Assembly: GCA_038063995.1 (NCBI GenBank)
Contig: JBBTUA010000006.1
Coordinates: forward strand, 1 to 44,782
DNA length: 44,782 nucleotides
Source: Patescibacteria group bacterium
GTDB lineage: Bacteria > Patescibacteriota > Minisyncoccia > 2-02-FULL-40-12
Reading direction: 5' to 3'
In this document: positions 1 through 44,782 of the stretch, piece after piece
How positions within the stretch are numbered: the stretch's first letter is position 1
Layout: each line of letters starts with the position of its first letter
Translations under genes and position numbers: made by a program
Notes under the pieces: generated by a model
Told to the model about the DNA's origin: nothing
Database searches by the model: none
The model's input: the letters and a program-made list of their open reading frames with translations, nothing else

Positions 1-107
1 GCGTGCCATTTCCAAGAAGGGCCGCCCCTATGAAGAAAATGATGTTGCGGGACGGTGAATGTTTGAGCAGGAAAGGGCGAGAAGAAGTTGGCATACCCGA
101 TTAAGGC
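1..107 (+). repeat. Right arm of a large structured intergenic element, cut by the window edge (type A arm followed by reverse type B arm)
   Basis: CAAGAAGGGCCGCCCCTATGAAGAAAATGATGTTGC resembles CAAGAAGGGCTACCCTTATGAAGGAATTGATATTGC at ~32736-32771. TTGAGCAGGAAAGGGCGAGAA (63-83) is the reverse complement of TTCTCGCCCTTTTCTGCTCAA at ~20914-20934 with 1 mismatch. Confidence 0.7.
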
Positions 108-116
108 TTTTATACT
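88..116 (+). promoter_or_regulatory. Putative sigma70 promoter giving a leaderless transcript
   Basis: TTGGCA(88-93), 17 bp, TATACT(111-116); ATG 7 nt downstream at 124. Confidence 0.5.
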
Positions 117-123
117 AAGAATA

Positions 124-1377
124 ATGCTTCATAGGTTAGAAAAACTTATTTTCTATATCTTCATTTTCTCTATTCCGTTTCAAACAAGGATTCTTCTGCG
201 TTCGTGGGGAATTGGATTTAATGAATGGAATTCCGCGTTTTCATACGCTACTGATTTATTGATTCTCGCGCTTCTGGGGCTTTGGTTTTTCAGGATTTTG
301 ATAAAAAAAGACAGATTTATTTTTTCAAGCTATGACTGGTTCTTGGCCGGATTCATTATTATTTCTGCGGTTTCAATTAAAAACGCTCCAAATCAGGCCC
401 TTGGATTTTATCAGTTACTGAAATTGATTGAATTTTCCCTTTTGTACTTTTATACCAAGTCTAATCTTGGACAGATTTTTAATTTAACGACTTCGTGTTT
501 CATTTTTCTTGCTTCCGGGTTTTTTCAGGCGGTCTTGGCGATCCTCCAGTATTTCAGGCAGTCGGACTTAGGGCTTCGATTTTTAGGCGAGACCGTTTTA
601 AACCCAAACCTATTTAATGTTGCCGTTTTTTTTGCTGAAGGGGAGAAAATAATGCGGCCATACGGCACATTGCCTCATCCTAATATTTTGGCTCTGGTAA
701 TTTTTGTTTCTATTTTCTTCCTTTATTTTCTAAGGTTTGAACTAAAATTTAAAAATATAATTTACGGAATTTTGCTTTTTGCGTTTTTTCTGACTTTTTC
801 CCGTGTCATAATTTTTGCTTGGCTTGCCGGTTTTCTTTTATTACTTAGAAAGCTGGATAGGAAAACTATTTTTACGACTCTGACGGTAATGATTTTATTT
901 TCAATTCTTTTCTGGCCGCAGGTTTTAGCCAGGCTGAATATTTCGCCGCAGGAAGAAGCGATAACGCTTCGCGGTTTTTACAACAAAGTTGCTCTTTTCG
1001 AAAAACCTTTTTGGGGAGTTGGGGTCGGCAATTTCGTGAATTGGTTTAAGGAGATAAACCCAGGTCTTGCACCTAATCTTTACCAGCCGGTTCATAATAT
1101 TTATCTTTTGATTTTTTCGGAGACAGGTATTTTAGGCCTTGCCGCATTCTTATTGTTTTTAATTTCTATCATTAAAAATTATCTTAAAGGCGAATTTAGC
1201 CGGCCATTTCATTATTCGATTTTTATTCTTTTTCTATTATTCTTGTTTTTGGGTTTATTTGATCATTTTCTATGGACAATTCAGCAGGGAAGGATTATTT
1301 TATTTCTTACAGTCGGTCTTTTAGCTGCTATGAGTCCCCATAGCTCAGTGGATAGAGCGCAGGCCTCCGGAGCCTGA
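124..1377 (+). CDS. O-antigen ligase/Wzy_C family membrane protein
   Basis: Multi-TM protein with RPYGTLPHPN, TFSR, GVGVGNF and PVHNIYL motifs. ATG 124 preferred over TTG 88 because of promoter spacing. Confidence 0.85.
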   Translation: MLHRLEKLIFYIFIFSIPFQTRILLRSWGIGFNEWNSAFSYATDLLILALLGLWFFRILIKKDRFIFSSYDWFLAGFIIISAVSIKNAPNQALGFYQLLKLIEFSLLYFYTKSNLGQIFNLTTSCFIFLASGFFQAVLAILQYFRQSDLGLRFLGETVLNPNLFNVAVFFAEGEKIMRPYGTLPHPNILALVIFVSIFFLYFLRFELKFKNIIYGILLFAFFLTFSRVIIFAWLAGFLLLLRKLDRKTIFTTLTVMILFSILFWPQVLARLNISPQEEAITLRGFYNKVALFEKPFWGVGVGNFVNWFKEINPGLAPNLYQPVHNIYLLIFSETGILGLAAFLLFLISIIKNYLKGEFSRPFHYSIFILFLLFLFLGLFDHFLWTIQQGRIILFLTVGLLAAMSPHSSVDRAQASGA

Positions 1378-1405
1378 GACCGAGGTTCAAATCCTCGTGG
1401 GGATA
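1334..1405 (+). tRNA. tRNA-Arg(CCG), CCA not encoded; overlaps the 3' end of the upstream CDS
   Basis: Cloverleaf: acceptor GTCCCCA/TGGGGAT, D arm GCTC/GAGC, anticodon arm CAGGC-CTCCGGA-GCCTG, T arm CGAGG-TTCAAAT-CCTCG. Confidence 0.93.
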
Positions 1406-1407
1406 CT

Positions 1408-2703
1408 ATGAAATTAGTTGCTGATCTGCAAATCCATTCTAAATATTCGCGGGCGGTGTCCCAGCAAATGGTTTTGGAGAATTTGGACAAATGGGCCAAA
1501 ATTAAAGGCATTAATGTTTTGGGGACAGGGGATTTGACTCATCCTTTGTGGCTGAAAGAGATAAAGCAGAAGCTTGAGCCGGCAGAACCCGGTCTTTTTA
1601 AGTTAAAAAAGCAATATAAAGTTGATTCGTTCGGACGGCTGGAGAAAGATTTTGAGCCGAGATTTATGCTTACCGGCGAAATAAGTTGTATCTACTCCAA
1701 AGGAGGAAAAGTGAGAAGAGTTCATCATCTATATCTTGTTCCCGATATTGAAACCGCCGAAAAAATAAATACCCAGCTTTCATTTATCGGTAATCTTAAG
1801 TCTGACGGCCGGCCGATCCTCGGTCTTGATTCAAAGGAATTTTTGAAAATATGCCTTGAGGCTTCGCCCGAGGTAATGGTCATTCCTGCCCATGCCTGGA
1901 CTCCTTGGTTTTCTATTTTTGGCTCCAAATCAGGGTTTGATTCGATTGAAGAGTGTTTTGATGAATACTCGAAATCTATTTATGCGGTGGAGACCGGCCT
2001 TTCCTCGGATCCGGCAATGAACTGGCGGCTTTCGCAATTGGATAAAGTGGCTTTAGTCTCCAATTCAGATTCGCATTCGCTTACCAGAATCGGGCGGGAA
2101 GCCAATGTTTTTGATGTCGAATTAAGCTACGCCGATATCATCGAGGCAATAAAATCAAGAGACCCGAAAAAGTTCCTGTTTACCATCGAGTTTTTTCCGG
2201 AAGAAGGGAAGTATCATTATGACGGCCACAGATTATGCAAGGTTTCATTAAGTCCGGAGCAAACGAAAAAGCATAATTTTCTTTGTCCGCAATGCCGCCG
2301 GCCGCTTACGATAGGAGTTTTAGCCAGAGTAGATCAATTGGCCGACAGGCCGGAAGGATTTAAGCCTTCTCGCTTGATTCTTTACAAAAATTCGATTCCT
2401 TTGGATCAAGTAATTGCCGATTCATTAGGTATGGCCGGAACCGGAAATACGGGCTGGCCCAAGGCAGTTGTGCAGGAATATGAAAAATTGATCAAAGGCG
2501 GAGGAAATGAGTTTAAGGTTCTTTTGGATTCAACCAAAGAGGAGTTAAATTCCATTACTTTGCCTCAAATTGCCGAGGGGATAATGAAGGTGAGAGAAGG
2601 AGCAGTGCATATTGAGCCTGGATATGACGGCGAATACGGAAAGATCAAAATATTTACGGCCAATGAAATAGAGAACATTTCCAAACAGGCCTCTCTTTTG
2701 TAA
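1408..2703 (+). CDS. Endonuclease Q family (PHP domain plus Zn ribbon) protein
   Basis: DLQIHSKYS, GTGDLTHP, PAHAWTPW, ETGLSSD, SNSDSHS, GKYHYDGHR, CPQC, PGYDGEYG. Confidence 0.85.
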   Translation: MKLVADLQIHSKYSRAVSQQMVLENLDKWAKIKGINVLGTGDLTHPLWLKEIKQKLEPAEPGLFKLKKQYKVDSFGRLEKDFEPRFMLTGEISCIYSKGGKVRRVHHLYLVPDIETAEKINTQLSFIGNLKSDGRPILGLDSKEFLKICLEASPEVMVIPAHAWTPWFSIFGSKSGFDSIEECFDEYSKSIYAVETGLSSDPAMNWRLSQLDKVALVSNSDSHSLTRIGREANVFDVELSYADIIEAIKSRDPKKFLFTIEFFPEEGKYHYDGHRLCKVSLSPEQTKKHNFLCPQCRRPLTIGVLARVDQLADRPEGFKPSRLILYKNSIPLDQVIADSLGMAGTGNTGWPKAVVQEYEKLIKGGGNEFKVLLDSTKEELNSITLPQIAEGIMKVREGAVHIEPGYDGEYGKIKIFTANEIENISKQASLL

Positions 2704-2715
2704 GCAGAGTTCTCT

Positions 2716-2753
2716 AAAATTGATGTTGCGGGATGGAGTTTTGGCTTTTCGCT
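2716..2753 (+). repeat. Remnant of a type A element right arm
   Basis: AAAATTGATGTTGCGGGATGG matches AAAATGATGTTGCGGGACGG at 36-55; ends in TTTTCGCT like the copy ending at 32789. Confidence 0.45.
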
Positions 2754-2772
2754 GTGGATAAATAGCTTGACC
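2753..2772 (+). promoter_or_regulatory. DnaA-box 9-mer just upstream of a -35-like hexamer
   Basis: TGTGGATAA (reverse complement TTATCCACA) at 2753-2761, TTGACC at 2767-2772. Confidence 0.4.
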
Positions 2773-2795
2773 AAGGGGGGGTTGGACTGCTACTC

Positions 2796-4067
2796 TTGAA
2801 ATTGCTTGTGAAAAGGCCCCAAGCGCATAAAAATCCAATAACTTCTGCTATTTTACTGGCATATATCGTTTATGCCTCTTTCGTTTTTGGGGTTTTTCCG
2901 GCTCAAGCAGTCAATACGGCTGCTTTTATCGCCAACCCCGAAGGTCCTCGTTATCTAGTAAAATCAAACAGCCAGTTTTTACAAAGAAGTTTTGGCGTCC
3001 GCCACTCTTTTGATAAAGGATTCACCGCCGATTTATCCGGCATTCAAGTTGCTTTGGCAAAGCTTTTTGGCGTGGAATTAGAACCAGTTGTTCAGCTTCA
3101 TATTCTTCCTGAATTGGATATCCCCGCAGAGGAAATTTTAGGTAAAAATTTGAAAACTAGTTCGAGTTCAAGAGTAATGCCTTCTGATCAAACCCCTTGG
3201 GGCATCGAAACCGTGTATAACAATTCTTTGGTTGTTTCTACTCAAGGCGGTGAAGGGATAAAAGTAGCGGTTTTGGATACAGGAGTTTTGAAAAGCCATC
3301 CCGATTTAAAAAATAGAGTCAAGGAATGCAAAGATTTTTCTAACCCCAGATTTCCGGTTAAAGACGGAGCCTGCGATGATAAAAACGGTCACGGAACTCA
3401 CGTAAGCGGCACTATTCTGGCTGACGGCGGAACGGATAAATTGGGTATTTACGGTGTTGCACCGGAAGCCAGCCTCTTTGCCTATAAGGTCTGCGGCAAT
3501 GACGGTTCCTGCTGGGCTGATGATATTGCTGTGGCTTTGAAAACTGCCGCTGATTCAGGGGCAAATATTGTTAATTTGAGTTTGGGTTCAGATTCGGATA
3601 GTTCTCTTATCAGAGAGGCGGTTGGCTACGCAATTTCAAAAGATGTTTTGATCATAGCTGCTGCCGGAAACGACGGCCCTTATTCTTTGAGCATTGATTA
3701 TCCGGCGGCCAATGTAGCGGTTGTGGCTGTTGGAGCAATAGATAAAGATTTGGCCGTGCCAGACTGGAGCTCCCGCGGCAACAATTTAAATTCTTTAGTT
3801 TACATAGTTGAAGAAAAGGATATGGAATTCGGCGCTCCCGGAGTAGGCGTGGAATCAACTTGGAAAAACGGCGGCTATACTGTACTTTCAGGAACTTCGA
3901 TGTCTTCGCCCCATATAGCCGGTTTGGCTGCCAAGCTGTGGCAGGGTTTAGCCCCCGAAGGAGAAAAAGCCAAAGCTACCAGAGACTTGCTCCATCAGTC
4001 AGCTAAAGACATTTGGACCCCTGGCGACGACGATGCCACTGGATTTGGATTGCCTCAAGTGAAATAA
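2796..4067 (+). CDS. S8 (subtilisin-like) secreted serine protease; start uncertain
   Basis: Catalytic motifs LDTG, HGTHVSG, AAAGN, GTSMSSPH; N-terminal hydrophobic signal region. Confidence 0.93.
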   Translation: MKLLVKRPQAHKNPITSAILLAYIVYASFVFGVFPAQAVNTAAFIANPEGPRYLVKSNSQFLQRSFGVRHSFDKGFTADLSGIQVALAKLFGVELEPVVQLHILPELDIPAEEILGKNLKTSSSSRVMPSDQTPWGIETVYNNSLVVSTQGGEGIKVAVLDTGVLKSHPDLKNRVKECKDFSNPRFPVKDGACDDKNGHGTHVSGTILADGGTDKLGIYGVAPEASLFAYKVCGNDGSCWADDIAVALKTAADSGANIVNLSLGSDSDSSLIREAVGYAISKDVLIIAAAGNDGPYSLSIDYPAANVAVVAVGAIDKDLAVPDWSSRGNNLNSLVYIVEEKDMEFGAPGVGVESTWKNGGYTVLSGTSMSSPHIAGLAAKLWQGLAPEGEKAKATRDLLHQSAKDIWTPGDDDATGFGLPQVK

Positions 4068-4075
4068 TGTAAGTA

Positions 4076-4699
4076 ATGAGGATTAATCGAGTAATCCGAA
4101 CTCTCGTTACTTCTGATTTTTTGTTGATCTCTGGTTTTGCCGTTTTCGGTCCGGTTTTTGCGGTTTTCATCACCCAGAAAATTGAAGGAGGAACTCTGGC
4201 GATCATCGGCTTCACCGCCGCCATATTTCAGATTTCCAAATCGGCTCTGCAAATTCCAATTGCCAATTATCTTGATAAAAACCACGGTGAAAAAGATGAT
4301 TTTTATTCTTTGATAATAGGTTCGTTTTTAATTGCGTTCGTTCCATTTCTTTATCTTTTTGCCTCTAGGCCTTCCCATCTTTATATAATTAACGCTATTT
4401 ACGGCATCGGTGCGGCGTTTGCCATTCCGCCCTGGAACGCAATTTTCACCCGCCACATCGATAAAATGCAGGAAAGCACTGATTGGGCCGTTGAATCTGT
4501 TTCGATCGGCATCGGCGCGGCTTCTGCAGCGGCAGTCGGCGGAATCATTGCCGATAAATTTGGTTTCCAAGCCGTCTTTTTTATCGCCGGGATCATAGCA
4601 ATACTCGGTGCGATAAGCCTGACCAGAATTTATTCGAGTCTGATGGAAGAAGTTCCCCGCGGCCAGGTTTTGCCGGAGCCAGGCAGAAAGCATAATTAA
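4076..4699 (+). CDS. Half-size (about 6 TM) MFS transporter
   Basis: 207 aa, hydrophobic helices, MFS-like GGIIADKFG and YLDKNHG motifs. Confidence 0.75.
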   Translation: MRINRVIRTLVTSDFLLISGFAVFGPVFAVFITQKIEGGTLAIIGFTAAIFQISKSALQIPIANYLDKNHGEKDDFYSLIIGSFLIAFVPFLYLFASRPSHLYIINAIYGIGAAFAIPPWNAIFTRHIDKMQESTDWAVESVSIGIGAASAAAVGGIIADKFGFQAVFFIAGIIAILGAISLTRIYSSLMEEVPRGQVLPEPGRKHN

Positions 4700-4703
4700 T
4701 GAA

Positions 4704-4927
4704 CCCCGTTAGAAGCCGCCCTAACGGGTTAAACGAATGAAGCATCAAATATATAATAACCATCATTCTGCGCATAAAACTAACAATGTAGACTGCGCAG
4801 TCCCGTTAGAGGCCGCGAGTGCCCGCCCCGTACGAGATAGAGTATCGCTGCGAGCCCTCGCGATCTCGTTCGGGGCCCGCAGCGTGTCTCTGCTTCTAAC
4901 GGGACGAAGCAGCGACTTCTAACGGGA
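4704..4927. mobile_element. Nested palindromic insertion: outer CCCCGTTAGAAG...CTTCTAACGGGA, inner 4801-4904, innermost 4826-4875
   Basis: TGAA direct repeats at 4700-4703 and 4928-4931. The inner copy matches the murG insert. The innermost 50-bp CCCCGTA...TTCGGGG hairpin is flanked by CCCG direct repeats. Confidence 0.85.
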
Positions 4928-6642
4928 TGAATCCCGAAATCTCGAAAATTTTTCAGGAAATGGCCGTATTGCTGGATATGAAGGGAGTGGCTTTCAAACC
5001 TCGGGCCTATGAAAAAGCGGCTCTTATAATTGAAAACTTGAATGAAGATGTCGGTGAGATCTATAAACAAGGCGGCCTAGATGCTTTGCTTGAGATTCAA
5101 GGCATCGGCCAGGGAATGGCGGAGAGGATCGAGGAATATATTAAAACCGGTCATATTTTGGATTACGAAAAATTAAAGAAACAGATACCGGTTGATGTAA
5201 GCGGATTGACTTTGATCGAAGGCTTGGGGCCGAAGAATATTTACAAGCTTTACAAAAAACTCGGGATTAAAAGCGTTAAGGATCTTGAAAAAGCGGCAAA
5301 GACAGGGAATCTGCGGGGCCTTGCCGGATTTGGCGAAAAATCAGAACAAAAAATCCTGAAAGGGATAGAATTTTTAAAAGTCGGACAGGGCCGTTTTCTT
5401 TTAGGCAATGTTTTGCCTTATATAAAAATAGTCATAGACCGTCTTAAAAAACTGCCTTATGTGGAGCAAGCAGTGCCGGCCGGTTCGATAAGACGAATGC
5501 AGGAAACAATCGGCGACTTGGATATTTTGGCGATTTCCAAAAAACCCGAAGAAACGATTGAATATTTTGTTTCAATGCCGGAGGTAAGCCATATCTACGG
5601 AAAAGGCCCGACTAAAGCCAATGTGCGGCTGAAAAACGGAATGGAGGCTGATTTAAGAGTTTTGGAGCCGAAGTCTTTCGGCGCCGCTTTGCAGTATTTT
5701 ACCGGAGACAAGTATCATAATATTTCTTTGCGGGAAATTGCCGTAAAAAGGGGCTATAAGTTAAGCGAGTACGGACTTTTCAAAGGGGAAAAGAGAATAG
5801 CCGGCGAAACAGAAGAAGAAATTTATGAGAAACTTGGCCTGGAATGGATTTCGCCGGAATTAAGGGCTAATTCAGGAGAAATTGATGCGGCTCGGCTCAA
5901 AAAGCTGCCCGATTTAATAAGGTACGGCTCTTTGAAGGGCGATTTGCAGGTTCAGACGGATTGGACCGACGGACAGCATTCCATAAAGGAAATGGCTGAA
6001 GCAGCTAAAAAATACGGATTAGAGTATATTGTGATAACAGACCACACCAAATCTTTGGCAATGACCGGAGGGCTTGATGAAAAGAAGCTGTTGAAACAGA
6101 TGGCCGCGATTGATGAAATCAATCGCGAGTTAAAAAGTTCAAAGTTCAAAGTTTTGAAAGGTGCAGAAGTCAATATTTTAAAAGATGGCAATTTAGATAT
6201 AAAAGATGAAGTCTTGGCTAAACTTGATGTGGTTGGCGCGGCGGTTCATTCAAACTTCAATCTTTCGGAAGAAGAACAGACGGAAAGGATAAAAGCCGCT
6301 ATGGAAAATCCGAACGTGGATATAATTTTCCATCCAACCGGAAGAATAATCCATAAAAGGGAGCCTTATAAAATTTCTATTGACGAGCTCATAAAAACAG
6401 CCAAAAAAACAGGAACGGTTTTGGAAATTGACGCTTATCCGAATCGGCTTGATTTAAAAGATGATTACATAAAAAAGGCGGTGGAGGCGGGAGTTTTGCT
6501 TTCCATTGATTCAGATGGCCATAGCATTTCCCATTTTCAGCATCTTGAGTTAGGAATCGCCCAGGCCCGCCGCGGCTGGGCCGGGAAGAAATCAGTTATC
6601 AATACCCGAAGCTGGGAAGATATGCTTAAATTATTAAAATGA
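4927..6642 (+). CDS. polX: DNA polymerase X family with C-terminal PHP domain
   Basis: HhH repeats, AGSIRR, GDLDIL, YFTG motifs; PHP motifs ITDH and IDSDGH. Confidence 0.93.
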   Translation: MNPEISKIFQEMAVLLDMKGVAFKPRAYEKAALIIENLNEDVGEIYKQGGLDALLEIQGIGQGMAERIEEYIKTGHILDYEKLKKQIPVDVSGLTLIEGLGPKNIYKLYKKLGIKSVKDLEKAAKTGNLRGLAGFGEKSEQKILKGIEFLKVGQGRFLLGNVLPYIKIVIDRLKKLPYVEQAVPAGSIRRMQETIGDLDILAISKKPEETIEYFVSMPEVSHIYGKGPTKANVRLKNGMEADLRVLEPKSFGAALQYFTGDKYHNISLREIAVKRGYKLSEYGLFKGEKRIAGETEEEIYEKLGLEWISPELRANSGEIDAARLKKLPDLIRYGSLKGDLQVQTDWTDGQHSIKEMAEAAKKYGLEYIVITDHTKSLAMTGGLDEKKLLKQMAAIDEINRELKSSKFKVLKGAEVNILKDGNLDIKDEVLAKLDVVGAAVHSNFNLSEEEQTERIKAAMENPNVDIIFHPTGRIIHKREPYKISIDELIKTAKKTGTVLEIDAYPNRLDLKDDYIKKAVEAGVLLSIDSDGHSISHFQHLELGIAQARRGWAGKKSVINTRSWEDMLKLLK

Positions 6643-7832
6643 GATCGTATAGAATAATACTAGCTGGCGGCGGAACTGGCGGCCATATCTTTCCGCTAGT
6701 CGCAGTTGCCAGAGAACTTAAGAAAAAGGCCGATGAAAAAGGCTTGAATTTGAAGCTTTTGGCTGTGGCTGAAGACAATATCTGGAGAAATGAATTTGAG
6801 AAGGAAGGCATAAACTTCAAAAGGATTTTTGCTTTGAAATTGCGCAAAGTAGAAGGAGGCCGGATTAATTTCTTAGCCTTTTTTGTTCTTCCTTTTACTT
6901 TGATTCAGTCTCTTTGGCTTCTTTTTTTATTTATGCCTGATCTCGTTTTTTCAAAGGGCGGTTTTGCCTCTGTTTTTCCTTCTTTGGCCGCCTGGTCGTA
7001 TTTTATTCCCGTATTTATCCACGAGTCGGATTCAATACCCGGTAAAGCAAACATTTTGCTTTCGAAATTCTCCAGAAAAGTTTTTATTTCTTTTGAAAAT
7101 GCAGCCGGATATTTTCCGGCTCCAAAAACAATTTTAAGCGGCAATCCAGTAAGAAAAGAAATATTTGGCGGCGACAGATCGCAGGCTCTGAACCGCTTTG
7201 GTTTCGGTCCTGATAAAAAAACCATTTTGTTTTTGGCCGGAAGCCAGGGTGCGGCATTTATAAATAATTTGGTAATCGATAGTTTGGTTCAGTTAGTAAA
7301 GGAATTTCACCCCGTTAGAGGCCGCGAGGGCCCGCAGCGTGCCTCTGCCTCTAACGGGGTTCAGATTATTCATCAGGCCGGAATAAATAACTTTGAACAA
7401 ATGAAAAAAGAACTTGAGCAGTTAAAACGGGAAGGGGAATCAAGCTATGCGGCTGATATTGAAAAGAATTATCGGCTTTTTGGCTTTTTAAGCGAAGAAG
7501 AATTAAAAGACGCTTTTGCCGCAAGCGATCTTATTGTAAGCCGCTCCGGTTCTAATATTTTTGAGATCGCCGCGTTGGGTAAGCCTGCAATCGTTATTCC
7601 TTATCCTTATTCTGCCGGAGAGCATCAAAGGCAAAATGCTATTGAATTTGCGAAGTTTGGAGCAGTTGTTCTTGAAGAACAAAACCTTAAAACCCATATT
7701 TTAATTGATCAGATAAAAAATCTTTTAAAGCCGGAAAACTATTCGGCTGTAAGCCAGCAGATAAAAAGCTTTGCGAGAGTTGAAGGCGGAGGAATAATCG
7801 CCGCCGAAATATTTGAATATTTAAATATATAA
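6639..7832 (+). CDS. murG: MurG glycosyltransferase with an 18-aa palindrome-derived insert
   Basis: GGGTGGHIFP, KGGF, HESD, GNPVR, GSQGA, HQRQNA. Confidence 0.93.
   Translation: MRSYRIILAGGGTGGHIFPLVAVARELKKKADEKGLNLKLLAVAEDNIWRNEFEKEGINFKRIFALKLRKVEGGRINFLAFFVLPFTLIQSLWLLFLFMPDLVFSKGGFASVFPSLAAWSYFIPVFIHESDSIPGKANILLSKFSRKVFISFENAAGYFPAPKTILSGNPVRKEIFGGDRSQALNRFGFGPDKKTILFLAGSQGAAFINNLVIDSLVQLVKEFHPVRGREGPQRASASNGVQIIHQAGINNFEQMKKELEQLKREGESSYAADIEKNYRLFGFLSEEELKDAFAASDLIVSRSGSNIFEIAALGKPAIVIPYPYSAGEHQRQNAIEFAKFGAVVLEEQNLKTHILIDQIKNLLKPENYSAVSQQIKSFARVEGGGIIAAEIFEYLNI
7310..7359. mobile_element. 50-bp in-frame palindromic insertion with 4-bp TTCA duplication
   Basis: CCCCGTTAGAGGC...GCCTCTAACGGGG flanked by TTCA at 7306-7309 and 7360-7363. 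Removing 54 bp restores EFQIIHQ. Confidence 0.9.
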
Positions 7833-7837
7833 ACTTT

Positions 7838-8650
7838 ATGCTGATAGGCAATAAAGACATCCAAAATTACTTTGAAGATTTAGCAAGAAAGGGCGAGGGT
7901 TTTAATCATGCTTATCTTTTTTGCGGTTCTGAAGGAGTCGGGAAAAAATCTCTGGTTTTGAAAATTGCCGAAATGGTCTCCGGTATTTCTTCTGAAACAA
8001 ATCCGGACTTCAGGATAATAAGCAAAGGCGAAGAAGAAATTCATATTTCAGATTCCAGGGAATTAAAAGAATTTATCCATCTTACCGCTTTTGGCAGGTA
8101 TAAAATTGCTTTGATCGATAACGCCCACCTGCTTAACCGCGACGCCTCCAACGCGCTTTTAAAAATTTTAGAGGAGCCGCCGGGCCGCTCAATTATCTTT
8201 TTAATAAGCCATTTGCCAAAAATGCTATTGCCGACTGTTGTTTCGCGATGCCAGATTTGGAAATTTAAGCCGATTCAGGGAGATGAGCTTGTTAATTATT
8301 TAATCAACCAGAAAAAAATCAGCAAAGAAACAGCTCTTTCTATTTCAAAGTTTGCCAGAGGCTCCCTTGGTTTGGCCTTGGAACTTGCGGAAAATTTTGA
8401 TAATTTCAAGAAGAGCGTTAATTTATTGAATAAGCTGGCTAAAGCTGATTTAAAAGAAAGGTTTGAGACGGCTAAGAAAATTTCGGCCAGCCAGGAGGAT
8501 TTGAAAAAAGCGGTTAAAGACTGGCTGATTTATTCGGCGGCGCTTCCGGGAAAGAAGCTTGCCGGAAAAGTTTTGCGTCTGACCGGAATAATTTCCAGAC
8601 CCCAGTTCAACCACCGGCTGGCTTTAGAGAATTTTTTGATAAATATCTGA
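7838..8650 (+). CDS. holB: DNA polymerase III delta-prime subunit
   Basis: HAYLFCGSEGVGKK, NPDF, NALLKILEEPP, TVVSRC. Confidence 0.9.
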   Translation: MLIGNKDIQNYFEDLARKGEGFNHAYLFCGSEGVGKKSLVLKIAEMVSGISSETNPDFRIISKGEEEIHISDSRELKEFIHLTAFGRYKIALIDNAHLLNRDASNALLKILEEPPGRSIIFLISHLPKMLLPTVVSRCQIWKFKPIQGDELVNYLINQKKISKETALSISKFARGSLGLALELAENFDNFKKSVNLLNKLAKADLKERFETAKKISASQEDLKKAVKDWLIYSAALPGKKLAGKVLRLTGIISRPQFNHRLALENFLINI

Positions 8651-8663
8651 TAGCCAGTGAATT

Positions 8664-9218
8664 ATGATAGACAAATCGTTAATCGAAAATTTAAAGAAGG
8701 AATTAGCCAAAGTTTTGGAATTTTTAAAAAACGATGTGGCCCAGATTAGAAGCGGCCGTGCCTCGCCGGCTCTGGTTGAAAATATTAAAGTCGATGCCTA
8801 TGGTTCAAAAATGAATTTAAAGGAAGTGGCGAGCATTATGGTTCCTGATCCAAAGACTTTGATGATCCAGGTCTGGGATAAAGGTTTGGTTAATTCTGCG
8901 GCCAAAGGAATTGAAGAATCAAGGCTCGGCTTAACGCCCAATATTGAAGGCCAGAATATAAAATTGGTTATCCCGCCTTTAGTCGAAGAAAGGAAAAGAG
9001 AATTAACCAAACTTTTGCACGACAAGCTCGAACAGGCCCGGATCAGGGTTAGGCGCGAGCGGGATGAAGTTTGGCATAAGGTTCAGGAGCTTGAAAAAGA
9101 AAAGAAAATTTCTCAAGATGAAAAATTCAGGGCTAAAGACGAATTGCAAAAGATTGTCGATGAATTTAATAAGAAGATCAAAGAGATAGGGGATGCCAAG
9201 GAAAAAGAATTAATGTAG
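8664..9218 (+). CDS. frr: Ribosome recycling factor
   Basis: IRSGRASP, VDAYG, PPLVEERKREL, KEKELM. Confidence 0.96.
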   Translation: MIDKSLIENLKKELAKVLEFLKNDVAQIRSGRASPALVENIKVDAYGSKMNLKEVASIMVPDPKTLMIQVWDKGLVNSAAKGIEESRLGLTPNIEGQNIKLVIPPLVEERKRELTKLLHDKLEQARIRVRRERDEVWHKVQELEKEKKISQDEKFRAKDELQKIVDEFNKKIKEIGDAKEKELM

Positions 9219-10517
9219 ATGACGCATCGGGAAATCAAGAATACATTTTTAGATTTTTTTAAAGACCGGGGGCATAAAATAGTGCCTTCTTCTTCGCTTA
9301 TTCCGGAAGACGAGTCTGTTCTTTTTACGACGGCGGGGATGCAGCAATTCAAGAGTTACTATTTAAATGAGGAGTCTCCTTACGGAAACAGAGCGGCTTC
9401 AATCCAAAAATGCTTGAGGACCAGCGATATTGAGGAGGTAGGCGACGAGAGCCATCTTACTTTTTTTGAAATGCTCGGGAATTTTTCTTTTAACTTTCCG
9501 CAAGGAGAAGGCTCTTACTTTAAAGAAGAAGCGATAAAAGCCGGGTATGACCTAATTGTCGGTGAATTTAAAGTTCCTTTAGAAAATGTAAAAATATCCG
9601 TTTTTAGGGGGAGTCCGGAAAATAATGTCCCTGAAGACAGAGAGTCTTTTGAGATATGGAAGTCTCTCGGGATTCCCGAAGATAAAATTTTATTCGGAAG
9701 CATAGGTGATAACTTTTGGGGGCCTACCGGAGACAAGGGGCCTTGCGGGCCGACTACCGAAATTCATATAAATGATCTTGAAGTATGGAATATAGTTTTT
9801 AATGAATATTTCTGCAATGCTTCGAGAGAAAGTCTTTTAAAAGGAGAGGCTGACTTGGTTCCTCTTCATCGAAAGGGCGTGGATACGGGAATGGGTTTGG
9901 AGCGTCTGGTAATGATTCTGCAGGGCAAAAGCAATGTTTTCGAGACAGATTTATTTATTCCGCTTATTACCGAGATAAGAGGGAAGGATTTGTACGACTA
10001 TGAGTCCAACAAAAGGTCGGAAAGAATAATTGCCGATCATTTAAAGGCCGCGGCTTTCATCATTTCAGACGGCCAGAATCCAAGTAATCTGGGAAGAGGT
10101 TATGTTTTAAGGAGGTTGATCAGGAGGATAATGAGCCATTCAAAAAAACTTAATTTGCCGGCTGATTTTTTGGAGCGGTCTTTAAAAACTTTAGGGAATA
10201 TATATGAAGAAGAATATCCGGAATTGGAAAAAAAGAGCGGCGAGATTTTGAATGTTTTTAACCAAGAGTTTGAGAAATTTGAAAAAGTACTTGATAAGGG
10301 TATAAAGGAATTTGAAAAGGGCATAGTCAAGTTCGATAAATCAATTCCGGGAGAATATGCTTTTGGATTTCAGCAAAGCGCCGGGGTCACCTTTGATATT
10401 ATGCAGGATATTGCTAAAGAATTAGGTAAAGAGATAAACAAAGAAGAATTCAAAGAAGAAGAGCAAAAACACAAGGAAGTTTCAAAAGCCAGCCAAGATA
10501 GAAAATTTAAAAGATAG
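9219..10517 (+). CDS. alaS: Alanyl-tRNA synthetase, aminoacylation and tRNA-recognition domains only
   Basis: LFTTAGMQQFK, HLTFFEMLGNFS, GPCGP, DTGMGLER, GRGYVLRRLIRR; ends at 432 aa. Confidence 0.92.
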   Translation: MTHREIKNTFLDFFKDRGHKIVPSSSLIPEDESVLFTTAGMQQFKSYYLNEESPYGNRAASIQKCLRTSDIEEVGDESHLTFFEMLGNFSFNFPQGEGSYFKEEAIKAGYDLIVGEFKVPLENVKISVFRGSPENNVPEDRESFEIWKSLGIPEDKILFGSIGDNFWGPTGDKGPCGPTTEIHINDLEVWNIVFNEYFCNASRESLLKGEADLVPLHRKGVDTGMGLERLVMILQGKSNVFETDLFIPLITEIRGKDLYDYESNKRSERIIADHLKAAAFIISDGQNPSNLGRGYVLRRLIRRIMSHSKKLNLPADFLERSLKTLGNIYEEEYPELEKKSGEILNVFNQEFEKFEKVLDKGIKEFEKGIVKFDKSIPGEYAFGFQQSAGVTFDIMQDIAKELGKEINKEEFKEEEQKHKEVSKASQDRKFKR

Positions 10518-10533
10518 CTTTCATCGCAAAAAT

Positions 10534-12066
10534 ATGCAGATAATCAACATCGCTTCAGGCGATAATTTCGAAGATATATTTGAATCCGTTGAAAAATCCA
10601 AGTCGGATAGTTTAATTTTGGTGGTTCCCAAATCGAACCGGGTTTTTAAAAATAAAAACAAAGTGGAAAAGCTCAAGGCCGCTTTTGATGATCTTAAAAA
10701 AAAGATTTCCATAATTTCTTCGGGGCAGGAGATTGTCAAAAACGCGAGTTTAGCCGGATTCAATATTTTGCACGAAGCGGCTAAAGCGGCAAAGAAAAAA
10801 GACGACGCGATTTCTGCTTTTTATGAAGATTCTCCAACTCCGCCCTTTGAAGAACAAGCCTCCACTGAAGCAGATCTAGCCGCTTATCGAAAGAAAACCC
10901 CGATAAAAATTAAAAAATCTTTAAAGAGCGAGGCAGAAACAAAAAAGTTTTTTTTCATTTTGCTTGGCTCGGCCATCGTCCTTTTCATTTTGATCATAGC
11001 CGCTTCTTTAAGTAAGGCGAATGTAAAAATAATTCCCCGCAAAAGCGATTTTTCAATAGATATTCCGATTACGATCTCGGATCAGGTAAGCCAAAGCGAT
11101 GCGGTTTATGGAATTATCCCTGGTAAATGGATCGAAGCCGAGAAAAACTTTTCAAAAACATTTGCTTCAACTTCTGAAAAAAATGTATTTCAGAAAGCCA
11201 GGGGGAAAGTTACCATTTATAACAATTTCAGCACCTTGCCTCAGTCGCTTGTCGCCTCTACAAGGCTTCAGACTTCCGAAGGCTTTGTTTTCAGGATTGT
11301 TTATTCCCTTACCGTGCCTGGCATCTCAAAAGCAGATGGTAAGACTAGACCGGGTCAAGTGGAAGTTGAAGTTGCGGCGGATCGAGCCGGGGATGAATAC
11401 AATATTGAGCCTTCTGATTTTAGGATTCCGGGGTTTCTGGGCACTCCCAAGTACAAGGGTTTTTATGCCGAATCCTTTGAGAAATTTTCCGGCGGATTTA
11501 CCGGCCTTTCTAATTTTGTAAGCAAAGAACAACTGGAAAAAGCAGAAGAGGATGCGCGAAAAGAAGCCGAGGCGGCGATTCGAGCAGAACTGGTCTCTTT
11601 GGTAAATTTGAAACTCCTTGGCGGGGCCGCGGATATTCAATTCGAAAAAACAAACGATTCGGTTAAAGTCGGGGACTTGGGCAAAGAATTCAAGGTAAGT
11701 TATAAAGTAAAAGCCGCGGCAGTGGCTTTTGACGAAGCAGATATTTCCAGCTTCATTTCCCAATATGTTAAAAATTCGCAAAATATCCTCGTGATTAAAG
11801 ATGGTCTGTTTATCGTCTATAATCAGCCTGCTTTGAATAAAGATAAAAAAGAGCTTTCTTTAAAATTGGCCGCTTCCGGCAAGACAATTCTGAATATCGA
11901 TAAAAACCGGCTGGCTTTGGAGATAAGCGGCAAAAAAAAGGTTGACGCGGATGCTTACCTTGATAATTTAAACGGGATCGAATCTGCCGAAATTTTGTCT
12001 CCGTTTTGGCTTAGGAAAATACCAAAAAACCGTGATAAGATAGATATTGAAATTGTGGTGAAATAA
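10534..12066 (+). CDS. Membrane-anchored protein with a baseplate-J-like beta region
   Basis: Single TM near aa 140-160; ARGKVTIYN, VAADRAGDEYNI motifs. Confidence 0.55.
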   Translation: MQIINIASGDNFEDIFESVEKSKSDSLILVVPKSNRVFKNKNKVEKLKAAFDDLKKKISIISSGQEIVKNASLAGFNILHEAAKAAKKKDDAISAFYEDSPTPPFEEQASTEADLAAYRKKTPIKIKKSLKSEAETKKFFFILLGSAIVLFILIIAASLSKANVKIIPRKSDFSIDIPITISDQVSQSDAVYGIIPGKWIEAEKNFSKTFASTSEKNVFQKARGKVTIYNNFSTLPQSLVASTRLQTSEGFVFRIVYSLTVPGISKADGKTRPGQVEVEVAADRAGDEYNIEPSDFRIPGFLGTPKYKGFYAESFEKFSGGFTGLSNFVSKEQLEKAEEDARKEAEAAIRAELVSLVNLKLLGGAADIQFEKTNDSVKVGDLGKEFKVSYKVKAAAVAFDEADISSFISQYVKNSQNILVIKDGLFIVYNQPALNKDKKELSLKLAASGKTILNIDKNRLALEISGKKKVDADAYLDNLNGIESAEILSPFWLRKIPKNRDKIDIEIVVK

Positions 12067-12111
12067 AAACTTGTCTTTTTTAACAAAATATAATAGAATA
12101 TACTAGGTTAA

Positions 12112-12324
12112 TTGAACAATAAAGAGAAAAACATAAAACAAGGAGTAGTCACTGAAAGCCTGCCCAACGCCTACTTTAGAGTAAAATTCGAGGACGGGAA
12201 GTTGACTTTAGCCCATATTTCAGGAAAGATGCGGCTTTTTTATATCAAAGTAATGATAGGAGACAGAGTTTTGGTTGAATTGAGTCCTGACGGCGAGAGA
12301 GGGAGGATAGTGAAAAGACTGTGA
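12112..12324 (+). CDS. infA: Translation initiation factor IF-1
   Basis: [32 protein letters not shown]. Confidence 0.95.
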
Positions 12325-12434
12325 GGGTACAATCATCTATAAAAAAAATGTGCAGAAATTGCAAGATCGTTCGGAGAAAAAGACGTCTGTATTGCATTTG
12401 CAGAAATCCTAAACATAAACAAAGGCAAAAATAA
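12321..12434 (+). CDS. rpmJ: 50S ribosomal protein L36 (absent from the ORF track)
   Basis: GTG start, [37 protein letters not shown], Zn-ribbon type, expected position between infA and rpsM. Confidence 0.95.
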
Positions 12435-12820
12435 TGGCGCGTATCAGCGGGGTTAATATCCCAGACAATAAAAAAATAGAGATAGCTTTAACCTATATTT
12501 ACGGAGTAGGGCCGTCTTTAAGCAAGATGGTTTTGAAAACAACCGGGATCAATCCGGTAAAAAAGGCAAAGGAATTGACTGCCGATGAAGTAAATAAAAT
12601 CCAAAATGTTATAGAAAAGAATTACAGAGTCGAAGGTGAGCTGCGGAGAGAAGTTTTGGGAAATATTAAGAGATTAAAAGAAATTGCCGCTTGGCGGGGG
12701 ACGAGGCACGCGAGGAAGCTGCCGATTCATGGCCGAAGCAAGACTAATTCGAGAACTTTGCGAGGCAACCTTAGGAAGACAATGGGTTCTGGAAGGAGGC
12801 CGCCGGCAATGCCGACTTAA
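12434..12820 (+). CDS. rpsM: 30S ribosomal protein S13
   Basis: [30 protein letters not shown]. Confidence 0.97.
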   Translation: MARISGVNIPDNKKIEIALTYIYGVGPSLSKMVLKTTGINPVKKAKELTADEVNKIQNVIEKNYRVEGELRREVLGNIKRLKEIAAWRGTRHARKLPIHGRSKTNSRTLRGNLRKTMGSGRRPPAMPT

Positions 12821-13263
12821 TGGGTAAAAAACGTATTATAAGCAAATCCGGAGAAGAAACTTTGACCGTTGAGAAAGGGGTTGAGGTTAAGATTTCAAAA
12901 AAACCGATTAAAAAACAGGTTATCAAAGGTAATGTTTATATAAACGCAAGTTTTAACAACACCATTGTCACCGTTACCGACGAAAGCGGAAAGGTAATAG
13001 CTTGGGCTTCTGCCGGCAATTTGGGATTTAAAGGCACCAGAAAATCAACTCCTTTTGCTGCGACTTTGGTTGGGAAAGCGGCGGCCGAAAAAGCAAAAAG
13101 GTTTGGTTTTACCGAAGCCGAGATTTATGTAAAGGGAGTCGGGCCAGGAAGAGAGGCGGCTATTCGAGGATTATCTGCAGCAGGACTTGATATTAAAGCA
13201 ATAATTGATAATATGCCTATTCCGCATGGCGGAGTGAAGGCGCCAAAACCCCGCAGAGTTTAA
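12820..13263 (+). CDS. rpsK: 30S ribosomal protein S11
   Basis: ASFNNTIVT, KSTPFAA, GPGRE, PIPHGG. Confidence 0.97.
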   Translation: MGKKRIISKSGEETLTVEKGVEVKISKKPIKKQVIKGNVYINASFNNTIVTVTDESGKVIAWASAGNLGFKGTRKSTPFAATLVGKAAAEKAKRFGFTEAEIYVKGVGPGREAAIRGLSAAGLDIKAIIDNMPIPHGGVKAPKPRRV

Positions 13264-13275
13264 ATATATCAAAGT

Positions 13276-13914
13276 ATGGCACGTTATATTGGTCCAAAAG
13301 AAAGAATAGAGAGAAGAATCGGAGAAAAGCTTTTTTTGAAAGGCGAACGTTCGTATTCCCAAAAGGCCGCCACGGTAAGAAAGCCTTATCCGCCCGGAGT
13401 GCACGGCAGAAAAGGGAAAAGCAGAAAATTTTCAGAATACGGATTTCAGCTTGTTTCAAAACAAAAAATCAGGGCCATTTACAAAGTATTGGAAAGGCAG
13501 TTCAGGAAATATGTGGATGAAGCTTTGAAAGCCAGGGGGGATAGCGGCGAAGTCCTTGTCCAGACTCTTGAGAGACGTCTTGATAATGTGGTTTTTAGAA
13601 TGGGTTTTACTGATGCTCGGGATTCGGCCAGACAGCTTGTAAACCACGGCCATTTTCTGGTGAATGATAAGCCCACAAATATCCCGTCTTTCAGGGTTAA
13701 GGTCGGAGACGAAATAAAAATAAAACCGCAGAATTTGAAAAATAAGTATTTTTCTTCTTTCCTGCCCAAATTCCTTAAAAAATACCAGCCGCCAAGCTGG
13801 CTTACCGTCGATAAGGATATTTTAATGGGCAAGGTTAAGAATTTGCCTAATTTGCAAGAGAGCGGAGTCGAACATAAAGATATTCAGGCAATAATCGAAT
13901 TTTATTCAAGATAA
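13276..13914 (+). CDS. rpsD: 30S ribosomal protein S4
   Basis: MARYIGP, LERRLDNVVFR, ARQLVNHGH, IIEFYSR. Confidence 0.97.
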   Translation: MARYIGPKERIERRIGEKLFLKGERSYSQKAATVRKPYPPGVHGRKGKSRKFSEYGFQLVSKQKIRAIYKVLERQFRKYVDEALKARGDSGEVLVQTLERRLDNVVFRMGFTDARDSARQLVNHGHFLVNDKPTNIPSFRVKVGDEIKIKPQNLKNKYFSSFLPKFLKKYQPPSWLTVDKDILMGKVKNLPNLQESGVEHKDIQAIIEFYSR

Positions 13915-13923
13915 TCTAATTCT

Positions 13924-14697
13924 ATGAATATATTAGTTGGAGATTTAAAACTAGTTGGAGAAGAAAAAAACCGGGCGACTTTTGAAATAAGTCCGCTTTA
14001 CACCGGTTATGGAACCACAATAGGAAATTCGTTGAGGCGGGTTTTGCTTTCTTCAATGGCCGGAGCCGCCGCCGTTAAAATTAAAATAGACGGGGTGCCC
14101 CACGAATTTACGAGCATTCCCGGAGTTTTGGAGGATGTAGTTGATGTTATTCTTAATTTAAAGAAAGTAAGGTTTAAGGTGTCTGGAGTTGATTCGGCCA
14201 AAGTGGTTTTGAACGTTAAGGGAGAAAAAGAAGTGAAGGCCGGCGATTTTAAGCTTCCAACCGGCGTAGAAGTAGTTAATCCCGGTCAGTTGATTATGAC
14301 CATTACCGATAAAAAGGCTGAAATTAATATGGAAGTGGAAGTGGAAAGAGGAATCGGCTATGTGCCGGTTGAACAGAGGCAAAAGGAAAAACTTTCGGTC
14401 GGGGAAATAGCCATTGACGCGATTTTCAGCCCCGTGAAAAATGTTACCTTCCGGGTTGAAAATATCAGAGTAGGGGACAGGACCGACTATAACAAACTTT
14501 TTATCGAAATAGAGACTGACGGCAGCGTTTCAGCCAGCGAAGTTCTGAAAAAAGCAGCCGGTATTTTGGTTGAGCAGTTTAAAACTGTCGGGGAATCCGA
14601 TCTTTTAGAAAGAAAAGCACCGGTTTTTGAAGGCGAAGCAGAAGGAGAAGAAGAAAAACCAAAAAAGAAAAGAGGAAGACCGCGGAAAAGTAGTTAG
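13924..14697 (+). CDS. rpoA: RNA polymerase alpha subunit lacking the alpha-CTD
   Basis: GYGTTIGNSLRRVLLSS, HEF, IDAIFSPV, IETDG. 257 aa, ending EEEKPKKKRGRPRKSS. Confidence 0.95.
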   Translation: MNILVGDLKLVGEEKNRATFEISPLYTGYGTTIGNSLRRVLLSSMAGAAAVKIKIDGVPHEFTSIPGVLEDVVDVILNLKKVRFKVSGVDSAKVVLNVKGEKEVKAGDFKLPTGVEVVNPGQLIMTITDKKAEINMEVEVERGIGYVPVEQRQKEKLSVGEIAIDAIFSPVKNVTFRVENIRVGDRTDYNKLFIEIETDGSVSASEVLKKAAGILVEQFKTVGESDLLERKAPVFEGEAEGEEEKPKKKRGRPRKSS

Positions 14698-14721
14698 AAT
14701 TTAGAATTTAGAACTTAGAAC
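14694..14721 (+). repeat. Heptamer tandem repeat (TTAGAAY)x4
   Basis: TTAGAAT TTAGAAT TTAGAAC TTAGAAC, including the rpoA stop. Confidence 0.85.
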
Positions 14722-14735
14722 CAGAGAAAGAAATT

Positions 14736-15083
14736 ATGCGAAAAAGGAAGAAAGGAAAAAAATTCGGGAGAGTCAGAGAACAAAGAAAAGCTTTAATGAA
14801 AAGCCTGGCTTCTTCCTTGATTCTTCATAAGAAAATACGGACGACCGAAACAAAAGCCAAAGAATTGAGGCGGTTTATAGAGCCCCTGATAACAAAGGCT
14901 AAAATCGGAGATTTGCATAAAGTGAGGCTGGTAAGAAAGTATTTATCTGATGAAATAACCAAGAAATTATTCAGTGAGATAGCTCCGCTATATAAAGAAA
15001 GAGCCGGCGGTTATACGAGAATAACTAAAATACCTAGCCGGGATTCTGACGGGGCAAAGATGTCGCAGATCGAATTAGTATGA
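14736..15083 (+). CDS. rplQ: 50S ribosomal protein L17
   Basis: IRTTETKAKELR, GGYTRI, RDSDGAKM. Confidence 0.96.
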   Translation: MRKRKKGKKFGRVREQRKALMKSLASSLILHKKIRTTETKAKELRRFIEPLITKAKIGDLHKVRLVRKYLSDEITKKLFSEIAPLYKERAGGYTRITKIPSRDSDGAKMSQIELV

Positions 15084-15424
15084 TTCACAAAATGGATGCC
15101 ACAGACCAGTCGCTTGGAAGATTAGCTTCAAAAATAGCTTTGATTTTGCGCGGCAAAAATAAGCCTGATTTTGAACCTAATATTCTTGCCGATGAAAAGG
15201 TTGTCGTGGAAAATATAGAAAAAATTAAAATAACGGGACGGAAGCTGGAGCAGAAAAAATATTATCACTATTCGGGGTATCCGGGCGGGCTTAGAACAAA
15301 AACAATGAAAGATATTTTCCGGAAAGATCCGAAGGAAGTATTAAGATTGGCAGTTTTAGGGATGCTGCCTAAAAACCGGTTAAGAAAGGGGATGATAAAA
15401 AATCTTCAATTTAAATATAAGTAA
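15080..15424 (+). CDS. rplM: 50S ribosomal protein L13 (short form)
   Basis: LGRLASKIA, LRGKNKP, YSGYPGG, GMLPKN. Confidence 0.95.
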   Translation: MIHKMDATDQSLGRLASKIALILRGKNKPDFEPNILADEKVVVENIEKIKITGRKLEQKKYYHYSGYPGGLRTKTMKDIFRKDPKEVLRLAVLGMLPKNRLRKGMIKNLQFKYK

Positions 15425-15900
15425 TGGCTAAAAAAACTTCAAAAACTCAAGCAAAAGCTTCGGTAAAAGCTCCGGCTGAAGATAAGGAAAGATATCTAGA
15501 AGCGGTGGGCCGGAGAAAAGAATCAGTTGCCCGAGTCAGGCTTTTTACCAAAAAAACCGGAGACAAGTTTCCTGAAAATAAGGGTTTGATTTCGATCAAT
15601 CAAAAGCCATATCAAGAGTATTTCAGAGATTTATTTCTTCAAAATACTATTGAAGAGCCTTTAAGAAAATTAAAGTCGCTGGATCGGTTCAAAGGTTCAA
15701 TAAAAGTTCAGGGCGGGGGGCTAACCGGTCAGGCTGAAGCGATTCGGCTTGGGATTTCGCGGGCTTTAGTTTTGTTTGATTCCAACTACCGTAAGAAACT
15801 CAAAAAATTCGGCTATCTGACTCAAGACGCCAGAGAAAAAGAAAGGCGCAAATACGGTCTAAAGAAAGCGCGCAAAGCGCCGCAGTGGGCGAAACGCTAA
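15424..15900 (+). CDS. rpsI: 30S ribosomal protein S9
   Basis: GRRKESVARV, GGGLTGQAEAIR, ERRKYGLKKARKAPQWAKR. Confidence 0.97.
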   Translation: MAKKTSKTQAKASVKAPAEDKERYLEAVGRRKESVARVRLFTKKTGDKFPENKGLISINQKPYQEYFRDLFLQNTIEEPLRKLKSLDRFKGSIKVQGGGLTGQAEAIRLGISRALVLFDSNYRKKLKKFGYLTQDAREKERRKYGLKKARKAPQWAKR

Positions 15901-15975
15901 ACGAGCGCTTCAGTGCTTGACATAAAATAAGCTTTCTACAATCATTATCGTATTGCTCTTTCTAGGAGGTAGTAT

Positions 15976-16206
15976 ATGAGTCCAACAGCCGCGTTGCTCG
16001 AAGAGGAAGTCGCTCTTCAGGAGATTTTGGCGCCGCCGGTCGCGCCGCCGATGTCGCCGATCGAGAAGCTTCGGCTTCTCGAAAAGAAAGCCCTGGAAAA
16101 GGGGATTTCGAGAGAGGTTTTCGAAGACATCAAAAACATCGGCGACTGCTCGGTCCAAGTCCAGTCGCGCATCGCCAATCTCGAGGACTGGCTCGCAATC
16201 TACTAG
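15976..16206 (+). CDS. Small hypothetical protein
   Basis: AGGAGG SD upstream, GC-richer codon usage than neighbours, terminator downstream. Confidence 0.65.
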   Translation: MSPTAALLEEEVALQEILAPPVAPPMSPIEKLRLLEKKALEKGISREVFEDIKNIGDCSVQVQSRIANLEDWLAIY

Positions 16207-16227
16207 TCGTCGGCCTCCCCGGTCCCG

Positions 16228-16267
16228 GCCGCTTGGGATTTCCTGAATCTCAAGCGGCTTTCTTTTT
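16228..16267 (+). terminator. Intrinsic terminator
   Basis: GCCGCTTGGGATT...AATCTCAAGCGGC followed by a T-rich run. Confidence 0.7.
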
Positions 16268-16272
16268 AACTG

Positions 16273-16312
16273 AAAAGAGCCATAACTCGATTACTATAAG
16301 TTATGGCTCTTT
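16273..16312 (-). terminator. Hairpin/terminator overlapping the stop of the minus-strand ORF
   Basis: AAAGAGCCATAACT...AGTTATGGCTCTTT inverted repeat. Confidence 0.55.
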
Positions 16313-16855
16313 GCTTGCCCCGTAGGGTCCGCCTTGGCGGACTCCTTCGGGGTTTTTGGCGAGGTTCAGCAGGAACTGGTTTTCTCGGAAAGTTCTGCTT
16401 AGATCGCGACAGCATCTGGTCCATAGAGGGAAGTGTAAGGCCATCAGTCTGAAAAGTACCTTTCTGTTTGCGTCTTTTGTATGATTGTGGGCCTCTTCAT
16501 AGAAAGAGCTTCCCAGAGAATCGAAGAAGCGTAGGTTATGCCTTCGTTTCATCTGGTCACCGAAGAATCCGGCAAAGAACAAACTCTGGGCGCCCGCTGT
16601 TTCCAACATCTGGCTATCTGTCGGCCCGGCTTGGTCCAAAACTAAATCGAAGACTTCGGAAAGATTGGCCAGAGCAGGCATTTTATCGCTTTCATAGCGC
16701 GATGTCTGGGCATAATGGGACAGGATACCCGCGACATATATTGTTTCTTTTTGGGTAAGGTTTCTTCCTGCCGGGATGAGGTCAATCAGCCCTGTTAAAA
16801 AAAATCGGAGGGTTTGAATCTGATTTACGCCATAAAGCTCTGTGAATGTGCTCAT
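16301..16855 (-). CDS. Hypothetical helical protein
   Basis: 184-aa ORF with GGGAGG SD; C-terminus NPEGVRQGGPYGAS is palindrome-derived. Confidence 0.7.
   Translation of the reverse strand: MSTFTELYGVNQIQTLRFFLTGLIDLIPAGRNLTQKETIYVAGILSHYAQTSRYESDKMPALANLSEVFDLVLDQAGPTDSQMLETAGAQSLFFAGFFGDQMKRRHNLRFFDSLGSSFYEEAHNHTKDANRKVLFRLMALHFPLWTRCCRDLSRTFRENQFLLNLAKNPEGVRQGGPYGASKEP
16318..16352. mobile_element. 35-bp palindromic element with CCCCGTA...TTCGGGG termini inside the ORF 3' end
   Basis: CCCCGTAGGGTCCGCCTTGGCGGACTCCTTCGGGG; same termini as 4826-4875; no clean target duplication. Confidence 0.65.
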
Positions 16856-16986
16856 TTGTCCTCCCTTAATGGTATTCTAGATTTTTAATCTTAATCATCA
16901 AGTGGATATTTATAGTTTTTCCAAACGGCTCACTGGGTTGAGCCGTTGAGTTTTTCGGGGGAATTTGGCATGATTTAGATGAATTT

Positions 16987-17799
16987 ATGGATAAAAAAAT
17001 TAATGATCTCAATTTAAACGACTGGAAAGAGTATAAAGATATTCTAACTGATAGTTTATGGCTGATTAGTGAACGCGATAAATCAGGCGCTCACAATAAT
17101 GTTTATCATGGCAATTTCATTCCGCAAATTCCGAACCAGATGATGCGGAGATTTACCAAAAAAGGGGATGTTGTTTTAGACGTTTTCTTGGGTAACGGTA
17201 CAACGCTTATTGAATCAAAAAGATTAGGAAGACACGGTATAGGAATTGAGTTAATACCGGAAGTAGCGCGATCGGCAATTAGAAATATAAGTTTAGAATT
17301 TCCAAATGGTAAAGTTTCTGCAGAAGTTATTGTCGCGGATAGCACAAAAAAAGAAACACATGGGAAAGTTATAGAAGCGCTTAAAAAGGTTAATAGAAAA
17401 AGTGTTCAATTAATTATTTTGCATCCTCCATATCACGATATAATAAGATTTAGTAATCGAAAAGAAGATTTATGCAATACGGCAACGGTTGAAGAATTTA
17501 CTTCAAAATTTGGCGATGTAATAGAAAATTTTATAGATTTACTAGATCGTAATAGATATTTAACTGTTGTTGTTGGTGATAAATATACAAATAGTGAATG
17601 GGTGCCTCTTGGTTTTTATCTTATGCAAGAAACATTAAAGCGTGGCGGACAGAGATTGAAGCTTAAAAGTATTTTAGTAAAAAATATGGTAAATAATCGT
17701 GCGAAATTAAATCAGGAGCATTTATGGCGTTATCGGGCGCTTGTAGGAGGATTTTATATTTTTAAGCATGAATACATTTTGGTTTTTAAAAAAGTTTAA
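16987..17799 (+). CDS. Amino (N4-C/N6-A) DNA methyltransferase
   Basis: YHGNFIPQIP, motif I DVFLGNGTT, motif IV variant LHPPY, HEYILVFKK. Confidence 0.85.
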   Translation: MDKKINDLNLNDWKEYKDILTDSLWLISERDKSGAHNNVYHGNFIPQIPNQMMRRFTKKGDVVLDVFLGNGTTLIESKRLGRHGIGIELIPEVARSAIRNISLEFPNGKVSAEVIVADSTKKETHGKVIEALKKVNRKSVQLIILHPPYHDIIRFSNRKEDLCNTATVEEFTSKFGDVIENFIDLLDRNRYLTVVVGDKYTNSEWVPLGFYLMQETLKRGGQRLKLKSILVKNMVNNRAKLNQEHLWRYRALVGGFYIFKHEYILVFKKV

Positions 17800-17801
17800 T
17801 T

Positions 17802-18626
17802 ATGCTAGTTAGTGAAAAAGAACTTATAAATTTAAAGTTAAAAGGAGTTAAGGCCGAACACTTAAAAGAGCTTGCGGTAAGTTTAAGCGTTGAATCAAGA
17901 GGTAGCGCAGGTGGCCTTATAAAAAAACTTATAGATTTTCCTCAAGATAAAGTTGACTTTTTTATTAAAAGAAAATATCAGTCACAAGTTGAAGAACGGC
18001 AAAAACTAATTTCTAATAATGAACTTATTAAAGAAGTTGGAAAAGTTACTAACTTTAATTGGGGCGTTGTACAAGGGCAACTGGATCAAAAAATTCAAGC
18101 CGAATACGTTAGAAAGTTTTTTCGTTATAAAGAGTTAATAAACGGTGTTAAAAGCAAACTGTTTAATGATATAACTTCTTACGTTATAGCAACTTGGTAT
18201 AATCATTGGACAACTATTTTAATAGAAGATCATATTAGTTTACATCCAAAAGTCGTTCCTACGCTTAAAAATAAATTCGGCATTGATATTTTCTTTGACG
18301 GCCAACCTTTTGATTTAAAGACAACTTATCTTCCGCGCGGTTATTCTATTGAAGAAGCAATTAGAAATCCACAAGAGTTAGCAATTTGGATGTATGAAAA
18401 TCAGGGTGCGCAACGTTTTGGTTCTGATAATCGTTTTTTTGTAATTCTTGCTGATAAGAAAAATTTAGATCAAAGCTGGAAGTTAAAAAGAGATTTTAAA
18501 TTTGTTTTTGGAAAAATTGACCGATTTTTCAACGAGGCAAAAGTTTCAGCAAAAGACGAATTAGTCTTTACTTTTAAAGGTAAAAGCTATACTACCATAT
18601 CTAAAATTTTAATAATTACAAAATAA
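17802..18626 (+). CDS. Putative type II restriction endonuclease
   Basis: Starts 2 bp after the MTase, AT-rich, PD-(D/E)xK-like IDIFFDGQPFDLKTT. Confidence 0.65.
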   Translation: MLVSEKELINLKLKGVKAEHLKELAVSLSVESRGSAGGLIKKLIDFPQDKVDFFIKRKYQSQVEERQKLISNNELIKEVGKVTNFNWGVVQGQLDQKIQAEYVRKFFRYKELINGVKSKLFNDITSYVIATWYNHWTTILIEDHISLHPKVVPTLKNKFGIDIFFDGQPFDLKTTYLPRGYSIEEAIRNPQELAIWMYENQGAQRFGSDNRFFVILADKKNLDQSWKLKRDFKFVFGKIDRFFNEAKVSAKDELVFTFKGKSYTTISKILIITK

Positions 18627-18636
18627 AAAATCTAAA

Positions 18637-18909
18637 ATGACCGAGTTTGAAAGAAAAGTTTATGATACAGTCAAGAAAATTCCAAAGGGGGAGGTTTTGA
18701 CTTATAAAGAAGTGGCCCGGCTTATCGGCAAACCGTTGGCTTATCGGGCAGTCGGAAACGCGCTCAATAAAAACCCGTTTAAACAAGTGCCTTGCCACAG
18801 GGTGATAAGGACTGATGGAATGGTTGGAGGATATGTGAGAGGACTAAAAGTTAAGGCCGAATTATTAAAAAAGGAAGGTTTCGAAGTTGAACTTTTGGGA
18901 ATCAGATAA
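18637..18909 (+). CDS. Minimal O6-alkylguanine-DNA alkyltransferase (C-terminal domain)
   Basis: IPKGEVLTY, RAVGNAL, active-site PCHRV. Confidence 0.9.
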   Translation: MTEFERKVYDTVKKIPKGEVLTYKEVARLIGKPLAYRAVGNALNKNPFKQVPCHRVIRTDGMVGGYVRGLKVKAELLKKEGFEVELLGIR

Positions 18910-18915
18910 TTATTT

Positions 18916-19794
18916 TTAAATCACTAAATTGCTTCTTCCGCCGGTGGGATCGAGTTCAACAAAATGAGTGCTGCCAGTCTCGGTAAGATAAATAAGGTGC
19001 CAGCCTGTTTTAAACCAGAAGACTTGCTTTATTCTGTTTTCGCTCTGAATCACCAGTTCTTTGCGGTCTTTTTGAAAAAAAGGAGGCTCATTTTCGTTTT
19101 TGAGCCATAAAACACTTATTTCATTCGGCCCGACAATGGCGATTTTTTTATTATCGGGAGAAAGAATAAGATCATTTGAAGACGAAGAATGGATTTTTTC
19201 CCAGGCTCCGCTCGCATCAAGAGAAAAAACCCCGGGAGTCTTTAAATCGTAAGAAGCCAAATATATGTTTGCTTGGAGAATTTTCAGTTTGTAGTTTTTT
19301 AAAAAGACAGATTCGGAAGAAACTTTTTCGATCTGTTCGTCTTCAAGCCGCTGGTAAAGAAGACCGTCAGCCCGGCTTATGAAATAATTCGGATTTTCTT
19401 TCACGGGCTCGGAGTTTTTAACGAAATCTGCTACTTCTTCGCTGTTTGGCAAATATATGTTAGTCAGTTGGACTGCTTCTCCGGATTTAACTTTGATGGT
19501 TTTATTCAAATCCGGAAAGCCGTTTTTTTTGAGAGTAATATTATATTCGCCGGGCAAAAGATTTTTTTTGACGAAGGTCTCTGAAAGAAATGAGGTTTTG
19601 CCCTGTCTCTCGCCGTCAATAAAAACTTCAACGCCATCCATATTGGTTTTAATCAAAAGTCCACCTGTCTCCACCCATTTCAATTTTTCAAAATTAAATT
19701 GGTAGCCGTAGGCATAAAGGACAATCAGGTAGGTAAGTACAAAAAAAGAGAGAAACGAAGCAATTAAAATAAAGGTCTTAGCGCCTTTAGACAT
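18916..19794 (-). CDS. PEGA domain membrane-anchored protein
   Basis: N-terminal TM then TGGLLIKT, VFIDG, LLPGEYNITLKKNG. Confidence 0.8.
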   Translation of the reverse strand: MSKGAKTFILIASFLSFFVLTYLIVLYAYGYQFNFEKLKWVETGGLLIKTNMDGVEVFIDGERQGKTSFLSETFVKKNLLPGEYNITLKKNGFPDLNKTIKVKSGEAVQLTNIYLPNSEEVADFVKNSEPVKENPNYFISRADGLLYQRLEDEQIEKVSSESVFLKNYKLKILQANIYLASYDLKTPGVFSLDASGAWEKIHSSSSNDLILSPDNKKIAIVGPNEISVLWLKNENEPPFFQKDRKELVIQSENRIKQVFWFKTGWHLIYLTETGSTHFVELDPTGGRSNLVI

Positions 19795-19866
19795 ACGAAT
19801 TATTTTACATTTTTATAATCTTAGCGTCAATTTGCTCTGTTAGATTTCAGGATATATCATTGCCTA
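19795..19866. promoter_or_regulatory. Back-to-back divergent sigma70 promoters, both apparently leaderless
   Basis: Minus strand: TTGACG-17-TAAAAT-7-ATG. Plus strand: TTGCTC-17-TATCAT-6-ATG. Confidence 0.65.
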
Positions 19867-20871
19867 ATGGCACGGAAAATCGGCATAGATCTAGGAACAA
19901 CCAATACGCTTGTTTTTGTTCCGGGAAACGGAATAAGAATCAACGAGCCTTCAGTGGTGGCTATTTCTTTATTTGATAACCGCATCTTGGCCGTGGGAAA
20001 TTTGGCTAAAGAAATGGTCGGTCGGGCGCCAGACACTATTTCCGTAGTCCGGCCCTTAAAAGACGGCGTTATTGCAGATTATAAAGTGACCCAGGCGATG
20101 ATCAGGTATTTTATCAATAAGTCGTTCAATAAATTCAACTTTTTGAAAAAAGAAATTTTGATCTCGGTTCCGGCGGCCATAAATTCAACTGAAAGAAGAG
20201 CGGTGATTGAAGCCGGGATGAACGCAGGCGTCAAAGCGGTTTATCTGGTTAAAGAGCCGGTGCTTGCGGCAATAGGAGCAGGCATTCCGATCAACTCTTC
20301 TTACGGTCATATGGTGGTTAATATAGGCGGCGGCACGACAGAGGTGGCGATAATAAGCCTTGGCGGCATAGTGGCTTCTGCCGGAGTCAGAGTAGCCGGA
20401 AATAAAATAGATCAGGGGATTATTGATTATGTTAAGAAAAAGCACAATCTGGCCATAGGCGAGAGAACAGCGGAACTTATTAAAATAAACATCGGAACAG
20501 CCATAAGGGTTTCCAACGAGGAAACAATATCAATAAGAGGGAGAGATTTAATTACCGGCCTGCCTAAAACAATTGATTTAACTTCAAACGAAGTGAATGA
20601 GGCCATTCAGGAACAGTTAAACGAAATCAGCCAGGTGGTTAAGCGTGTTTTGCAGGAGACTCCGCCGGAGCTCTGCGCCGATATAATCGAGCGGGGGATT
20701 ACGCTTACTGGCGGCGGAGCGCTTTTGAAGAATATGGATGTATTTATCACCCGCGTGACCGGAGTGTCGGCAAAAACTGCCGACGACCCGCTTCTTTGCG
20801 TCGCCAAAGGAACTGGAGTGGTTTTGGAAAACTTAGAAATTTATAAGAAGAATATAATTACTCGAAGGTAG
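19867..20871 (+). CDS. mreB: Rod shape-determining protein MreB
   Basis: IGIDLGTTNT, NEPSVVA, RPLKDGVIAD, NIGGGTTEVA, LTGGGALL. Confidence 0.96.
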   Translation: MARKIGIDLGTTNTLVFVPGNGIRINEPSVVAISLFDNRILAVGNLAKEMVGRAPDTISVVRPLKDGVIADYKVTQAMIRYFINKSFNKFNFLKKEILISVPAAINSTERRAVIEAGMNAGVKAVYLVKEPVLAAIGAGIPINSSYGHMVVNIGGGTTEVAIISLGGIVASAGVRVAGNKIDQGIIDYVKKKHNLAIGERTAELIKINIGTAIRVSNEETISIRGRDLITGLPKTIDLTSNEVNEAIQEQLNEISQVVKRVLQETPPELCADIIERGITLTGGGALLKNMDVFITRVTGVSAKTADDPLLCVAKGTGVVLENLEIYKKNIITRR

Positions 20872-21153
20872 CCGTAAACATACAATCTAGACCTCTCGGG
20901 TATAAATAATTTATTCTCGCCCTTTTCTGCTCAATGCCTTTCAGGAAACGCTCGGCCTCATACATCTTTTATACAAAGCTCAACTCCTGTCTTTAAGAAA
21001 AAACCCTCGCTCCTCGTTCGCCTCGCTACAAAGATTATCTCCTCAATACGGCTCGGCTCACGAGGTTCCTGATAAGGCATTACGCAGCGGGCTCGAAGAA
21101 TAGAAATTATTTATACCCCTGCGGCTCTAATCTAAAGATAAATGTTTGCGGCT
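20870..21153 (-). repeat. Large structured intergenic element, type B copy 1
   Basis: Terminal IR AGCCGTAAACAT/ATGTTTGCGGCT, inner IR GGGTATAAATAATTT/AAATTATTTATACCC, core AAACCCTCGCTCCTCGTTCGCCTCGCTACA shared with 32060 and (reversed) 39141. Confidence 0.85.
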
Positions 21154-21197
21154 GACTGCTTGTAAAAAATTTTGTTCTTCGATTTAATATGAAAAGG

Positions 21198-21301
21198 CCG
21201 CAAGCTTATCTAAAAGATTTTGAATGGGGATTATTTATTTGATGAACAAAGAGAGAAGAAGGAGGCTATGCCCGAGAGGCTTTTTTTCTGAACGCTTGCG
21301 G
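21198..21301 (+). repeat. Degenerate structured element facing away from type B copy 1
   Basis: IR CCGCAAGC/GCTTGCGG; TATGCCCGAGAGGCTTT is the reverse complement of the type B arm AAAGCCTCTCGGGTATA with 1 mismatch. Confidence 0.55.
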
Positions 21302-21312
21302 TTATACTATAT

Positions 21313-22452
21313 ATGAAAATTGCTTTAGTTCATGATTGGCTTACGCGGCTGGGGGGTGCGGAAAGAGTTGTCATCGCTTTTCATAAAATTTTTCCGGAAG
21401 CTCCGATTTATACTCTTTTTTACGACAAGAAATTTGTTTCTCAAAATCTGCCCGAGGCAAAAATAGTTCCTTCGTTTCTGCAAAAAGTCCCGAATATAAA
21501 AAAGCTCCATCCCTGGTTTAAAGTCATTATGCCTGCGGCCGTAGAGTCTTTTGATCTTTCAAGTTTTGATTTGGTTATTTCGTCGAGCCATGAAGTCAGC
21601 CATGGTGTTTTGACAGGTCAAAACACAAAGCATATCTGCTTTTATCACAGCCCTTCCAGGCTTTTATGGGATAGAGGCATCGAGTACATCAAGGATTTTA
21701 AAGAAAGAGGGCGAAGTCCTTTTAAAATTTCTTTAATCAGATTGGGTCAGCATTTTCTGCGGCTTTGGGATAGGTCTGCCAGCTTGAGGCCGGATATTAT
21801 TCTGGCAAATTCAGAACATATTTCTCAAAGAATCAAAAAATATTACGGACGGGAAGCAAAAGTGGTTTATCCGCCGGTAGAAATAAATGGGAAGCTTGCT
21901 TTAAATTCAGAAACATCCAAGAAGGATTACTTTTTGATTGTTTCCCAGCTCTACCCTCATAAGAATATTGATTTGGCGATCGAGGCTTTTAAGAAAATTC
22001 CGGAGATAAATCTTGCGATAATAGGTGAAGGCCCGGAATACAAAAATTTAAAATTTAAAATTGAAAATTTAAAATTAAAGAATGTAAAGCTTTTGGGCTT
22101 TGTTCCAGATAAAGAACTGCCTGTTTATTATCAAGGCTGCTTGGCCTACCTTATTTGCAACGAAGAAGATTTCGGAATATCGCCGGTTGAGGCAATGTCT
22201 TATGGTAAGCCGGTTTTGGCTTATAAATCAGGCGGAGCAGTCGAAACAATCAAAGAAGGCCTGACTGGGGAGTTTTTTACAAGCCTAACTAAAGAAGAGC
22301 TTGCCAAGGCTTTGAGTTTGATTCAAAAAAATATAGAAAGCGGCAAATATAGTCCTGAATTGATAAAAAAACACTCTGAAAAATTCGGTTTTGAGCGGTT
22401 TAAAAACGAGATTCTGGATATAATCCGTAATTTAGGGTACAATTATAATTAA
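21313..22452 (+). CDS. Glycosyltransferase family 4
   Basis: KIALVHDWL, GGAERV, EEDFGISPVEAMSYGKPV. Confidence 0.93.
   Translation: MKIALVHDWLTRLGGAERVVIAFHKIFPEAPIYTLFYDKKFVSQNLPEAKIVPSFLQKVPNIKKLHPWFKVIMPAAVESFDLSSFDLVISSSHEVSHGVLTGQNTKHICFYHSPSRLLWDRGIEYIKDFKERGRSPFKISLIRLGQHFLRLWDRSASLRPDIILANSEHISQRIKKYYGREAKVVYPPVEINGKLALNSETSKKDYFLIVSQLYPHKNIDLAIEAFKKIPEINLAIIGEGPEYKNLKFKIENLKLKNVKLLGFVPDKELPVYYQGCLAYLICNEEDFGISPVEAMSYGKPVLAYKSGGAVETIKEGLTGEFFTSLTKEELAKALSLIQKNIESGKYSPELIKKHSEKFGFERFKNEILDIIRNLGYNYN
22043..22077 (+). repeat. Heptamer tandem repeat (AAAATTT)x5 inside the CDS
   Basis: AAAATTT AAAATTT AAAATTG AAAATTT AAAATTA, encoding NLKFKIENLKLK. Confidence 0.75.
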
Positions 22453-23661
22453 ATGAGATTTAAGGTACTAGTACCTGTTATTTTAATTTCGCTTGTCGCA
22501 GGTTTTTTTGGCGGCGTCCAGTTTCAAAAAAGCCAGGAACCCATACCTAGCGGATTAAGAGAATTGATCAATAAAGATGTCGGTCAGCCAGAGGCCGTTG
22601 ATTTTAGTTTGTTTTGGGATGCCTGGAATCTGGTTCATGAAAGATATGTTGATCGCGGAGAACTCGATACTCAAAAAATGGTTTTCGGGGCCATAGAAGG
22701 AATGGTTAAAAGCATCGATGATCCATTTACTGTTTTTCTGGAAGCCGATGAAAGTTCAAGGTTAAGAGAGGAAATAAGCGGCGAGTTTGCCGGAGTGGGC
22801 ATAGAAATCGGGGTAAGAGACGAGGTTCTTACTGTTATTGCTCCTTTAGAAGATACGCCGGCGGATAAAGCCGGTATAATTGCCGGAGACAGAATATTAA
22901 AGATAAACGGCGAATCGACTGTTGGGATCAGTTTGGAAGACGCCGTTTCTAAAATAAGAGGCCGAAGAGGAACAAAAGTGACTTTAAGCATTTCCAGAAA
23001 GTTGGACAGCCGTGAAGAAACCAAAGATGTGGAATTGACCAGGGAAAAAATAAAAATTCCGACGGTTAAATGGTCGGAAATTCAGCCCGGAATCGGATAT
23101 ATCCAATTATTCAGTTTTAATCAAATAGCTAAAGGGGAATTTGATAAAGCAATTGGAGAACTAAAAAAGAAGGGAGCGGATCAAAAACTAATTTTTGACT
23201 TGAGGAATAATCCGGGCGGGCTGCTTGATCTGGCAATAGATATTTCAAGCTACTTTTTGGACCCGGGTCAGGTTGTAGTCATTGAGGATTTTGGAGAAGG
23301 GCAAAGGAAAGAGCTTAAGGCGAAGCCAAACGGAAGCCTAAAAAATACGAAAGTCGTGATTTTAATAAATAAAGGCTCGGCTTCAGCCTCGGAGATAGTT
23401 GCCGGTGCTTTAAGCGACAATAAAGGAGTAAAGTTGATAGGCGAAAAAACCTTTGGTAAAGGTTCGGTTCAGCAAGTCGAAGAGTTAAGATTCAAAACGG
23501 CATTAAAGATAACAGTAGCAAAATGGCTTACGCCAAAAGGCCGCTCCATTTCCGATGAAGGCATCGAGCCTAATATTAAAGTTGAAAGAGTAGAAGACGA
23601 TATTAAAAACGACCGCGATCCGCAATTGGATAGAGCGGTGGAAGAAATCAAAAAACTATGA
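22453..23661 (+). CDS. S41 carboxyl-terminal processing protease
   Basis: PDZ GVGIEI, DLRNNPGG, SASASEI, TFGKGSVQ. Confidence 0.94.
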   Translation: MRFKVLVPVILISLVAGFFGGVQFQKSQEPIPSGLRELINKDVGQPEAVDFSLFWDAWNLVHERYVDRGELDTQKMVFGAIEGMVKSIDDPFTVFLEADESSRLREEISGEFAGVGIEIGVRDEVLTVIAPLEDTPADKAGIIAGDRILKINGESTVGISLEDAVSKIRGRRGTKVTLSISRKLDSREETKDVELTREKIKIPTVKWSEIQPGIGYIQLFSFNQIAKGEFDKAIGELKKKGADQKLIFDLRNNPGGLLDLAIDISSYFLDPGQVVVIEDFGEGQRKELKAKPNGSLKNTKVVILINKGSASASEIVAGALSDNKGVKLIGEKTFGKGSVQQVEELRFKTALKITVAKWLTPKGRSISDEGIEPNIKVERVEDDIKNDRDPQLDRAVEEIKKL

Positions 23662-24101
23662 AAATAATTTTAACGGAAAATATAAAAGGGCTTGGCCAGA
23701 TAGGGGAGACGGTAGAAGTGAAAAGCGGATATGCCAGGAATTTTTTAATGCCAAAAAAAATGGCTGTTTTGGCGACAGCCGAAAATATAAAAAAGGTGGA
23801 TGAAATAAAAATAGAAAAAAAAGAGGCCGCTCAGCAAAGCATTCAAGAAATGAAAGAAGTAGGGGAGAGGCTAAAGGATTTCAGGTTGATCATTGAAACA
23901 AAAGCTGACGAGAAAGGAAATTTATACGCCGGAATTAATTCAAAAACAATAAGCGATTTGTTGAAAGAGCGGGGGATAGAAGCTCCTCAGGAGTTTATTG
24001 AAATAGCGGCCGAACCAATAAAAAAGACCGGTATTTACCGAGTGATGTTTAAATTCTACGATATCGAAACAGGCTTTGAAGCAGAGGTGGTGGGACTTTG
24101 A
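23658..24101 (+). CDS. rplI: 50S ribosomal protein L9
   Basis: GLGQIGETVEVKSGYARNFLMP. Confidence 0.95.
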   Translation: MKIILTENIKGLGQIGETVEVKSGYARNFLMPKKMAVLATAENIKKVDEIKIEKKEAAQQSIQEMKEVGERLKDFRLIIETKADEKGNLYAGINSKTISDLLKERGIEAPQEFIEIAAEPIKKTGIYRVMFKFYDIETGFEAEVVGL

Positions 24102-24107
24102 GAACTT

Positions 24108-24380
24108 TTAAATAACGCTTATCACGCTGACAACTTTTTTGGAGCCGTCGAACTTTGATACTTTCTTTGTTCTGAATGATATTTTTCCTTCTCGAAGAGC
24201 GTAAATGGTGTCATCTCCGCCCATGCGAACTCCTAAACCGGGAACATATTTGGTTCCTCTTTGTCTGATTATAACGTTGCCTGGCTTCACAATCTGGCCT
24301 CCAAAGAGCTTAACCCCCAGACGTTTCGAGGCTGATTCCCGGGCGTTTTTTGATGATCCTTTTTGCTTTGTATGGGCCAT
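24108..24380 (-). CDS. rpmA: 50S ribosomal protein L27
   Basis: [30 protein letters not shown]. Confidence 0.96.
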
Positions 24381-24384
24381 AAAA

Positions 24385-24419
24385 TTATAATTTAGAATAT
24401 AGAATATAGAACTTAGAAA
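24385..24419 (+). repeat. Heptamer tandem repeat (WTAGAAY)x5 filling the divergent intergenic gap
   Basis: TTATAAT TTAGAAT ATAGAAT ATAGAAC TTAGAAA. Confidence 0.8.
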
Positions 24420-24421
24420 CT

Positions 24422-24802
24422 ATGATAGCAGAAGTTTTAAACATAATCAAGAAGAATCTATTTGTTATATTTTTGATGATTTTGATCTCATTTTTAAGTT
24501 TTCAGTTGGGCCGAATTTCGAAAACCGCGGTTGATCCAATAAAGATCGAGAAGGCAAGCATTCAGGAAATATTTAAAGATGATGCTGTAGTTAAAATTGA
24601 GGCCAATACAGACAGCCAAAGCGGAGGGATGGGGGATTTTGATTTTCGAGTAGTCGCCTCTAAGAAATCTCAAAGCCGCCGCTATCACTTTCTTTGGTGT
24701 CCCGGCGTTAAGAATATAAAAGAAGAGAATAAAATTATTTTTGATTCAGAAAAAGAAGCAATTGAAGCCGGGTACAGTTTAGCGGGGAATTGTAGTAAGT
24801 AG
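24422..24802 (+). CDS. Membrane-anchored protein with Ada metal-binding-like C-terminus
   Basis: N-terminal TM; VASKKS..YHFLWC...EAIEAGY....C. Confidence 0.7.
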   Translation: MIAEVLNIIKKNLFVIFLMILISFLSFQLGRISKTAVDPIKIEKASIQEIFKDDAVVKIEANTDSQSGGMGDFDFRVVASKKSQSRRYHFLWCPGVKNIKEENKIIFDSEKEAIEAGYSLAGNCSK

Positions 24803-24814
24803 TTTAGTCCGAGT

Positions 24815-25567
24815 CTATATCTTTGACACCCCGTTCTTAATCTTTTTAATCCAATGATCATGCTCCCAGACCCATAAATCTTTGCAGGCCAAGAAGGCCA
24901 TAAGGTCTTCTTCAAAATTTTCCAGTTCTTTTAGTTCGATCTCGCCTTTAAGTTCGCTGAATTTATGCTGACAGTTGAGGATTCCTCCTCTTACTTTTAC
25001 ATTTCCGCCTTTTTCTCTCATTTTTGCCCCGCATTTCAAACATTCTTTAGCTTGATCGATCCTTAAGACCCACCTTGTAGTAGGGAAGATGTTGTTTTCT
25101 TTGATAGCTTCAACATAGGCCGCAGTCTGGATTCCATAATCGCGATATATGGAATACGAAGTTTTAATATCCAAAACTCCAAGCCGTCCATTCAGTTTCC
25201 CGATAACATCTACCGTGCCGGCATACCATTTATTTTTAGAAATAACTCTTTCTTCAATTTTCATAGGAACTATTTCATTTTCTTTTTTAAATTCTAAAAA
25301 AGCATCAATCGCCGGTTTTATGGAGTGGGGGACAACCGCTTGTTTTCCGGAAAGTATTGCTTCAATCGTTTCGTGAATCAAAGTTCCTTCTTCGGCTGAT
25401 TTGGCTTTAACCGCCTCGCCGGCAGAAAAGCTTCCCTGATCAGCATAGAATTTATAAAGGGCTGGTTTGGCTTTGATGGAGACGATAGAGGTAACCCGAG
25501 GATACCAAACGCCGTCTATTTCATATCCGGATTTGCCTTTAAAGTGATTTAAATCAGCGTAGAACAT
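24815..25567 (-). CDS. PD-(D/E)XK (RecB/Cas4-like) nuclease with a Zn-ribbon insert
   Basis: YPRVTSI, GTLIH, AGTVD, DIKTS, Q..AY; CLKC...CQH. Confidence 0.8.
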   Translation of the reverse strand: MFYADLNHFKGKSGYEIDGVWYPRVTSIVSIKAKPALYKFYADQGSFSAGEAVKAKSAEEGTLIHETIEAILSGKQAVVPHSIKPAIDAFLEFKKENEIVPMKIEERVISKNKWYAGTVDVIGKLNGRLGVLDIKTSYSIYRDYGIQTAAYVEAIKENNIFPTTRWVLRIDQAKECLKCGAKMREKGGNVKVRGGILNCQHKFSELKGEIELKELENFEEDLMAFLACKDLWVWEHDHWIKKIKNGVSKI

Positions 25568-25714
25568 TTTTTGTTATATTAGTAGAATAAAGCCTTTTTA
25601 CTTTATTAGAAAGAGCTAAAATTTCCAAATGTTGATAACAGGGGATTGACCCTATATTCAGATATTATAGACTGGGTATAATACCTCTAACACTCAATAC
25701 ATTATTAAATACCT

Positions 25715-26203
25715 ATGCCCTATCCGTCAAAAAGTAAAAAAGTTGGAGAATTCTATAAGAGAGCATTTAAAGATTTAGTTATAAAACTTTATTGTAAAGA
25801 TAAGTTATCTAGCTTAGAAATTGCGGAAAAGTTTTTAAAAGAAGCTAAAGTTTCACCATCCCCTCGATATATACAACGCATCATTCAATTATTGGGTAAA
25901 TCCCGTAATTTCAGCGAAGCTTTCACCCTTGCTATTAAAAAGGGTCGAAAAAGTTACGATAGCTTAAGAAAACCCATTAAAGCATCTATTTTAAGAAAAG
26001 GAATTGATTTAAGGCAAAGATATTAAATTTTGAAAAGAGATAATTTTAAATGTGTGTTATGCGGGAATACTGCTAAAGAAGTTCGGCTTGAAATTGACCA
26101 TATAACTCCGGTAGTTAATGGCGGCAATAATAATCTATATAACTTAAGAACTTTATGTGTTCTTTGTAATCGTGGTAAAAAATTCAGCGAAAATGAAAAA
26201 TAA
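25715..26203 (+). pseudogene. HNH endonuclease with N-terminal helical domain, interrupted by in-frame TAA at 26024-26026
   Basis: Same frame continues RY*ILKRDNFKCVLCG...LEIDHITPVVNGGNNNLYNLRTLCVLCNRGK to TAA 26201-26203. Confidence 0.85.
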
Positions 26204-27149
26204 ATCGAAAAATACGATTGTCCTCCCCTATCTTGATGATTTTTTATTGCATTTGCAGTCAAACAACTATTCTGACGAAACTATATACAACTACGAACGG
26301 GATCTACTAGTTTTTGAAAACTTCCTTAATGAGTCCCCTATTCCGTTTAATAAGATTAACAAAAGAATCGTCGAATCTTATAAAGCATATTTAGCTTCGA
26401 TTGACCGGGAAACGCCTATTAAAGCAAGTGTCGAAAAAAAACTAGGCAGTTACTCAACAAACAGGTTCTTATCCTCACTGAGGTCATACTTCAGATACCT
26501 TATTAAAATGGACTACCCCTCCCCTATTCCGCCTGATGCCATTACTTTAATTAAAAAAGAAAAAAAAATTCCCAAAGTTCCGGAGTTCCAAGATACAGTG
26601 AAGTTGATAGAGTCCCCTTCGCAATTAGAGAAAAATCAAATTATAGCCAAAAGGAATCGTGCAATCTTAGAAGTCTTTTTTTCCACTGGTATAAGGATTT
26701 CTGAACTGGTGAATTTGAAGTTGAGTCAGATCAACAAAGAAGGGCAAATTTATATTTTAGGCAAAGGCAAAAAAGAAAGATTCGCTTACTTAACGCCAAG
26801 AGCTTTTCGTCATCTGAAAGAATATCTTAAAACCCGTAACGATGAATCAGCATACGTATTTATACCTTATAGTGGCCGAAATAAAGCAATGAAAGATAAG
26901 AAAGTTTCAACTAACTATATCCAGTATAAAATTAAACAATATCGCGAGATACTAGGTATAAATGTGCCTATATCTCCGCATGCTTTAAGAAGAGCCTTTG
27001 CTACATACTTAGCCGAATCAGGGGCAAGTCCAGCGGCTATTCAAATACTGTTAGGCCACGAGTCTTTGGATACAACAACACGCTATGTTCAAATTTCTAG
27101 CCGATACGCAAAAAAAGTTCATGAAAAATTCCATCCGTTAAAGGAGTAA
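26193..27149 (+). CDS. XerC/D-like tyrosine recombinase
   Basis: Catalytic set present: TGIRISE, GKGKKER, HALRR, LLGH, TTRY. ATG 26193 overlaps the end of the HNH frame. Confidence 0.92.
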   Translation: MKNKSKNTIVLPYLDDFLLHLQSNNYSDETIYNYERDLLVFENFLNESPIPFNKINKRIVESYKAYLASIDRETPIKASVEKKLGSYSTNRFLSSLRSYFRYLIKMDYPSPIPPDAITLIKKEKKIPKVPEFQDTVKLIESPSQLEKNQIIAKRNRAILEVFFSTGIRISELVNLKLSQINKEGQIYILGKGKKERFAYLTPRAFRHLKEYLKTRNDESAYVFIPYSGRNKAMKDKKVSTNYIQYKIKQYREILGINVPISPHALRRAFATYLAESGASPAAIQILLGHESLDTTTRYVQISSRYAKKVHEKFHPLKE

Positions 27150-28391
27150 CTAGTCATTCTTTGTGAAAATCACCAGATCCTTAAAGAATAAAGATAGTGC
27201 TTTTGTAATCGGCAAAGTTTTAGAAAAATGTCTGAAATCAACCAGTTGTCTTAAAACATAGCCTAGAAATCCGGTGATTTCAGTTCTTTTATAGTGGAAA
27301 TAAGCCCACTTCCCTCCTGCCGGGACAATCCATGAGTCATAAAACGGCTTATAAGGCCTTAATTTGCGGTTAGTAATGTGATTTATTATGTTTTTGGCCG
27401 CGGTTTCTCCCTGCTCAAAAGCCGTATGGGCCATTGCCGGAACCGGCTTTCCGGTTTTAGGGTCTGTGAAAGCGGCGTTATCCCCTATCGCAAAAATTTT
27501 CTCATTTTCAGTCTGGAGAAATTCATTAATTTCTATCATTCCTTTTTTGTTCATTTTTAATCCGAGATTTTCTAAAAGTCTCGAGCCGCGGATACCGCCG
27601 GCCCAAATAGTTAAGTCGGATTCGATTATTTCTCCGGTATCCCCTATTTTTATAAAATTCGGCCCAACTTCAGATACCGGCGAGTTAATTTTTATCCGAA
27701 CCATTTCTGCGTTGAGCCTTTTCTCAATTTTTTTTCTTGCTTTTTCACTTATCGCCGGAAGAATATTCGGCCCTGCTTCGATAAGGTTTATCGCGGTGCA
27801 TTTTTTATCCAAATTTTCGTCTTCGATTATATTTTTAACGCAGCAAGCCAATTCTGCGGAAAGTTCCACACCGGTGAATCCCCCGCCAATAATGTTTATT
27901 TTTATATCACCACCCTCCTTTTTTTTATAATTTTCGTAAATTTCCTTTATTTTTTTATAAACCCCGACTGCATCGTCGATCATTTTAAAATTAAAAGCGT
28001 ATTCCCGGACTCCCGGAACGCCGTAAAATTCGGTTTCTCCTCCAAGGGCGATTATCAGATAATCAAAATCAATTCGATTAGCGCCATTTGTAATTACAAA
28101 CCTATCTTTTAAATTGATATCTCTTATTTCTGCCTGGACAAAATTTATCCGTTTGCCGCTAAATATCTCATAAATCGGAATTGCCACCGAGCCCCGAAGA
28201 TATTGGGCAAAACTATCCTGGATCAATCCATAGACTGTTGCAACTTCATAAAGTGAGGGCGTGAAAAGATGAAAATTATTGCGGTCAATCAAAGTTATTT
28301 TAAAATCTCTGTCATTCCCCAGTTTTTTTTCTAATTCCAAAGCCGCGCTGATTCCTCCAAAACCTGCTCCGAGAATTAAAATATTAGTCAT
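27150..28391 (-). CDS. NAD(P)/FAD-dependent oxidoreductase (type II NADH dehydrogenase-like)
   Basis: Two Rossmann motifs GAGFGG and GGGFTGVE; FAIGD. Confidence 0.88.
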   Translation of the reverse strand: MTNILILGAGFGGISAALELEKKLGNDRDFKITLIDRNNFHLFTPSLYEVATVYGLIQDSFAQYLRGSVAIPIYEIFSGKRINFVQAEIRDINLKDRFVITNGANRIDFDYLIIALGGETEFYGVPGVREYAFNFKMIDDAVGVYKKIKEIYENYKKKEGGDIKINIIGGGFTGVELSAELACCVKNIIEDENLDKKCTAINLIEAGPNILPAISEKARKKIEKRLNAEMVRIKINSPVSEVGPNFIKIGDTGEIIESDLTIWAGGIRGSRLLENLGLKMNKKGMIEINEFLQTENEKIFAIGDNAAFTDPKTGKPVPAMAHTAFEQGETAAKNIINHITNRKLRPYKPFYDSWIVPAGGKWAYFHYKRTEITGFLGYVLRQLVDFRHFSKTLPITKALSLFFKDLVIFTKND

Positions 28392-28392
28392 A

Positions 28393-29643
28393 TTAATATG
28401 TCTGCATATAATCGAAAGGATTTAAGCTTCCTTGCCAGTAGTTAAAATAGATTTGGCCTGTTTTCGGGCCGATAAAACTGAAAAACTCATAATATAAGCT
28501 TAAATGAAGATGAGAACCGGTGACAAAACCAGTGGCTCCTTCAAAGCCCAGAACAGTATTTTCATTGACTCTTTCCCCTGCTAAAACCAAAGCAGGCTCT
28601 TTCATATGTCCATAAACGCTGACCAAATCATTATCGTGCCTTATGGCAACCCAGTTTCCGGCAGCGTTATTAAAGCCTTTAGCCAAAACAGTTCCAGAGC
28701 CGATTGATCTTATTTCAGAGCCTAATCCTTCTTTTAAATCAATTCCATTATGCGGCGCTCCTCCATAGGCGCCTCTTTTTGCAAAGCTGGTATATCCGTA
28801 GCCTTGGGTAATTATATAATCATCCATCGGCATTTTAAAGAGTTTTGTTCCTTTCGGAGGAATTGCGGCGGCTTTGACCCGGACAATAAAAATTCCTTGC
28901 TTCCGCGCTTCGGCTTCAAACTCCTGCAATTCTTTATAGAATTCTGCCTTTTTTCTTTCGACTTCGTTTAAAAGCTCCTGGAATTTTTGTTCCTGGCCTT
29001 TTGTTTTAACAAGAAAATCGCTTTTAGTTACTTGAGTTCCTTCAAAAGCCTTCTTTTGGTTTCCCCTCTTTCTGTTAAGCAGCTCCAACTGGTTTTTCTT
29101 ATCTTCGGCTTCTTGTTTTTTGACTTCTAATTCATTTTTTAAGGCGATAAATTCAACTAAGCGGCTCGTTAGTTTATTTTGAATGAGGCTCATTCGGTCA
29201 ATGTGGTTTAGAAAATCAGAGATTTTGCTGTTAGCCAAAAGCACGGTTGCCAAATTGGTTCTTTCCATCTCGTTCAGCTCTCGTATTAGTTTTGAAATGC
29301 TTTCTTTGTTTTCTTTTACTTTTATCCCGGTTTTGTATATTTCACCGGTAAGATCCTTGATTTCCAGTTCGGCCAGATCAATTTTTCCGGTAGTAGCTAT
29401 TATATCTAACCTCAATTTGGCTATTCGATTTTCAAGAATAGATATTTCTCTTTTTAAAGTTTCACCTTCTTTATGTTTCTGTTTTATCTGATTTTGATAT
29501 CCGGCCGATTGCCTTTCGAGCTCCTGTATCTGATTTCTTAGTTCGAGAATTTTATCGGAGGTATTGGCCGCGGCATCGGGAAAAGTAAAGATTGAAAGAC
29601 AAAAAGCAAAAACAGCAGCTAAAAAATAAAGATATTTAAACAT
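28393..29643 (-). CDS. Coiled-coil M23 peptidase (murein hydrolase)
   Basis: Signal peptide, long coiled coil, HNGID, YGHM, TGSHLH. Confidence 0.9.
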   Translation of the reverse strand: MFKYLYFLAAVFAFCLSIFTFPDAAANTSDKILELRNQIQELERQSAGYQNQIKQKHKEGETLKREISILENRIAKLRLDIIATTGKIDLAELEIKDLTGEIYKTGIKVKENKESISKLIRELNEMERTNLATVLLANSKISDFLNHIDRMSLIQNKLTSRLVEFIALKNELEVKKQEAEDKKNQLELLNRKRGNQKKAFEGTQVTKSDFLVKTKGQEQKFQELLNEVERKKAEFYKELQEFEAEARKQGIFIVRVKAAAIPPKGTKLFKMPMDDYIITQGYGYTSFAKRGAYGGAPHNGIDLKEGLGSEIRSIGSGTVLAKGFNNAAGNWVAIRHDNDLVSVYGHMKEPALVLAGERVNENTVLGFEGATGFVTGSHLHLSLYYEFFSFIGPKTGQIYFNYWQGSLNPFDYMQTY

Positions 29644-31089
29644 TTAAATATTTAAATTTATTTTGTTAATAGCCTTATCCAGCCTTTTAATAACTTCTTC
29701 TTTTGATAAAACTTCTAAAATATCAACTGGATCAGGCGAGGTTTCGCGTCCAGTTAAGGCAACTCTTAAAGGCCAATAAACCGCTCCCCTATCTCCGGCA
29801 AATTCAGTCTTGGCAATCTCGTCTAATTTGATTTTGATATAATCTTTGTCGAAGATATTCCAATCAACCGGTTCAAGCGCTTCTTTTGTTAAATTTAAGG
29901 ACTTTTTAATTGCTTCGGCCGGCGTGTTTTTCCAGTTTAGCAACTCTCTTTTATACTCGGGTTCTTTGAAAAAATAATCAAAATCAGCCGCATCAGAGAG
30001 TTTTTCCATTCTCTCGGTCATCATATGCCTTATTTTTTCCAGATATTCGTCTTTGACTCCGTCTATTTCCAAATTATTTGTGATAAACGGCATAATTGTC
30101 GTTCTGAATTGTTCCGGCGTCAGCTGATGGATGTAATAAGCATTCATCCAATTGAGTTTCTTTATATCAAAAACTGCGGGCGACTTCTGGACATCTTTCA
30201 GATCAAACAAAGCCGATAGTTCTTCAATCGAGTAAATGTCTTCGGGCTTTTCACCTTTGATCTCGATTTTCCCCGGCCTCCAGCCCATGAGAGCCATAAA
30301 ATTGATCATTGCTTCAGGTATGTACCCTTGTTCTTTGTATTCTTTAACTGATTCTGCTCCGTGCCTTTTCGACAACTTAGTTCTGTCCGGTCCGAGAATT
30401 AAAGGCAAATGGGCATATTGAGGCTTTTCTATTTCCAAAGCTTCCTGAATCAAAATTTGTTTAGGGGTGTTAGAAATGTGATCTTCCCCCCTGATAATGT
30501 GAGAAATTTTTGTTTCATAATCGTCTATTACTACGGCGAAATTATAAAGAGGAGTCTCCAGATTTTTGGCTAAGCTCAAATCCCCTATCAGATTTTCTTT
30601 CCATTCGATTGTTCCCCGGATAAGGTCATTAAAATGGATTACCCGAGTAGCATTTTCATCAACCTTTAATCTTATAATTCCTTTTTGGTCAATTTGGGCA
30701 TTTTTATACTTATGTTCGCAAATATGCCTTGGTGCTTCGCGACGAGCCATCTGTTCTTCGCTTTCTTTTTTAAGTTCTTCAACCGTATGATAGCACCAGA
30801 ACGCTTTGCCTTCGTCTAATAACTTTTGGAGGTATTTTTTATACACGCCTATCCGTTCGCTTTGCTTGTAAAATTCATCCCAAATGATCTCTAACCAATT
30901 AAATGAATCTTTGATATCTTCTTCGAATTTGGGATCAGAGCGCTCCAGATCAGTATCCTCGATTCTTAAAATAAAAGTGCCTTTATTTTTTCGAGCGAAA
31001 AGCAAATTAAAAAGCGCCGTTCGAGCTAGACCAATATGAAGCGGCCCAGTGGGAGATGGCGCAATTCTGACTCGGATTTGATTAGACAT
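29644..31089 (-). CDS. gltX: Glutamyl-tRNA synthetase
   Basis: APSPTGPLHIG, LRIEDTD, RGEDHISNT, KLSKR. Confidence 0.97.
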   Translation of the reverse strand: MSNQIRVRIAPSPTGPLHIGLARTALFNLLFARKNKGTFILRIEDTDLERSDPKFEEDIKDSFNWLEIIWDEFYKQSERIGVYKKYLQKLLDEGKAFWCYHTVEELKKESEEQMARREAPRHICEHKYKNAQIDQKGIIRLKVDENATRVIHFNDLIRGTIEWKENLIGDLSLAKNLETPLYNFAVVIDDYETKISHIIRGEDHISNTPKQILIQEALEIEKPQYAHLPLILGPDRTKLSKRHGAESVKEYKEQGYIPEAMINFMALMGWRPGKIEIKGEKPEDIYSIEELSALFDLKDVQKSPAVFDIKKLNWMNAYYIHQLTPEQFRTTIMPFITNNLEIDGVKDEYLEKIRHMMTERMEKLSDAADFDYFFKEPEYKRELLNWKNTPAEAIKKSLNLTKEALEPVDWNIFDKDYIKIKLDEIAKTEFAGDRGAVYWPLRVALTGRETSPDPVDILEVLSKEEVIKRLDKAINKINLNI

Positions 31090-31134
31090 ATATTGTATTC
31101 TAACCTATATTTAACATCGATTCCAACGACGAGT

Positions 31135-31863
31135 ATGAGAATTTCCAGCGGATTTACTAAAATCGGCAAAGAGATCGGCAGGTTCAAAGAAAAGAAGCCT
31201 GATAGCGGCATTCATGGACCGGTGCATGCCTTGGCTAAAGAGATTTCTGAAACATTCGGGGAGCCTAAAAAATTCCCTATGTATCTGGGGATAATAAAAA
31301 ATATCGGGCTTAAAAGGGCTTATGAAATATTCTCAAAAATCAGGCAGTCGAAAAGCATAAAAGATCCGGGAAAATTATTTGTCTATGAATCGCGCTACAA
31401 AATGGAAATCGTAAAAAAACCGGCAGAAATTTTAACCAAAAAATTGGCTGATGTTGACTTGATAACGGCTCAATTGAAAAAGGTTATTTTAAAAATGAAA
31501 AAGATAATGAGAGAAAATAAGGGAATCGGTCTGGCGGCCAACCAAATCGGTTTGAATATGAAGCTTTTTGTTATAGATGAGGAATTGGCCAAAGAATACA
31601 ATGCGCCGGATGTTTATATAAATCCGGAGATTAAGCCTTACCCGCCTGCTGGACGGGCAGGTTCAAAAGACACTGAAGAAATGGAAGAAGGATGTTTAAG
31701 CATTCCGGAAACTTGGCTGAAAATTAAAAGGTCGAAAAAAGTTAAAGTTAAAACCGTAGATGAAGAAGGAAAAAAGCATAAATTCATCGCCAAAGGAATG
31801 CTTGCCCGAGTTCTGCAACACGAATATGACCATCTGCAGGGGGTTTTGATAACGGATAAATAA
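31135..31863 (+). CDS. def: Peptide deformylase with a fused ~89-aa N-terminal domain (deformylase part from ATG 31402)
   Basis: GIGLAANQIG, EGCLS, QHEYDHLQG; no stop between 31135 and 31402. Confidence 0.85.
   Translation: MRISSGFTKIGKEIGRFKEKKPDSGIHGPVHALAKEISETFGEPKKFPMYLGIIKNIGLKRAYEIFSKIRQSKSIKDPGKLFVYESRYKMEIVKKPAEILTKKLADVDLITAQLKKVILKMKKIMRENKGIGLAANQIGLNMKLFVIDEELAKEYNAPDVYINPEIKPYPPAGRAGSKDTEEMEEGCLSIPETWLKIKRSKKVKVKTVDEEGKKHKFIAKGMLARVLQHEYDHLQGVLITDK
31641..31661. mobile_element. 21-bp in-frame palindromic insertion in def (PPAGRAG)
   Basis: CCCGCCTGCTGGACGGGCAGG imperfect hairpin; removal gives INPEIKPYSKDTEEMEEGC. Confidence 0.65.
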
Positions 31864-31866
31864 TAG

Positions 31867-32173
31867 CTCGGACACACCCAATTTCTAAATAATAAAGCCT
31901 CTCGGGTATAGTTGTTTCAGAAACGTTCGGTCTCATACATCTTATATTATAATTATCTTATCTCCTGTTTATCAGAATATGAATAAGAATTCATATAATA
32001 ACTGCGTTCGGTTGAAATGAGTAAATTTATTTACTCATTTCTCCCTCACTTGTTATTATAAACCCTCACTCCTCGTTCGCCTCGCTACATATCTTATTCT
32101 TCTCTTAACGGCTCGGCTCACGAGGTTCTTCAACAACCATACCCTGCGGCTTTATTAGAAATTGGCTATATCC
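31867..32173 (-). repeat. Large structured intergenic element, type B copy 2, with an ~81-bp nested hairpin insert
   Basis: IR CCAATTTCTAA/TTAGAAATTGG; shared core at 32060-32128; extra sequence at 31979-32059 relative to the other copies. Confidence 0.85.
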
Positions 32174-32239
32174 TCCATCAGTCATCTTTCAGATTCCGTC
32201 TTGTCAGAATTTCGCCGGCGAAGCCCGGAGAATATTTAC

Positions 32240-32276
32240 AAAAACGATGAAGCCCGCGAGAAGCGTGGCTTCATCG
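32240..32276 (-). terminator. Intrinsic terminator of the small minus-strand ORF
   Basis: CGATGAAGCC...GGCTTCATCG with an A-run on the left (U-tail on the minus strand). Confidence 0.7.
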
Positions 32277-32289
32277 CGGGCGTTGGTTT

Positions 32290-32505
32290 TTAGCGAAGCA
32301 GCATTGCTCCTGCTAGAGCTAATACGGCGCCGCCAACACGAAAGTTCCAACGAGCAAAGCTTGCACGAGGATGATGAATAGATTCATGCAAGCTTTGCGA
32401 GGTTATGATAAACCCAGCAAGAATTACTGCTAACTCCCACCTTCCGGCAACGACCGGTAAGAGCACGAACAGAGGGAAAATCCATCGGTTGAATATGTGG
32501 TTCAT
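32290..32505 (-). CDS. Small orphan membrane protein
   Basis: 71 aa, hydrophobic segments, AAGGAGGT SD, own terminator. Confidence 0.65.
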   Translation of the reverse strand: MNHIFNRWIFPLFVLLPVVAGRWELAVILAGFIITSQSLHESIHHPRASFARWNFRVGGAVLALAGAMLLR

Positions 32506-32586
32506 TTATGCACCTCCTTTTTCTAATCTATAGTTTATTTTTACTTTTGTCAACGGCGGATTTTGGAGCGAAGTTTTAATATAGTA

Positions 32587-32789
32587 AGCGAAAAGCGGCG
32601 AGCAATATCAATTTTTGAATTGGGAAGTATCTTGCAAATTGCCGGAATCTTTATGAAAATTTGCCGATGACAAATCTACGGGGGAGGTATCCTGATTTGT
32701 CGGCAAATTGAATAAAGTAACGGAGATTCAATTTACAAGAAGGGCTACCCTTATGAAGGAATTGATATTGCTCGCGCAAGGTTTTCGCT
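32587..32789 (+). repeat. Large structured intergenic element, type A copy 1
   Basis: Nested IRs AGCGAAAA/TTTTCGCT, GCGAGCAATATCAATT/AATTGATATTGCTCGC, AATTTGCCGA/TCGGCAAATT, GACAAATC/GATTTGTC. Confidence 0.88.
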
Positions 32790-32797
32790 ACATATAA

Positions 32798-33673
32798 ATG
32801 AAACTTTTATTTTTCGGCACATCAGACTTCTCAAAGCCGGTTTTTGAGGTCTTAAAAAAATGTGATTATTCCCCTATTTTGTGGAATCAGCAGGGTTCTT
32901 TTGACGACTTTAAAAAAATAAATCCCGATATCTGCATTGTCGCCGCTTACGGAAAAATAATTCCGAAAGATTGGCTTGAAATTCCTAGATATGGATTTTT
33001 GAATATCCATCCCTCGCTTCTGCCAAAATACCGCGGGGCCTCCCCTATCCAAACCGCAATTTTAAACGGCGATAAAGAATCCGGTATTACTATAATTTTG
33101 ATGGATGAAAAAATAGACCATGGGCCGATACTCGCTTCGCGAAAATTTTCAATTTTCAACAGCAATTCCGCAACGAGCCGCAAGCGGCTCGGCGGAACCT
33201 TCGACGAGCATTTTAAATTTTCAAAATATAAAGAATTGGAAAAAGAATTGGCAGAACTGGGAGCACAGCTTCTTATTGAAACCTTGCCAAAGTGGATTGC
33301 CGGCGGGATAAAATCAAAAGAGCAAAATCATAATCAGGGAACTTATACTAAAAAATTATCGTGGGAAGATGGTAAAATTGACTGGTCAAAAACTGCGGTA
33401 GAAGTTGAGCGGCAAATCAGAGCTTTGAATCCGGAGCCGGGTACTTGGACCACATGGAACAACAAAGTTTTAAAAATTATTGAGGCCGAATCAATAGAAT
33501 CAAAATTGGCCGGTGAACCTGGCTTGGTGATTAAGGTTGAAAGTGAGGTTTTGGTGAAATGCGGGGTTAATGCCTTGATTCTTAAAAAAGTCCAGCTTGA
33601 AGGCGGGAAACCGCTTTCAATCAAAGATTTCCTAAACGGCCATAGAAATTTCGTCGGTTCCAAATTGACTTAG
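32798..33673 (+). CDS. fmt: Methionyl-tRNA formyltransferase with an in-frame insert
   Basis: FFGTSDF, VAAYG, NIHPSLLPKYRGASPI, DHGPIL, IRALNPEPG. Confidence 0.95.
   Translation: MKLLFFGTSDFSKPVFEVLKKCDYSPILWNQQGSFDDFKKINPDICIVAAYGKIIPKDWLEIPRYGFLNIHPSLLPKYRGASPIQTAILNGDKESGITIILMDEKIDHGPILASRKFSIFNSNSATSRKRLGGTFDEHFKFSKYKELEKELAELGAQLLIETLPKWIAGGIKSKEQNHNQGTYTKKLSWEDGKIDWSKTAVEVERQIRALNPEPGTWTTWNNKVLKIIEAESIESKLAGEPGLVIKVESEVLVKCGVNALILKKVQLEGGKPLSIKDFLNGHRNFVGSKLT
33159..33209 (+). mobile_element. 51-bp in-frame hairpin insertion in fmt, inside an AATTTTC heptamer array
   Basis: ACAGCAATTCCGCAAC-GAGCCGCAAGCGGCTC-GGCGGAACCTTCGACGAGC; arms near-identical to 36622-36669. Confidence 0.88.
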
Positions 33674-33882
33674 CGAAAAGCTTTCCTCGGCATATGTTTT
33701 CGAAAACCGCTCACAAAACCCAGCGAGTTTTGCTCGCTGTACTTGCGACCTCCTAAAGTCAAGACTAGCCCTCGCTCCACCCAGCTAAGCTGGGCTTCGC
33801 TCGGTCTTCATACAATCTTGACTTACCCTGCTAGTCGGTCTCCAGAACTTTTCGAGAAACATATGCCTCGCGCTTTTCGCTA
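33671..33882 (-). repeat. Large structured intergenic element (type C, with A-like ends and B-like modules)
   Basis: IRs TAGCGAAAAGC/GCTTTTCGCTA, GGCATATGTTT/AAACATATGCC, AAGTCAAGA/TCTTGACTT; modules CCCTCGCTCC and GCTCGGTCTTCATACA. First TAG is the fmt stop. Confidence 0.85.
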
Positions 33883-33980
33883 GATTAAGAATCAAAACTC
33901 GGCTGTACCCTTGAGCTCTGATTATTTTGAAACTATACGTGTTTTATATGCCTTTACTTTTCGGTCAAAAAGTATAAAAT

Positions 33981-34178
33981 TAGAAAGCGGCTCGGCATCT
34001 AAATTTCTGAGTCTGGGGAGTCGTCTTAGAAAATAGCCGCTATCTTTATGAAAATTTGCCGAATGATAAATCTATGGCGGAGGTACCCTAATTTATCGGC
34101 AAATTGAATAAAGTGGCGCGCTATTTTCAAGAAGGGGCACCAAAGGAAGAAATTTTGATGCCGAGCGCAAGCTTTCTA
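33981..34178 (+). repeat. Large structured intergenic element, type A copy 2
   Basis: IRs TAGAAAGC/GCTTTCTA and GCTCGGCATC/GATGCCGAGC; ATCTTTATGAAAATTTGCCGA and TCGGCAAATTGAATAAAGT identical to copy 1. Confidence 0.88.
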
Positions 34179-34185
34179 CTTATTC

Positions 34186-34755
34186 ATGTTAGGAATGAAC
34201 GATCTAAAAATCGGGACTTTTTTTATAATAGAGGGACAGCCTTACGAAGTTTTGTATTCCCAGCATCTTAAAATGCAGCAGCGCCGGCCGGTAATGCAGA
34301 CTAAAATAAAAAACCTTTTGACCGGAAAGGTAATTGAGAAGAATTTTCAGCAGTCCGACTACTTCGAAGAAGCCGACATTCAGAAAAAAGAAGTTAAGTT
34401 TTTATACTTTCACAGGAACGAATTCTGGTTTTCAGAACCAAATGATCCATCCAAAAGATTTAAATTGGGTGAAGATATTATTGGCGAATCAGCTAAATTT
34501 TTAAAATCCAATACATCCATAATCTCGCTTCTTTTCAATGGCCAAATCATAAATATCGAGCTTCCGGTTAAAATTGATTTTAGAGTTATAGAGGCTCCGC
34601 CATCAAGCCGCGGCAATACCGCCCAAGGAGGGACAAAGCAGGTTAAAATCGAAACTGGCGCAATGATTAATGCACCTCTTTTTATTGAAGAAGGAGACAT
34701 TATCAAAATAAATACCCAAACCGGCGAATACGCTGAAAGAGTTGAAAAGAAATAA
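34186..34755 (+). CDS. efp: Elongation factor P
   Basis: KIKNLLTG, IELP, GNTAQGGTK, ETGA, PLFIEEGD, GEYAER. Confidence 0.95.
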   Translation: MLGMNDLKIGTFFIIEGQPYEVLYSQHLKMQQRRPVMQTKIKNLLTGKVIEKNFQQSDYFEEADIQKKEVKFLYFHRNEFWFSEPNDPSKRFKLGEDIIGESAKFLKSNTSIISLLFNGQIINIELPVKIDFRVIEAPPSSRGNTAQGGTKQVKIETGAMINAPLFIEEGDIIKINTQTGEYAERVEKK

Positions 34756-34760
34756 TTTAT

Positions 34761-34789
34761 TTGACCTCTCTATAACAAAAAAATAGAAT
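34761..34789 (+). promoter_or_regulatory. Putative leaderless sigma70 promoter
   Basis: TTGACC-17-TAGAAT, ATG 7 nt downstream. Confidence 0.65.
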
Positions 34790-34796
34790 AAATCCA

Positions 34797-36056
34797 ATGC
34801 CCGTCACTCTGATTAAAAAGCTAAAAAGGATCTGGCGCTATCTTGGAGCAGGATTGATCACCGGAGCGGCTGATGACGATCCGGCCGGAGTTACTACTTA
34901 CGCAATTGCCGGCACCAGACTCGGTTTTTCGTCTTTATGGACGGCTTTTTTCACTTATCCTTTGATGACGGCAATTCAGGAAATGTCCGCCAGAATCGGC
35001 ATAATCACGAAGATGGGGTTAGCCGGAGTGTTAAAAAAGCATTATCCTTTTGTTCTTCTTATTTTTATCGCTCTTTTAATGGTTTCAAGCAATATTTTTA
35101 ATATCGGGGCTGATATTTCCGGTATGAGCGCGGCCACGAATCTTTTAATTCCTTTCATTTCGCCGAAAATTTTTGCTTTGCTCTATTCTGTTTTGATCAT
35201 TTATTTGATGATTGCTTGGGATTTTAAAAAAATGATCAAGTCCTTTAAATGGTTAAGCTTCACTCTTATCTTTTATGCGATTGCCGCTTTTTTCGTATCC
35301 CACGACTGGGGGCAAGTTTTCAGATTTATCATCACTCCGGAGCTTACTTTGAACAAAGAAACCATTTCGCTGATCATTGCCGTTTTCGGGACGACTCTTT
35401 CGCCGTATCTTTTTTTCTGGCAGACGACCGAAGAAGCGATTGAAGAAAAAAACCACCATCACGAGCATCACCATATCCACGATGAAAAGCTTAAAAAAGA
35501 AATAACTCATATGGAGAAGGATGTCGCTTTTGGAATGTTTTTTTCAAATTTAATTATGTTTTTCGTAATGATGCTGGCCGCCACTCTTTTTTATAATAAA
35601 ACCGTAACCATTGAAACGATAGACGAGTTGTCGCGGCTGCTTGAGCCTCTGCTTGGAAAATTGGGCCAGATAGTTTTTACCTTTGGAATTGTCGGAACGG
35701 GATTGATGGTGATTCCGATTTTGTCTCTTGGCTCGGCCTATATTTTGGCGGAAACTTTTGGCTGGAACGAGGGAATGGGCAAGTTTCACCGAGCCAAAGA
35801 GTTTTATTTGGTTATAATAGTTTCAACGGCTTTGGCCCTTTTAATGAATTACTTCGGCTTTAATCCCGTAAAGTTGTTGTTTTACACTGCTTTGTTTCAC
35901 GGCATCATATCCCCTCCTTTAATCTTGACTATTCTTTCAATTTCAAATAATAAAAAAATAATGGGAACTTATGTAAATTCAAGCATTATCAATATTTTGG
36001 GATTTGGAGCTTTTCTGATTATGACCGTGGCAGTGATAATGTTTTTCATTTTATGA
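34797..36056 (+). CDS. NRAMP-related divalent metal transporter
   Basis: GAADDDPAG, QEMSARIG, GTTLSPYLFFWQ, His-rich loop. Confidence 0.88.
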   Translation: MPVTLIKKLKRIWRYLGAGLITGAADDDPAGVTTYAIAGTRLGFSSLWTAFFTYPLMTAIQEMSARIGIITKMGLAGVLKKHYPFVLLIFIALLMVSSNIFNIGADISGMSAATNLLIPFISPKIFALLYSVLIIYLMIAWDFKKMIKSFKWLSFTLIFYAIAAFFVSHDWGQVFRFIITPELTLNKETISLIIAVFGTTLSPYLFFWQTTEEAIEEKNHHHEHHHIHDEKLKKEITHMEKDVAFGMFFSNLIMFFVMMLAATLFYNKTVTIETIDELSRLLEPLLGKLGQIVFTFGIVGTGLMVIPILSLGSAYILAETFGWNEGMGKFHRAKEFYLVIIVSTALALLMNYFGFNPVKLLFYTALFHGIISPPLILTILSISNNKKIMGTYVNSSIINILGFGAFLIMTVAVIMFFIL

Positions 36057-36063
36057 TTTTTTT

Positions 36064-37518
36064 ATGAAAATTTTAAATACTTTATCCGGCCAGAAAGAGG
36101 AATTTGAGCCGATTCAAGATAAAAAAGTCGGGATGTTCGTTTGCGGCCCGACGGTTTATGACTGGTCTCATATCGGACATGCAAGGACCTATGTAATTTT
36201 TGATATTATTTCAAAATACCTTCGCTCCAAAGGCCATAAAGTCAAATTCATAATGAACATCACGGATATAGACGATAAAATAATTGAGCGAGCCAGAAAT
36301 GAAGGCAAGTCTTGGAAAGAAATCGCTGATTTTTTTGAAAAAGAATTTATGGCTGATATGAATGCCCTTTATATTAAAGTTGATAAATTTGCCAAAGCGA
36401 CTGACCACATTAAAGAAATAATCAAACAAATAAGTGCTTTGGTTAAAAAGAGCTACGCCTATGAAATTGAAGGCGAAGGCGTGTATTTTGATATTTCGAA
36501 ATTCGAAGATTACGGAAAGTTATCAAAAAGAACTGTTGAACAGGCCGAAGACGCTGTATCCCGTATAGACGAATCGGTTAGTAAACGGAATAAAGGCGAT
36601 TTTGTCTTATGGAAGTTTTCAACAGCGATTCCGCAACCCGCCTATGGCGGGGCGGAACCTTCGACGAGCACAGCAGACGAGCCTTCGTGGGATAGCCCAT
36701 GGGGCAAAGGCCGCCCGGGCTGGCATATTGAAGATACTGCTATTTCAGAAAAATATCTTGGAAAGCAATATGAAATCCATTGCGGCGGCCGGGACCTGGC
36801 TTTTCCCCATCATGAAGCAGAAATAGCTCAGCAGGAAGCGGCTTCAGGTAAAAACCCTTTTGTTAAATATTGGCTTCATTCAGGATTTGTTACGGTTGAC
36901 GGCCAGAAAATGTCCAAGTCATTGGGAAATTTTATAACAATAAGAGAAGTTCTCCAAGAATATCCTCCGGAAGCTTTGCGTTTTATGATTGCATCTTCTC
37001 ATTATCGCTCCCCTGTTGCTTACAGCGAAGATTTAATAAAATCGAGCGAAGCGGCTATCCAAAGAATCATTGAGCTGAAAGACAAGCTCGATTTGCTCAA
37101 GAAAAGCTCAAATGCGGAAGATTTAGATATTGGGGTTGAAAACCTGATAAAAACCGCCAGAGAAAAATTCGAGGAAAAAATGGATGATGACTTTAATACG
37201 CCGGAAGCAGTAGCCGTGATTTTTGATTTTATAAGGATGGTAAACGGGTTGATTGACGAGAACAAGATCAGCAAGAAATCAGCGGATAAAATATTAAAAT
37301 TCATTGAAGAGTTAGATAAAGTTCTTGGAGTAATCCCTGAAAAAAAATCTATTCCGGCAGAGATTTCGAAGCTGGTTCAAACCAGAGAAAAATTGAGAAA
37401 AAATAAAGAATGGCTGGAAGCTGATAAAATAAGGGACCGGATTCAGGAAGGGGGCTACTCAATCGAAGATACTTTGTACGGGCCATTAGTGAAGAAGAGC
37501 TTAGAACATAGAATTTAG
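36064..37518 (+). CDS. cysS: Cysteinyl-tRNA synthetase with a 16-aa insert
   Basis: CGPTVY, HIGH, GRPGWHIE, FPHHEAE, KMSKSLGN. Confidence 0.97.
   Translation: MKILNTLSGQKEEFEPIQDKKVGMFVCGPTVYDWSHIGHARTYVIFDIISKYLRSKGHKVKFIMNITDIDDKIIERARNEGKSWKEIADFFEKEFMADMNALYIKVDKFAKATDHIKEIIKQISALVKKSYAYEIEGEGVYFDISKFEDYGKLSKRTVEQAEDAVSRIDESVSKRNKGDFVLWKFSTAIPQPAYGGAEPSTSTADEPSWDSPWGKGRPGWHIEDTAISEKYLGKQYEIHCGGRDLAFPHHEAEIAQQEAASGKNPFVKYWLHSGFVTVDGQKMSKSLGNFITIREVLQEYPPEALRFMIASSHYRSPVAYSEDLIKSSEAAIQRIIELKDKLDLLKKSSNAEDLDIGVENLIKTAREKFEEKMDDDFNTPEAVAVIFDFIRMVNGLIDENKISKKSADKILKFIEELDKVLGVIPEKKSIPAEISKLVQTREKLRKNKEWLEADKIRDRIQEGGYSIEDTLYGPLVKKSLEHRI
36622..36669 (+). mobile_element. 48-bp in-frame hairpin insertion in cysS
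   Basis: ACAGCGATTCCGCAAC-CCGCCTATGGCGG-GGCGGAACCTTCGACGAGC; removal gives WKFSTADEPSW. Confidence 0.88.
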
Positions 37519-37594
37519 AATATAGGAATTAGAAATTTTCAACACCCTATCCCCTAGCAGAAGAACATAGAATTTAGTAATTAGAACTTAGGAC
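37501..37594 (+). repeat. Two heptamer (WTAGAAY) arrays at the cysS-dnaB junction
   Basis: TTAGAAC ATAGAAT TTAGAAT ATAGGAA TTAGAAA, then ATAGAAT TTAGTAA TTAGAAC TTAGGAC. Confidence 0.8.
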
Positions 37595-37595
37595 T

Positions 37596-38939
37596 ATGAC
37601 GAATCTGCCGGACAAACTGCCGCCTCAAAATCTGGAAGCCGAAAGATCGGTTCTGGGCGCTATTTTAATTGATAAGAACTCGATTGAAAAAGTCGTTGAT
37701 ATGCTCAAGGCGGAAGACTTTTACAGCCGTCAGAATCAGTTGATTTACGAGGCAATGGTCAAGCTTCTTGAGAAAAATGACCCGATAGATATTCTTACGG
37801 TGACCAATAGGCTTGAGGAATTTAGCCAGCTTGAAGATGCGGGCGGAGCGGCTTACCTTACTTCGCTCCTTGCCGCCACTCCGACCTCGGCTCATATTTT
37901 AAATTACGCCAAGATAGTTCAAAGAAAGAAAATTTTGAGAGATTTGATTGATTCAGCCCACAAAATTATGAGCCTCGGCCATCAAGAAGACGAAAGCATC
38001 GAAAAAATTCTTGATCAGGCGGAGCAAAAACTCTTTTCCGTGTCCCAACGTTCAATCACCCAGGAATTCGTAGCGATTAAAGAAGAACTGCACGAAGCTT
38101 TTGAGAGGCTGGAAAGACTGCATAAGGGCGATGGCGCCTTAAGAGGAGTTCCAACCGGTTTTGTGGATTTGGATAATATGCTGGCCGGACTCCAAAGGTC
38201 TGATCTAGTGATTCTCGGAGCGCGGCCGTCGCTGGGTAAAACTACTTTTGCCTTGGATATAGTCAGGAATGTGGCCAGAAAAGAAAATACAGGAGTCGGC
38301 ATATTCAGTCTTGAGATGTCTAAAGATCAGGTGATTGACAGGATTCTGGCGGCTGAAGCAGGAGTAGGGCTTTGGAAATTGAGAACCGGCCACCTGACCA
38401 GTTCCGGAGATTTTAATGATTTTTCAAAAATTTCGCTTGCCTTAGATACTCTTTCAAAACTGCCAATTTTTGTAGATGACACTCCTTCGCCCACGGTTTT
38501 GCAAATCAGAGCAATGGCGAGACGGCTTAAAGCCAGAAATGAACTGGGGCTTTTAGTCGTGGATTATCTCCAGCTGGTTCAGCCTAGAAGCGACATTGAC
38601 GGCTATGTCCAACAGGTTACTGATGTAGCCAATTCTTTAAAAGCGCTTGCCCGAGAGTTGAATATTCCGATTATTGCCGTTTCCCAGCTTTCCCGAGCTG
38701 TTGAGGCGCGGCCTGACCAAAGGCCCAGGCTTTCTGATTTAAGAGAATCAGGGGGAATTGAACAGGCTGCTGATTTGGTTATGTTCATCCATCGCGAAGA
38801 CAGGGTCAGGCAGAATTCAGACAAAAAAAATATCGCCGAGATCATAGTTGCTAAACATCGAAACGGCCCCATCGGCAGTATGGAGCTCTATTTCGACGAA
38901 GAAGAAGTGAGTTTCAAGAATCTGGCGAAGAGTATCTAA
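37596..38939 (+). CDS. dnaB: Replicative DNA helicase
   Basis: PPQNLEAE, GARPSLGKT, SLEM, VDYLQL, SQLSR, LRESGGIEQAAD, KHRNGP. Confidence 0.97.
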   Translation: MTNLPDKLPPQNLEAERSVLGAILIDKNSIEKVVDMLKAEDFYSRQNQLIYEAMVKLLEKNDPIDILTVTNRLEEFSQLEDAGGAAYLTSLLAATPTSAHILNYAKIVQRKKILRDLIDSAHKIMSLGHQEDESIEKILDQAEQKLFSVSQRSITQEFVAIKEELHEAFERLERLHKGDGALRGVPTGFVDLDNMLAGLQRSDLVILGARPSLGKTTFALDIVRNVARKENTGVGIFSLEMSKDQVIDRILAAEAGVGLWKLRTGHLTSSGDFNDFSKISLALDTLSKLPIFVDDTPSPTVLQIRAMARRLKARNELGLLVVDYLQLVQPRSDIDGYVQQVTDVANSLKALARELNIPIIAVSQLSRAVEARPDQRPRLSDLRESGGIEQAADLVMFIHREDRVRQNSDKKNIAEIIVAKHRNGPIGSMELYFDEEEVSFKNLAKSI

Positions 38940-38972
38940 GTGTAGCCGCAAATTCTATTATCTATCAGAACT

Positions 38973-39032
38973 CTCGGACATACCCAATTTCTAAATAATA
39001 AAGCCTCTCGGGTATAGTTGTTTCAGAAACGT
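38973..39032 (-). repeat. 60-bp left-arm fragment of the type B element
   Basis: 59/60 identical to 31867-31926. Confidence 0.9.
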
Positions 39033-39074
39033 ATAGATACGAAACCCATAAAACAATATCATTTTTTTAAATCT

Positions 39075-39257
39075 AGCTGCCCGTTTGGCGATGCCTTCTC
39101 AGGAACCTCGCGAGCCGAGCCGTAAGTAGAAGATAAACTATGTAGCGAGGCGAACGAGGAGCGAGGGTTTATTCTGATAAACAGGGAACTACCTAATTTA
39201 TTACAAGTTGTATGAGGCCGAGCATTTCCTGAAAGACATTGCCAAAAAAGGGCAGCT
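39075..39257 (+). repeat. Large structured element, type B, inverted relative to the other copies
   Basis: IR AGCTGCCC/GGGCAGCT; TGTAGCGAGGCGAACGAGGAGCGAGGGTTT (39141-39170) is the exact reverse complement of 21001-21030. Confidence 0.87.
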
Positions 39258-39279
39258 GGTGTTGCCAAACGGTGGCGAA

Positions 39280-39591
39280 CTAAGAGATGCTTAAAATTTC
39301 AACTTCGGTGAAGGGCTGGCGGTGGCCTTTTTTTACTTTGTAGCGGGTTTTATTTTTATATTTAAAAACAATTTTCTTCTCACCCCTGCCCTGTTTTAAA
39401 ACCTTGGCTTTAATTTTTATTCCCTCGACAAGAGGCTGGCCTACTTGTATTTCTTTATCGTTGCCGAAAAGCAAAATCTGATCAAAGTTAAATTCTTCGC
39501 CTTCGTTTTGATTCAGCTTTTCGACTTTTAGTTTTTGTCCTTCGGAAACTATATATTGTTTTCCGCCGGTTTTAATTATTGCGATATTCAT
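39280..39591 (-). CDS. rplU: 50S ribosomal protein L21
   Basis: MNIAIIKTGGKQY, KGHRQPFT; true start at 39591. Confidence 0.96.
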   Translation of the reverse strand: MNIAIIKTGGKQYIVSEGQKLKVEKLNQNEGEEFNFDQILLFGNDKEIQVGQPLVEGIKIKAKVLKQGRGEKKIVFKYKNKTRYKVKKGHRQPFTEVEILSIS

Positions 39592-39596
39592 AATTT

Positions 39597-39672
39597 TGGC
39601 GACCCCAATGGGATTCGAACCCATATTGCCGGAATGAGAATCCGACGTCCTAAACCATTAGACGATGGGGCC
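39597..39672 (-). tRNA. tRNA-Glu(CTC) with encoded CCA
   Basis: GGCCCCATCGTCTAATGGTTTAGGACGTCGGATTCTCATTCCGGCAATATGGGTTCGAATCCCATTGGGGTCGCCA. Confidence 0.95.
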
Positions 39673-39741
39673 GGTTAGATAAAACCGCCTCATTTGGGCG
39701 GTTCTATCATAACAGATGCAAAATCCGATTGTCCAGTTAAA

Positions 39742-42159
39742 TTAATAATTTAGGGGGTGACTTGAAAGAGACTGGAATGCCGCAGGCGCTGGAGGAGTTG
39801 GAGGCATTGGCGGAGACGGGCTTTGATGCCGGCGGGTGAAATCGAGCTCATTTATTATTTCAGTCTTTCCTTTTTTCTTGCCCCAGAAATAACCAATTAT
39901 CGCTAAAGCGACAGCTAATATAACTAAGAACCAATTCCATCCGCTAAAACCTGATATATTTGCACCAAGTGCTCCATTCGAATCATTTATTTTGAAACTG
40001 GCCCGGGCCGAATCGCTCATTTTGCCGTTTGAATTTACTGCATGAACCCACCAGTTATAAGTTTTCCCTGATTCAACCGCTATCGTAATCGAATTATTCT
40101 GATAATTATTTATGCAGACATAATGGGGGTTATCCGGACAATTGTTTCGTGAGTCGCGCAAATCGGTTTCTTCTCCGACAATATCTACTCTTACAGCATA
40201 AGATTTAGCGCCTTTAACCGAATTCCAAGAAAGCGTTATTGAATTCGTATCTTTATCAAATAACTGGCTGTTCGGAGCAAGATTGGCAGGTGCAGATATT
40301 TGTAAATTGCTATCGCCAAAGTAACCTCCGGTTGCAGCTTTTGCCGTTCTGGCTGTCGGAGGGTCTATTAAACAAGAACCAAAAGCCGCTCGGCCAAAAG
40401 CGTCAGTGGCAGTAACTCGCGCGGTTTTAAGACCGGGCGTAGAGAAAGAAGTAGTGATAATTTTTCCTGTTCCGAAGACATCTCCGCTCCAGGCATAAAG
40501 AACCGGCTCAACGCCGCCTGTATGAGCCGCGGCTACCGTAACCGGTTCCCCTATTCTAACTATAAATTTATTTGGCGCACAGGCTACCGTAAAGTTATAG
40601 AAAGGTGTGGGAGTCGGGGTTGGATATGGCGTTGGATAAGGAGTCAGATATGGAGTCGGCCAAATCACCGAGAATGGAAAAGGAGTCGGCCAGTGAATAT
40701 TAACCGTTTGATAGTTGTTATTGATCTGGTTATTATTTTGGGTTTGATTATTGTTTTGGTTTTGTTTTTGGTTGTTATTTTGGTTTTGGCTTACACAGAC
40801 TATCTGCGAATTCCAAATCTGGGCGGTTGTTCCAGGCGGACAATGAAAAGGCGTTGGAGTCGGAGTATGGCTCGGCGTTGGAGTCGGTGTAGGTGTCGGC
40901 GTTGGGGTATGACTCGGTGTAGGAGTGGGAGTGTGTGATGGAGTCGGAGTCGGTGTGGGAGAAGGAGTAGGCGTAGAGGTTGGAGTAGGAGTAGGCTGTA
41001 TCACCGTAACAGTAGCGTTATCAGTCGCTGAAAAACCAGCCTGATTAGAACAGGTGATTTTGAAAGTAGTTGTTTGAGTCGGCCAGACCACTTCGCTTCC
41101 TGAAGTATTTTTAACTCCTGACCAGCCGCTATGAGCAACACAGAAATTAGCGTTATGCGAGGTCCAGCTTAAAATAGAAAAGCTGCCTTTAAAAATAATA
41201 GTTGGATTAGCCGTTAAGTTAACAGAAACTTTAGGTATAGGAGTAGGTGTCGGGGTTGGTGTATGACTTGGTGTAGGGGTGGGAGTATGTGATGGAGTAG
41301 GTGTAGGTGGCGGTGGTGTAGAAGTAGGAACTATGACTTGAATAGTAGAAAACAATCTTTCTCCAAAAAATGCATCATGAAAAGGAGCATGGCAAGTATG
41401 CCCATCTGCTCTTATATAGTCTGCGCCGGCTCTGTGAACCATACTCATACTTAAAGGATGAGTTCCGCTATGAGGAGCTGTTATCGTGAAATTCCAGGCT
41501 ACTTCGCCATTTGGCCAAACTCCATATGGCAGATGTCCGTATGAAGGATTGAGAAATGCCGGTCCTTCAATTTGTGCAAATTGATAAAACGAACCGTGAT
41601 ACCATCTGGTGTTTCCCGTATCTTTTAGAGTAACACTGAAGTTAAAGTGTTGGCCCGGCTGCAATGTTAAATGTGAAGGCAAATTAGTGCTTACAATTCT
41701 ACTATCATCAACGCAGTTAATATGTGGAGGTGGTGTATGAGTAGGCGTTGGAGTCGTTGGAGTCGGGGTATGTGTAGGAGTCGGGGTTGGCAGAGAGCAG
41801 TCATTTATTCGATTAATATTCACTGTGATGTTTTCATCCGAATTTAAAACAATAGTACCAGTATCAAAGCTTTGGTGATTATGAGACGCGATATGCAGAT
41901 AAAAAACTCCTGAACGAAGATTATTGAAAGTAAATGAACCGGCAGAATTAGTAATTCCAAAAGCGCCGTCGTCCGGGCCATTGACAATAACAATCTGTGC
42001 TCCATTAACCGGGCCGCAGACATCATTGATATTTACCGTTAGGCTGTAGGAAGAATCTGCCTGGCCAAATCCTGCAAAAGAAATGGCCAAAATAGCGCTA
42101 AAAACCAAGCCTATAACGGCTTTTTTGCTAGCCAAAAAACGAATATTCATATAGTTCAT
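39742..42159 (-). CDS. Surface protein with beta-sandwich (Ig/Fn3-like) modules, Pro/Thr/His linkers, a Gln/Asn run and a C-terminal TM
   Basis: Signal peptide, four PT-rich tracts, QNQNNNQ tract, LSWNSV...YNWWVHAVN Fn3-like segment, TM followed by KKK. Confidence 0.75.
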   Translation of the reverse strand: MNYMNIRFLASKKAVIGLVFSAILAISFAGFGQADSSYSLTVNINDVCGPVNGAQIVIVNGPDDGAFGITNSAGSFTFNNLRSGVFYLHIASHNHQSFDTGTIVLNSDENITVNINRINDCSLPTPTPTHTPTPTTPTPTHTPPPHINCVDDSRIVSTNLPSHLTLQPGQHFNFSVTLKDTGNTRWYHGSFYQFAQIEGPAFLNPSYGHLPYGVWPNGEVAWNFTITAPHSGTHPLSMSMVHRAGADYIRADGHTCHAPFHDAFFGERLFSTIQVIVPTSTPPPPTPTPSHTPTPTPSHTPTPTPTPIPKVSVNLTANPTIIFKGSFSILSWTSHNANFCVAHSGWSGVKNTSGSEVVWPTQTTTFKITCSNQAGFSATDNATVTVIQPTPTPTSTPTPSPTPTPTPSHTPTPTPSHTPTPTPTPTPTPSHTPTPTPFHCPPGTTAQIWNSQIVCVSQNQNNNQKQNQNNNQTQNNNQINNNYQTVNIHWPTPFPFSVIWPTPYLTPYPTPYPTPTPTPFYNFTVACAPNKFIVRIGEPVTVAAAHTGGVEPVLYAWSGDVFGTGKIITTSFSTPGLKTARVTATDAFGRAAFGSCLIDPPTARTAKAATGGYFGDSNLQISAPANLAPNSQLFDKDTNSITLSWNSVKGAKSYAVRVDIVGEETDLRDSRNNCPDNPHYVCINNYQNNSITIAVESGKTYNWWVHAVNSNGKMSDSARASFKINDSNGALGANISGFSGWNWFLVILAVALAIIGYFWGKKKGKTEIINELDFTRRHQSPSPPMPPTPPAPAAFQSLSSHPLNY

Positions 42160-42310
42160 TTTTTGATAAAACTTAAATTAGATCCATTGACCTTTCAAAC
42201 TAATGTTAGCATAGAGGCCCAAATCTGTCAAACTCTGTCAATATTGACTAATTTATTTAAATAAAGTATAAATTTATTAATTCAATCTTGGAAACTCTCA
42301 AAAAGCGGAG

Positions 42311-43342
42311 TCAAAACTGATTCCGCCCTTCTAGTTTATATTGCCAAAAATGCCAGCGATAAAGGGCCCAGCCTATGGGCATCGGCAGCCAGAAAGTAAA
42401 AGCTCTCAAAAGAATTGTCATCGCAAAAGCCGGACTGGCCGGCACGCCGAATGATATTAGAATCAAAGTCATAGAGCCTTCAAAAACCCCAAGCGCCCCC
42501 GGAACAAAAGCAATCATTCCAATAAATCTGACCAGCGAAAAAACTATAAAGGCAAGCCTGAAACCGATTGGATAGCCGATGGCAAAAGAAATGAAGTAAA
42601 GGGTGAAAGTATGGGCCAGCAAGATCATACATTGCCAGAAAAAAGCAGACCAGAAATCTTTAGTTTTCTTCTGAAGCTCTCTGAAATTTATAGAAGTTTT
42701 TAACTGATCAAAAATCATTTCCAGATGTTTAGCGCGATTTGTTTCTTCCCCATTTTTATTTTCAAAACGATTATGGAACCAATTGGTTAGCCATTTGGCT
42801 AATTTGCCTCTTCTCTTTCTCTGGATCATAAAAAAAACAGAAACGGCAATAATGGCCAAAAAAACAAAAGTGTAGATTAAGTATCTAAGTTCAGGGATAT
42901 CGGCAATGGCGCCGCCTCTCAAAATAATTATCCAAGAGATAATAAAAAAAAGACCCATCGCCATCCATAGAGTCATAATTTCAATAAAGGCCCGGCCGAT
43001 GCCTTCACTTACTGTAAGCCCGTATTTTCTAAGATACTGGACAAAAAAAACCTGGCCCGACAATCCGGCCGAGGGCAGGGCCTGATTCAAAAACTGAACC
43101 ACGAAAGACATCGGATATAGATTCTTTGTTTTTACTTCCAGATCTTTTATCCGCAAAACATCTCTGTAATTCAAGGCCTGGAAATAATAAACAAAAAGCT
43201 GGATCACGATGATAGCGAGGAGCCATCCAAGCGATGAAACAGTAAAAACCGAACCAATGAGTTTCAGTTCGGAAAATTTTAGATAAACAATTACCAAAAC
43301 AGCAATGGTAATGAAATAAAATAAAAAATGTTTTAACTTCAT
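42311..43342 (-). CDS. Lysylphosphatidylglycerol synthase TM-domain (flippase-like) protein
   Basis: NQALPSAGLSG, PGALGVFEG, LLRAFTFWLP; multi-TM. Confidence 0.85.
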   Translation of the reverse strand: MKLKHFLFYFITIAVLVIVYLKFSELKLIGSVFTVSSLGWLLAIIVIQLFVYYFQALNYRDVLRIKDLEVKTKNLYPMSFVVQFLNQALPSAGLSGQVFFVQYLRKYGLTVSEGIGRAFIEIMTLWMAMGLFFIISWIIILRGGAIADIPELRYLIYTFVFLAIIAVSVFFMIQRKRRGKLAKWLTNWFHNRFENKNGEETNRAKHLEMIFDQLKTSINFRELQKKTKDFWSAFFWQCMILLAHTFTLYFISFAIGYPIGFRLAFIVFSLVRFIGMIAFVPGALGVFEGSMTLILISFGVPASPAFAMTILLRAFTFWLPMPIGWALYRWHFWQYKLEGRNQF

Positions 43343-43914
43343 CGTATTTTTTTATGTCTGAAACAGGTAATCAAATGATCATTCATCATTCCAATGCCCT
43401 GCATATAAGCATAGCAGGTTGTCGGCCCGACAAAAACAAAACCGCGTCTTTTCAGATCGCGGCTCATTAGCTCCGACTCTTTGCTTTTTGAACGAATCTG
43501 ACTGAAACTTTCGCACCGATTATTGATTGTTTTATAATCCGTGAATTGCCAGATGTATTTATCAAAACTTCTGAATTCTTCCTGAATTTTTAAAAAAGCC
43601 TCGGCGTTTTTAACCGCTCCTAAAATCTTAAGCCGGTTTCTTACCAGTCCCCTGTCTTTCATTAAGACCTTTATTTTATTTTTATCGTATTCGGCGACAG
43701 CCTTTGCGTTGAAGCCGCTGAAAGCTTTGCGGAAATTTTCTCTTTTATGTAAAATTGTCCGCCACGAAAGTCCGGCTTGAAAAGTGTCTAAAATTAAATA
43801 TTCGAAATGAAGATTGTCTTTGTGGCAGGGTCTCCCCCATTCTTTATCGTGATACTCGATCATCAGTTTATCTTCTCCCGGCCATGAACATCGGTTTATT
43901 TCAGCTTTATTCAC
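43339..43914 (-). CDS. tag: DNA-3-methyladenine glycosylase I
   Basis: RCSW, YHDKEWG, FQAGLSW, FVGPTTCYAYMQ, NDHLITC. Confidence 0.95.
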   Translation of the reverse strand: MNKAEINRCSWPGEDKLMIEYHDKEWGRPCHKDNLHFEYLILDTFQAGLSWRTILHKRENFRKAFSGFNAKAVAEYDKNKIKVLMKDRGLVRNRLKILGAVKNAEAFLKIQEEFRSFDKYIWQFTDYKTINNRCESFSQIRSKSKESELMSRDLKRRGFVFVGPTTCYAYMQGIGMMNDHLITCFRHKKIR

Positions 43915-44045
43915 AATTTCAATAATACATTAATTTTTAAAAAATCTAAACTCTGTTTTTGGCTTCTTGCAATTAATTCTATTTAAGCTATACAATCAAA
44001 TTTGTAGATGGAGTCGTTTGCGTTTTGGACAAGGTCTCGGACCGT

Positions 44046-44782
44046 TTAATTATTTTTACGCGCTTTTTGTCTTTCATTCTCGGTCAGATATTTTTTTCTA
44101 AGCCGGACAGATTTGGGCGTAATTTCAAGATATTCATCATCAGCCATTATTTCAAGCCCGCGCTCTATGCTTAATTCAAAAAATGGCTTTAACTCGATTG
44201 CTTCGTCAGAACCTGAAGAACGCATATTGCTCATTTTTTTGCCTTTTGTAGGATTAACCGTCATTTCTTCTCCCTTAGAAGTATTTCCAATGACCATTCC
44301 TTCATAAACTTCGGTGGCTGGGCCTATATATAAGGTACCTCTCTCTTGCAAACCCCATAAACTGAATCCAAGAGCTTTGCCAGCAGCCATCGAGATCATC
44401 GAACCGACAACTCTTTTGCGTATCTCTCCGGCATGCGGCTTAAATCCAATGACTCTTGAAGATAAAATACCTTCGCCTCTGGTATCAACGATGAATTGGT
44501 TGCGATAACCCAATAATCCGCGCGTCGGGCCTTCAAAAAACAAACGGGCAAGATTATCCTTTTCGGTCATATTCTTTAAGATAAAGCTACGCATTCCCAA
44601 ACGCTCGATTATCGCTCCCTTATATTCGGCAGGAATATCAATAATTACTTCTTCAAATGGTTCTTTTTTTACCCCGTCTTCATCATGAATGATTACCTGT
44701 GGCTGGGAGACTTGAAGTTCGAATCCGGCTCGACGCATATTTTCAAGAAGAATGGCAATATGAAGTTCGCCGCGGCCAAAAA
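44046..44782 (-). CDS. typA: Translational GTPase TypA/BipA, C-terminal part (5' end outside the window)
   Basis: GRGELHIAILLENMRRAGFE, RGLLG, VYEGMVIG, EITPKSVRLRK. Confidence 0.95.
   Translation of the reverse strand, partial: FGRGELHIAILLENMRRAGFELQVSQPQVIIHDEDGVKKEPFEEVIIDIPAEYKGAIIERLGMRSFILKNMTEKDNLARLFFEGPTRGLLGYRNQFIVDTRGEGILSSRVIGFKPHAGEIRKRVVGSMISMAAGKALGFSLWGLQERGTLYIGPATEVYEGMVIGNTSKGEEMTVNPTKGKKMSNMRSSGSDEAIELKPFFELSIERGLEIMADDEYLEITPKSVRLRKKYLTENERQKARKNN

Follow-up and report, generated by a model that had tools for sequence, protein, structure and literature searches.

Members of one family of short palindromic elements have landed in essential genes and on start codons of a very small genome, leaving the genes unbroken. 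Two such sites were found in the window, by which we mean the whole stretch of 44,782 nucleotides analyzed here (contig JBBTUA010000006.1 of the Patescibacteria group bacterium assembly GCA_038063995.1). One site lies within murG and the other on the start codon of polX. Both are very probably non-autonomous cut-and-paste elements (MITEs) of a single superfamily that persist where they are harmless. The original prediction of a non-autonomous mobile element tolerated in essential genes and at start codons is supported by termini, target duplications, empty sites and frame bias.

The murG site has the following features:

6639-7832, plus strand: murG, 397 amino acids, intact (Pfam Glyco_transf_28 and Glyco_tran_28_C; matched in 41 of 41 genomes)
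7306-7309: TTCA, left copy of the target duplication in murG (sequence)
7310-7359, plus strand: 50-bp palindromic element of type A, in frame as (H)PVRGREGPQRASASNG(V) (sequence, fold and contig depth)
7360-7363: TTCA, right copy of the target duplication in murG (sequence)

A 50-bp palindrome between TTCA direct repeats had been predicted here, and both its coordinates and its sequence were confirmed. The insert amounts to 54 bp, or 18 codons, with the peptide HPVRGREGPQRASASNGV. When MurG was aligned with 18 relatives (44-67% identical), the 18 insert columns were empty in every one of them and all read ..F|QIIHQ... The 18 residues are therefore an addition to MurG and not a loop conserved among orthologues, and leaving them out restores the QIIHQ junction as had been claimed. 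The peptides predicted over the insert are ...EFHPVR..., ASASNGVQIIHQ... and ASASNGVQIIHQAGINNFEQMK. An AlphaFold model of MurG with a mean pLDDT of 87.8 shows the insert as coil, preceded and followed by a helix and a strand; its block means are 59 and 49. The element itself folds with -33.9 kcal/mol (z -5.2). Its depth in metagenome contigs was 660 compared to about 15 alongside, with loose ends at 7309/7310 and 7358-7361. Logan contigs were interrupted within the repeat at 7332-7338. Unique murG sequence was found to continue into the element in contigs from each of two studies, and no joint across an empty murG site was seen in the DNA contigs of four runs from two studies.

The features of the polX site are:

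4076-4699, plus strand: MFS-type transporter gene (open reading frame; Pfam MFS_1, E 2e-21), TAA stop at 4697-4699; relatives 80-85% identical end alike
4699-4740, plus strand: predicted small frame 1, peptide MNPVRSRPNGLNE, from sequence; its TGA stop overlaps the next ATG
4700-4703: TGAA, left copy of the target duplication (sequence; empty site TAATGAAT in relative G007)
4704-4927, plus strand: composite 224-bp element reaching from the MFS stop to the polX start, termini CCCCGTTAGAAG and CTTCTAACGGGA; a long "type C" backbone with nested copies
4705-4728: 24-nt mini-hairpin, the left terminus followed immediately by its own inverted copy; kept in all type C copies read
4737-4922, plus strand: predicted small frame 2, with its TAA in the right terminus, 4 nt upstream of the polX ATG
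4801-4904, plus strand: nested copy of the 50-bp type, 104 bp, enlarged by the innermost insert; flanks GCAG and CGAA, no target duplication
4826-4875: innermost 50-bp palindrome, of a sister class, termini CCCCGTACGAGAT and ATCTCGTTCGGGG (nhmmer E 2.8e-5 and sequence)
4927-6642, plus strand: polX, family X DNA polymerase (open reading frame; Pfam DNA_pol_B_thumb, HHH_8 and PHP); relatives begin MN(P/E/Q)EI
4928-4931: TGAA, right copy of the target duplication (sequence)

The polX start codon (4927-4929) consists of the final A of the element and the TG of the duplicated TGAA, which confirms from the sequence that an ATG is rebuilt at this position. Excision had been expected to give an MFS stop overlapping the polX ATG, and exactly such a site, in which stop and start overlap, is present in G007 (..CATCATTAATGAATGAAG..); the junction is uninterrupted in genome G001 as well. 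The 4704-4927 segment had also been taken as one copy of the murG element. It does share the murG termini and is flanked by TGAA, but it is not a single unit. It is a three-level nest in which a backbone of about 120 bp holds the 104-bp copy, and this in turn the 50-bp copy. The innermost palindrome is flanked by a CCCG duplication (4822-4825 and 4876-4879) and is missing from the copies in genome G004, where the nest at 4801-4904 occurs twice without it. The type C backbone was also found at other start codons. Small frame 1 would start at the old ATG, made of the last A of the TAA stop and the following TG, and would be read into the element. Small frame 2 lies in an open frame (4725-4919), and most other copies read likewise have an open frame of about 25 codons up to this TAA. 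Short-sided contig joints at 4719-4912 resemble other copies of the long element.

All members carry the termini YCCCGTTAGARG and CYTCTAACGGGR and a 4-bp target duplication. The motif CCCGTTAG occurs seven times in the window, all within the two sites, whereas 100 shuffled sequences averaged 0.60 and had at most 2, and the paired terminus pattern occurs once against none expected. The host genome was found to have 11 copies with the family termini, two of them mutually identical, and four of the sister class. Many more copies with identical termini were found when the relatives were scanned. Among 86 terminus pairs a perfect 4-bp repeat was present at offset 1 in 36, whereas offsets 0, 2, and 3 gave 0, 0, and 1, so that direct repeats far exceed the shifted controls. 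In a pooled census of 210 unique copies, which are not independent insertions and for which only the nearest termini were paired, 107 had a perfect duplication and 103 did not. The duplication fitted TNNA in 91 of the 107, compared to a background of 8.3%, and palindromic TNNA targets were nearly missing (1 of 91). The base adjoining the core was complementary between the two ends in 105 of the 107 and is therefore part of the element. The TTCA/TGAA target of the original prediction thus holds for the direct repeats at the two sites but is not exclusive, the two words being merely two common forms of TNNA. The elements are 50-224 bp long and have no long internal open reading frame. They resemble MITEs in being short without a transposase gene, in their shared terminal inverted repeats, in a target duplication of fixed length and in having empty sites; an autonomous element with identical ends was not found.

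Tabulation of core lengths revealed a strong frame bias: core lengths divisible by three were found in 46 of 48 in-gene copies but in only 90 of 162 elsewhere (Fisher p 3e-8). The in-gene copies read PVR..SNG in 40 cases and PLE..LTG in six, are present in both orientations and occur once per gene. Nine of the copies in the host genome lie inside genes, all within intact open frames, and three lie on start codons. For eight checked host genes of these nine in-gene copies the insert was missing in relatives. Besides MurG these were the aldolase and an aminoacyl-tRNA synthetase (5 of 5 relatives each, the latter alignment re-read by eye), SecA (4 of 5), and two Mur ligases, a Wzy/TPR protein and one unnamed protein (5 of 5 each). 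Empty sites are thus available for MurG, the polX start and seven further host genes, which have no common function other than housekeeping. Outside genes, the junction ATG starts an open reading frame of at least 80 codons in 41 of 162 copies, compared to 0-4 for 15 other offsets. The long type was on a start codon in all three copies in the host genome and in all eight metagenome stretches found. Landing on start codons is therefore a general habit of the family and not one lucky event.

We suggest that the superfamily, with its terminal inverted repeats YCCCGTTAGARG...CYTCTAACGGGR, is moved by an enzyme supplied in trans, probably of the DDE type, which cuts TNNA sites with a 4-bp stagger, so that each insertion would be flanked by a 4-bp duplication. 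Copies would last only where harmless, and two properties of the sequence would make such places common in a nearly all-coding genome. First, the common subfamilies of 50 bp, 65-77 bp and similar lengths would, together with the 4-bp duplication, add a multiple of three. Because the element is palindromic, a stop-free P-V-R...S-N-G is read in either orientation, and an in-phase insertion would therefore add a short hydrophilic protein loop. Second, an element ending in A in front of a duplicated TGNN target would rebuild an ATG at its right edge, and landing on a start codon (ATGAA is typical here) would keep a usable start. The inserts are presumably translated, and the gene behind a start-codon copy is presumably expressed.

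The element family reaches far past the host genome, across phyla as judged by record titles. Within the taxonomic family the paired pattern is present in 5 of 8 genomes, and within the order in 48 of 105. A reversed-pattern control matched a single genome. Beyond the order, spread was judged by record titles. For the element family these name many candidate-phyla groups and also other phyla, and a 48-nt core with 0-2 changes recurs in records titled as other candidate-phyla groups. Viral contigs contributed two stretches only. Among the papers listed in a literature search, none combined MITEs with candidate-phyla bacteria, although supplements may list some such elements; terminus sequence words matched only unrelated primers, and the main text of two MITE overviews contained neither Patescibacteria nor "candidate."

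No mobilizing enzyme was found. Seven transposase families were tested, including HUH and DDE genes that might co-occur with the element, and all were absent from the host genome. Within the 105 genomes of the order, the IS1380-type DDE_Tnp_1_4 was found in one, which lacks the element, DDE_5 in one, DDE_Tnp_1_2 in one under the cut-off, and DDE_Tnp_1_3 in four (three over the cut-off), the ends of the latter elements being unrelated. DDE_Tnp_1 was absent from the five high-copy genomes and the eight genomes of the family, and rve was present in one of each. A piggyBac-type profile gave zero matches everywhere, controls included, and so carries no weight. No autonomous element with the same ends was found in 119 stretches of at most 8 kb or in 8 metagenome stretches. 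Likewise, 26 solitary termini had no adjoining transposase-like open reading frame as judged by eye, and when metagenomes were scanned for the left end of the long element, eight stretches came up, every one a short element. A search for paired termini with matching flanks at a spacing of 250-6000 bp gave a single clean case, locus L190 (2.9 kb), which was taken as chance because the large open reading frame that it encloses is not a transposase and has peptidase-like motifs (read by eye). IS982-like elements were rejected as a source, since their ends (GCTGTGAATTACGAAACTCCCTTTT) are unrelated to the family termini. An IS1380 copy in locus L270 begins CCCGTA, and its ends do not form a clean inverted repeat of this sequence.

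A broader joint reading, which we regard as possible although rather doubtful, is that of a cross-phylum superfamily of structured palindromes that are invisible to translation, frame-neutral both ways and start-rebuilding. The long form might relay ribosomes from the upstream to the downstream gene via its two small frames. The superfamily would be transferred horizontally between ultra-small bacteria of groundwater, perhaps also archaea, that carry no known transposase, implying a mobilizer of an unrecognized kind or external delivery by phage, plasmid or DNA uptake.

Conservation of the fold bears on two further explanations. For type B a four-helix fold was found in which 96.7% of cells were paired and 11 pairs had changed at both positions, a level reached in 0 of 500 shuffles; the 12-bp outer helix was paired in 100% of cells (39 type B copies). 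The structure tested was our own, since the RNAalifold consensus lacked one hairpin and displaced the outer helix. Covariation in hairpins is not needed by a plain DDE-mobilized element and points to some selection on the folded single strand. The hairpin could thus be retained for a service to the host, such as mRNA stability, translation pacing, protein binding or a mobile 5' leader or promoter, mobility being a mere means of spread. Near-identical cores across distant lineages fit this idea, as does the position of the long type, always just upstream of a start codon and carrying two relay-like small frames and a perfect TATAAT, whose upstream hexamer matches at only 3 of 6 positions (read by eye). 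We nevertheless consider it unlikely. Relatives manage without the insert at every tested site (4 of 5 for SecA), in-gene copies are present in both orientations and their hosts share no function beyond housekeeping. A consensus promoter scan of 4500-5100 found no promoter, and an Rfam scan of 4500-7500 with E up to 1 found no match.

The same covarying fold would be expected if the element moved as a single strand and was recognized by an HUH tyrosine (Y1) transposase, in the manner of REP/REPIN-RAYT or of IS200/IS605 relics. Y1_Tnp genes were present in all five high-copy genomes and in 53 of the 105 genomes of the order. Their link to the element is however not clear: 28 genomes had both, 20 the element only (host genome included), 25 Y1 only and 32 neither. 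None of the six Y1 gene neighborhoods read contained a terminus of the family. Moreover, the 4-bp flanking repeats vary among near-identical copies, which marks a staggered cut and does not fit a guide-defined, duplication-free target. Such movement is accordingly quite improbable. Removal of the insert from the message or its bypass by the ribosome, intron-like, leaving proteins without the extra peptide, is very improbable. Phage T4 gene 60 has a bypassed gap of 50 nt and yeast mitochondria have bypassed elements, and the highly stable hairpin enclosed by short direct repeats is reminiscent of both. For neither process would the insert have to be divisible by three or free of stops, but both properties were found in 46 of 48 in-gene copies, 40 of which share one frame. 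Finally, that the element is immobile, being an old conserved protein loop or an assembly artefact as the Logan contig breaks might suggest, is contradicted by its absence from all 18 MurG relatives, by contigs of two studies passing from unique murG sequence into it, and by the recurrence of this design in numerous stretches belonging to many records with different titles, and can practically be dismissed.

Genomes that are reduced and nearly free of spacer DNA are usually regarded as unfavorable to transposable elements. The MITE-like family described here overcomes the scarcity of spacer by sequence design, length and palindromic coding serving inside genes, and the last base and the duplication restoring starts. 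The hosts that tolerate it include MurG, MurD-like and other Mur ligases, SecA, an aminoacyl-tRNA synthetase and an aldolase. If the inserts are translated, they would steadily supply the essential enzymes of candidate-phyla bacteria with new surface loops, and would account for some unexplained insertions in alignments of these proteins. Near-identical copies in distant lineages and the lack of a co-resident transposase raise a concrete question, namely by what means DNA is moved within these cells and from one to another. On the practical side, assemblies break at the repeat, and gene prediction may go wrong at start codons.

Several known systems resemble these elements in part. Integron attC sites carry an inverse core RYYYAAC (5') and a core GTTRRRY (3') on the folded strand, lie between cassettes and lack a duplication; here the boxes are reversed (GTTAGA 5', TCTAAC 3') and copies lie in genes with duplications. 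Members of the IS1380 family have ends that begin with CC and a 4-5 bp duplication. The present elements likewise begin with CC and have a 4-bp duplication, and three of five element-carrying genomes outside the candidate phyla encode IS1380-type transposases. However, no IS1380 copy read ends in CCCGTTAG, no IS1380 transposase gene was found between family termini and the transposase is lacking in 104 of the 105 genomes of the order. IS200/IS605 elements have a guide-defined target and no duplication, and palindromes derived from them lack terminal inverted repeats and duplications and insert 3' of a fixed tetra- or pentanucleotide. This differs from the 12-bp inverted termini found here and from duplications that vary in near-identical copies. 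REPs lie outside genes, are marked by a GTAG or CGTC tag and lack a target duplication, and the RAYT gene is REP-flanked. Of the present elements, 48 of 210 copies lie in genes, there is no such tag, 4-bp duplications occur and none of the six Y1 neighborhoods read contains a terminus. Shared with REP/REPIN (PMC3733652) are short GC-rich high-copy palindromes, a conserved head sequence and genomes encoding Y1.

With PARCELs the elements share dyad-symmetric coding DNA, similar peptides from either strand, a patchy distribution and a presumed horizontal spread. PARCELs repeat a 25-residue amphipathic motif in tandem, in surface proteins of unknown function, whereas the elements are single, with one copy per gene, have termini and duplications and lie in enzymes of known function. 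ERIC/RU, QMITE1 of Coxiella and the Anabaena MITEs have terminal inverted repeats, target duplications, the lack of a transposase gene and occasional in-frame fusions to host open reading frames in common with them (PMC10969869, PMC5896051, PMC2759123). Intragenic copies are exceptional in those families, and about 90% of MITEs were intergenic in a survey of 183,232 genomes (PMC11602168). The host genome, in contrast, has nine in-frame copies within genes and three on start codons.

The closest likeness is to the Rickettsia palindromic elements (Ogata et al., 2000), which the review PMC10969869 describes as palindromic, non-autonomous, multi-copy and about 150 bp long, in frame in housekeeping genes, with a recurring peptide per family and no transposase known. 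Shared features are in-frame insertion in unrelated housekeeping genes, a reduced genome, a recurring peptide (PVR..SNG in 40 of 48) and the lack of a transposase. Compared to the size of about 150 bp given there, the present elements are 50-77 bp, with 12-bp terminal inverted repeats and a TNNA duplication, and they differ further in reading the same frame in both orientations and rebuilding start codons. The analogy drawn in the original prediction is thus apt for the way of working and not for family membership, since the host belongs to another kind of organism and the likeness is one of description. The element family works like the Rickettsia palindromic elements but is far more widely spread, occurring in many phyla by record titles compared to a single genus.

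The palindromes in murG and before polX were both found to be insertions, and they carry the same termini.

Window 7306-7363, murG site: TTCA, a 50-bp imperfect palindrome (CCCCGTTAGAGGC...GCCTCTAACGGGG) and TTCA, as read from the sequence
Window 4700-4931, polX site: TGAA, 224 bp with the same termini as the murG copy, and TGAA, as read from the sequence

The murG copy lies in an open reading frame of 397 codons, the product of which matches both glycosyltransferase-28 domains of MurG. All 41 of the 41 related genomes have a MurG match. The original prediction of a 50-bp palindrome between TTCA repeats, adding 54 bp or 18 amino acids, was confirmed; the encoded peptide would be HPVRGREGPQRASASNGV. 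The alternative, a loop conserved among orthologues, is contradicted by all 18 aligned MurG relatives (44-67% identical), in which the 18 insert columns are empty and F is followed directly by QIIHQ, the reading predicted for murG without the insert. In an AlphaFold model (mean pLDDT 87.8) the insert (residues 224-241) is modelled as coil, its block means being 59 and 49, with helix 205-221 before it and strand 242-246 after it. In metagenome contigs from two studies, depth was 254-660 over 7264-7377 compared to about 4-20 alongside in three of four runs. Loose contig ends clustered at 7309/7310 and 7358-7361, which independently marks the edges of the murG element.

The 224-bp copy occupies 4704-4927 between TGAA repeats, as predicted; an MFS-type gene ends with its stop codon on the left, and polX lies on the right. 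The polX ATG (4927-4929) consists of the last A of the element and the TG of the duplicated TGAA, so that the predicted rebuilding of the start codon holds. The octamer CCCGTTAG occurs seven times in the window against a shuffle mean of 0.6, each time within the murG or polX site. An empty polX site was sought in four relatives whose MFS gene is 80-85% identical. The junction in relative G007 is empty (..CATCATTAATGAATGAAG..) and its TAA stop overlaps the ATG, the arrangement that had been predicted for excision; removal of 4704-4931 from the window gives TAATGAATCCC. Relative G001 reads TAA-GAA-ATG at this junction, and the two further relatives have unrelated spacers. The innermost part of the polX element is a copy of a sister class (4826-4875) between CCCG repeats, which makes the element a three-level nest. 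Two copies in genome G004 have the second level (4801-4904) as well and lack the third; the two-level composite therefore itself propagates as a unit.

To describe the family we pooled 60 fetched regions (20 genomes of the order), listed stretches of up to 8 kb from named genome records, and the genome of the window (G000). Copies were searched as nearest pairs of CCCGTTAG and CTAACGGG separated by 8-110 nt, giving at least 210 unique copies from 177 sources. Four bases form a perfect direct repeat in 107 of the 210. The single base between this repeat and the core is complementary across both ends (C..G or T..A) in 105 of these 107, and is therefore part of the element. In a smaller set of 86 pairs, a perfect 4-bp repeat was found in 36 at the true offset, while offsets 0, 2, and 3 gave 0, 0, and 1. 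TTCA and TGAA, the predicted target, are among the common repeats (TTCA 17, TCAA 14, TAAA 12, TTGA 11, TTTA 11, TGAA 11), but the general form is TNNA (91 of 107, background 8.3%). The palindromic tetramers TTAA, TATA, TGCA, and TCGA account for one of the 91 TNNA duplications, although one in four possible TNNA sequences is palindromic. Flanks vary among near-identical type A copies, and the repeat thus arises at insertion and is not the element's own.

The G000 assembly (395 kb, 12 contigs, about 85% complete, G+C 41%) holds three types with the family termini, and a profile search added four sister-class copies with termini CCCCGTACGAAG/CTTCGTTCGGGG and the interior of type A.

Type A: 50 bp, six copies
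Type B: 74 bp, two copies
Type C: about 112-125 bp without nests, three copies
Sister class: contig 10, 730-771
Sister class: contig 3, 57382-57422
Sister class: contig 2, 5588-5627
Sister class: window 4826-4875

Sister-class duplications are TCAA in two copies and CCCG in the nested one. All eight type A and B copies lie within long open frames (312-1201 codons) and are read in one element frame, P-V-R...S-N-G, whatever their orientation. Together with the contig 10 sister-class copy, which is in frame within a long open reading frame and has an equivalent reading, nine copies are inside genes. By Pfam, eight of the hosts are MurG, class II fructose-bisphosphate aldolase, two Mur ligases, SecA, a class I aminoacyl-tRNA synthetase, a Wzy_C/TPR protein, and a protein without Pfam match; the ninth is the host on contig 10.

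Eight hosts were compared with relatives. The insert is missing in five of five same-family relatives for the aldolase, both Mur ligases, the Wzy/TPR protein, and the unnamed protein. The same was found for the synthetase, where MAFFT misplaced the gap and the alignment was re-read by eye; the site lies between IS(V/I) and H(L/F)H, beside a separate 9-residue difference. For SecA it is missing in four of five; in the fifth, G006, another palindrome occupies the site. Many copies, variable 4-bp duplications and empty sites in relatives bear out the predicted non-autonomous mobile element.

The G006 SecA palindrome (locus L226) has 20-bp arms, CCCCCACACTCACTTTGGAC, at the exact site of the 74-bp G000 copy (contig 12: 14124-14197), and its flanks are TTCA and CAAG as in that copy. 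A genome of the G006 genus has the SecA site without any insert. In the synthetase with a 74-bp copy (G000 contig 7, L220) a histidine-phosphatase domain (His_Phos_1), at about codons 501-655 of the frame, separates the two catalytic-domain halves.

A copy was counted as inside a gene when a frame continued open for 50 codons or more to each side, a class boundary set by us; this holds for 48 of the 210 pooled copies. The predicted length bias was found: the core is a multiple of three in 46 of these 48 compared to 90 of the 162 others (Fisher p 3e-8), although copies are not independent events and the 162 also contain hairpins from inside long elements and copies close to where a fetched stretch ends. 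Forty of the 48 read PVR..SNG, six PLE..LTG and two are mixed. The third element frame has TAG and TAA within the termini. Judged from the sequence, the in-gene inserts are predicted peptide additions.

All three type C copies in G000 adjoin an ATG that opens a long open reading frame (polX, a 110-residue protein, and a protein with a signal-peptide-like start). Of the 162 copies outside genes, 41 show a frame of at least 80 codons starting exactly at the junction ATG (last base of the element plus two repeat bases), while 15 neighbouring offsets gave 0-4 copies each. Upstream of the element, none of the 41 frames extends open beyond 30 codons. When metagenomes were scanned with the type C left end, eight stretches were found, every copy adjoining an ATG; by translations read by eye, the genes that begin there include a triose-phosphate isomerase, ribosomal protein L4, and a Mur ligase. 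When the total length is a multiple of three, a left-hand ATG can read through the element as an N-terminal extension of the gene; when it is not, the rebuilt ATG must be the start used. The type C left-hand ATG opens a 13-codon frame (window 4699-4740), the TGA of which overlaps the next ATG. The second frame (window 4737-4922) runs to a TAA that lies in the right terminus, 4 nt ahead of the gene ATG; it has about 25 codons ending in ...RSSDF (window and loci L224, L261, L264, and L266). It is open to the same TAA in type C copies read through, with an early stop in at least one (L265). These small frames could be a relay for translational coupling, or a transposase-frame remnant.

Folding energies are -33.9 kcal/mol (z -5.2) for the murG copy and -47.2 (z -5.5) for one type B copy. 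When a fold of four helices (outer 12-bp helix, 5-bp helix, and two hairpins) was laid over 39 distinct type B copies, 96.7% of cells were paired, compared to 31-47% in slid controls. Eleven pairs changed on both sides, a number reached in 0 of 500 shuffles. The interior is therefore under some constraint on the folded strand, or on palindromy as such. Rfam gave no match in the window region holding the type A and type C copies. The 48-nt murG core is identical in a second G000 copy and in L194, and has 1-2 base changes in several other records. L194, L116, L115, and L182, with 0-2 changes, are titled as other candidate-phyla groups, and one stretch is 62% G+C; neutral DNA should be saturated at the distance of these records.

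Within the family, five of eight genomes have the paired pattern, and within the order 48 of 105; one genome can carry as many as 33 copies. The reversed pattern, used as control, matched in one genome. Named records held at least 119 stretches. Among the matches listed, many copies have clean duplications, and titles include Nomura-, Yanofsky-, Kerfeld-, Falkow-, Azam-, Giovannoni-, Doudna-, and Terrybacteria and other candidate phyla, besides Omnitrophota, Planctomycetota, Elusimicrobiota, Nitrospirota, Riflebacteria, Pseudomonadota, and one Nanoarchaeota. The apparent cross-phylum range is based on record titles and binning errors are possible, yet some stretches have a G+C of 0.62. Only two stretches were found in 2.9 million viral contigs.

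The termini, together with a 4-bp duplication that varies in sequence, suggest a DDE-type cut-and-paste enzyme that would act in trans. IS1380 elements have CC ends and a 4-5 bp duplication (ISfinder tables). On paper this is the best-fitting family by description, but it found no support in our analysis. The IS982-like and IS1380-like elements seen in a few genomes differ from the family in their ends. Within the order, genome G079 (1.4 Mb, 330 contigs) has no element copy, and its transposases of the IS1380 and IS701 types are on very short contigs; it may be a mixed bin. The search for a co-occurring HUH or DDE gene came out negative: G000 had no matches to DDE_Tnp_1, rve, DDE_Tnp_1_4, DDE_5, DDE_Tnp_1_3, DDE_Tnp_1_2, or Y1_Tnp. 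The piggyBac-type model matched nowhere, so its G000 result carries no information. Y1_Tnp, present in 53 of 105 genomes of the order, shows no clear link with the element: 28 genomes have both, 20 the element only, 25 Y1 only, and 32 neither. The six Y1 neighbourhoods that we read had no flanking family termini. In these 53 genomes the proteins that match Y1_Tnp in part have 200-290 residues, often number several per genome, and are packed between ordinary genes.

We found no description of the family in the main texts of the literature searched, and the main texts of a review (PMC10969869) and of a MITE survey of 183,232 genomes (PMC11602168) do not mention Patescibacteria or candidate phyla. 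New features are the small size, the clean termini with a TNNA duplication, one frame in both orientations, start-codon rebuilding, the covarying fold, the cross-phylum reach, and the lack of a known mobiliser. The closest model is the Rickettsia palindromic elements, which according to the review are palindromic, lie in frame in housekeeping genes of reduced genomes, and encode a recurring peptide (PMC10969869). The original observation is confirmed and its interpretation supported. We see here a MITE family that resembles the Rickettsia elements in how it works, with copies in frame within housekeeping genes and a recurring predicted peptide.

Follow-up and report, generated by a model that had tools for sequence, protein, structure and literature searches.

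Three tiny, gene-less inverted-repeat elements are stacked inside one another between an MFS-type gene and a polX/PHP gene, with murG next, in the genome of a very small groundwater bacterium. The elements are likely moved by a GIY-YIG nuclease, and new copies likely land by preference some 23-27 bases in from the end of an element already in place; taken whole, this is the reading towards which we lean slightly. The window, i.e., the whole stretch of DNA that was analyzed, is the 44,782-nt contig C6 of the 395-kb assembly G000, which is 85% complete. The genomes of relatives measure 0.4-1.4 Mb.

The existence of the three-layer nest is confirmed. The initial annotation had described three palindromic elements inserted into one another at this position, and had named mis-assembly as a finding that would undo the claim. 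All three layers are present, each with its own target duplication, and the nest is not mis-assembled: a 193-nt contig (4731-4923) from run X1, a possible source of this DNA, and a 187-nt contig (4731-4917) from run X4, which belongs to another study, both cross the nest with 0 differences. This check used unbranched assembly-graph contigs, not raw reads, and no one contig covers the whole 1.2 kb. The strict nested pattern gave 0 matches in the reversed-pattern controls, run on 105 and 401 genomes.

Anatomy of the stack and of its family

Table 1. Positions in the window of the stack, its target duplications, and the neighboring features.
Feature	Position	Strand	Remarks
MFS-type gene	4076..4699	+	ORF; Pfam MFS_1; upstream of nest
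13-codon frame on old polX start	4699..4740	+	MNPVRSRPNGLNE, then stop; outer element not read through
Left TGAA duplication, outer element	4700..4703	+	Single TGAA in empty alleles
Outer element (O class)	4704..4927	.	Ends CCCCGTTAGAAG / CTTCTAACGGGA; AT-rich core; 115 bp when empty
Left 5-bp duplication CGCAG, middle element	4796..4800	+	Perfect CGCAG/CGCAG pair around a middle-type copy in G004 C5 (L032)
Middle element, 50-bp murG-type hairpin	4801..4904	.	TCCCGTTAGAG...TTCTAACGGGA; split after base 25
Left CCCG duplication, inner element	4822..4825	+	
Inner element	4826..4875	-	Same 50-bp family, reversed; end variant CCCCGTACGA / TCGTTCGGGG
Right CCCG duplication, inner element	4876..4879	+	
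Right 5-bp duplication CGAAG, middle element	4905..4909	+	One change; same change in G004 C3
polX/PHP gene, from rebuilt ATG	4927..6642	+	ORF; Pfam DNA_pol_B_thumb, HHH_8, PHP
Right TGAA duplication, outer element	4928..4931	+	
Stand-alone 50-bp copy in murG	7310..7359	.	ORF, Pfam; in frame; TTCA duplicated; reference copy

The stop codon of the MFS-type gene (TAA, 4697-4699) overlaps the original polX ATG (4699-4701), and the same TAATG junction is found element-free in the relative G007. The outer element inserted on this start codon; its last base and the duplication together rebuild an ATG at 4927-4929. The nest itself is non-coding, in an assembly whose ORF coverage is 89% by a crude ORF call. 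A promoter within the outer element was considered and rejected, since 4600-5000 holds no sigma-70-like match; the same interval gave no terminator match, and 4600-5050 no match to Rfam. In two other genomes (G005 and G003; loci L037 and L040) the MFS-polX junction holds unrelated inserts of ~1.5 kb and 154 bp, respectively.

The third, outer copy, for which the initial annotation gave no coordinates, is the TGAA-flanked element of Table 1. Uninterrupted copies of its class measure 115-117 bp, and one, a 116-bp paralogue, lies on contig C9 of the same assembly. The middle layer is, as proposed, a murG element split by a 50-bp hairpin; with the inner element removed, it is identical to the murG copy at 45/50 positions and to the copy in a G004 composite at 47/50. 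Because it is flanked by a 5-bp duplication, the middle insertion adds 55 bp, not the 54 bp that had been implied. The inner element (CCCCGTACGAGAT...ATCTCGTTCGGGG) is 50 bp long and, with its CCCG duplication, makes a net insertion of the 54 bp described, although a 5+49 reading is formally equivalent at that single site. Its fold is non-random (z -3.5), with 3/200 shuffles equally good.

The ends common to all three layers are YCCCGWWMGA...TCKWWCGGGR. The inner hairpin had been assigned to a second subfamily; what stands of this is an alternative end pair, ACGA/TCGT in place of TAGA/TCTA, as the reverse complement of the inner element aligns gap-free with 21 other 50-bp copies of the murG family, to which it thus belongs in reversed orientation. 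The terminal inverted repeats have 13-bp arms with 95.5% of cells paired. In the alignment of 50-bp copies, 6/13 end pairs covary, in every case as Watson-Crick pairs; the slid controls of this test are lenient, because the structure was taken from the same sequences. The pattern CCCCG[TA]A...T[AT]CGGGG matches six times in the same genome, and four of these matches are other hairpins of 30-35 bp without duplications. As in MITEs, there are filled and empty orthologous sites, dispersed copies, and no gene.

Among 128 short elements, 75 are flanked by exact 4-bp duplications, 12 by near-exact ones, 4 by exact and 2 by near 5-bp duplications, 5 by 3 bp, and 30 by none. All 75 scored exact 4-bp duplications fit YNNR, and 5 bp are duplicated at one CTGCG site. 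An exact 4-bp duplication also flanks 21/30 members of the outer class and all three inner-type copies in the same genome. The 4-bp rule of the initial annotation therefore applies to the inner type and to the 75 short elements, but not to the middle layer with its 5 bp.

Multiples of 3 were found for the total length added in 56/79 non-coding short copies, in 4/7 automatically flagged nests (the flag missed some), and in 10/13 nest clusters. The multiple-of-3 rule that had been put forward thus describes the short families; the 55-bp middle insertion departs from it, as does the outer class (only 7/30), in which 28/30 members carry ATG or GTG at one end. Because the 56/79 hold even in non-coding DNA, the multiple of 3 is a length trait of the short family, plausibly retained since copies of such lengths can persist within genes. 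Open frames contain 42/128 short copies, the murG copy being an in-frame example. The 41/42 multiples of 3 among coding copies were not used, as this class is defined by an open frame and the count is near-circular. The idea that the terminal base pair is copied from the target flanks was dropped, the counts being mixed and yielding no rule.

Several individual copies are unusual. Family ends bracket a predicted tRNA-Ala(cgc) in a 108-bp stretch beside a tRNA-Pro, with no clean duplication (L430:1500-1607, G062 C14). Two loci in G009 (L556:3027-3419 and L578:8846-9057) hold tandem family members with only a shared 4-bp duplication between them; the rebuilt target was therefore reused. In the genome of the stack, an inner-type copy (C3:57374-57423) interrupts a long terminator-like hairpin precisely at its tip.

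Targets of nested insertions

The initial annotation suggested that these elements favor each other as targets, and enrichment, reused host sites, and a fixed distance from the host end all support it. We searched an order set of 105 genomes with exact-end patterns. Short matches numbered 253 and those of 102-132 bp 389, each length class being spread over 51 genomes and including a few partial matches. Eleven strict nests were found in 8 genomes, where 0.36 were expected genome-wide and 1.7-3.8 under non-coding nulls, in which the non-coding share (8-12%) was assumed from the crude ORF call of G000. With G000 and G004 omitted, 9 nests stand against 0.34-3.5 expected (P at most 0.01), a P value that overstates the significance, like the others for nests, because kin are not independent. 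Nests are 3-30 times commoner than under the nulls, and only about 2.6-3-fold commoner under the harshest one. A phylum-wide draw had nests in only 3/401 genomes, and two scans of viral contigs found 0.

The same host sites recur. The site after base 25 of the middle element, occupied here by the inner element, is also filled in G005 C1 (in opposite orientation, in frame in a gene) and, by a different 47-bp hairpin, in G009 C6; the chance of one word among 6 being hit in this way is about 0.03. The CTGCG site of the outer element holds 5-bp-duplicated inserts in G000/G004, G005 C7, G056 C14, and G015, for which the chance is about 0.005 when three of the genomes' inserts are counted.

The distances from nested inserts to the nearest host end are also clustered. 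The test used 21 nests, after those that fell outside a 13-43 window or had no recognizable host end had been dropped; 12/17 distinct sites lie 23-27 nt from the end, versus 5.2 expected (best-window P 0.0007). Both inner junctions at the polX nest fit, at 25 and 23. The signal persists without the two sites of the polX locus (10/15, P 0.005) and is weaker in long hosts (7/11, P 0.03). A purely end-anchored rule was entertained, but it is weakened by a second hotspot 46-49 nt from the host end, formed by two independent inserts (G074 and G087). Purifying selection on the AT-rich outer core could shape the distances.

Nested and stand-alone copies differ in their target words. Exact duplications around stand-alone copies are T..A words in 59/69 cases, whereas among 23 hand-picked nests with exact 4-bp duplications only 4 are T..A words, against 10.2 expected after allowing for what the hosts offer, and 12 are C..G words, against 4.5 expected. 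Inside the hosts, neither pairing nor GC content set the nested sites apart (P 0.18 and 0.39). Targeting of hairpin tips by stand-alone copies found no support: strong stems occur at 0/23 coding and 2/47 non-coding empty sites, compared to 5% and 3% in controls. In a metagenome/class set, 8/22 nest clusters are without any duplication; 90/136 loci had been dropped before counting, as they held no complete host with its own duplication.

Nests could also form if insertion occurred at YNNR words regardless of what surrounds them, and if old elements, in a genome with ~89% coding DNA, were simply the sequences whose interruption costs least. This safe-haven explanation, which we consider unlikely, would fit the drop of the enrichment to about 3-fold under non-coding nulls, the unrelated hairpins found within the same hosts, and the absence of a special pairing or GC signal at nested sites. 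It does not account for two host words being reused across genomes, for nests avoiding the T..A words preferred by stand-alone copies even where hosts offer them, or for the clustering of distances at 23-27 nt, and one nest (that in G005 C1) lies inside a coding gene. Tolerance in junk DNA and the amplification of ready-made composites also contribute to the nests.

Some hosts took up more than one insert: single outer elements with two separate inner insertions occur at L178 / L353 (G056 C1) and at L614 (G087 C45). Hairpins unrelated to the family lie in the same host elements at L562:18083-18231 (G009), G028 C7:104093, and G087 C30:6899; one of these hairpins occupies the CTGCTGCG site that the middle element uses in the polX nest.

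A GIY-YIG unit with the same ends

The same ends also enclose a unit of ~280 bp that codes only for a GIY-YIG nuclease of ~85-95 residues; it is the only coding member of the family that was found. A search for family ends 245-275 nt apart gave matches in 40/301 class genomes, some by chance, and in 21/105 order genomes, 19 of which were judged coding from sequence. The 44 distinct units carry exact 4-bp duplications in 23 cases, near-exact ones in 8, and 5 bp in 2, with none in 11; a start codon is rebuilt by 35 of the units, and the frame is intact in 32. The unit protein matches PF01541 (E 8.8e-17) and is closest by sequence to UPF0213 and by predicted fold to UPF0213 and Slx1 (pLDDT 84); a single-sequence structure model reached a pLDDT of 57, i.e., low confidence. 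In 36/36 units, Tyr, Gly, Arg, His, and Glu positions are conserved without exception. The protein looks nearer to the Slx1-like/UPF0213 branch than to cd10448; the GIY-YIG tree is poorly resolved (94 columns), and no claim of co-evolution rests on it.

A single genome, G009, has coding units of either end type present in the nest. Units and gene-less copies co-occur, in 17/19 genomes with units versus 43/86, although here, too, kin are not independent. Judged from sequence, the GIY-YIG nuclease is the likely mobilizer of the family. We know of no strand-transfer chemistry for a lone GIY-YIG domain.

In the mechanism that we propose, the nuclease would bind the folded ends of a resident element and cut the target a short fixed distance inside, with a stagger of 4-5 nt, and host repair would finish the insertion. 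Stacks at the same spots in related bacteria would then likely arise because the nuclease tends to place new copies ~25 bases in from one end of an older one. Since a stack keeps its outermost ends, it would move as one unit. The likeness of CGCAG to the CNNNG motif of I-TevI was not used, as the two marked cuts of that enzyme are 2 nt apart in the part of PMC12774661 that was available. More broadly, and tentatively, the family may represent a class of GIY-YIG-nuclease transposons with two target modes, rebuilt start codons and positions ~23-27 nt inside a resident end, in which self-targeting would give rise to new composite mobile members.

Terminal inverted repeats combined with duplications of 4-5 bp are the usual signature of DDE transposases. 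The elements might accordingly be ordinary MITEs moved in trans by another transposase, of DDE or HUH type, with the GIY-YIG gene as a captured passenger. Besides the signature, two observations are in keeping with this: the assemblies of the nest-bearing G000, G004, G005, G056, and G085 hold no GIY-YIG unit with these ends, and Y1/RAYT-like genes are present in G009 and G087, which have six PF01797 matches. We nevertheless consider it improbable. None of these six Y1 genes is bracketed by family ends, and PF01797, a profile for Y1 and not DDE enzymes, was absent from the assemblies of G000, G004, and G066. In the 755 kb of G009 that were examined, the family had no member of 300-2900 bp, and over all the gaps searched the same ends enclosed no IS with a known transposase, only GIY-YIG units. 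The conserved ORF fills the unit end to end. Finally, other GIY-YIG homologues have inverted ends of their own: of 14 more distant ones in five genomes, 9 are bounded by different inverted ends with scores of at least 11, and 3 of these are flanked by 4-bp duplications.

These distant genes look like sister families. One small GIY-YIG gene (L593:1440-1753, G004 C2) has its own terminal inverted repeats and a TATG duplication; L595 and L601 have a TTGA duplication, and L598, L599, L600, L603, L605, and L606 also have their own inverted repeats. The RAYT-like Y1 genes are frames of 221-273 codons, and one of them (L587, G009 C1:261809) is flanked by short palindromic repeats of its own.

Among the GIY-YIG units themselves, one (L398:1495-1782, G009 C1) is without its own start codon and uses the ATG of the host gene. 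Its stop codon, a TGA, comes from the target duplication and overlaps the rebuilt host ATG (ATGA), an arrangement that suggests translational coupling. Three near-identical units lie within 3 kb at L532 (G038 C27:7680-10563), and at L335 a 68-bp hairpin has inserted at the start codon inside a unit.

History of the layers and comparison with known repeats

The initial annotation had proposed a comparison with close relatives for intermediate states, and empty, two-layer, and three-layer states were all found. G007 and G001 have an empty junction that shows one TGAA and no excision scars, and outer plus middle without the inner element occur at two unrelated loci in G004. So far, the inner insertion has been seen only at the 4826-4875 locus. 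The outer copy is mosaic in structure. Over bases 1-69 it agrees with the copy on C9 of the same genome at 65/69 positions, versus 56/69 for G004, whereas over bases 70-97 it agrees with the G004 composite at 27/28, versus 11/28 for C9. Considering this mosaic together with the outer-plus-middle copies in G004, whose middle element matches at 47/50 positions, the middle layer most likely arrived as a ready-made module.

Outer plus middle exist elsewhere as such a unit, and the layers were therefore not all added one by one at this locus. Composites occupy several unrelated target sites; one of them recurs at 6 loci of G087, and a cluster in the metagenome data comprises 16 members. The middle element would first have entered an outer copy somewhere other than the polX locus. 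The module would then have passed into the outer copy of this genome, probably by recombination, and either before or after that copy landed on the polX start; the inner element would have been added last. A derivative at L522 (G015 C6:5956) runs from the left end of an inner element to the right end of its outer host, with TGAA on both sides at a start codon, as if a nest had moved using mixed ends.

Because the outer copy is a mosaic, recombination can evidently copy inserts between hosts. Recombination or template switching between similar hairpins might even have built the stacks altogether, with the recurring nests being copies of a few old events. We think this quite improbable. The mosaic itself (its left part 65/69 to C9, its right part 27/28 to the G004 composite), the middle layer common to G000 and G004, the six copies of one composite in G087, and the 8/22 clusters that show loss of host sequence rather than duplication would all be expected from it. 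However, the same host site holds inner elements of different families, lengths (47, 50, and 62 bp), and orientations, each with a clean duplication, and recombination between copies would not generate target duplications. Lastly, relatives with the same repeats are present in the same sequencing runs and only contigs were compared, but that similar repeats from co-occurring organisms were joined into an artefactual nest has a negligible probability, given that unbranched contigs from two studies cover all inner junctions with 0 differences, that every layer has its own duplication, and that similar nests occur in other genomes.

No paper on this element family was found in the literature searched, as judged from abstract openings and with few subscription papers covered. 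Bacterial MITEs such as Correia/NEMIS, RUP, Nezha, and Chunjie, as described in the portions available of PMC10969869 and PMC3184786, are likewise gene-less, with terminal inverted repeats, target duplications, a hairpin fold, and filled and empty sites, often beside gene starts. In contrast to them, the present family has copies as small as 47-50 bp, is GC-rich, and has a GIY-YIG nuclease rather than an IS transposase as its coding partner. In the same portions of these reviews, nesting is not mentioned in PMC3184786, nor CPR in PMC10969869. Rickettsia palindromic elements, of about 150 bp, also lie in frame in housekeeping genes (PMC10969869), as the family does in murG and, as a double insert, in a gene of G005. 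Going by that partial description, they differ from the family in that the latter has defined ends, 4-bp duplications, and a candidate mobilizer, and its outer class is not frame-preserving.

REP, REPIN, and BIME sequences are, like the family, short hairpin repeats linked to a small partner with a single gene (PMC3116915, PMC3733652, from the parts available), and family copies, like REPs, insert into or beside existing repeats. Unlike in the REP/RAYT system, the partner is not an HUH/Y1 enzyme and the copies have target duplications. The family's partner gene is moreover a dispersed, duplication-flanked unit, whereas RAYTs are described in those parts as single-copy and not self-mobile (PMC3116915, PMC3733652). 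Since its partner is no RAYT, and since no IS with a known transposase was found to share its ends, the family was filed neither as REP/REPIN nor as an IS-derived MITE.

Insertion into resident repeats has precedents in the sections available of several papers: REPINs (PMC3116915), REPs in other palindromes (PMC3733652), IS1397, IS621, and IS1594 in REPs (PMC3184786), and IS30 and IS911 next to their own inverted repeats (PMC9333248). In these cases, as in ours, a mobile element prefers resident repeats or its own ends as target. Those elements, as far as described there, are kilobase-sized IS with DDE or IS110 enzymes, and IS30 abuts the end (PMC9333248); by contrast, the gene-less 50-bp copies land ~23-27 nt inside it, with a normal duplication.

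Among pairs of an enzyme and a repeat, Ssn/NTS comes closest (Chenal et al. 2025, PMC11893778). In the material available from that paper, the Ssn/NTS/SRM system likewise combines a single-domain GIY-YIG protein of ~90 residues with inverted hairpin repeats that are also dispersed, SsnA cuts single-stranded DNA a few bases from its own hairpin, and the IS-like layout leads its authors to propose a mobile origin as a hypothesis only (PMC11893778). Its repeat sequence differs from ours, and target duplications, start-codon landing, and nesting are unreported in that material. Neither Patescibacteria nor CCCGTTAGA was found in 12 of the 14 supplements of PMC11893778.

Because nesting of small repeats is already known from REPINs and from IS in REPs, the stack alone would be a curiosity; its value lies in what it says about the insertion step of the element family. 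How a lone nuclease of ~90 residues could act as a transposase can be tested directly on three predictions: the spacing from resident ends, the change in target words from T..A to C..G, and the 5-bp stagger tied to a specific site. In the literature searched, no such role for a lone GIY-YIG nuclease was found, other than as the hypothesis of Chenal et al. in the accessible part of PMC11893778. If true, this role would help to answer a question of long standing, the origin, spread, and diversification of bacterial palindromic repeats shorter than 100 bp, and it would define a very small site-directed insertion enzyme and an accretion-driven evolution of the smallest known elements with terminal inverted repeats. 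The stack and its family also show how such elements persist in very compact genomes: they land in frame, on rebuilt start codons, or inside themselves.

The genome of the stack contains a further hairpin family, 39-41 bp long (CCCCCATAG...CTATGGGGG), with four copies at C1:17779, C2:4933, C5:15081, and C9:25322. The copy on C9 lies in frame within a 466-codon ORF with a GIY-YIG domain (UvrC-like).

Follow-up and report, generated by a model that had tools for sequence, protein, structure and literature searches.

Introduction

The REP unit is about 20-40 nt long and carries a conserved head tetranucleotide of the GTAG type. Integron attC sites are imperfect palindromes whose activity rests on how one particular strand folds. 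In the portions of the literature consulted here, REP, BIME and REPIN sequences are described as extragenic palindromic repeats in alternating or inverted arrangement, and BIMEs as mosaics in which palindromic units are combined with linker motifs (PMC2817692, PMC3333891, PMC3337134, PMC3116915). Bacterial MITEs (Correia, ERIC and the pneumococcal BOX, RUP and SPRITE elements) are portrayed, in the consulted parts of one source, as small, non-coding, multi-copy sequences with terminal inverted repeats and hairpin transcripts that lie at gene boundaries; MITE clusters contain elements inserted into one another, and Correia elements can invert (PMC10969869). The same parts describe Rickettsia palindromic elements (RPEs) as palindromic repeats that occur in a reduced genome, lack a known transposase and are found in frame within protein-coding genes (PMC10969869).

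We analyzed a 44,782-nt stretch of DNA, called the window throughout, from a very small groundwater bacterial genome whose intergenic gaps are filled with 200-300-base hairpin repeats in inverted pairs. Little repetitive DNA is expected in streamlined genomes of very small size. An earlier note on the window had read its repeats as modular, outward-facing pairs with a fixed strand rule, and had proposed either a REPIN-like composite ssDNA-structured element or a strand-specific protein-binding system, a candidate for an undescribed system, to be correlated with HUH or tyrosine recombinase genes. We followed these proposals through the genome, its relatives and metagenomes.

Results

Searches with HMM family models over 395 kb of the genome returned 52 matches on 10 of 12 contigs. 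The repeats form six related families of imperfect palindromes, 200-300 nt in length, which we name A, B, C, F, G and H. The families have end motifs in common, of CAGAGCTCTCGGGTA and TAGCGAAAAGC type, and these are conserved across families together with an asymmetric internal loop at the hairpin base, while cores have been swapped; a comparison of repeat families finds common cores in B and C. Allowing up to two mismatches, the CAGAGCTCTCGGGTA motif occurs six times forward and eight times in reverse in this genome, compared with zero for a control pattern. Gaps have this motif on their left side and its complement on the right, as terminal inverted repeats, and the ends of F are likewise inverted repeats of each other. 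Elements finish 0-20 nt from stop or start codons, and at several loci the F end is the source of the stop codon. Self-comparison shows that about 4% of the genome is repeated sequence, much of it hairpin elements. We regard it as likely that they constitute a superfamily of mosaic, non-coding hairpin repeats confined to one lineage.

In the window, the HMM map and the folds agree on elements in the four gaps reported earlier, and Pfam confirms the names of the flanking genes. Directly after the mreB stop lies a B element with pyrimidine-rich loops (20873..21160, + strand; core 20897-21118 by HMM, outer stem 20873 to ~21160 by folding), followed just upstream of GT4 by a partial, reversed left arm of G in purine-loop orientation (21198..21305, - strand; HMM 21198-21278, G model positions 8-93). 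Ten nt after the def stop there is a pyrimidine-loop C element with a B-like core (31874..32174, + strand, by HMM), and a purine-loop A element (32586..32790, + strand; HMM 32591-32786) ends ~10 nt before the fmt start. In the centre of this pair (32176..32585, - strand) lie a shared module of 48 nt, a hairpin resembling a terminator and an ORF of 71 aa without a Pfam family (32290-32505, - strand), a possible cargo. The pair claimed for def|fmt is real, but this ORF sits inside what had been called an intergenic gap. The fmt gene takes its TAG stop from the first bases of a pyrimidine-loop F element (33671..33888, + strand; HMM 33673-33885), and a purine-loop A element (33976..34182, + strand; HMM 33981-34177) ends a few bases before the efp start. 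After dnaB, a left-arm fragment of C in pyrimidine-loop orientation (38973..39034, + strand; HMM 38982-39034), 98% identical to 31867-31926, precedes a reversed B element with purine loops on the + strand, which adjoins the 3' end of rplU (39056..39266, - strand, by HMM and as a repeat pair). Contig C5 of the same genome holds a further copy of B (78-299, - strand). Relative to shuffled sequences, fold z-scores are -7.17 for 31864-32200, which covers C, and -9.15 for 33664-34185, which covers the fmt|efp pair; they are weak in the mreB|GT4 (-2.0) and dnaB|rplU (-2.36) gaps.

The modularity noted earlier is seen in the common cores of B and C and again at the contig start, where the 3' part of a purine-loop A element (1..53, + strand; A model positions 138-190 by HMM) is joined to a reversed B left-arm module (63..89, - strand; 89% complementary to 20908-20934). 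This A arm is cut by the contig start and adjoins a gene starting at 88. Other contigs of the genome also terminate in hairpin repeats, with identical A-arm copies at their ends. Logan contigs of relatives have 34 other letters in place of the A element at 32586..32790 (joint 32583 to 32798). All Logan contigs compared break inside elements and none spans a whole window gap, so the internal order of the gaps rests on the original assembly.

All four window gaps conform to the outward-facing rule, with a pyrimidine-loop element on the left and a purine-loop element on the right. Random orientation or mostly solitary copies had been named beforehand as what would refute this reading, and mapping of copies in the genome, in sister genomes and in metagenomes did not bear out that refutation: orientation is not random, and 47 of 54 multi-element gaps follow this order and none has the reverse. 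The order is kept in 17/18 such gaps of the genome itself, 12/13 in sister-genome loci and 18/23 in new metagenome loci. The remaining seven gaps each contain two same-strand fragments of one family, and look like single elements split in two. At least eight different combinations of partners obey the order, and one family can occupy either side on opposite strands, as B does on the left (+) in the window's mreB|GT4 gap and on the right (-) in that of sister genome G006. Only one recognized element is present in 69 of 123 element-bearing gaps, many of them cut by a contig end or possibly with a partner missed by the six models; these single elements conform likewise. Counting singles and pair members, 105 of 115 bounded elements point their purine strand toward the nearer gene, with 7 exceptions and 3 ties.

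A mechanism that senses genes is unnecessary to explain this pattern, for the symmetry of a doublet suffices. Since its two modules are mutually inverted, a doublet reads pyrimidine-then-purine on either strand and for any direction of insertion. The strand rule, purine strands running outward to the flanking gene, is thus inherent in the doublet itself and survives inversion, insertion either way and loss of one half.

Sister genomes bear on the mobility of the doublets. In four of the seven, mreB and GT4 overlap or are separated by at most 28 nt, and in G000, G005 and G006 the gap is occupied by a different doublet each. Likewise, fmt and efp overlap or are ~30 nt apart in three sister genomes, and def and fmt are separated by 20 nt in G003. 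The F+A doublet upstream of efp has opposite orientations in G000 and G004. An insert of 824 nt after efp, made up of part of an A arm, an ORF of 110 aa, a terminator and B(-), is present in G006 (L029:2073-2896) and absent from its congener G001. The comparison with relatives whose flanking genes are adjacent, suggested earlier, accordingly found orthologous gaps that are empty, with overlapping genes, or that hold different pairs. Together the results show that doublets colonised gene boundaries repeatedly in this clade.

The spread looks confined to a narrow lineage. A and B both occur in 6/7 sister genomes, at 0 to 20 copies per genome, whereas among the 33 remaining genomes from the order B is unmatched and A gives one weak 23-base match. 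An exact scan of species genomes for the end motif yielded 76 single scattered matches, which we read as chance; viral contigs gave three matches, and the A-core pattern also gave three. No polymorphic pair was found with flanks of at least 93% identity; at 80% identity there were four candidates, one of them a clean insertion difference. Compared junctions lack a consistent target-site duplication, and a repeat of TA, TAG or 3 nt is possible. Neighboring genes are unrelated housekeeping genes. Of 17 cases in co-directional gaps, A stands at the start of the downstream gene in 10 and at the stop of the upstream gene in 7; together with the unrelated neighbors, this indicates no regulatory specificity. 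In G006 and G005, B and F cores are also embedded in frame within GT4, where they add ~70-80 residues and leave the frame open, and such intragenic elements are a minority of copies.

Doublets are homologous over their full extent (84% over 503 nt, 93.9% over 345 nt), and different doublets contain modules that are 100% identical, one a 196-nt stretch of A and the other 272 nt covering H and the left end of F. A small cargo ORF is present in two of the pairs; the two ORFs show no relation to each other and match no Pfam family, and the centres of three pairs have only a 48-nt module in common. We therefore dropped conserved cargo as a shared feature.

The explanation we favor, and consider probable, is that the elements are non-autonomous inverted doublets of hairpin modules of the REPIN/BIME and MITE type. 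Each module is an imperfect palindrome of 200-300 nt, bounded by short terminal inverted repeats, with a conserved asymmetric loop inside the base of the stem and a core that can be exchanged. Most modules are arranged in inverted doublets, pyrimidine-loop then purine-loop, some with a central spacer or a small cargo ORF. Some enzyme presumably moved the doublets in trans, and recombination or conversion between copies may afterwards have exchanged modules, which would account for both the mosaic look and the kept polarity. The doublet account covers the rule-abiding single elements only if these are remnants of doublets or have partners missed by the models.

One strand of the elements is special, as had been proposed. 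The purine-loop strand has the lower folding energy in 30/31 copies, a bias seen in all six families, which suggests a single-stranded intermediate or a transcript. On this strand 73.6% of unpaired bases are purines (n=1970), compared with 50.0% of paired bases (n=4906), and its loops contain 45% A, 29% G, 18% U and 9% C. The reported enrichment of GCGAG (24 on the purine strand, 6 on the other), CGAA (75, 19) and CGAG (68, 17) is borne out. On direct reading, the conserved basal internal loop does not look like a simple tandem G.A motif. By eye, neither K-turn nor box C/D motifs fit the A apex or the F basal loop. The A hairpin is maintained by compensatory changes: both sides changed in 21 of 49 pairs, compared with 6-9 in slid controls, and 95.4% of cells are paired, compared with 84.0% in shuffles, none of 500 reaching that level. 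Its purine strand has 71 G.U and 14 A.C cells.

These features bear on an alternative in which the host selects the modules as RNA structures, so that selection on the expression of neighbors, not the mode of insertion, fixes orientation. The pyrimidine-loop form after a stop would act as a 3'-end barrier, stabilizer or terminator, and the purine-loop form before a start as a 5'-end stabilizer or ribosome stand-by site. A-rich, C-poor loops and an excess of G.U pairs have what we take to be the look of functional structured RNA, and they would not be expected if the elements were purely selfish DNA. The compensatory change, the conformity of bounded singles as well as pairs, the closeness of element ends to stop and start codons and the F-derived stops point the same way, as does GGAGG, found in the apical loop of many A copies (23 on the purine strand, 2 on the other). 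Rho (Rho_RNA_bind) is found in none of five genomes, so hairpins may matter more for 3'-end formation; for the same reason we dropped the idea that C-rich loops serve as Rho loading sites in Rho-dependent terminators.

Yet the direction of transcription fits this alternative poorly. In a read-through transcript of a convergent or co-directional gap the pyrimidine form, which folds less well, comes first, and the better-folding purine strand of the left element would need transcription antisense to the upstream gene. Consensus scans of the gaps found promoter-like sites at levels not above shuffles (1 v 1.4, 9 v 5.2 +/- 2.2, 1 v 0.8), and we discarded internal or outward promoters in the elements. 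Two such sites (33953-33980 and 39034-39062) directly precede purine-loop elements. There is no conserved -10 element upstream of A copies, and the gaps contain few classic terminator-like sites. Rfam 15 covariance models at gathering scores match only two tRNAs in the window, and at E<=1 nothing in 32472-35682, the other two gaps being searched at gathering scores only. Sister genera do without elements between the same genes, which overlap directly, and the neighbors are functionally unrelated. We consider host-selected RNA modules unlikely.

A little less likely still, in our estimate, is that the modules are self-propagating structured single-strand elements, as purine-strand RNA or ssDNA, that spread without a classical transposase in genomes of 0.4-0.7 Mb. 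The route could be a housekeeping enzyme, such as the single Xer-type recombinase or a nuclease of repair or replication; alternatively, template switching driven by hairpins or the resident reverse transcriptase (RT) could provide it. If so, the fixed outward polarity would be the footprint of a strand-specific mechanism and not of doublet symmetry alone.

Another alternative, along the lines of the earlier note, assumes that the folded purine strand is cut and joined as ssDNA by an HUH/Y1 enzyme, as in IS200/IS605 and REP-RAYT, or by a tyrosine recombinase acting on folded sites, as at integron attC, with mirror orientation arising from symmetric target motifs in palindromic targets. The strand preference of all six families, the G.U bias and the conserved basal loop and ends agree with this, and a tyrosine recombinase gene occurs once per genome in four of five genomes (window copy, 26157-27149); this only tyrosine recombinase, however, looks like the ordinary one-per-genome Xer type. 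A six-frame search for Y1_Tnp/HUH (PF01797) had no matches in any of five genomes of 85-99% completeness, with controls matched in 6/14 genomes. The TnpB zinc-ribbon (PF07282), DDE_Tnp_1, IS110, DDE_3 and DDE_Tnp_4 are likewise unmatched in the five, one of which is 99% complete; Transposase_mut has one sub-threshold match, in G001, and the Y2_Tnp profile matched none of its own controls. None of 81 neighboring proteins is a transposase or recombinase. The IS481-like rve transposase of G001, upstream of efp, was rejected as a partner: it occurs in only 1/5 genomes and has no element matches beside it. A transposase could lie in unassembled DNA, because the genome is 85% complete and its contigs break at hairpin repeats. 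The orientation of known HUH elements follows the direction of replication, whereas here both orientations occur within a few hundred bases. The link to HUH enzymes drawn earlier finds no support in the five genomes, and we hold a strand-specific ssDNA system to be improbable.

Spread through RNA, in the manner of SINEs, would have the purine-strand transcript folded, reverse-transcribed by a resident RT and integrated. An RVT_1 domain is indeed present in 7/8 family genomes, and the loops and G.U pairs of the purine strand are RNA-like. But G004 is rich in elements and lacks an RT match, G002 contains neither A nor B despite three RT matches, and direct reading shows no poly-A or other marks of retro-insertion. 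The genome's own RT (contig C12:15142-15738) adjoins paired repeats of ~100-200 nt, in what may be a diversity-generating retroelement. We give this route very little credence. That the palindromes are chimeras of mis-joined repeats, as the breaks of contigs and Logan contigs at elements might suggest, is next to impossible, for the same architecture recurs in seven separately assembled genomes and 62 further metagenome loci, in pairs that are diverged rather than perfect palindromes and hairpins kept by compensatory evolution.

Discussion

Inverted doublets of hairpin modules separate gene pairs that overlap in sister genera, supply stop codons, add peptide segments and carry small ORFs. With strict polarity, strong compensatory evolution and no recognizable transposase, they offer a clean natural case for studying the movement and persistence of palindromes of the REP/MITE kind, and for asking whether such sequences come to serve as useful structures in RNA or DNA. 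In practice, they break assemblies of these genomes, whose contigs end within them.

To call them an undescribed system, as the earlier note suggested, is too strong: REP/BIME sequences, MITE clusters and RPEs are their nearest known counterparts. Of the REPIN-like composite proposed there, the modular, outward-facing, REPIN/BIME-like arrangement is supported, and no HUH/Y1 transposase was found in five genomes.

Integron attC sites have an imperfect palindrome with one favored folding strand in common with our elements, but they form same-direction arrays beside an integrase gene, and no array is seen here. The palindrome-associated elements of IS200/IS605 differ in that PF01797 and PF07282 are unmatched here and both orientations occur within single gaps. 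Composite transposon-like units resemble the two places where inverted modules flank a small ORF and a terminator (31874-32790 and the insert of G006), although the cargo ORFs here are mutually unrelated and outside Pfam families; from the single presence/absence pair of G006 and G001 we infer that such a composite unit moved as such. Like RPEs, B and F cores lengthen a protein, GT4; by description, however, RPEs are ~150 bp and mostly intragenic, whereas our elements are mostly intergenic and paired.

MITEs match them in being small, non-coding, multi-copy, variably present between relatives and bounded by terminal inverted repeats, which a search for them found here. They differ because here the whole length pairs, not the ends alone, and because no parent insertion sequence with the same ends was found in five genomes and 81 neighboring proteins. 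In the consulted parts of the source on Correia, ERIC, BOX, RUP and SPRITE we came across no strict rule of pairing pyrimidine-loop with purine-loop elements in that order (PMC10969869). REP, BIME and REPIN sequences share the inverted palindromes, the doublet rather than the single palindrome as unit, and a lineage-restricted, vertically persistent distribution. In contrast to them, our elements have no GTAG-type head, include some intragenic copies and some with a cargo ORF, and have no RAYT/Y1 gene in the five genomes searched, unlike the REPs of enterobacteria and pseudomonads with their RAYT. In outline, the doublets are probably orderly REP/MITE-like mobile DNA of a known kind, set apart by their strict pairing polarity and by modules of 200-300 nt where REP units have ~20-40 nt.

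Hairpin modules recur across the genome

Long hairpins fold in all four of the window's gaps, with z-scores against shuffled sequence of -7.2 for 31864-32200 and -9.2 for 33664-34185; folds of whole gaps are weaker between mreB and the group-1 glycosyltransferase gene GT4 (z = -2.0) and between dnaB and rplU (z = -2.4). Pfam matches upheld the gene names assigned earlier (MreB, GT4, deformylase, formyltransferase, EF-P, DnaB and L21). We defined six families of hairpin elements (A, B, C, F, G and H) from the genome of origin, G000, which comprises 395,389 bases in 12 contigs and is 85% complete, the window being an entire contig. Genomes of its relatives measure 0.5-0.7 Mb, and this DNA is present in groundwater metagenome runs.

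HMM searches of G000 returned 52 matches on 10 of the 12 contigs. Family A is ~200 nt long, and G and H are ~220-270 nt; F stands as a separate family and G is restricted mainly to G000. The modularity proposed in the earlier note is borne out, as B and C have a core in common and, at window positions 1-89, an A arm is joined with a B arm in reverse orientation. End motifs are also common to families: in the orientation with pyrimidine-rich loops on the + strand, CAGAGCTCTCGGGTA forms the left end and an imperfect partner of it, containing CCCTGCGGCTCT, forms the right end. F and A have ends of the TAGCGAAAAGC type. In some H copies the A apex is present in reverse, so that '+' in our naming of A corresponds to '-' in the other families.

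Comparison of G000 with itself showed 16,708 repeated bases, and many contig ends fall within repeats. Metagenome depth, as summed contig depth in four runs from two studies, is several-fold higher over elements than over flanking genes. Where the window has an A element ahead of fmt, contigs from co-occurring relatives have 34 different letters instead. None of the Logan contigs bridges an entire gap, so the order of elements inside the gaps of the window is taken from the original assembly.

Elements pair in one orientation

We scored each match as Y or R (pyrimidine- or purine-rich loops on the + strand), taking as genes long ORFs that were called crudely. Before counting, we dropped matches below 30 bits or lying in ORFs, an unrelated internal C fragment, duplicate loci and any ORF made up mostly of element sequence. 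Metagenome loci came from a pattern scan for the A core, which gave 121 loci; 20 nearly identical to sequence already included were dropped. Y is followed by R in 17 of 18 multi-element gaps in G000, in 12 of 13 at sister-genome loci and in 18 of 23 at 62 new metagenome loci, counts that are not independent trials, since the copies are interrelated and A itself led to many of the loci. The orientation noted earlier in the window is therefore not random genome-wide: the reverse order occurs in no gap of the three data sets. Each of the seven remaining multi-element gaps holds two fragments of the same family on the same strand, which we read as one element split by insertion.

The further claim that the purine strand (the strand with purine-rich loops) runs toward the nearer gene holds for 105 of 115 elements in gaps bounded on both sides, with seven exceptions and three ties. 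One exception, B(-) in the sister genome G006, is resolved when the adjoining 110-aa ORF is taken as cargo within a pair. At least eight different partner combinations obey the rule. A can itself form both halves of such a doublet, since a metagenome locus (L208, 1933-2539) has A(-) followed by A(+), facing outward.

It is fairly probable that the elements are inverted doublets of hairpin modules, similar to REPIN/BIME and MITE elements, that colonised gene boundaries and were homogenised module by module. A mutually inverted pair reads Y then R on both strands, so the rule needs no tie to replication, to transcription or to the direction of genes. Inversion, as seen at efp, leaves the rule intact, and so does loss of one half, which would account for single elements. 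In our reading of the gap table, A adjoins the downstream start in 10 of 17 co-directional gaps and the upstream stop in the other 7, which argues against a gene-specific regulatory role.

Pairing is maintained on the purine strand

Of 31 copies, representing all six families, 30 have the lower folding energy on the purine strand. Purines make up 73.6% of unpaired bases on this strand vs 50.0% of paired ones, and its richness in GCGAG, CGAA and CGAG, pointed out in the earlier note, was confirmed: these motifs, together with GGAGG, occur 4 to 11 times as often there as on the other strand. An alignment of 25 A copies from seven genomes supports a hairpin of 49 pairs. Its cells are paired in 95.4% of cases, vs 84.0% in shuffled alignments (none of 500 as high) and 31-50% in controls with the pairing slid. 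Changes on both sides occur in 21 pairs vs 6-9 in slid controls, and the covariation score is 0.358 vs 0.146 in shuffles. Together with 71 G.U vs 14 A.C cells, this covariation indicates that the purine strand is the one on which pairing is maintained.

The main alternative to inverted doublets is that selection on transcript structure keeps the orientation. Single elements also obey the rule, loop composition is RNA-like and G.U pairs are conserved, all as this explanation would have it. However, promoter and terminator signals do not exceed shuffled expectation, transcription antisense to the upstream gene would be needed to make the better-folding strand of an element on the left, and sister genera have no element at all at the same gene boundaries. 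We consider it unlikely. A version of it based on Rho is excluded, as Rho was found in none of five genomes.

Gap contents differ between sister genomes

The mreB and GT4 genes overlap (ATGA or TAATG) in G001, G003 and G004 and lie 28 nt apart in G007; between them G000 has B(+) and a partial G(-), G006 has A(-) and B(-), and G005 has F(+) and half of A(+). Likewise, G003 has overlapping fmt and efp genes, and ~30 nt separate the two in G006 and G007; the gap holds F(+)A(+) in G000 and A(-)G(-) in G005. Upstream of efp in G004 the F and A pair is as in G000, but inverted. The def-fmt spacing is 20 nt in G003 vs 934 nt in G000.

An 824-nt insert follows efp in G006 and is absent from its congener G001. 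It consists of an A-arm fragment, the 110-aa ORF, a terminator, a shared module and B(-). The def|fmt unit of the window is its mirror image, with C(+), the same module, a terminator-like hairpin, a 71-aa ORF and A(+). The two ORFs are unrelated to each other and neither matches a Pfam family. This short shared module, with CGCCGGCGAAGCCC, is central to three pairs, where it adjoins a pyrimidine- or purine-loop element (window 32179-32226; G000 contig C3 15445-15491; G006 locus L029 ~2665-2690).

Doublets are homologous over their full length, but individual modules of one doublet can match those of a different doublet with 100% identity, which fits exchange or conversion of modules between them. 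Copy number ranges from 0 to 20 per genome. A and B each occur in six of seven sister genomes, both being absent from the most distant (G002); in 33 genomes that represent three further families of the order, B was matched nowhere and A once, weakly, over 23 bases.

Copies within genes and at stop codons

B and F cores lie in frame within GT4 in G006 (locus L038, 3485-3655) and G005 (L039, 466-592), where they lengthen the linker that connects the two glycosyltransferase domains by ~70-80 residues. At four separate loci, the adjacent gene has as its stop codon the TAG that terminates the F-type end motif and reads CTA on the opposite strand (window 33671-33673; C5 ~21991-21993; C8 15113-15115; C10 95-97).

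A separate family of ~52-nt GC-rich palindromes has the stem CCCCGTTAGAGGC / GCCTCTAACGGGG. Copies lie in the window at 7309-7360, within a murG-like ORF (6639-7832), and at 4802-4903, and on contigs C2, C3, C5, C10 and C12. They look like in-frame inserts in coding genes, because 8 of the 10 distinct places listed are inside long ORFs. The intergenic copy at 4802-4903 is interrupted by ~45 nt of other sequence. Nearby, an MFS transporter ORF (4076-4699) of just 207 aa aligns with positions 6-171 of the MFS_1 model, which has 347 positions, and small palindromes lie in the 227-nt gap after the ORF. The gene may be truncated or split.

Other repeats in the window include a short motif of the type TTAGAATNTAGAA, tandemly repeated at three gene boundaries (14694-14720, 24392-24418 and 37494-37593), and, in an 805-aa ORF (39742-42159, - strand), long stretches that repeat with periods of 12 and 18 nt. 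The sole Pfam match of this ORF, to CarboxypepD_reg, is weak, and its relatives are 39-53% identical and repetitive.

Search for a mobilising enzyme

The earlier idea of a link to HUH genes found no support: five genomes gave no match to Y1/HUH, TnpB, DDE_Tnp_1, IS110, DDE_3 or DDE_Tnp_4 and a single sub-threshold match to Transposase_mut. Tyrosine recombinases were represented by one Xer-like gene per genome, in four of the five. Among the proteins encoded within 2 kb of A at the new metagenome loci (81 after de-duplication) there is no transposase and no recombinase; 57 match ordinary, mostly housekeeping families and 24 match none.

An IS481-like transposase gene was found only in G001 (locus L032, 2068-3162, - strand; rve, HTH_32 and HTH_28). 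Its ORF, near a contig end, runs into efp without a stop codon and occupies the fmt|efp position of other genomes. Reverse transcriptases are present in seven of eight genomes, and their occurrence does not track the elements. One, on C12 of G000 (15142-15738, - strand, in a 337-aa ORF), lies beside paired repeats of 100-200 nt (15587-15798 and 16335-16839), and the locus is a candidate diversity-generating retroelement.

Comparison with known repeat systems

Within the literature that we searched, nothing relevant turned up on repeats of this kind in either Patescibacteria or the wider candidate phyla radiation. Compared with REP/BIME/REPIN elements (PMC2817692, PMC3333891, PMC3337134 and PMC3116915), our elements differ in unit size and in that no RAYT gene was found in five genomes. 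MITE clusters, Correia inversion and Rickettsia palindromic elements are treated in a review (PMC10969869). The elements share other features with MITEs, but no parent element was found and the junctions compared between genomes give no consistent target duplication. They are like the Rickettsia palindromic elements in residing in a reduced genome without a transposase and in having in-frame copies.

Follow-up and report, generated by a model that had tools for sequence, protein, structure and literature searches.

Although the genomes of ultra-small Patescibacteria are very dense, many accessory genes are found in them, which raises the question of how such genes are gained and exchanged. One spacer in the window, the whole 44,782-nucleotide stretch of DNA analysed here (contig C6 of genome G000, a 395-kb assembly that is 85% complete), poses this question in compact form: how did a small antisense gene flanked by large hairpin repeats come to lie between def and fmt, and do the hairpins have any part in it? 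An initial annotation proposed that the paired hairpins delimit a cargo-carrying unit, that is, a route of gene capture without an integron. We refer to the hairpin repeats as rods and to the genes between them as cargo. The family concerned, f1, was placed in the Parcubacteria group of the Patescibacteria via the source names of its relatives' proteins. A literature search in a library with few subscription journals returned no description of the rods or of a def-fmt slot. New in what follows are the series of def-fmt alleles, the rule that the linker obeys, the occurrence of the slot without rods across the order, and the finding that the 71-aa protein belongs to a family.

Anatomy of the def-fmt spacer

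The def stop codon (TAA, 31861-31863) and the fmt start at 32798 bound a spacer of 934 bp, the parts of which are listed in Table 1. The rod-gene-rod cassette described in the initial annotation stood, with its coordinates verified. Rod B, which comes after a TAG at 31864-31866, adopts a single rod fold (-84.8 kcal/mol, z -9.77, 0/100 shuffles) that holds inserted sub-hairpins at about 31977-32062, and rod A, whose outer stem ends at 32789, 8 nt short of the fmt ATG, folds comparably (-85.2 kcal/mol, z -9.05, 0/200 shuffles). The antisense 71-aa ORF with its strong Shine-Dalgarno sequence and its own predicted terminator was likewise borne out; a consensus scan found no terminator at this gene, probably because of the limits that it sets on loop and tail. 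The 934 bp are a self-contained antisense unit, with a predicted promoter, a Shine-Dalgarno sequence, a 71-codon gene and a predicted terminator.

Table 1. Features of the def-fmt region, in window coordinates
Feature	Position	Strand	Description and basis
def, peptide deformylase	31036..31863	+	PF01327 on residues 123-275; ORF list
Rod B, left hairpin repeat	31867..32173	-	L form on +, stabler R form on -
Conserved linker, rod to cargo terminator	32174..32226	+	AGATTCCGTC ... TTCGCCGGCGAA palindrome ... GCCC; alignment
Predicted intrinsic terminator of antisense gene	32240..32282	-	hairpin -25.5 kcal/mol, then T5
71-aa ORF, predicted membrane protein	32290..32505	-	conserved His: H3, H40, H44, H45
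Shine-Dalgarno AGGAGGTG	32511..32518	-	sequence; 5 nt upstream of 71-aa ORF
Predicted sigma70 promoter TTGACA-17-TAGATT	32525..32553	-	promoter match
Rod A, right hairpin repeat, R form	32580..32796	+	8-bp outer stem, 32587-32594 with 32782-32789
fmt, methionyl-tRNA formyltransferase	32798..33673	+	PF00551/PF02911
Cargo-free rod pair, fmt-efp junction	33671..34181	.	type C (L form) + type A (R form); no gene within

The assembly of this region was compared with sequencing run X1, possibly the source sample of G000. Logan contigs of this run over 29864-31891 and 32141-32665 show 0 differences, at flank depth; they read across from def into rod B, and from rod B through the cargo to rod A. No RNA data set is listed among the sequencing runs that contain this sequence. 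Among the joints listed for these assembled contigs, none deletes the insert in the organism of G000. The listed joint 32583-32798 has letters identical to the allele of G007, and it therefore belongs to another organism.

Several further observations concern the genes and repeats of the window. The def product has an N-terminal extension of about 120 aa (in frame, 31036-31404) that matches neither Pfam nor NCBIfam, and a homologous segment is present in relatives, in frame wherever checked. Short in-frame palindromes lie within def (31644-31663) and fmt (33142-33218). The sub-hairpin of rod B also stands alone, in contigs C3 and C12 of G000 and in G172, a genome of another family. Further rods are found at the contig end (an R rod, 1-89), between mreB and a glycosyltransferase gene (a pair, 20870-21278) and between dnaB and rplU (a remnant and an R rod, 38973-39264), and many contigs of G000 terminate at rods.

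Rods as polar, strand-specific repeats

Rods are dispersed modular repeats of 200-300 nt, with 160 matches in the DNA examined: G000 in full, 450 kb of G007, portions of five further genomes and a number of metagenome loci. Genome G002 (688 kb), also a member of family f1, was covered completely and has none. A scan of 400 genomes of the class, with two candidates scored per genome, gave no rod in any other family; matches outside family f1 were a sub-hairpin and the terminator. Among viral contigs, five loci match a 19-20-nt pattern only, with no rod surrounding it, and no Rfam family was found on rod A or rod B.

The arrangement of rods is strongly polar. Among neighbouring rods within 1.5 kb of each other, 49/56 are ordered L-then-R, as against 5 R-then-L (four of which enclose a host gene), 1 RR and 1 LL, and directly adjacent pairs are L-then-R, and thus outward-facing, in 26/26 instances. 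This order is kept across up to 1.5 kb of cargo, with the cargo on either strand. The R form is the better folder in 105/106 rods, by a mean of -14.5 kcal/mol as RNA and -5.7 as DNA, and G-U pairs are more numerous on the R strand (725 vs 381). Taken together, the L-then-R order and the stabler R form place the stable form at the 3' end of the module, whichever strand is read. Among 23 type-A rods, 21/53 pairs change on both sides, as expected of covariation, and 97% of cells pair vs 35-50% with slid partners, figures to be read with the caveat that the structure was derived from these same, related sequences.

The tips of the rods carry c(GAA)g triloops, 6 distinct ones on the R strand and 0 on the L strand, together with a single GNRA loop on each strand and no UUCG loop. 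Triloops of the c(GAA)g type are especially stable in DNA. These tips point weakly to single-stranded DNA as the folded species. A K-turn reading of the purine-rich loops was set aside after a by-eye check against the K-turn consensus, to which the loops do not generally conform.

Rods are also anchored at gene ends. In 74/82 rods facing a gene end, the outer end lies at most 45 nt from the stop codon, and that stop is TAG in 44/74 cases vs 81/347 ORFs of G000. Many rods are 75-100% alike, and copies 96-100% identical occur at different sites. The only intragenic rod noticed lies within the glycosyltransferase gene region downstream of mreB (L062:5212-5386, equal to G006:C28 25212-25386).

Exchange of rods and cargo at one site

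Empty sites, for which the initial annotation had suggested looking among relatives, do exist: in G001, G003, L081, L082 (the same as G001 on the tree) and L141, def and fmt meet in an ATGA overlap. The filled alleles of family f1 differ widely. Locus L083 has, in order, a rod A', a terminator homologous to that of the 71-aa gene, a 158-aa DUF5680 gene, its Shine-Dalgarno sequence and promoter, and a second rod A', and is the only case at def-fmt in which the two ends are near-identical (93%). G005 and L093 (which ends before reaching def) have a left rod, a gene of what we call the MTEQ family and a coiled-coil gene, with the right rod absent; G007 has a rod D, the linker, an MTEQ gene, a 69-aa gene and a right-rod stub; and G006 has a left-rod stub, an MTEQ gene and a rod B in R form. 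A lone R rod occupies L080, and a 48-nt remnant L084. Different cargo is thus present, the 158-aa gene of L083 being one example, as the initial annotation had envisaged; however, it does not lie between the same ends, which vary by allele (B/A, A'/A', B/none, D/remnant and remnant/B). Both rod type and cargo are exchanged at this one site.

All 6 aligned filled alleles of family f1 have the -35 flank TGTCAAC.G in common, and empty and filled alleles are interspersed on a def+fmt+efp tree whose support is uneven, with several deep nodes low (32-59). From the common flank and the interspersed alleles, we argue that family f1 has one ancestral def-fmt slot. By eye, no fixed target duplication is consistent across 33 junction sets; edge repeats are ATAAAT at both edges in the window and ATGA(A) in L080 and L083. 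In G006 (L002:690-810), def lacks its 3' end with the HEYDH motif, and a rod remnant stands in its place; the deletion may be real, or the assembly may have gone wrong at the repeat.

Def-fmt slots without rods, and relatives of the antisense gene

The def-fmt junction also receives genes in families that have no rods. None of 54 def-fmt loci outside family f1 has a rod match, and 25 of their spacers are at least 150 nt long. In 13/25 of these long spacers there is an antisense ORF of at least 40 aa with a strong Shine-Dalgarno sequence (loci L008, L010, L013, L014, L017, L021, L023, L024, L026, L089, L288, L301 and L302); the sense strand has 0 such ORFs, and shuffling gives a mean of 0.6 and a maximum of 3. 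A -35 element, GTCAA, is present at the fmt start in 10/13 slot loci vs 2/23 short spacers, and a hairpin often lies at the def stop. The layout recurs in the absence of rods, with ORFs that are mutually unrelated. Slot ORFs outside family f1, many of them predicted membrane proteins, have no blastp match to each other, such matches among slot ORFs being confined to the MTEQ family; a single diverged family was considered for them and rejected, the matches being weak and hydrophobic (phmmer E about 0.01-0.05).

Because rod-free families have the equivalent antisense layout, rods mark the borders of the slot in family f1 and are not required for a gene to reside in it. The slot of family f1 may be convergent with, rather than descended from, that of other families, in which the opening codons of fmt often contain the -35 box. 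Divergent promoters are common in bacteria (PMC10268837), which may be why the def-fmt junction can express an antisense guest.

The antisense gene itself (48% G+C vs 40% in the window) had been described as an orphan. That description has to be given up: a full HMMER search of 1.84 billion representatives returned relatives, with 12 proteins matching at E<=0.001. When a 596-aa repeat protein among them is set aside, 10 short matches can be aligned over their full length and have His residues that do not vary, and these alignments indicate a real, unnamed family of proteins, hydrophobic at both termini in the case of the 71-aa member. It has no Pfam or NCBIfam match, and the ESM Atlas gave leads below 0.9 only; a word-seeded protein search, which matched the 71-aa protein alone, proved misleading in light of the HMMER result. 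The only genomic homolog among 105 genomes of the order lies in G448, a member of family f2, in an accessory-gene cluster with no rod, def or fmt nearby, and none was found in the 400-genome class sample. Flanks similar to those at def-fmt, which the initial annotation had suggested looking for at other loci of this ORF, are not present at this one. The terminator family of the 71-aa gene is more widespread, being found behind other small ORFs in L083 and G020 and as a further copy in G344; G020 and G344 lie outside family f1.

Passengers, mobile ends or RNA elements

The reading that we favour, tentatively, is of an order-wide slot for small genes whose edges, in family f1, carry polar rod pairs that likely act as homology arms and not as capturing ends. 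Three other roles for the rods have to be weighed against it.

Rods might be selfish repeats that spread passively into neutral junctions, which are few in a dense genome and which inserted genes create, and have no role in moving genes; this we consider unlikely but deserving of serious attention. The slot and the 71-aa family do exist without rods, about half of rod pairs are cargo-free (25/49), rod-free inserts are present even in rod-bearing genomes, and the cargo often persists where one of its two rods is gone or survives only as a remnant. Passive spread would not by itself lead one to expect that the L-then-R order is held over long cargo on either strand, or that the linker follows an L-form rod in 15/16 matches, binding the rod to the terminator side of the cargo; where flanks are readable, this linker mostly abuts a terminator-like A-tract and hairpin, again with cargo on either strand. 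Nor would it predict that the same junctions alternate between empty, cargo-free pair and cargo-bearing pair, as junctions other than def-fmt do. Rods are found at 18/43 cargo-bearing junction instances vs 20/370 others (odds ratio 12.6), counts from which the G002 and M082 rows are omitted, whose rows are not independent and in which some of the rod-free rows counted as "cargo" in fact hold core genes that went unrecognised. One module (G000:C3 15233-16063) has the order rod-linker-terminator ... promoter-rod with a perfect TTGACA-17-TATAAT and no ORF of at least 40 aa, and is either decayed cargo or a small RNA.

Alternatively, and in our view doubtfully, the rods would be the ends by which a dedicated enzyme, a single-strand nuclease or a recombinase whose gene lies elsewhere or has been lost, recognises a non-autonomous unit, cutting it and inserting it with its cargo. 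The uniformly outward-facing adjacent pairs, the 3' position of the better-folding R form in the module whichever strand is read, the double-sided changes in rod A, the anchoring near stop codons with its excess of TAG, and the precise empty alleles in several lineages would all fit such a unit. Against it, the two ends are usually of unlike rod types, the slot works without rods, a fixed target duplication is lacking by eye, and no mobilising enzyme tracks the rods, whether RAYT, integrase, GIY-YIG or reverse transcriptase, or by gene-content comparison with rod-free G002.

Y1/RAYT transposases were not found in G000, G001, G003, G004, G005 and G006 (85-99% complete assemblies), and hence in 6/7 rod-bearing genomes; the one in G007 (Y1_Tnp) has no rod nearby, and G002 has two. 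XerC/D-like tyrosine recombinases number one in each of 7/8 genomes, and that of the window scores 74 bits on TIGR02249 (cut-off 265), with XerC/D as its best match. GIY-YIG loci have a rod in 0/20 cases and reverse transcriptase loci in 1/10, and genes of both kinds also occur in G002. As judged from sequence, no transposase or other enzyme candidate stands among 49 G000 proteins under-represented in G002; large serine recombinases in that list have weaker matches in G002 as well.

Two of these gene groups merit separate description. The recombinase of the window (26157-27149) shares 89% identity with its closest counterpart in G001 and G003 and about 31% with those of G007 and G002, that of G007 lying in the same syntenic region. 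Reverse transcriptase genes (L305-L314) are present in 7/8 genomes of the family. Next to several of them are an Avd-like gene and a template-like repeat rich in Asn, and we take these loci to resemble diversity-generating retroelements.

Finally, a role as RNA, in which outward transcripts would carry the R form as an insulator, RNase III site or leader and so spare def and fmt, is quite improbable: G-U pairs do favour the R strand, and RNase III cleaves MITE hairpins, Correia elements among them (PMC10969869), but promoter -10 elements are not enriched at the 5' base of rods (24/110 vs a shuffle mean of 23, with noisily called ends), RNA-type tetraloops are nearly absent, and cargo-free pairs whose rods are 6-30 nt apart leave little space for divergent promoters.

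Comparison with known systems

The rod system is most like an oversized REPIN/BIME doublet or a MITE-flanked composite, and it departs from each of these, as well as from integron cassettes and Ssn/SRM systems, in the features by which they are defined. Integron attC sites consist of R''/R' boxes (RYYYAAC ... GTTRRRY), occur as direct repeats and are served by the integrase IntI. Rods resemble cassettes of this kind in having a strand-specific folded site right after a stop codon and exchangeable small genes; however, they are inverted and not direct repeats, and their cargo has its own promoter and terminator. The boxes were found in 0/106 rods (shuffled mean 1.8), and no IntI was found in the family genomes examined. 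The proposal of gene capture by the rods is only partly supported, as the rods are not needed for a gene in the slot.

The BIME-1 elements of E. coli join two different REP types, inverted, through a conserved linker. The rods have this heterologous inverted pairing, conserved linker and gene-end position in common with them, but are about ten times larger, with nested modular covarying stems and gene cargo between the members.

REPINs, which are REP doublets forming hairpins and are associated with RAYT transposases (Bertels and Rainey 2011, PMC3116915; PMC3390384), are matched by the rods in that both are palindromic extragenic repeats, mostly in inverted doublets, with remnant-like singlets and recent copies at different sites. 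The differences are that rods measure 200-300 nt vs 20-40 for REPs, that the members of a rod pair are usually of unlike types and their spacer may hold genes, that rods end on stop and start codons with no RAYT alongside, and that GTAG precedes the rod stem in only 4/94 outer ends. MITE-flanked composites (IMU, TIME-COMP) likewise place two non-autonomous structured repeats around accessory DNA, and MITEs also act as recombination hot spots (PMC10969869); the flanking rods B and A, in contrast, are not identical, with no fixed target duplication seen and no matching transposase found among the 49 G000 proteins under-represented in G002. In the Ssn/SRM (NTS) system, hairpin repeats are handled as single-stranded DNA in naturally competent bacteria (PMC11893778), a likeness set against the small GIY-YIG genes here, which have no adjoining rod and are present in the rod-free genome.

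A proposed homology-arm exchange at a permissive slot

We return to the reading of polar rod pairs as homology arms at a slot for small genes. Small promoter-ORF-terminator units would pass from one of these bacteria to another, probably by transformation, and would come to rest at def-fmt and other permissive junctions, whether or not rods are present, persisting there, we suggest, because both host genes stay intact. A newly formed rod pair would hold no cargo and would have a stop codon, often TAG, as its anchor. Given the uniform polarity of the pairs, any rod-cargo-rod donor could then align with any rod pair, and host recombination would likely swap the DNA between them, with transformed donor DNA as substrate and the rods as arms. 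Crossovers inside the stems would in turn yield the patchwork of wraps, cores, remnants and orphaned arms.

This arm-exchange reading is supported by the rod-free slot, the rod-free homolog in G448 and the difference in rod types at one site, and further by near-identical rods at different sites, the enrichment at cargo junctions, the triloops, the competence genes (ComEC in 4/5 and DprA in 4/5 genomes tested) and shared inner-junction tracts. These tracts come from a comparison of 51 rod modules, in which identity of at least 85% across a junction is limited to five cargo-free pairs of G000; they measure 119-463 nt, and most stop within the partner rod.

Other results count against the arm-exchange reading. 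None of the 51 modules (0/51) has its cargo-bearing form at a second site at 85% identity or above, so that rod-mediated exchange of cargo is something we infer. The coiled-coil gene, the one cargo family at two rod-bounded sites, is only 49-52% identical between them, and DprA was not found in G000 (85% complete). Moreover, homologous recombination leaves both the first landing of rods on a stop codon and their perfect polarity unexplained. As to the initial proposal that the hairpins delimit a cargo-carrying unit, the polarity of the pairs and their enrichment at cargo junctions speak for it, and the rod-free slots, the want of copied modules and of a matching enzyme against it.

A bolder possibility, to which we give little credence at present, is that the rod pairs of this Parcubacteria family constitute a landing-pad system of giant single-stranded-DNA hairpins seated on core genes at their stop and start codons. 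Whether they served as arms for exchange between any two sites or were acted on by some nuclease, they would allow promoter-ORF-terminator units to be captured and swapped among dozens of sites, as a module with neither integrase nor transposase.

For the biology of these bacteria, the locus offers two handles on the gain of accessory genes, namely a fixed slot between def and fmt, and oriented hairpin pairs limited to one family. Slot and rods together predict crossovers within rods, excision joints and a rod-binding protein.

Follow-up and report, generated by a model that had tools for sequence, protein, structure and literature searches.

Bacteria of the Candidate Phyla Radiation (CPR) have genomes among the smallest and most streamlined, and they are usually described as poor in mobile DNA. 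Correia/NEMIS elements of Neisseria are 100 to 160 bp long, their interior is unpaired, and their terminal repeats measure 26 bp; like other bacterial MITEs, they are co-transcribed and affect mRNA. ERIC/IRU and Rickettsia palindromic elements (RPEs) are imperfect palindromes of 100 to 150 bp whose transcripts fold as long hairpins and which are present in some strains but not in others; RPEs are also found inserted in coding regions. attC sites and the end hairpins of IS200/IS605 are recombination sites recognized as folded single strands, with strand-specific function. The former (57–141 nt, with R boxes) follow cassette ORFs in arrays beside an integron integrase; the latter, small hairpins in subterminal position, depend on a Y1 transposase. 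According to Bertels and Rainey (2011; PMC3116915), REPINs are about 70 to 110 nt long, with a variable spacer between REP 16-mer ends that are their most conserved part; every REPIN family is accompanied by a RAYT (Y1_Tnp) gene, and the hairpin is the presumed replicative unit, for which a single-stranded intermediate is proposed.

We analyzed a stretch of 44,782 nucleotides from a Patescibacteria group bacterium (contig JBBTUA010000006.1; hereafter, the window) that contains hairpin-shaped rods. Like REPINs, the rods are many-copy, noncoding, extragenic hairpins with compensatory changes, and they form clusters. Unlike REPINs, they are about 200 to 260 nt long, conserve their apex and internal loops while the basal helix varies, and occur without Y1_Tnp/RAYT (PF01797), which was found in 0 of 5 genomes (G000, G001, G004, G005, and G006), with control genomes positive. 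They share with Correia/NEMIS and other bacterial MITEs their small size, inverted-repeat ends, TA flanks, positions beside genes, and lack of a cognate transposase in the genome, but differ from Correia elements in being paired over their full length, with covariation and strand-specific loops. ERIC/IRU and RPEs come from other phyla, have unrelated sequences, and display neither modular nesting nor shared motifs; Rfam contains no model of them that matches the rods. A 52-nt repeat inside the fmt coding region recalls RPEs and is separate from the rods. As in attC and IS200/IS605, structure and extrahelical bases are conserved and stem sequence varies. The rods are nevertheless set apart from attC by their housekeeping neighbors (def, fmt, efp, and L25) and by the single Xer-like tyrosine recombinase per genome, and from IS200/IS605 and TnpB guide RNAs by the result of 0 of 5 genomes for both PF01797 and TnpB (PF07282). 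They also differ from leaders and riboswitches in lacking a fixed sense orientation, and orthologous spacers are empty or carry an inverted copy.

Two rods upstream of fmt and efp

Two full type A rods lie on the forward strand of the window. Copy 1 (32587..32789) folds as RNA to −82.7 kcal/mol (z −9.06, with 0 of 200 shuffles as good), and copy 2 (33981..34178) folds to −85.3 kcal/mol (z −9.13). They end 8 and 7 nt, respectively, before the ATG codons at 32798 and 34186, and Pfam identifies the ORFs that follow as fmt (Formyl_trans_N/C) and efp. Aligned to each other, the copies have a mean column identity of 83%. Under a 63-pair model, 9 pairs are compensated and 45 are unchanged; 4 carry one-sided changes that keep the pair, and 5 are broken in one copy. 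Stem changes between copy 1 and copy 2 include GCGAGCAATATC/GATATTGCTCGC versus GCTCGGCATC/GATGCCGAGC, GACAAAT/ATTTGTC versus GATAAAT/ATTTATC, and AAATTG/CAATTT versus AAATAG/CTATTT. Loop motifs legible in both are GAA opposite GA, the apical GGAGGTA, CAAGAAGGG, and GG opposite CGCAA. The initial annotation, made from the sequence alone, had described two ~200-nt rods with these stem pairs and loop motifs ending at these distances from the two start codons, and all of this held up on reanalysis.

The two strands of the rods are not equivalent. The antisense strand of copy 1 folds to −73.6 kcal/mol, and the R1 covariance model scores copy 1 at 197.3 bits on the forward strand versus 40.5 bits on the reverse strand, and copy 2 at 194.9 versus 50.6 bits. 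The proposed partial copy at the start of the window (1..55, forward strand) is the 3′ arm of a type A copy truncated by the contig end; its positions 8–48 match copy 1 positions 145–185 at 83% identity (blastn), and CAAGAAGGG is legible within it. The hexamers TTTACT-16-TAAAAT (33953..33980, forward strand), directly before copy 2, match the promoter consensus at 9 of 12 positions. The scanned region of 2.1 kb contains 5 such sites, compared with 3.4 ± 1.7 in shuffles, and the hexamers are therefore a consensus match only. Thus, of the earlier suggestion that a promoter makes copy 2 a transcribed leader, the hexamers themselves stand, but sites of this kind are no commoner than chance.

Other rods adjoin these copies. 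A TA-flanked type C palindrome that is repeated in the genome occupies 33672..33881 on the reverse strand, with termini AGCGAAAAGC...GCTTTTCGCT; it folds to −94.9 kcal/mol (z −7.4) on that strand versus −76.4 kcal/mol on the forward strand. Its first bases supply the fmt stop codon TAG (33671–33673), where fmt of G006 has TAA followed by unrelated sequence. The 5′-end remnant of a type D rod (33891..33922, reverse strand) stands head-to-head with copy 2; other A copies have type D elements upstream, and the remnant aligns with the ...TTCAGAACTCGGCTGTACCCTGCGGCTCTGA ends of these. The gap between def and fmt, genes that are adjacent in G001 and G003, holds a 934-nt insert that includes a type D-like rod of the same superfamily (31900..32150, reverse strand; termini CTCGGGTATAG...CATACCCTGCGG; fold z −6.7; repeat intervals 31977–32128). 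Metagenome depth over this rod is 233 to 610, versus about 13 to 20 in its flanks.

Searches of named families returned no match to the rods, in agreement with the initial annotation, which could assign them to none. With Rfam 15, only two tRNAs in the whole window passed the gathering threshold, and a permissive search of 32500–34250 gave as its best match a plant miRNA-precursor hairpin at 25.4 bits versus a 211-bit threshold. Readings as 6S-like, SRP-like, or K-turn RNAs had no support from Rfam. The apical GGAGG was also considered as a ribosome-binding site or start of a peptide. It was rejected, with no conserved ORF following it and Shine–Dalgarno-like motifs being rare (GGAG lies upstream of 21 of 279 ORFs).

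Copy number, distribution, and insertion polymorphism

Covariance-model searches of genomes, as the initial annotation had proposed, located at least 12 full type A copies in the 395-kb genome that contains the window (G000). Their sense-strand scores are 116 to 229 bits, compared with 27 to 55 bits for the opposite strand at these loci. All 12 are intact, and few decayed copies were seen. Matches occur in six of the seven other genomes of the same family, G004 having 16 and G002 being without rods. Three other families of the order gave 1 of 58, 0 of 26, and 2 of 9 genomes, all with weak matches, and no match at E ≤ 1e-5 was found in 149 other genomes of the class. The core GCGAA-AAUUUGCCG...CGGCAAAUU-GAGC is retained by the divergent relatives from other families.

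Rods of types A, B, C, and D have basal modules, apical modules, and CGAAAAGC termini in common, and copies nest, often with TA flanks. The CGAAAAGC termini recur across genera in long type A, B-flanking, and C elements. The form (A)GCGAAAAGC...GCTTTTCGC(T) is found in type C, in long type A, and in shells around type B, and type A of G000 carries the variant GAAAGC...GCTTTC. The terminal 8-mer occurs 29 and 23 times versus 5.7 expected per strand. Three of the four A copies with the variant terminus read TA[GAAAGC...GCTTTC]TA, and the form TA[GCGAAAAGC...GCTTTTCGC]TA is also seen. Several copies have TA on both sides, and TAG precedes about 6 of 16 termini; TA is itself palindromic, and the loci compared between genomes yielded no clean pair of an empty and a filled site. 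In some copies, A-runs and T-runs flank the basal stem. Conservation within type A is highest at the apex and internal loops and lowest in the basal helix. Repeats make up ~5% of the 395-kb genome, nested rods being the class most often repeated. Beside four A copies, a neighboring rod is only about 12 nt away; apart from orthologous sites, no recurrent protein family lies next to the copies.

Relatives differ in where rods are inserted. The fmt–efp spacer is 512 nt with a forward A copy in G000 and 573 nt with an inverted one in G005, whereas it is empty in G006 (32 nt) and G007 (18 nt), and the genes overlap in G003; in G001, an antisense A copy follows fmt. Within one genus, a rod block of ~560 nt lies upstream of a 446-aa gene in G006, and none is present in G001. 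G003 and G007 carry an element in the same spacer in opposite orientations. In a strain related to that of the window, 34 other letters replace 32584–32797 in all four metagenome runs, and repeat bins reach 10 to 40 times the flank depth in four runs; these metagenome comparisons are from contigs only, with eight DNA runs from two studies for the locus. Two copies on different contigs (C3:6937–7132 and C5:5505–5700) are identical at 196 of 196 positions, with identity bounded exactly by the hairpin base and flanks unrelated, a pair that could alternatively have arisen by gene conversion between older copies. The type A elements are thus a mobile many-copy repeat, with presence or absence differing between relatives. 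We saw no transposition intermediate, excision footprint, or clear target duplication. Relative to neighboring genes, 12 of 29 copies are co-oriented, 10 are anti-oriented, 5 are convergent, and 2 are divergent. Given this mixture, it is incidental that two copies lie immediately before fmt and efp.

The rods could not be linked to an enzyme in genomes that are 85 to 99% complete, with the Pfam scan of G000 covering 156 of 400 called ORFs. DDE_Tnp_1 and IS110 were each found in 0 of 5 genomes and DDE_3 (IS630-type) in 0 of 8 genomes of the family; rve was present in G001 only (1 of 5). A reverse transcriptase is encoded at C12:14977–15978, and the sole A-type match on that contig is at its far end (23391–23448). 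The rods therefore do not sit beside the reverse transcriptase gene, unlike retron or DGR RNA, and G004 (87% complete) lacks a match to the enzyme despite its 16 rod matches. Comparison with 50,697 phage and 72,556 plasmid records (blastn) gave no match, and the exact 24-nt core motif had no match in viral contigs. Two degenerate 20-mers hit five stretches of viral contigs, none of which was matched by R1, and we dismissed these as chance matches. A metagenome scan with the type C terminus returned 75 stretches, about 65 of them chance matches in unrelated high-GC DNA. The remainder, about 10 true matches, were all miniature, with the partner end at 180 to 264 nt or none within 2.1 kb, and no ORF-bearing (autonomous) version stood out. 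A literature search combining CPR, Patescibacteria, or Parcubacteria with MITEs, repeats, or structured RNAs returned nothing relevant.

Covariation and strand asymmetry

Among 11 copies from the window's own genome (MAFFT alignment), 19 of 63 pairs have double changes. Across 29 copies from seven genomes, this rises to 34 of 63, and 95.4% of alignment cells are paired versus 82.3% in shuffles and 35 to 44% with slid partners. None of 500 shuffles reached any of the five measures, a test that overstates significance because the alignment (A4) was fitted to the structure of the model and the copies share ancestry. Where different genera have a copy at the same locus, each copy has retained its fold, and 7 to 13 compensated pairs separate the two.

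The pairing is also asymmetric with respect to strand. G–U cells number 93 versus 12 for A–C, and 27 pairs have some G–U versus 12 with some A–C, although much of the G–U count comes from a few inherited pairs (21 of 28 and 15 of 28 copies at two positions). Unpaired positions are 67% purine, and the purine-rich internal loops contain tandem G–A, GAA opposite GA, and C-GNRA-G (in 14 of 29 copies, with four GNRA variants), below an apical GGAGGUA. The excess of G–U over A–C indicates that the rod fold is kept by selection on one defined strand; with the covariation, it upholds the earlier proposal of selection on a single-stranded fold. Snap-back copying of one arm from the other was rejected because neither the conserved asymmetric loops nor the G–U pairs would survive it.

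Competing explanations and significance

The rods are probably a lineage-restricted family of small noncoding hairpin-shaped mobile repeats that spread or act via a single-stranded form, and their best reading is as a new REPIN/MITE-like hairpin element restricted to one family of tiny groundwater bacteria (Parcubacteria). The spreading unit would be the complete hairpin, bounded by the outermost bases of the basal stem, which lands in either orientation in AT-rich spacers immediately next to genes, frequently adjoining or inside other rods. For a copy to make new copies, its sense strand would have to fold correctly; if only correctly folding sense strands propagate, the element would be recognized or processed in the form of a single-stranded hairpin, a route that has also been proposed for REPINs. 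We infer both this single-stranded intermediate, which may be ssDNA or RNA with about equal likelihood, and selection through propagation. The mobilizing enzyme would lie outside the known transposases that were searched for, and the failure of these searches to find an enzyme counts against the single-strand mechanism. The 5′-leader position of the two window copies, in the same direction as fmt and efp, would be a side effect. The initial annotation had offered an ncRNA or leader and an ssDNA transposition substrate as alternatives; mobility and mixed orientation count against the leader, and the substrate idea fits much better.

An ordinary cut-and-paste element moving as double-stranded DNA would likewise account for the conserved termini and for the TA that flanks about 6 of 16 ends. 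We hold it quite improbable that the rods are ordinary MITEs, moved as dsDNA by an IS630/Tc1-mariner-like DDE transposase (TA target) whose gene lies elsewhere, perhaps in a phage or in a different organism of the community, with the hairpin a by-product of long inverted repeats. The CGAAAAGC termini common to long A, B-flanking, and C elements, the overrepresented terminal 8-mer, the TA flanks (including those of the three A copies with GAAAGC...GCTTTC), and the small, noncoding, many-copy, nested build all suit such an origin. Yet neither DDE_3 nor DDE_Tnp_1 was detected in the genomes searched, the metagenome terminus scan yielded only miniature versions, and TA, being self-complementary, may simply extend the palindrome. 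Moreover, 34 covarying pairs along 200 nt, asymmetric loops, and a one-strand G–U excess would go unexplained, and a conserved apex with a variable basal helix is the reverse of a transposase-bound inverted repeat. Possible but unlikely is a mobile-element class that needs no classical transposase, in which the ~200-nt single-stranded hairpin is itself excised, recognized, and inserted. Recognition would be through the conserved G–A-rich loops and apical hairpin, and copying would proceed either from RNA by a resident reverse transcriptase or by ssDNA snap-back via host replication and repair enzymes.

C-GNRA-G motifs, tandem G–A, and many G–U pairs are typical of functional RNA, and an RNA useful to the host would fit them as well. 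The repeat might carry functional structured RNAs whose fold is selected copy by copy since the host uses the transcript, possibly as a protein-binding or sponge RNA, an mRNA end-stabilizer or processing site, or a two-way terminator. To the loop motifs and G–U excess, confined to one strand, this doubtful reading can add the intact state of the 12 full G000 copies, the continued folding of shared-locus copies in different genera, the core kept by divergent relatives, and the A-runs and T-runs at some basal stems. Against it stand the absence of an Rfam match and the differing presence at the same locus in close relatives, unlike a needed RNA. The unit also holds no conserved promoter (only about 12 nt lie between four of the copies and the neighboring rod, and the twin copies cease to be identical at the base of the hairpin), and orientation relative to genes is mixed; therefore, any transcript of roughly half of the copies would be antisense. 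That the rods are instead cis-regulatory 5′ leaders of fmt, efp, and other genes downstream of copies is barely credible. The window copies are co-directional with the next gene and end 7 to 8 nt before its ATG, copy 2 follows a promoter-like site, and an A copy lies upstream of the L25 gene in both G000 and G001, but 10 of 29 copies are antisense to both neighbors and 5 lie between convergent genes. In addition, such a leader is missing from fmt and efp in G006, G007, and G003, the copy in the G005 spacer is inverted, and the downstream genes are functionally unrelated.

With 34 covarying pairs, the fold carries a strong signal of strand-specific selection, and the rods are therefore either structured RNAs of a family without known relatives or a mobile element in hairpin form for which the searches turned up no enzyme. 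Under either reading, they would offer a tractable model for the spread of hairpin repeats such as REPINs, Correia, and ERIC, and they would serve as a practical marker and an assembly warning for this family of Parcubacteria. Rods break up operons (def–fmt), supply stop codons, mark rearrangement breakpoints, and fragment assemblies. If propagation without a classical transposase were true, such hairpins would rearrange gene order in the smallest bacterial genomes as they spread within these and from one to another.

Fold and covariation of the type A rods

The two type A rods of the window lie where the initial annotation had placed them, copy 1 at 32587-32789, ending 8 nt before the ATG of fmt, and copy 2 at 33981-34178, ending 7 nt before that of efp. 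Pfam confirms both ORFs, the stem and loop motifs quoted at the time are all found in the sequence, and the partial at 1-55 represents a third copy, of which the contig start leaves only the 3′ arm. Copy 1 is predicted to fold into a single, nearly unbranched rod at −82.7 kcal/mol (shuffles −46.6 ± 4.0; z −9.06) and copy 2 at −85.3 kcal/mol (z −9.13); DNA parameters predict the same rod (−49.0; z −9.1). Aligned, the copies have a mean column identity of 83%. On R1, a 63-pair covariance model of type A built from 11 copies, they differ at 9 compensated pairs, bearing out the compensatory stem changes first noted; at 4 further pairs a change on one side leaves pairing intact, and at 5 one of the copies has lost it.

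Across a MAFFT alignment of 11 copies from the source genome, double changes that keep the pair occur at 19 of the 63 predicted pairs. A larger set, aligned to R1, comprises 29 forward copies from the source genome and six relatives, among the matches listed. Here 95.4% of 1739 cells are paired versus 82.3% in column shuffles, and 35 to 44% when partners are slid by 1 to 3 columns. Double changes occur at 34 of the 63 pairs (21.7 ± 1.8 in shuffles), and none of 500 shuffles attains any of the five measures, in a test whose alignment is model-fitted, whose copies are related, and whose statistics ignore phylogeny.

G-U combinations fill 93 cells versus 12 for A-C, and 27 pairs have some G-U versus 12 with some A-C. 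Purines make up 67% of unpaired positions, and copy 1 folds more stably, by 9 kcal/mol, as the sense strand than as the complementary one. The fold is therefore strand-specific, and with the covariation these data sustain the earlier proposal of selection on a single-stranded fold. Conserved unpaired elements include a UGAA/UGAA tandem G-A, GAA opposite GA, an A-rich bulge, and the apical GGAGGUA. In 14 of the 29 copies the 3′ basal loop contains a C-GNRA-G motif (GCAA 7, GAGA 5, GGAA 1, GAAA 1).

A modular repeat superfamily

Using blastn and R1, we found 12 full-length type A copies on 7 of the 12 contigs of the source genome (395 kb, 85% complete; the window is one entire contig). They score 116 to 229 bits, versus only 27 to 55 bits when R1 is applied to the other strand at each locus. 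Additional pieces lie at contig ends. The rods are a repeat family, not two leaders. Self-comparison assigns 19,577 bases (5.0%) of the genome to repeated DNA, a figure that includes repetitive protein genes and a locus like a diversity-generating retroelement (DGR); rods occupy the intervals with the greatest number of matching copies, mostly blocks of 450 to 580 nt. Unassigned repeat intervals at window 20908-21281, 39091-39253, and 7306-7371 match other contigs, some at contig ends, and the stretch 20900-21290 as a whole folds no better than shuffles (z −1.6).

Three related hairpin types accompany type A. Type B (three copies) has its apical 56 nt in common with type A at 96%, with differing arms. 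Type D stands head-to-head beside six A copies in the source genome, and its basal module, CGCAGGGGTATA-N-ATTTCTGAA ... GAAGAAATTG-N-TATACCCCGAGAG, is also that of A copies in relatives. Type C (window 33672-33881) has the termini AGCGAAAAGC...GCTTTTCGCT, which also surround type B copies; in relatives they make up the outer shell of A elements ~260 nt long. The 8-mer CGAAAAGC occurs 29 and 23 times versus 5.7 expected per strand. Several ends are flanked by TA, which is self-complementary, and the loci compared yielded no clean empty/filled pair by which to judge it as a target duplication.

Among the genomes compared, which are incomplete MAGs, R1 matches six of the seven others of the same family, with 5 to 16 matches per genome among those listed, a range that is not a copy number; the one without a match, G002, is 95% complete. 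Elsewhere in the order, R1 finds weak matches in 1 of 58, 0 of 26, and 2 of 9 genomes of three other families (f2, f3, and f4), and those in f2 and f4 retain the core GCGAA-AAUUUGCCG...CGGCAAAUU-GAGC. A wider sample of the class, 149 genomes representing 73 further families, yielded no match at E ≤ 1e-5. Seven loci with the exact core motif lie in MAGs named Parcubacteria-group, Patescibacteria, or 'Candidatus Saccharibacteria', and the sequencing runs containing the locus are groundwater metagenomes.

Insertion sites and movement

The def-fmt-efp block is syntenic throughout the family, and its spacers differ in content. Between fmt and efp, the source genome has 512 nt (in order, type C, a type D remnant, and A on the plus strand), G005 has 573 nt with an inverted A and a type D rod, and G001 has an antisense A; in G006 and G007 the two genes are separated by only 32 and 18 nt, respectively, and in G003 they overlap. 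Adjacent in G001 and G003, def and fmt are 934 nt apart in the source genome (window 31864-32797), where the insert holds a D-type rod, a 71-aa minus-strand ORF with no Pfam match, and copy 1. The fmt stop TAG (33671-33673) is formed by the opening bases of the type C element. Likewise, at locus L055 of G006 the gene preceding a 446-aa gene has at its 3′ end a ~560-nt block, absent there in the congeneric G001, that consists of type C plus an A rod nested within a further basal hairpin; this insert has taken the place of the preceding gene's final codons and provides its stop.

C3:6937-7132 and C5:5505-5700 match at every base over 196 nt, a stretch bounded exactly by the two ends of the basal stem, in unrelated flanks; the hairpin must recently have moved, or undergone gene conversion, as one unit. 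One spacer holds a rod in both G003 and G007, in opposite orientations. Rods may also be recombination breakpoints, since gene blocks joined across a single A copy on contig C10 of G001 are on two contigs in the source genome, each bordered by an A copy (C5:5505-5700 and C2:14873-15069). In four metagenome runs from two studies, repeat bins are 10 to 40 times deeper than flanking genes, and each run yields a contig with 34 other letters in place of 32584-32797. The rods are almost certainly a mobile or repeated element.

Relative to their neighbors, 29 copies are co-oriented (12), anti-oriented (10), convergent (5), or divergent (2). This mixed orientation and the empty orthologous spacers in relatives contradict a cis-acting leader role, as initially considered for fmt and efp. 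Inclusion of the window copies in these leaders, the basis for which is only orientation and a weak promoter match, would plausibly be a side effect.

A 52-nt palindromic repeat of another kind sits in frame within the fmt ORF (33158-33211) and two other ORFs; outside the window it occurs at C3:11693-11745, C3:3596-3647, and C3:9186-9241. The fmt products of G003 and G002 align in two pieces that skip residues 121-142, and by this comparison the repeat looks like an in-frame insertion similar to Rickettsia palindromic elements. Its tail, GGCGGAACCTTCGACGAGCA, recurs alone, often immediately 5′ of ATG (C8:4088-4110, C3:17044-17065, C3:9186-9241, and others). Shine-Dalgarno-like motifs are rare upstream of ORFs in the source genome (GGAG at 21 of 279, no G-rich peak).

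Candidate enzymes and the nature of the rods

Family searches of the source genome, G001, G004, G005, and G006 found no Y1_Tnp/RAYT, TnpB, DDE_Tnp_1, or IS110, and control genomes matched in every enzyme-family search. Among these five, rve occurs in G001 only, four have one Xer-like tyrosine recombinase each (none in G004), and four have a reverse transcriptase with a DGR-like repeat pair, never adjoining a rod. DDE_3 is absent from all eight family genomes. Pfam matches among 156 of the 400 ORF calls of the source genome, which are simple calls, include serine recombinases, a LAGLIDADG protein, RNase III, RNase Y, and an RRM protein, and no transposase. We found no recurrent protein family next to rods, and searches for an autonomous version, a phage carrier, or a plasmid carrier returned none.

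Near the reverse transcriptase gene of the source genome (C12:14977-15978), a 136-bp repeat pair with 86% identity (16329-16839) resembles the template and variable repeats of a DGR, and related pieces lie at C7:53293-53676. The C1 serine recombinase gene (C1:1728-3230), broken into two ORFs, has DNA-level similarity to a 506-aa ORF on C5 flanked on both sides by 124-bp inverted repeats of 98% identity; this segment (C5:32547-34288) may be invertible. GyrB has an intein, and a LAGLIDADG ORF lies at C2:18623-19420.

Correia, ERIC, and RPE elements and attC sites each have single features in common with the rods, and the literature search terms used brought up no account of elements like these in CPR bacteria. 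The closest described system is the REPIN/RAYT pair (PMC3116915); REPINs are units shaped as hairpins that show compensatory changes and for which a single-strand intermediate has been proposed. The rods depart from REPINs in two defining features: no RAYT was found in the five genomes searched, and the conserved part of a rod is not at its ends.

An ordinary double-strand MITE would account for the common termini and the TA, but it leaves unexplained the whole-length covariation, the conserved asymmetric loops, the G-U excess, and a basal helix more variable than the apex. The rods could instead be an RNA useful to the host, but the unit has no promoter and half of the copies oppose local transcription. 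Because the leader role is contradicted, an RNA role lacks a unit promoter, and a MITE does not explain the fold, we favor a REPIN-like logic. The element would be copied or moved through recognition of its sense-strand hairpin, so that only lineages that fold would leave descendants; its intermediate could be either ssDNA or RNA. We rate the rods as belonging among hairpin-forming miniature mobile repeats, where they are unusual in their length, lack of a transposase, restriction to one family, modular nesting, and RNA-like conserved loops.

What the first reader, a model, noticed from the sequence alone, without database searches (positions are those of the whole stretch)
33144..36670. Same hairpin element inserted in frame in fmt and cysS, read in different frames, both after TTTTCA
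Seen: 33159-33209 (51 bp) and 36622-36669 (48 bp) share the arms ACAGCRATTCCGCAAC and GGCGGAACCTTCGACGAGC. Their central hairpins differ (GAGCCGCAAGCGGCTC vs CCGCCTATGGCGG) by exactly 3 nt in length. They translate as NSNSATSRKRLGGTFDEH and TAIPQPAYGGAEPSTS, so conservation is at the nucleic-acid level. Both follow TTTTCA. The fmt copy shows no target duplication; cysS has ACAGC on both sides. Established: IS200/IS605 HUH transposases insert 3' of a short motif without duplication and recognise hairpins. Inference: a second family, possibly HUH-mobilised, tolerated in two translation enzymes.
Basis: partly seen in the sequence, partly recalled or inferred. Interest (0 to 1): 0.85.

Follow-up and report, generated by a model that had tools for sequence, protein, structure and literature searches.

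The report
Tiny mobile hairpin inserted in essential genes
A roughly 50-base GC-rich hairpin repeat has copied itself into this very small bacterial genome, including in frame into two essential translation enzymes, where it most likely just adds a floppy surface loop; this resembles the palindromic elements of Rickettsia, but the element is shorter and the enzyme that moves it is unknown.

Summary
Window 33159-33209 (fmt, 51 nt) and 36622-36669 (cysS, 48 nt) are two of 11 copies in this 395-kb genome. The family has fixed ends (ACAGCGATTCC ... GGAACCTTCGACGAG[C/A]) and a variable top stem that keeps pairing through compensatory changes. The family occurs in 6 of 8 genomes of the same taxonomic family and patchily in other small-genome (Patescibacteria-like) records.

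Both window copies are insertions. All 20 relatives lack the cysS insert and all 18 lack the fmt insert. Removing the element restores the relatives' sequence with no target duplication. Six more filled/empty pairs were found.

All 12 copies inside coding sequence are multiples of three (39-81 nt). Copies at gene boundaries are mostly 52-53 nt. The 51-nt form is stop-free in all six frames. Structure models place both inserts in low-confidence loops.

Best reading: a non-autonomous mobile hairpin mini-element that is translated through, analogous to Rickettsia palindromic elements. The HUH idea is only partly supported. Supporting it are the hairpin, the absence of a duplication and a 5' preference (C at -2, often YCA|A). 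Against it, no Y1, Y2, TnpB or IS110 gene was found in five genomes, and the 5' motif is not fixed.

The parts
33159..33209 (+). Element copy in fmt, 51 nt, read in the frame giving (N)SNSATSRKRLGGTFDE(H). It carries the variant ACAGCA at its 5' end.
   Evidence: Covariance-model (CM) score 73 bits. Absent from fmt in 18 of 18 relatives. Excision restores the sequence of the G005 orthologue without a gap.
33166..33197 (+). Hairpin of the fmt copy: basal stem TTCCGC/GCGGAA, AA bulge, 7-bp variable stem and CAAG loop.
   Evidence: RNA fold -21.2 kcal/mol, z = -3.1. Pair counts on the 22-sequence alignment.
33153..33158 (+). 5' flank TTTTCA of the fmt copy. The empty site in G005 lies within about four tandem ATTTTCA units.
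36622..36669 (+). Element copy in cysS, 48 nt, read as TAIPQPAYGGAEPSTS.
   Evidence: CM score 68.6 bits. Absent from cysS in 20 of 20 relatives. Contigs from two studies bridge it unchanged.
36626..36663 (+). Hairpin of the cysS copy: CGA/TCG, basal stem TTCCGC/GCGGAA, AA bulge, 6-bp variable stem and a 3-nt CCT bulge.
   Evidence: RNA fold -21.8 kcal/mol, z = -3.1.
36616..36621 (+). 5' flank TTTTCA of the cysS copy.
36670..36682 (+). Host sequence ACAGCAGACGAGC just 3' of the insert. It repeats the element's first 5 nt and resembles the two element ends joined. It is homologous, at the same length, to GGTCCAGATGAAC in G005.
   Evidence: Its meaning is unresolved.
32798..33673 (+). fmt (methionyl-tRNA formyltransferase), the host gene. 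The insert lies in a loop between strands.
   Evidence: Pfam Formyl_trans_N/C. AF2 mean pLDDT 87.3, with pLDDT below 50 only at residues 123-140.
36064..37518 (+). cysS (cysteinyl-tRNA synthetase), the host gene. The insert lies in a length-variable loop before the EPSW...GRPGWHIED motif.
   Evidence: Pfam tRNA-synt_1e. AF2 mean pLDDT 87.6, with pLDDT below 50 at residues 188-202. Two relatives have unrelated extra residues in the same loop.

Best explanation
The two sequences are copies of a very short (39-81 nt) non-autonomous mobile element. The element is defined by fixed ends and a fixed hairpin base: 5' ACAG-CGA-TTCC ... GGAA-CCT-TCG-ACGAG(C/A) 3'. Its upper stem-loop is freely variable but always paired.

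Shown: it inserts precisely, without target duplication, and preferentially after a C at position -2. Recent insertions lie at YCA|A, and both window copies lie at TTTTCA|A.

Shown: it is GC-rich and stop-free in most or all six frames. Length variants that are multiples of three persist inside essential genes, whereas variants of 52-53 nt are found only at gene ends or between genes.

Inferred: the element is transcribed and translated with the host gene and adds a 13-27-residue disordered surface loop.

Inferred, and weakest: the fixed hairpin base is the recognition site of a trans-acting enzyme that works on the folded single strand, in an HUH-like manner. That enzyme is not identified and may not be encoded in these genomes.
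For: Family size and fold:
- 11 copies in G000.
- CM hits in 6 of 8 genomes of the taxonomic family: G000 11, G005 9, G001 4, G004 2, G003 1, G006 1, G002 0, G007 0.
- 93.5% of cells in the proposed structure are paired, and 6 of 13 pairs show changes on both sides. The covariation score is 0.419 against 0.115 when shuffled (0 of 500 shuffles reach it) and at most 0.128 when the 3' partners are slid by up to 3 columns.

Mobility:
- cysS is empty in 20 of 20 relatives and fmt in 18 of 18.
- Six converse cases are filled in a relative and empty in G000: L095, L098, L101, L110, L112, L116.
- The clean nucleotide alignments (fmt, cysS, L101, L110, L112) have no gap and no duplication.

Target:
- C at -2 in 52 of 73 distinct copies and A at +1 in 47 of 73.

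Reading through:
- 6 of 6 CDS-internal copies in G000 (51, 51, 51, 51, 48, 39 nt) and 6 of 6 in relatives (51, 39, 54, 69, 69, 81 nt) are multiples of three.
- Boundary or intergenic copies in G000 are 53, 52, 52, 52 and 63 nt.
- All five 51-nt copies are open in six frames, against 228 of 20000 random 51-mers of the genome.
- Three sense frames and antisense frames are all used.

Structure and decay:
- AF2 models are confident except exactly at the inserts.
- Decayed copies exist (L006, L010, L097, L108, and a fragment at C3:3799-3817), as expected for selfish DNA.
Against: - No transposase partner was found. PF01797, PF04986, PF07282 and PF01548 gave 0 of 5 genomes each. The genomes are 85-99% complete.
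- One copy shared by G000 and G005 at the nusA-tig junction is 52 of 52 identical while the flanks differ and carry indels. This suggests constraint or gene conversion rather than neutral decay.
- The ends are invariant even in distant records with quite different tops. That fits a host-recognised motif as well as a transposase site.
- No RNA or protein data exist to show the insert is translated; no RNA run was listed.
- No empty-site allele was seen within the population.
- Low pLDDT at the inserts is partly forced by alignment gaps there.
- The relation of element orientation to GC/AT skew was inconsistent.
Confidence: 0.72

Rival explanations
1. The hairpin base is a functional, host-recognised nucleic-acid motif, for example a binding or processing site for a lineage-specific protein on RNA or single-stranded DNA. 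Its copies would be kept by selection and mobility would be secondary.
For: - The termini and basal stem are invariant across genera and in distant records, while the top varies freely with compensation.
- The nusA-tig copy is 52 of 52 identical between two genera despite diverged flanks.
- In other contigs the module sits at a fixed place in a 290-365-nt strongly folding unit, and the same flanks carry different tops.
- Verified contexts show about 15 sense to 4 antisense copies. The sample is small and the copies are not independent.
Against: - Positions are not conserved: 8 insertion polymorphisms were found.
- Copies occur in both orientations, in three frames, inside unrelated genes and between genes.
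- Decayed copies exist.
- Copy number is low and the spread is patchy: 3 of 151 genomes sampled across the class.
- No Rfam family matches.
Confidence: 0.13
2. The insert is removed or skipped at the RNA or translation level, like an intron or a translational bypass element, so the enzymes lack the extra residues.
For: - Conserved ends with a variable structured interior are also a hallmark of introns.
- From my own knowledge, GC-rich hairpin inserts in some fungal mitochondrial genes are bypassed by ribosomes.
Against: - All 12 CDS-internal copies are multiples of three and stop-free in the host frame, while 52-53-nt forms are excluded from gene interiors. Removal would not require that.
- No ribozyme or intron family matched.
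- The 5' and 3' flanks differ between copies, so no take-off/landing codon pair is evident.
Confidence: 0.05
3. The copies are fragments of a larger structured RNA gene or composite element, spread by reverse transcription (a DGR-type reverse transcriptase is present) or by gene conversion rather than by DNA transposition.
For: - A reverse transcriptase is present in G000, G001, G003 and G005, with a 136-nt repeat pair beside it in G000.
- In other contigs the module is embedded in larger units.
Against: - The RT locus looks like an ordinary diversity-generating retroelement and carries no copy of the element.
- G004 has copies but no RT hit; G004 is 87% complete.
- The larger unit is not in G000.
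- There are no poly-A or other retro-insertion marks at the junctions.
Confidence: 0.05
4. The inserts are assembly artefacts, that is, chimeric joins at a repeat.
For: Contigs in the public runs often break at the element (table 8).
Against: - Contigs from two studies bridge the whole cysS copy with 0 differences (records 8, 13, 23).
- The reading frames stay open.
- Insertions of the same kind are seen in independent genomes.
Confidence: 0.01

Closest known systems
Rickettsia palindromic elements (RPE)
   Same: Both are short palindromic repeats in a reduced genome. Both insert in frame into unrelated housekeeping genes and are apparently tolerated as extra peptide, and neither has a known transposase. 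Source for the RPE features: passages of PMC10969869 read.
   Different: RPEs are about 150 bp and each family encodes one conserved peptide. This element is 39-81 nt, is read in at least three sense frames and in antisense frames, has only its ends and stem base fixed, and occurs in a different phylum. No sequence similarity was tested or is expected.
REP elements with RAYT, and IS200/IS605-derived palindrome elements (HUH, single-strand transposition)
   Same: A hairpin with short conserved single-stranded flanks, no target duplication, and a preference for a short motif 5' of the insertion point. The properties of the known families are from my own knowledge.
   Different: No Y1 gene was found in 5 genomes. 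The 5' motif is degenerate. There is no GTAG/GTGG head. Copy number is about 10, not hundreds, and copies lie inside genes as well as between them.
Classical bacterial MITEs (Correia, ERIC, RUP and others)
   Same: Small non-autonomous repeats that can sit in or next to genes and sometimes make in-frame fusions (review passages).
   Different: From my own knowledge, those have terminal inverted repeats and target-site duplications from DDE transposases. No duplication is seen here.
Integron attC sites
   Same: Both are structure-defined single-strand sites with conserved ends, bulged bases and a variable-length paired middle (from my own knowledge).
   Different: No GTTRRRY/RYYYAAC core is seen in the sequence. 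There are no cassette arrays, and copies lie inside genes. No integrase search was done.
Mobile GC-rich hairpins of organelle genomes (for example sponge mitochondrial repetitive hairpin-forming elements)
   Same: Both are GC-rich hairpins spreading in AT-rich small genomes. Only the title and abstract of PMC2800124 were seen, in the search listing.
   Different: They are organellar, and some are bypassed or lie only between genes. No shared sequence is known.

Membership tests
IS200/IS605-type or REP/RAYT (HUH) mobilised element | Subterminal hairpin recognised on single-stranded DNA | tested here: met
   A hairpin with covariation is present. That it acts as single-stranded DNA is not testable here.
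IS200/IS605-type or REP/RAYT (HUH) mobilised element | Insertion without target-site duplication | tested here: met
   Filled/empty alignments have no gap or repeat: fmt, L101, L110, L112. cysS has an ambiguous 5-nt ACAGC repeat.
IS200/IS605-type or REP/RAYT (HUH) mobilised element | Fixed 4-5-nt target immediately 5' of every copy | tested here: inconclusive
   Only C at -2 is common (52 of 73 copies). CA is the commonest dinucleotide, in 16 of 73. Both window copies have TTTTCA.
IS200/IS605-type or REP/RAYT (HUH) mobilised element | Cognate Y1 HUH transposase/RAYT in the genome | tested here: not met
   PF01797 gave 0 of 5 genomes, and the control search hit 7 of 14 reference genomes. PF04986 gave 0 of 5. 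The genomes are 85-99% complete.
MITE (DDE-mobilised) | Terminal inverted repeats plus target-site duplication | tested here: not met
   The ends pair only imperfectly (CGA-TTCC / GGAA-CCT-TCG), and there is no duplication.
Rickettsia palindromic element-like (in-frame tolerated palindromic repeat) | Palindromic repeat inserted in frame in unrelated ORFs, with relatives lacking it | tested here: met
   12 of 12 CDS-internal copies are multiples of three, and there are 8 insertion polymorphisms.
Rickettsia palindromic element-like (in-frame tolerated palindromic repeat) | Sequence homology to RPE families and one conserved encoded peptide | tested here: not met
   Several frames and both orientations are used, and the size is 39-81 nt against about 150 bp. 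Sequence similarity to RPEs was not tested.
Known structured RNA, ribozyme or intron | Match to a curated covariance model | tested here: not met
   No Rfam 15 family matched the window region at E up to 10, apart from chance snoRNA/miRNA hits elsewhere. Eight related loci gave nothing at E up to 0.1 except one chance miRNA hit. No tRNA or tmRNA was found.
Integron attC | R''/R' core sites and cassette arrays next to intI | not tested
   By eye there is no GTTRRRY at the 3' end. No integrase search was run.

The most novel reading that the evidence does not exclude
The invariant hairpin base (ACAG-CGA-TTCC / GGAA-CCT-TCG-ACGAG) is the recognition module of an undescribed single-strand-specific mobilisation or binding system. 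The system would be shared across several Patescibacteria lineages and would have no recognisable HUH, DDE, TnpB or IS110 enzyme. Its tops would be exchangeable, and its three-multiple length variants would let it colonise essential genes of ultra-small genomes and reshape their protein loops.
Probability: 0.2. Interest if true: 0.8.

Novelty: new variant of a known kind. Interest (0 to 1): 0.55.

Why it matters
The finding shows that even a genome of about 0.4-0.7 Mb, with almost no room for junk, carries an active family of selfish hairpins. These hairpins survive by being harmless when translated: stop-free in up to six frames and a multiple of three in length.

It offers a clean natural experiment on which loops of CysRS, Fmt, deformylase, MetAP, TsaE and a roughly 700-residue class I aminoacyl-tRNA synthetase tolerate 13-27 extra residues.

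It gives a marker for recent divergence and horizontal exchange among uncultured small-genome bacteria.

Because no known transposase accompanies the element, it is also a lead to an unknown mobilisation mechanism.

My literature searches turned up no description of such elements in these bacteria. That library lacks most subscription journals.

Tried and rejected
- Rfam scans of the window region and of eight related loci found nothing relevant. ARAGORN found no tRNA or tmRNA in ten loci.
- A hammerhead-like or k-turn-like reading of the conserved tails was considered by eye and dropped, because the core nucleotides do not fit. This is my own judgement, with no tool behind it.
- I tested the idea that ACAG is really the target, as TTAC is for IS608. 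The fmt empty site (ATTTTCA|ATTTTAAA) lacks ACAG, so ACAG belongs to the element.
- I searched five relatives for unpaired left or right ends that could bound a longer autonomous element. I found only a left-half remnant in one gene (L121), one more 81-nt copy (L123), one partial copy (L126) and chance 10-mers.
- Viral contig scan: 3 hits. Two have no hairpin, and one (L134) scores 29.6 bits, between the clear members and the chance class. A phage vector is therefore not shown.
- About half of the metagenome pattern hits are chance matches in GC-rich DNA: 51 of the 100 loci searched (97 metagenome, 3 viral) score at least 35 bits, 31 score about 20-31 bits, and 18 had no match at E up to 0.001.
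- Element orientation against GC/AT skew gave no consistent relation.
- No RNA holder was listed for the region.
- Laying DNA contigs of four runs gave no clean 48- or 51-nt skipping joint. The joints listed have short sides of 20-30 nt and other lengths. No within-population empty allele was therefore seen, and this is not evidence of absence.
- The reverse transcriptase was examined as a possible mobiliser. It looks like a diversity-generating retroelement.
- The larger composite unit seen in other contigs is not in G000.


Full report
**1. Observation**

- The fmt copy is at 33159-33209: ACAGCAATTCCGCAAC, then GAGCCGCAAGCGGCTC, then GGCGGAACCTTCGACGAGC. It is 51 nt and lies inside the ORF 32798-33673.
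- The cysS copy is at 36622-36669: ACAGCGATTCCGCAAC, then CCGCCTATGGCGG, then GGCGGAACCTTCGACGAGC. It is 48 nt and lies inside the ORF 36064-37518.
- The 19-nt right arm occurs only at these two places in the window, with 0 expected in 100 shuffles.
- The left arm alone is less distinctive: with 3 mismatches allowed, 8 of 100 shuffles reach 2 matches.
- Both copies follow TTTTCA.
- Pfam confirms that the hosts are a formyltransferase and a class I cysteinyl-tRNA synthetase.

**2. A family, not a pair**

The window is contig C6 of a 395,389-base, 12-contig genome, G000, estimated 85% complete.

G000 holds 11 copies:
- C3:3596-3646, C3:9187-9239, C3:11694-11744 and C3:17013-17064, all on the + strand.
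- C3:48113-48164 and C3:52627-52689, both on the - strand.
- C5:4203-4253 (+).
- The two window copies.
- C8:4057-4108 (+).
- A 39-nt form at C8:1075-1113 (-).
- In addition, a fragment at C3:3799-3817.

A covariance model built from 22 copies finds the family in 6 of 8 genomes of the same taxonomic family. The counts are G000 11, G005 9, G001 4, G004 2, G003 1, G006 1, G002 0 and G007 0. Across an even sample of the class it finds the family in 3 of 151 genomes.

A pattern scan of one genome per species returned 30 stretches. Ten of them are true members. They come from records titled as Candidatus Saccharibacteria, Parcubacteria group, Candidatus Yanofskybacteria and Patescibacteria group MAGs. 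The other 20 are chance matches in GC-rich genomes.

A metagenome scan returned 107 stretches. I ran the model over 100 loci, 97 from the metagenome scan and 3 viral. Of these, 51 score at least 35 bits, 31 score about 20-31 bits (ends only, as the pattern itself enforces), and 18 had no match at E up to 0.001.

From the genome size and these record titles I infer that the organism is a Patescibacteria (CPR) bacterium.

**3. Anatomy**

What is shared by all members, from 39 to 81 nt, is the ends and the base of the hairpin: 5' ACAG CGA TTCC ... GGAA CCT TCG ACGAG(C/A) 3'. CGA pairs with TCG, TTCC(GC) pairs with (GC)GGAA, and CCT is bulged.

The top differs between subfamilies:
- 13-19-nt simple hairpins in the 48-54-nt forms.
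- A short loop in the 39-nt form.
- Branched tops in the 69-nt and 81-nt forms of G005.
- In more distant records, a longer continuous stem in which AAC pairs with GTT, or AGC with GCT.

On the 22-sequence alignment, 93.5% of cells pair and 6 of 13 pairs show changes on both sides. The covariation score is 0.419, against 0.115 for shuffles (0 of 500 reach it) and at most 0.128 for slid partners. The six copies folded as RNA give z-scores of -2.7 to -5.4. The same pairing would hold for single-stranded DNA; nothing here tells the two apart.

The same top types recur in different genera at non-orthologous sites. The subfamilies are therefore older than the genera.

**4. The window copies are insertions**

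Orthologues were taken from 20 relatives and aligned.
- All 20 CysRS sequences lack the 16 residues TAIPQPAYGGAEPSTS. Two of them (L058, L062) have unrelated extra residues in the same loop, so this loop varies in length anyway.
- All 18 Fmt sequences lack the 17 inserted residues. In that alignment, L091 is not fmt and L092 duplicates L079.

At the nucleotide level, cutting out the 51 nt from fmt gives ...AATTTTCAATTTTCA|ATTTTAAATTTTC... This aligns to the G005 orthologue without a gap. The G005 site lies within about four tandem ATTTTCA units. Only a single A is ambiguous at the junction, so there is no target duplication.

Cutting out the 48 nt from cysS gives ...TTTTCA|ACAGCAGACGAGCC... 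This is colinear with GGTCCAGATGAACC in G005. Here the first 5 nt of the element, ACAGC, recur on the right, and that host stretch resembles the two element ends joined. I cannot tell whether this is chance, a target preference or a 5-nt repeat.

**5. More insertion polymorphisms**

Six copies in relatives lie in genes whose G000 orthologue is uninterrupted:
- L095: 51 nt, sense.
- L098: 39 nt, sense, in a 759-residue class I synthetase.
- L101: 54 nt, antisense.
- L110: 69 nt, sense, read in the basic frame.
- L112: 69 nt, in the deformylase gene that lies at window 31036-31863.
- L116: 81 nt, in a 713-residue class I synthetase.

The clean nucleotide alignments are again gap-free, with junctions CCCCA|AATTC, TCCCA|AAAAC and TATCA|AATGG.

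Over 73 distinct copies from all sources, position -2 is C in 52 and position +1 is A in 47. Position -1 is A in 27, T in 19, G in 18 and C in 9.

**6. Why the genes survive**

The hosts in G000 are as follows.

Copies inside coding sequence:

| Host | Length | Orientation |
|---|---|---|
| Unknown 431-residue protein | 51 nt | sense |
| TsaE | 51 nt | sense |
| Mur ligase, C-terminal tail | 51 nt | sense |
| Fmt | 51 nt | sense |
| CysRS | 48 nt | sense |
| Methionine aminopeptidase | 39 nt | antisense |

Copies at gene boundaries or between genes:

| Position | Length | Orientation |
|---|---|---|
| Between NusB and RNase III | 53 nt | sense |
| Between Pol III delta subunit and a glycosyltransferase | 52 nt | sense |
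| Between DedA and TIM | 52 nt | sense |
| Between NusA and trigger factor | 52 nt | antisense |
| Intergenic | 63 nt | not determined |

All 6 interior copies in G000 are multiples of three, as are the 6 interior copies in relatives. Only 1 of the 5 boundary copies is. Copies of one subfamily share their length by descent, so these are not 12 independent trials. However, six different lengths (39, 48, 51, 54, 69, 81) all obey the rule.

All five 51-nt copies are stop-free in six frames, and the 48-nt copy in five. Only 228 of 20000 random 51-mers of this genome are stop-free in all six.

AlphaFold2 models built from shallow alignments are confident overall: CysRS has mean pLDDT 87.6 and Fmt 87.3. 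pLDDT falls below 50 at CysRS residues 188-202 and Fmt residues 123-140. These stretches are the inserts, and neither has secondary structure. Part of the dip is expected simply because the alignment has gaps there.

I infer that the element is transcribed and translated as a disordered loop. No RNA run was available to test this.

**7. How it moves**

Shown: precise insertion, no duplication, a loose 5' preference, and fixed ends with a fixed hairpin base.

This pattern is what single-strand HUH systems produce; the properties of IS200/IS605 and REP/RAYT are from my own knowledge. The defining partner is missing, however. PF01797 and PF04986 gave 0 of 5 genomes, with the control genomes responding. 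TnpB (PF07282) and IS110 (PF01548) were also not found. No pair of ends bounding a longer element was seen in five relatives.

A reverse transcriptase is present, but it sits next to a 136-nt, 86%-identical repeat pair, which is the signature of a diversity-generating retroelement.

Orientation relative to base skew was inconsistent. Among verified contexts, about 15 copies are sense and 4 antisense. This could reflect the replication strand, transcription or peptide tolerance.

I therefore hold 'a trans-acting enzyme that reads the folded single strand' as the most likely mechanism, at roughly one chance in three. The enzyme is unknown.

**8. Points against a purely selfish reading**

At the nusA-tig junction, G000 and G005 share an antisense copy. 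It supplies NusA's last codons and its TAG stop. The two copies are 52 of 52 identical, including the rare GAGA end, while the flanks differ and carry indels. G001, G003 and G006 lack this copy. Constraint, gene conversion between copies or repeated insertion at a hot spot could each explain this.

In six other contigs (L035, L135, L139, L160, L202, L211) the module sits at a fixed place in a unit of about 290-365 nt. Three of these units were delimited and folded, at 288, 326 and 365 nt. They fold strongly, two of them closed by CACAAAAATTACA/TGTAATTTTTGTG. Two of the units, L139 and L202, share 10-nt flanks on both sides of the module but carry different hairpin tops. No Rfam family, tRNA or tmRNA matches, and G000 has no such unit.

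These facts keep a functional-motif reading alive at about 13%.

**9. Comparison and novelty**

The closest known kind is the Rickettsia palindromic element: an in-frame, tolerated, palindromic repeat with no known transposase (passages of PMC10969869).

This family differs from it in five ways:
- It is three times shorter.
- It is defined by structure plus ends rather than by an encoded peptide.
- It is read in several frames and in both orientations.
- It leaves no duplication.
- It lives in a different, ultra-small-genome lineage.

It fails the tested membership criteria for HUH-mobilised elements (no partner gene, no fixed target) and for DDE MITEs (no duplication).

Four full-text searches found no description of such elements in these bacteria. 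For those papers I saw only listings and abstracts, except PMC10969869, where I read the passages found.

I rate it a new variant of a known kind, of moderate interest.

**10. Independent support for the assembly**

Contigs from four public DNA runs in two studies were laid on the region. Contigs from three of those runs, covering both studies, bridge the whole cysS copy with no differences. Many contigs break at the elements, as repeats do, and no clean excision joint was seen.

Noticed in passing
window 33674-33881 and about 33980-34180 (fmt-efp spacer); also window 32592-32784: There are two further repeat families here. One is a roughly 210-nt long-hairpin unit, with a 96.6% identical copy at G000 C8:8605-8812 and a 70% copy on C5. 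The other is a roughly 200-nt strongly folding unit, with about ten copies at 75-82% identity on C2, C3, C4, C5, C6, C7 and C8. Contig depth in public runs is also raised over these stretches.
   Followed up: partly
G000 C12, locus L129 1336-2337 (-) and 2688-2823 / 3063-3198: A reverse transcriptase ORF lies next to a 136-nt direct repeat pair at 86% identity. This is the layout of a diversity-generating retroelement. Similar reverse transcriptases occur in G001, G003 and G005.
   Followed up: partly
L135, L139, L160, L202, L035, L211 (metagenome and genome-contig loci): The hairpin module is embedded in a strongly folding intergenic unit of about 290-365 nt. Three units were delimited and folded, two of them closed by CACAAAAATTACA/TGTAATTTTTGTG. 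The units lie downstream of different genes. L139 and L202 have the same 10-nt flanks on both sides of the module but different hairpin tops. No Rfam family matches. This could be a mosaic of repeats or an undescribed RNA.
   Followed up: partly
G000 C3:48113-48164 (L111) and G005 C15 (L100, L245): NusA ends inside an antisense copy of the element, which supplies its last codons and its TAG stop. The copy is 52 of 52 identical in two genera and absent in three others.
   Followed up: yes
L210, L215: These are nested or tandem copies: a left half of one element is followed directly by a complete element.
   Followed up: no
G001 C5:621-636 (L121): An exact 16-nt left arm, with no right arm, lies inside a coding sequence. 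It is either a truncated old copy or chance.
   Followed up: no
L134 (viral contig locus, 301-360): A 60-nt sequence has the family's ends and a plausible hairpin but a middling model score of 29.6 bits. If real, a phage carries the element.
   Followed up: no
window 36670-36682: The host codons just after the cysS insert (ACAGCAGACGAGC) look like the element's two ends joined, whereas orthologues have GGTCCAGATGAAC or AAAGAAAGCGATC. This is unexplained.
   Followed up: partly
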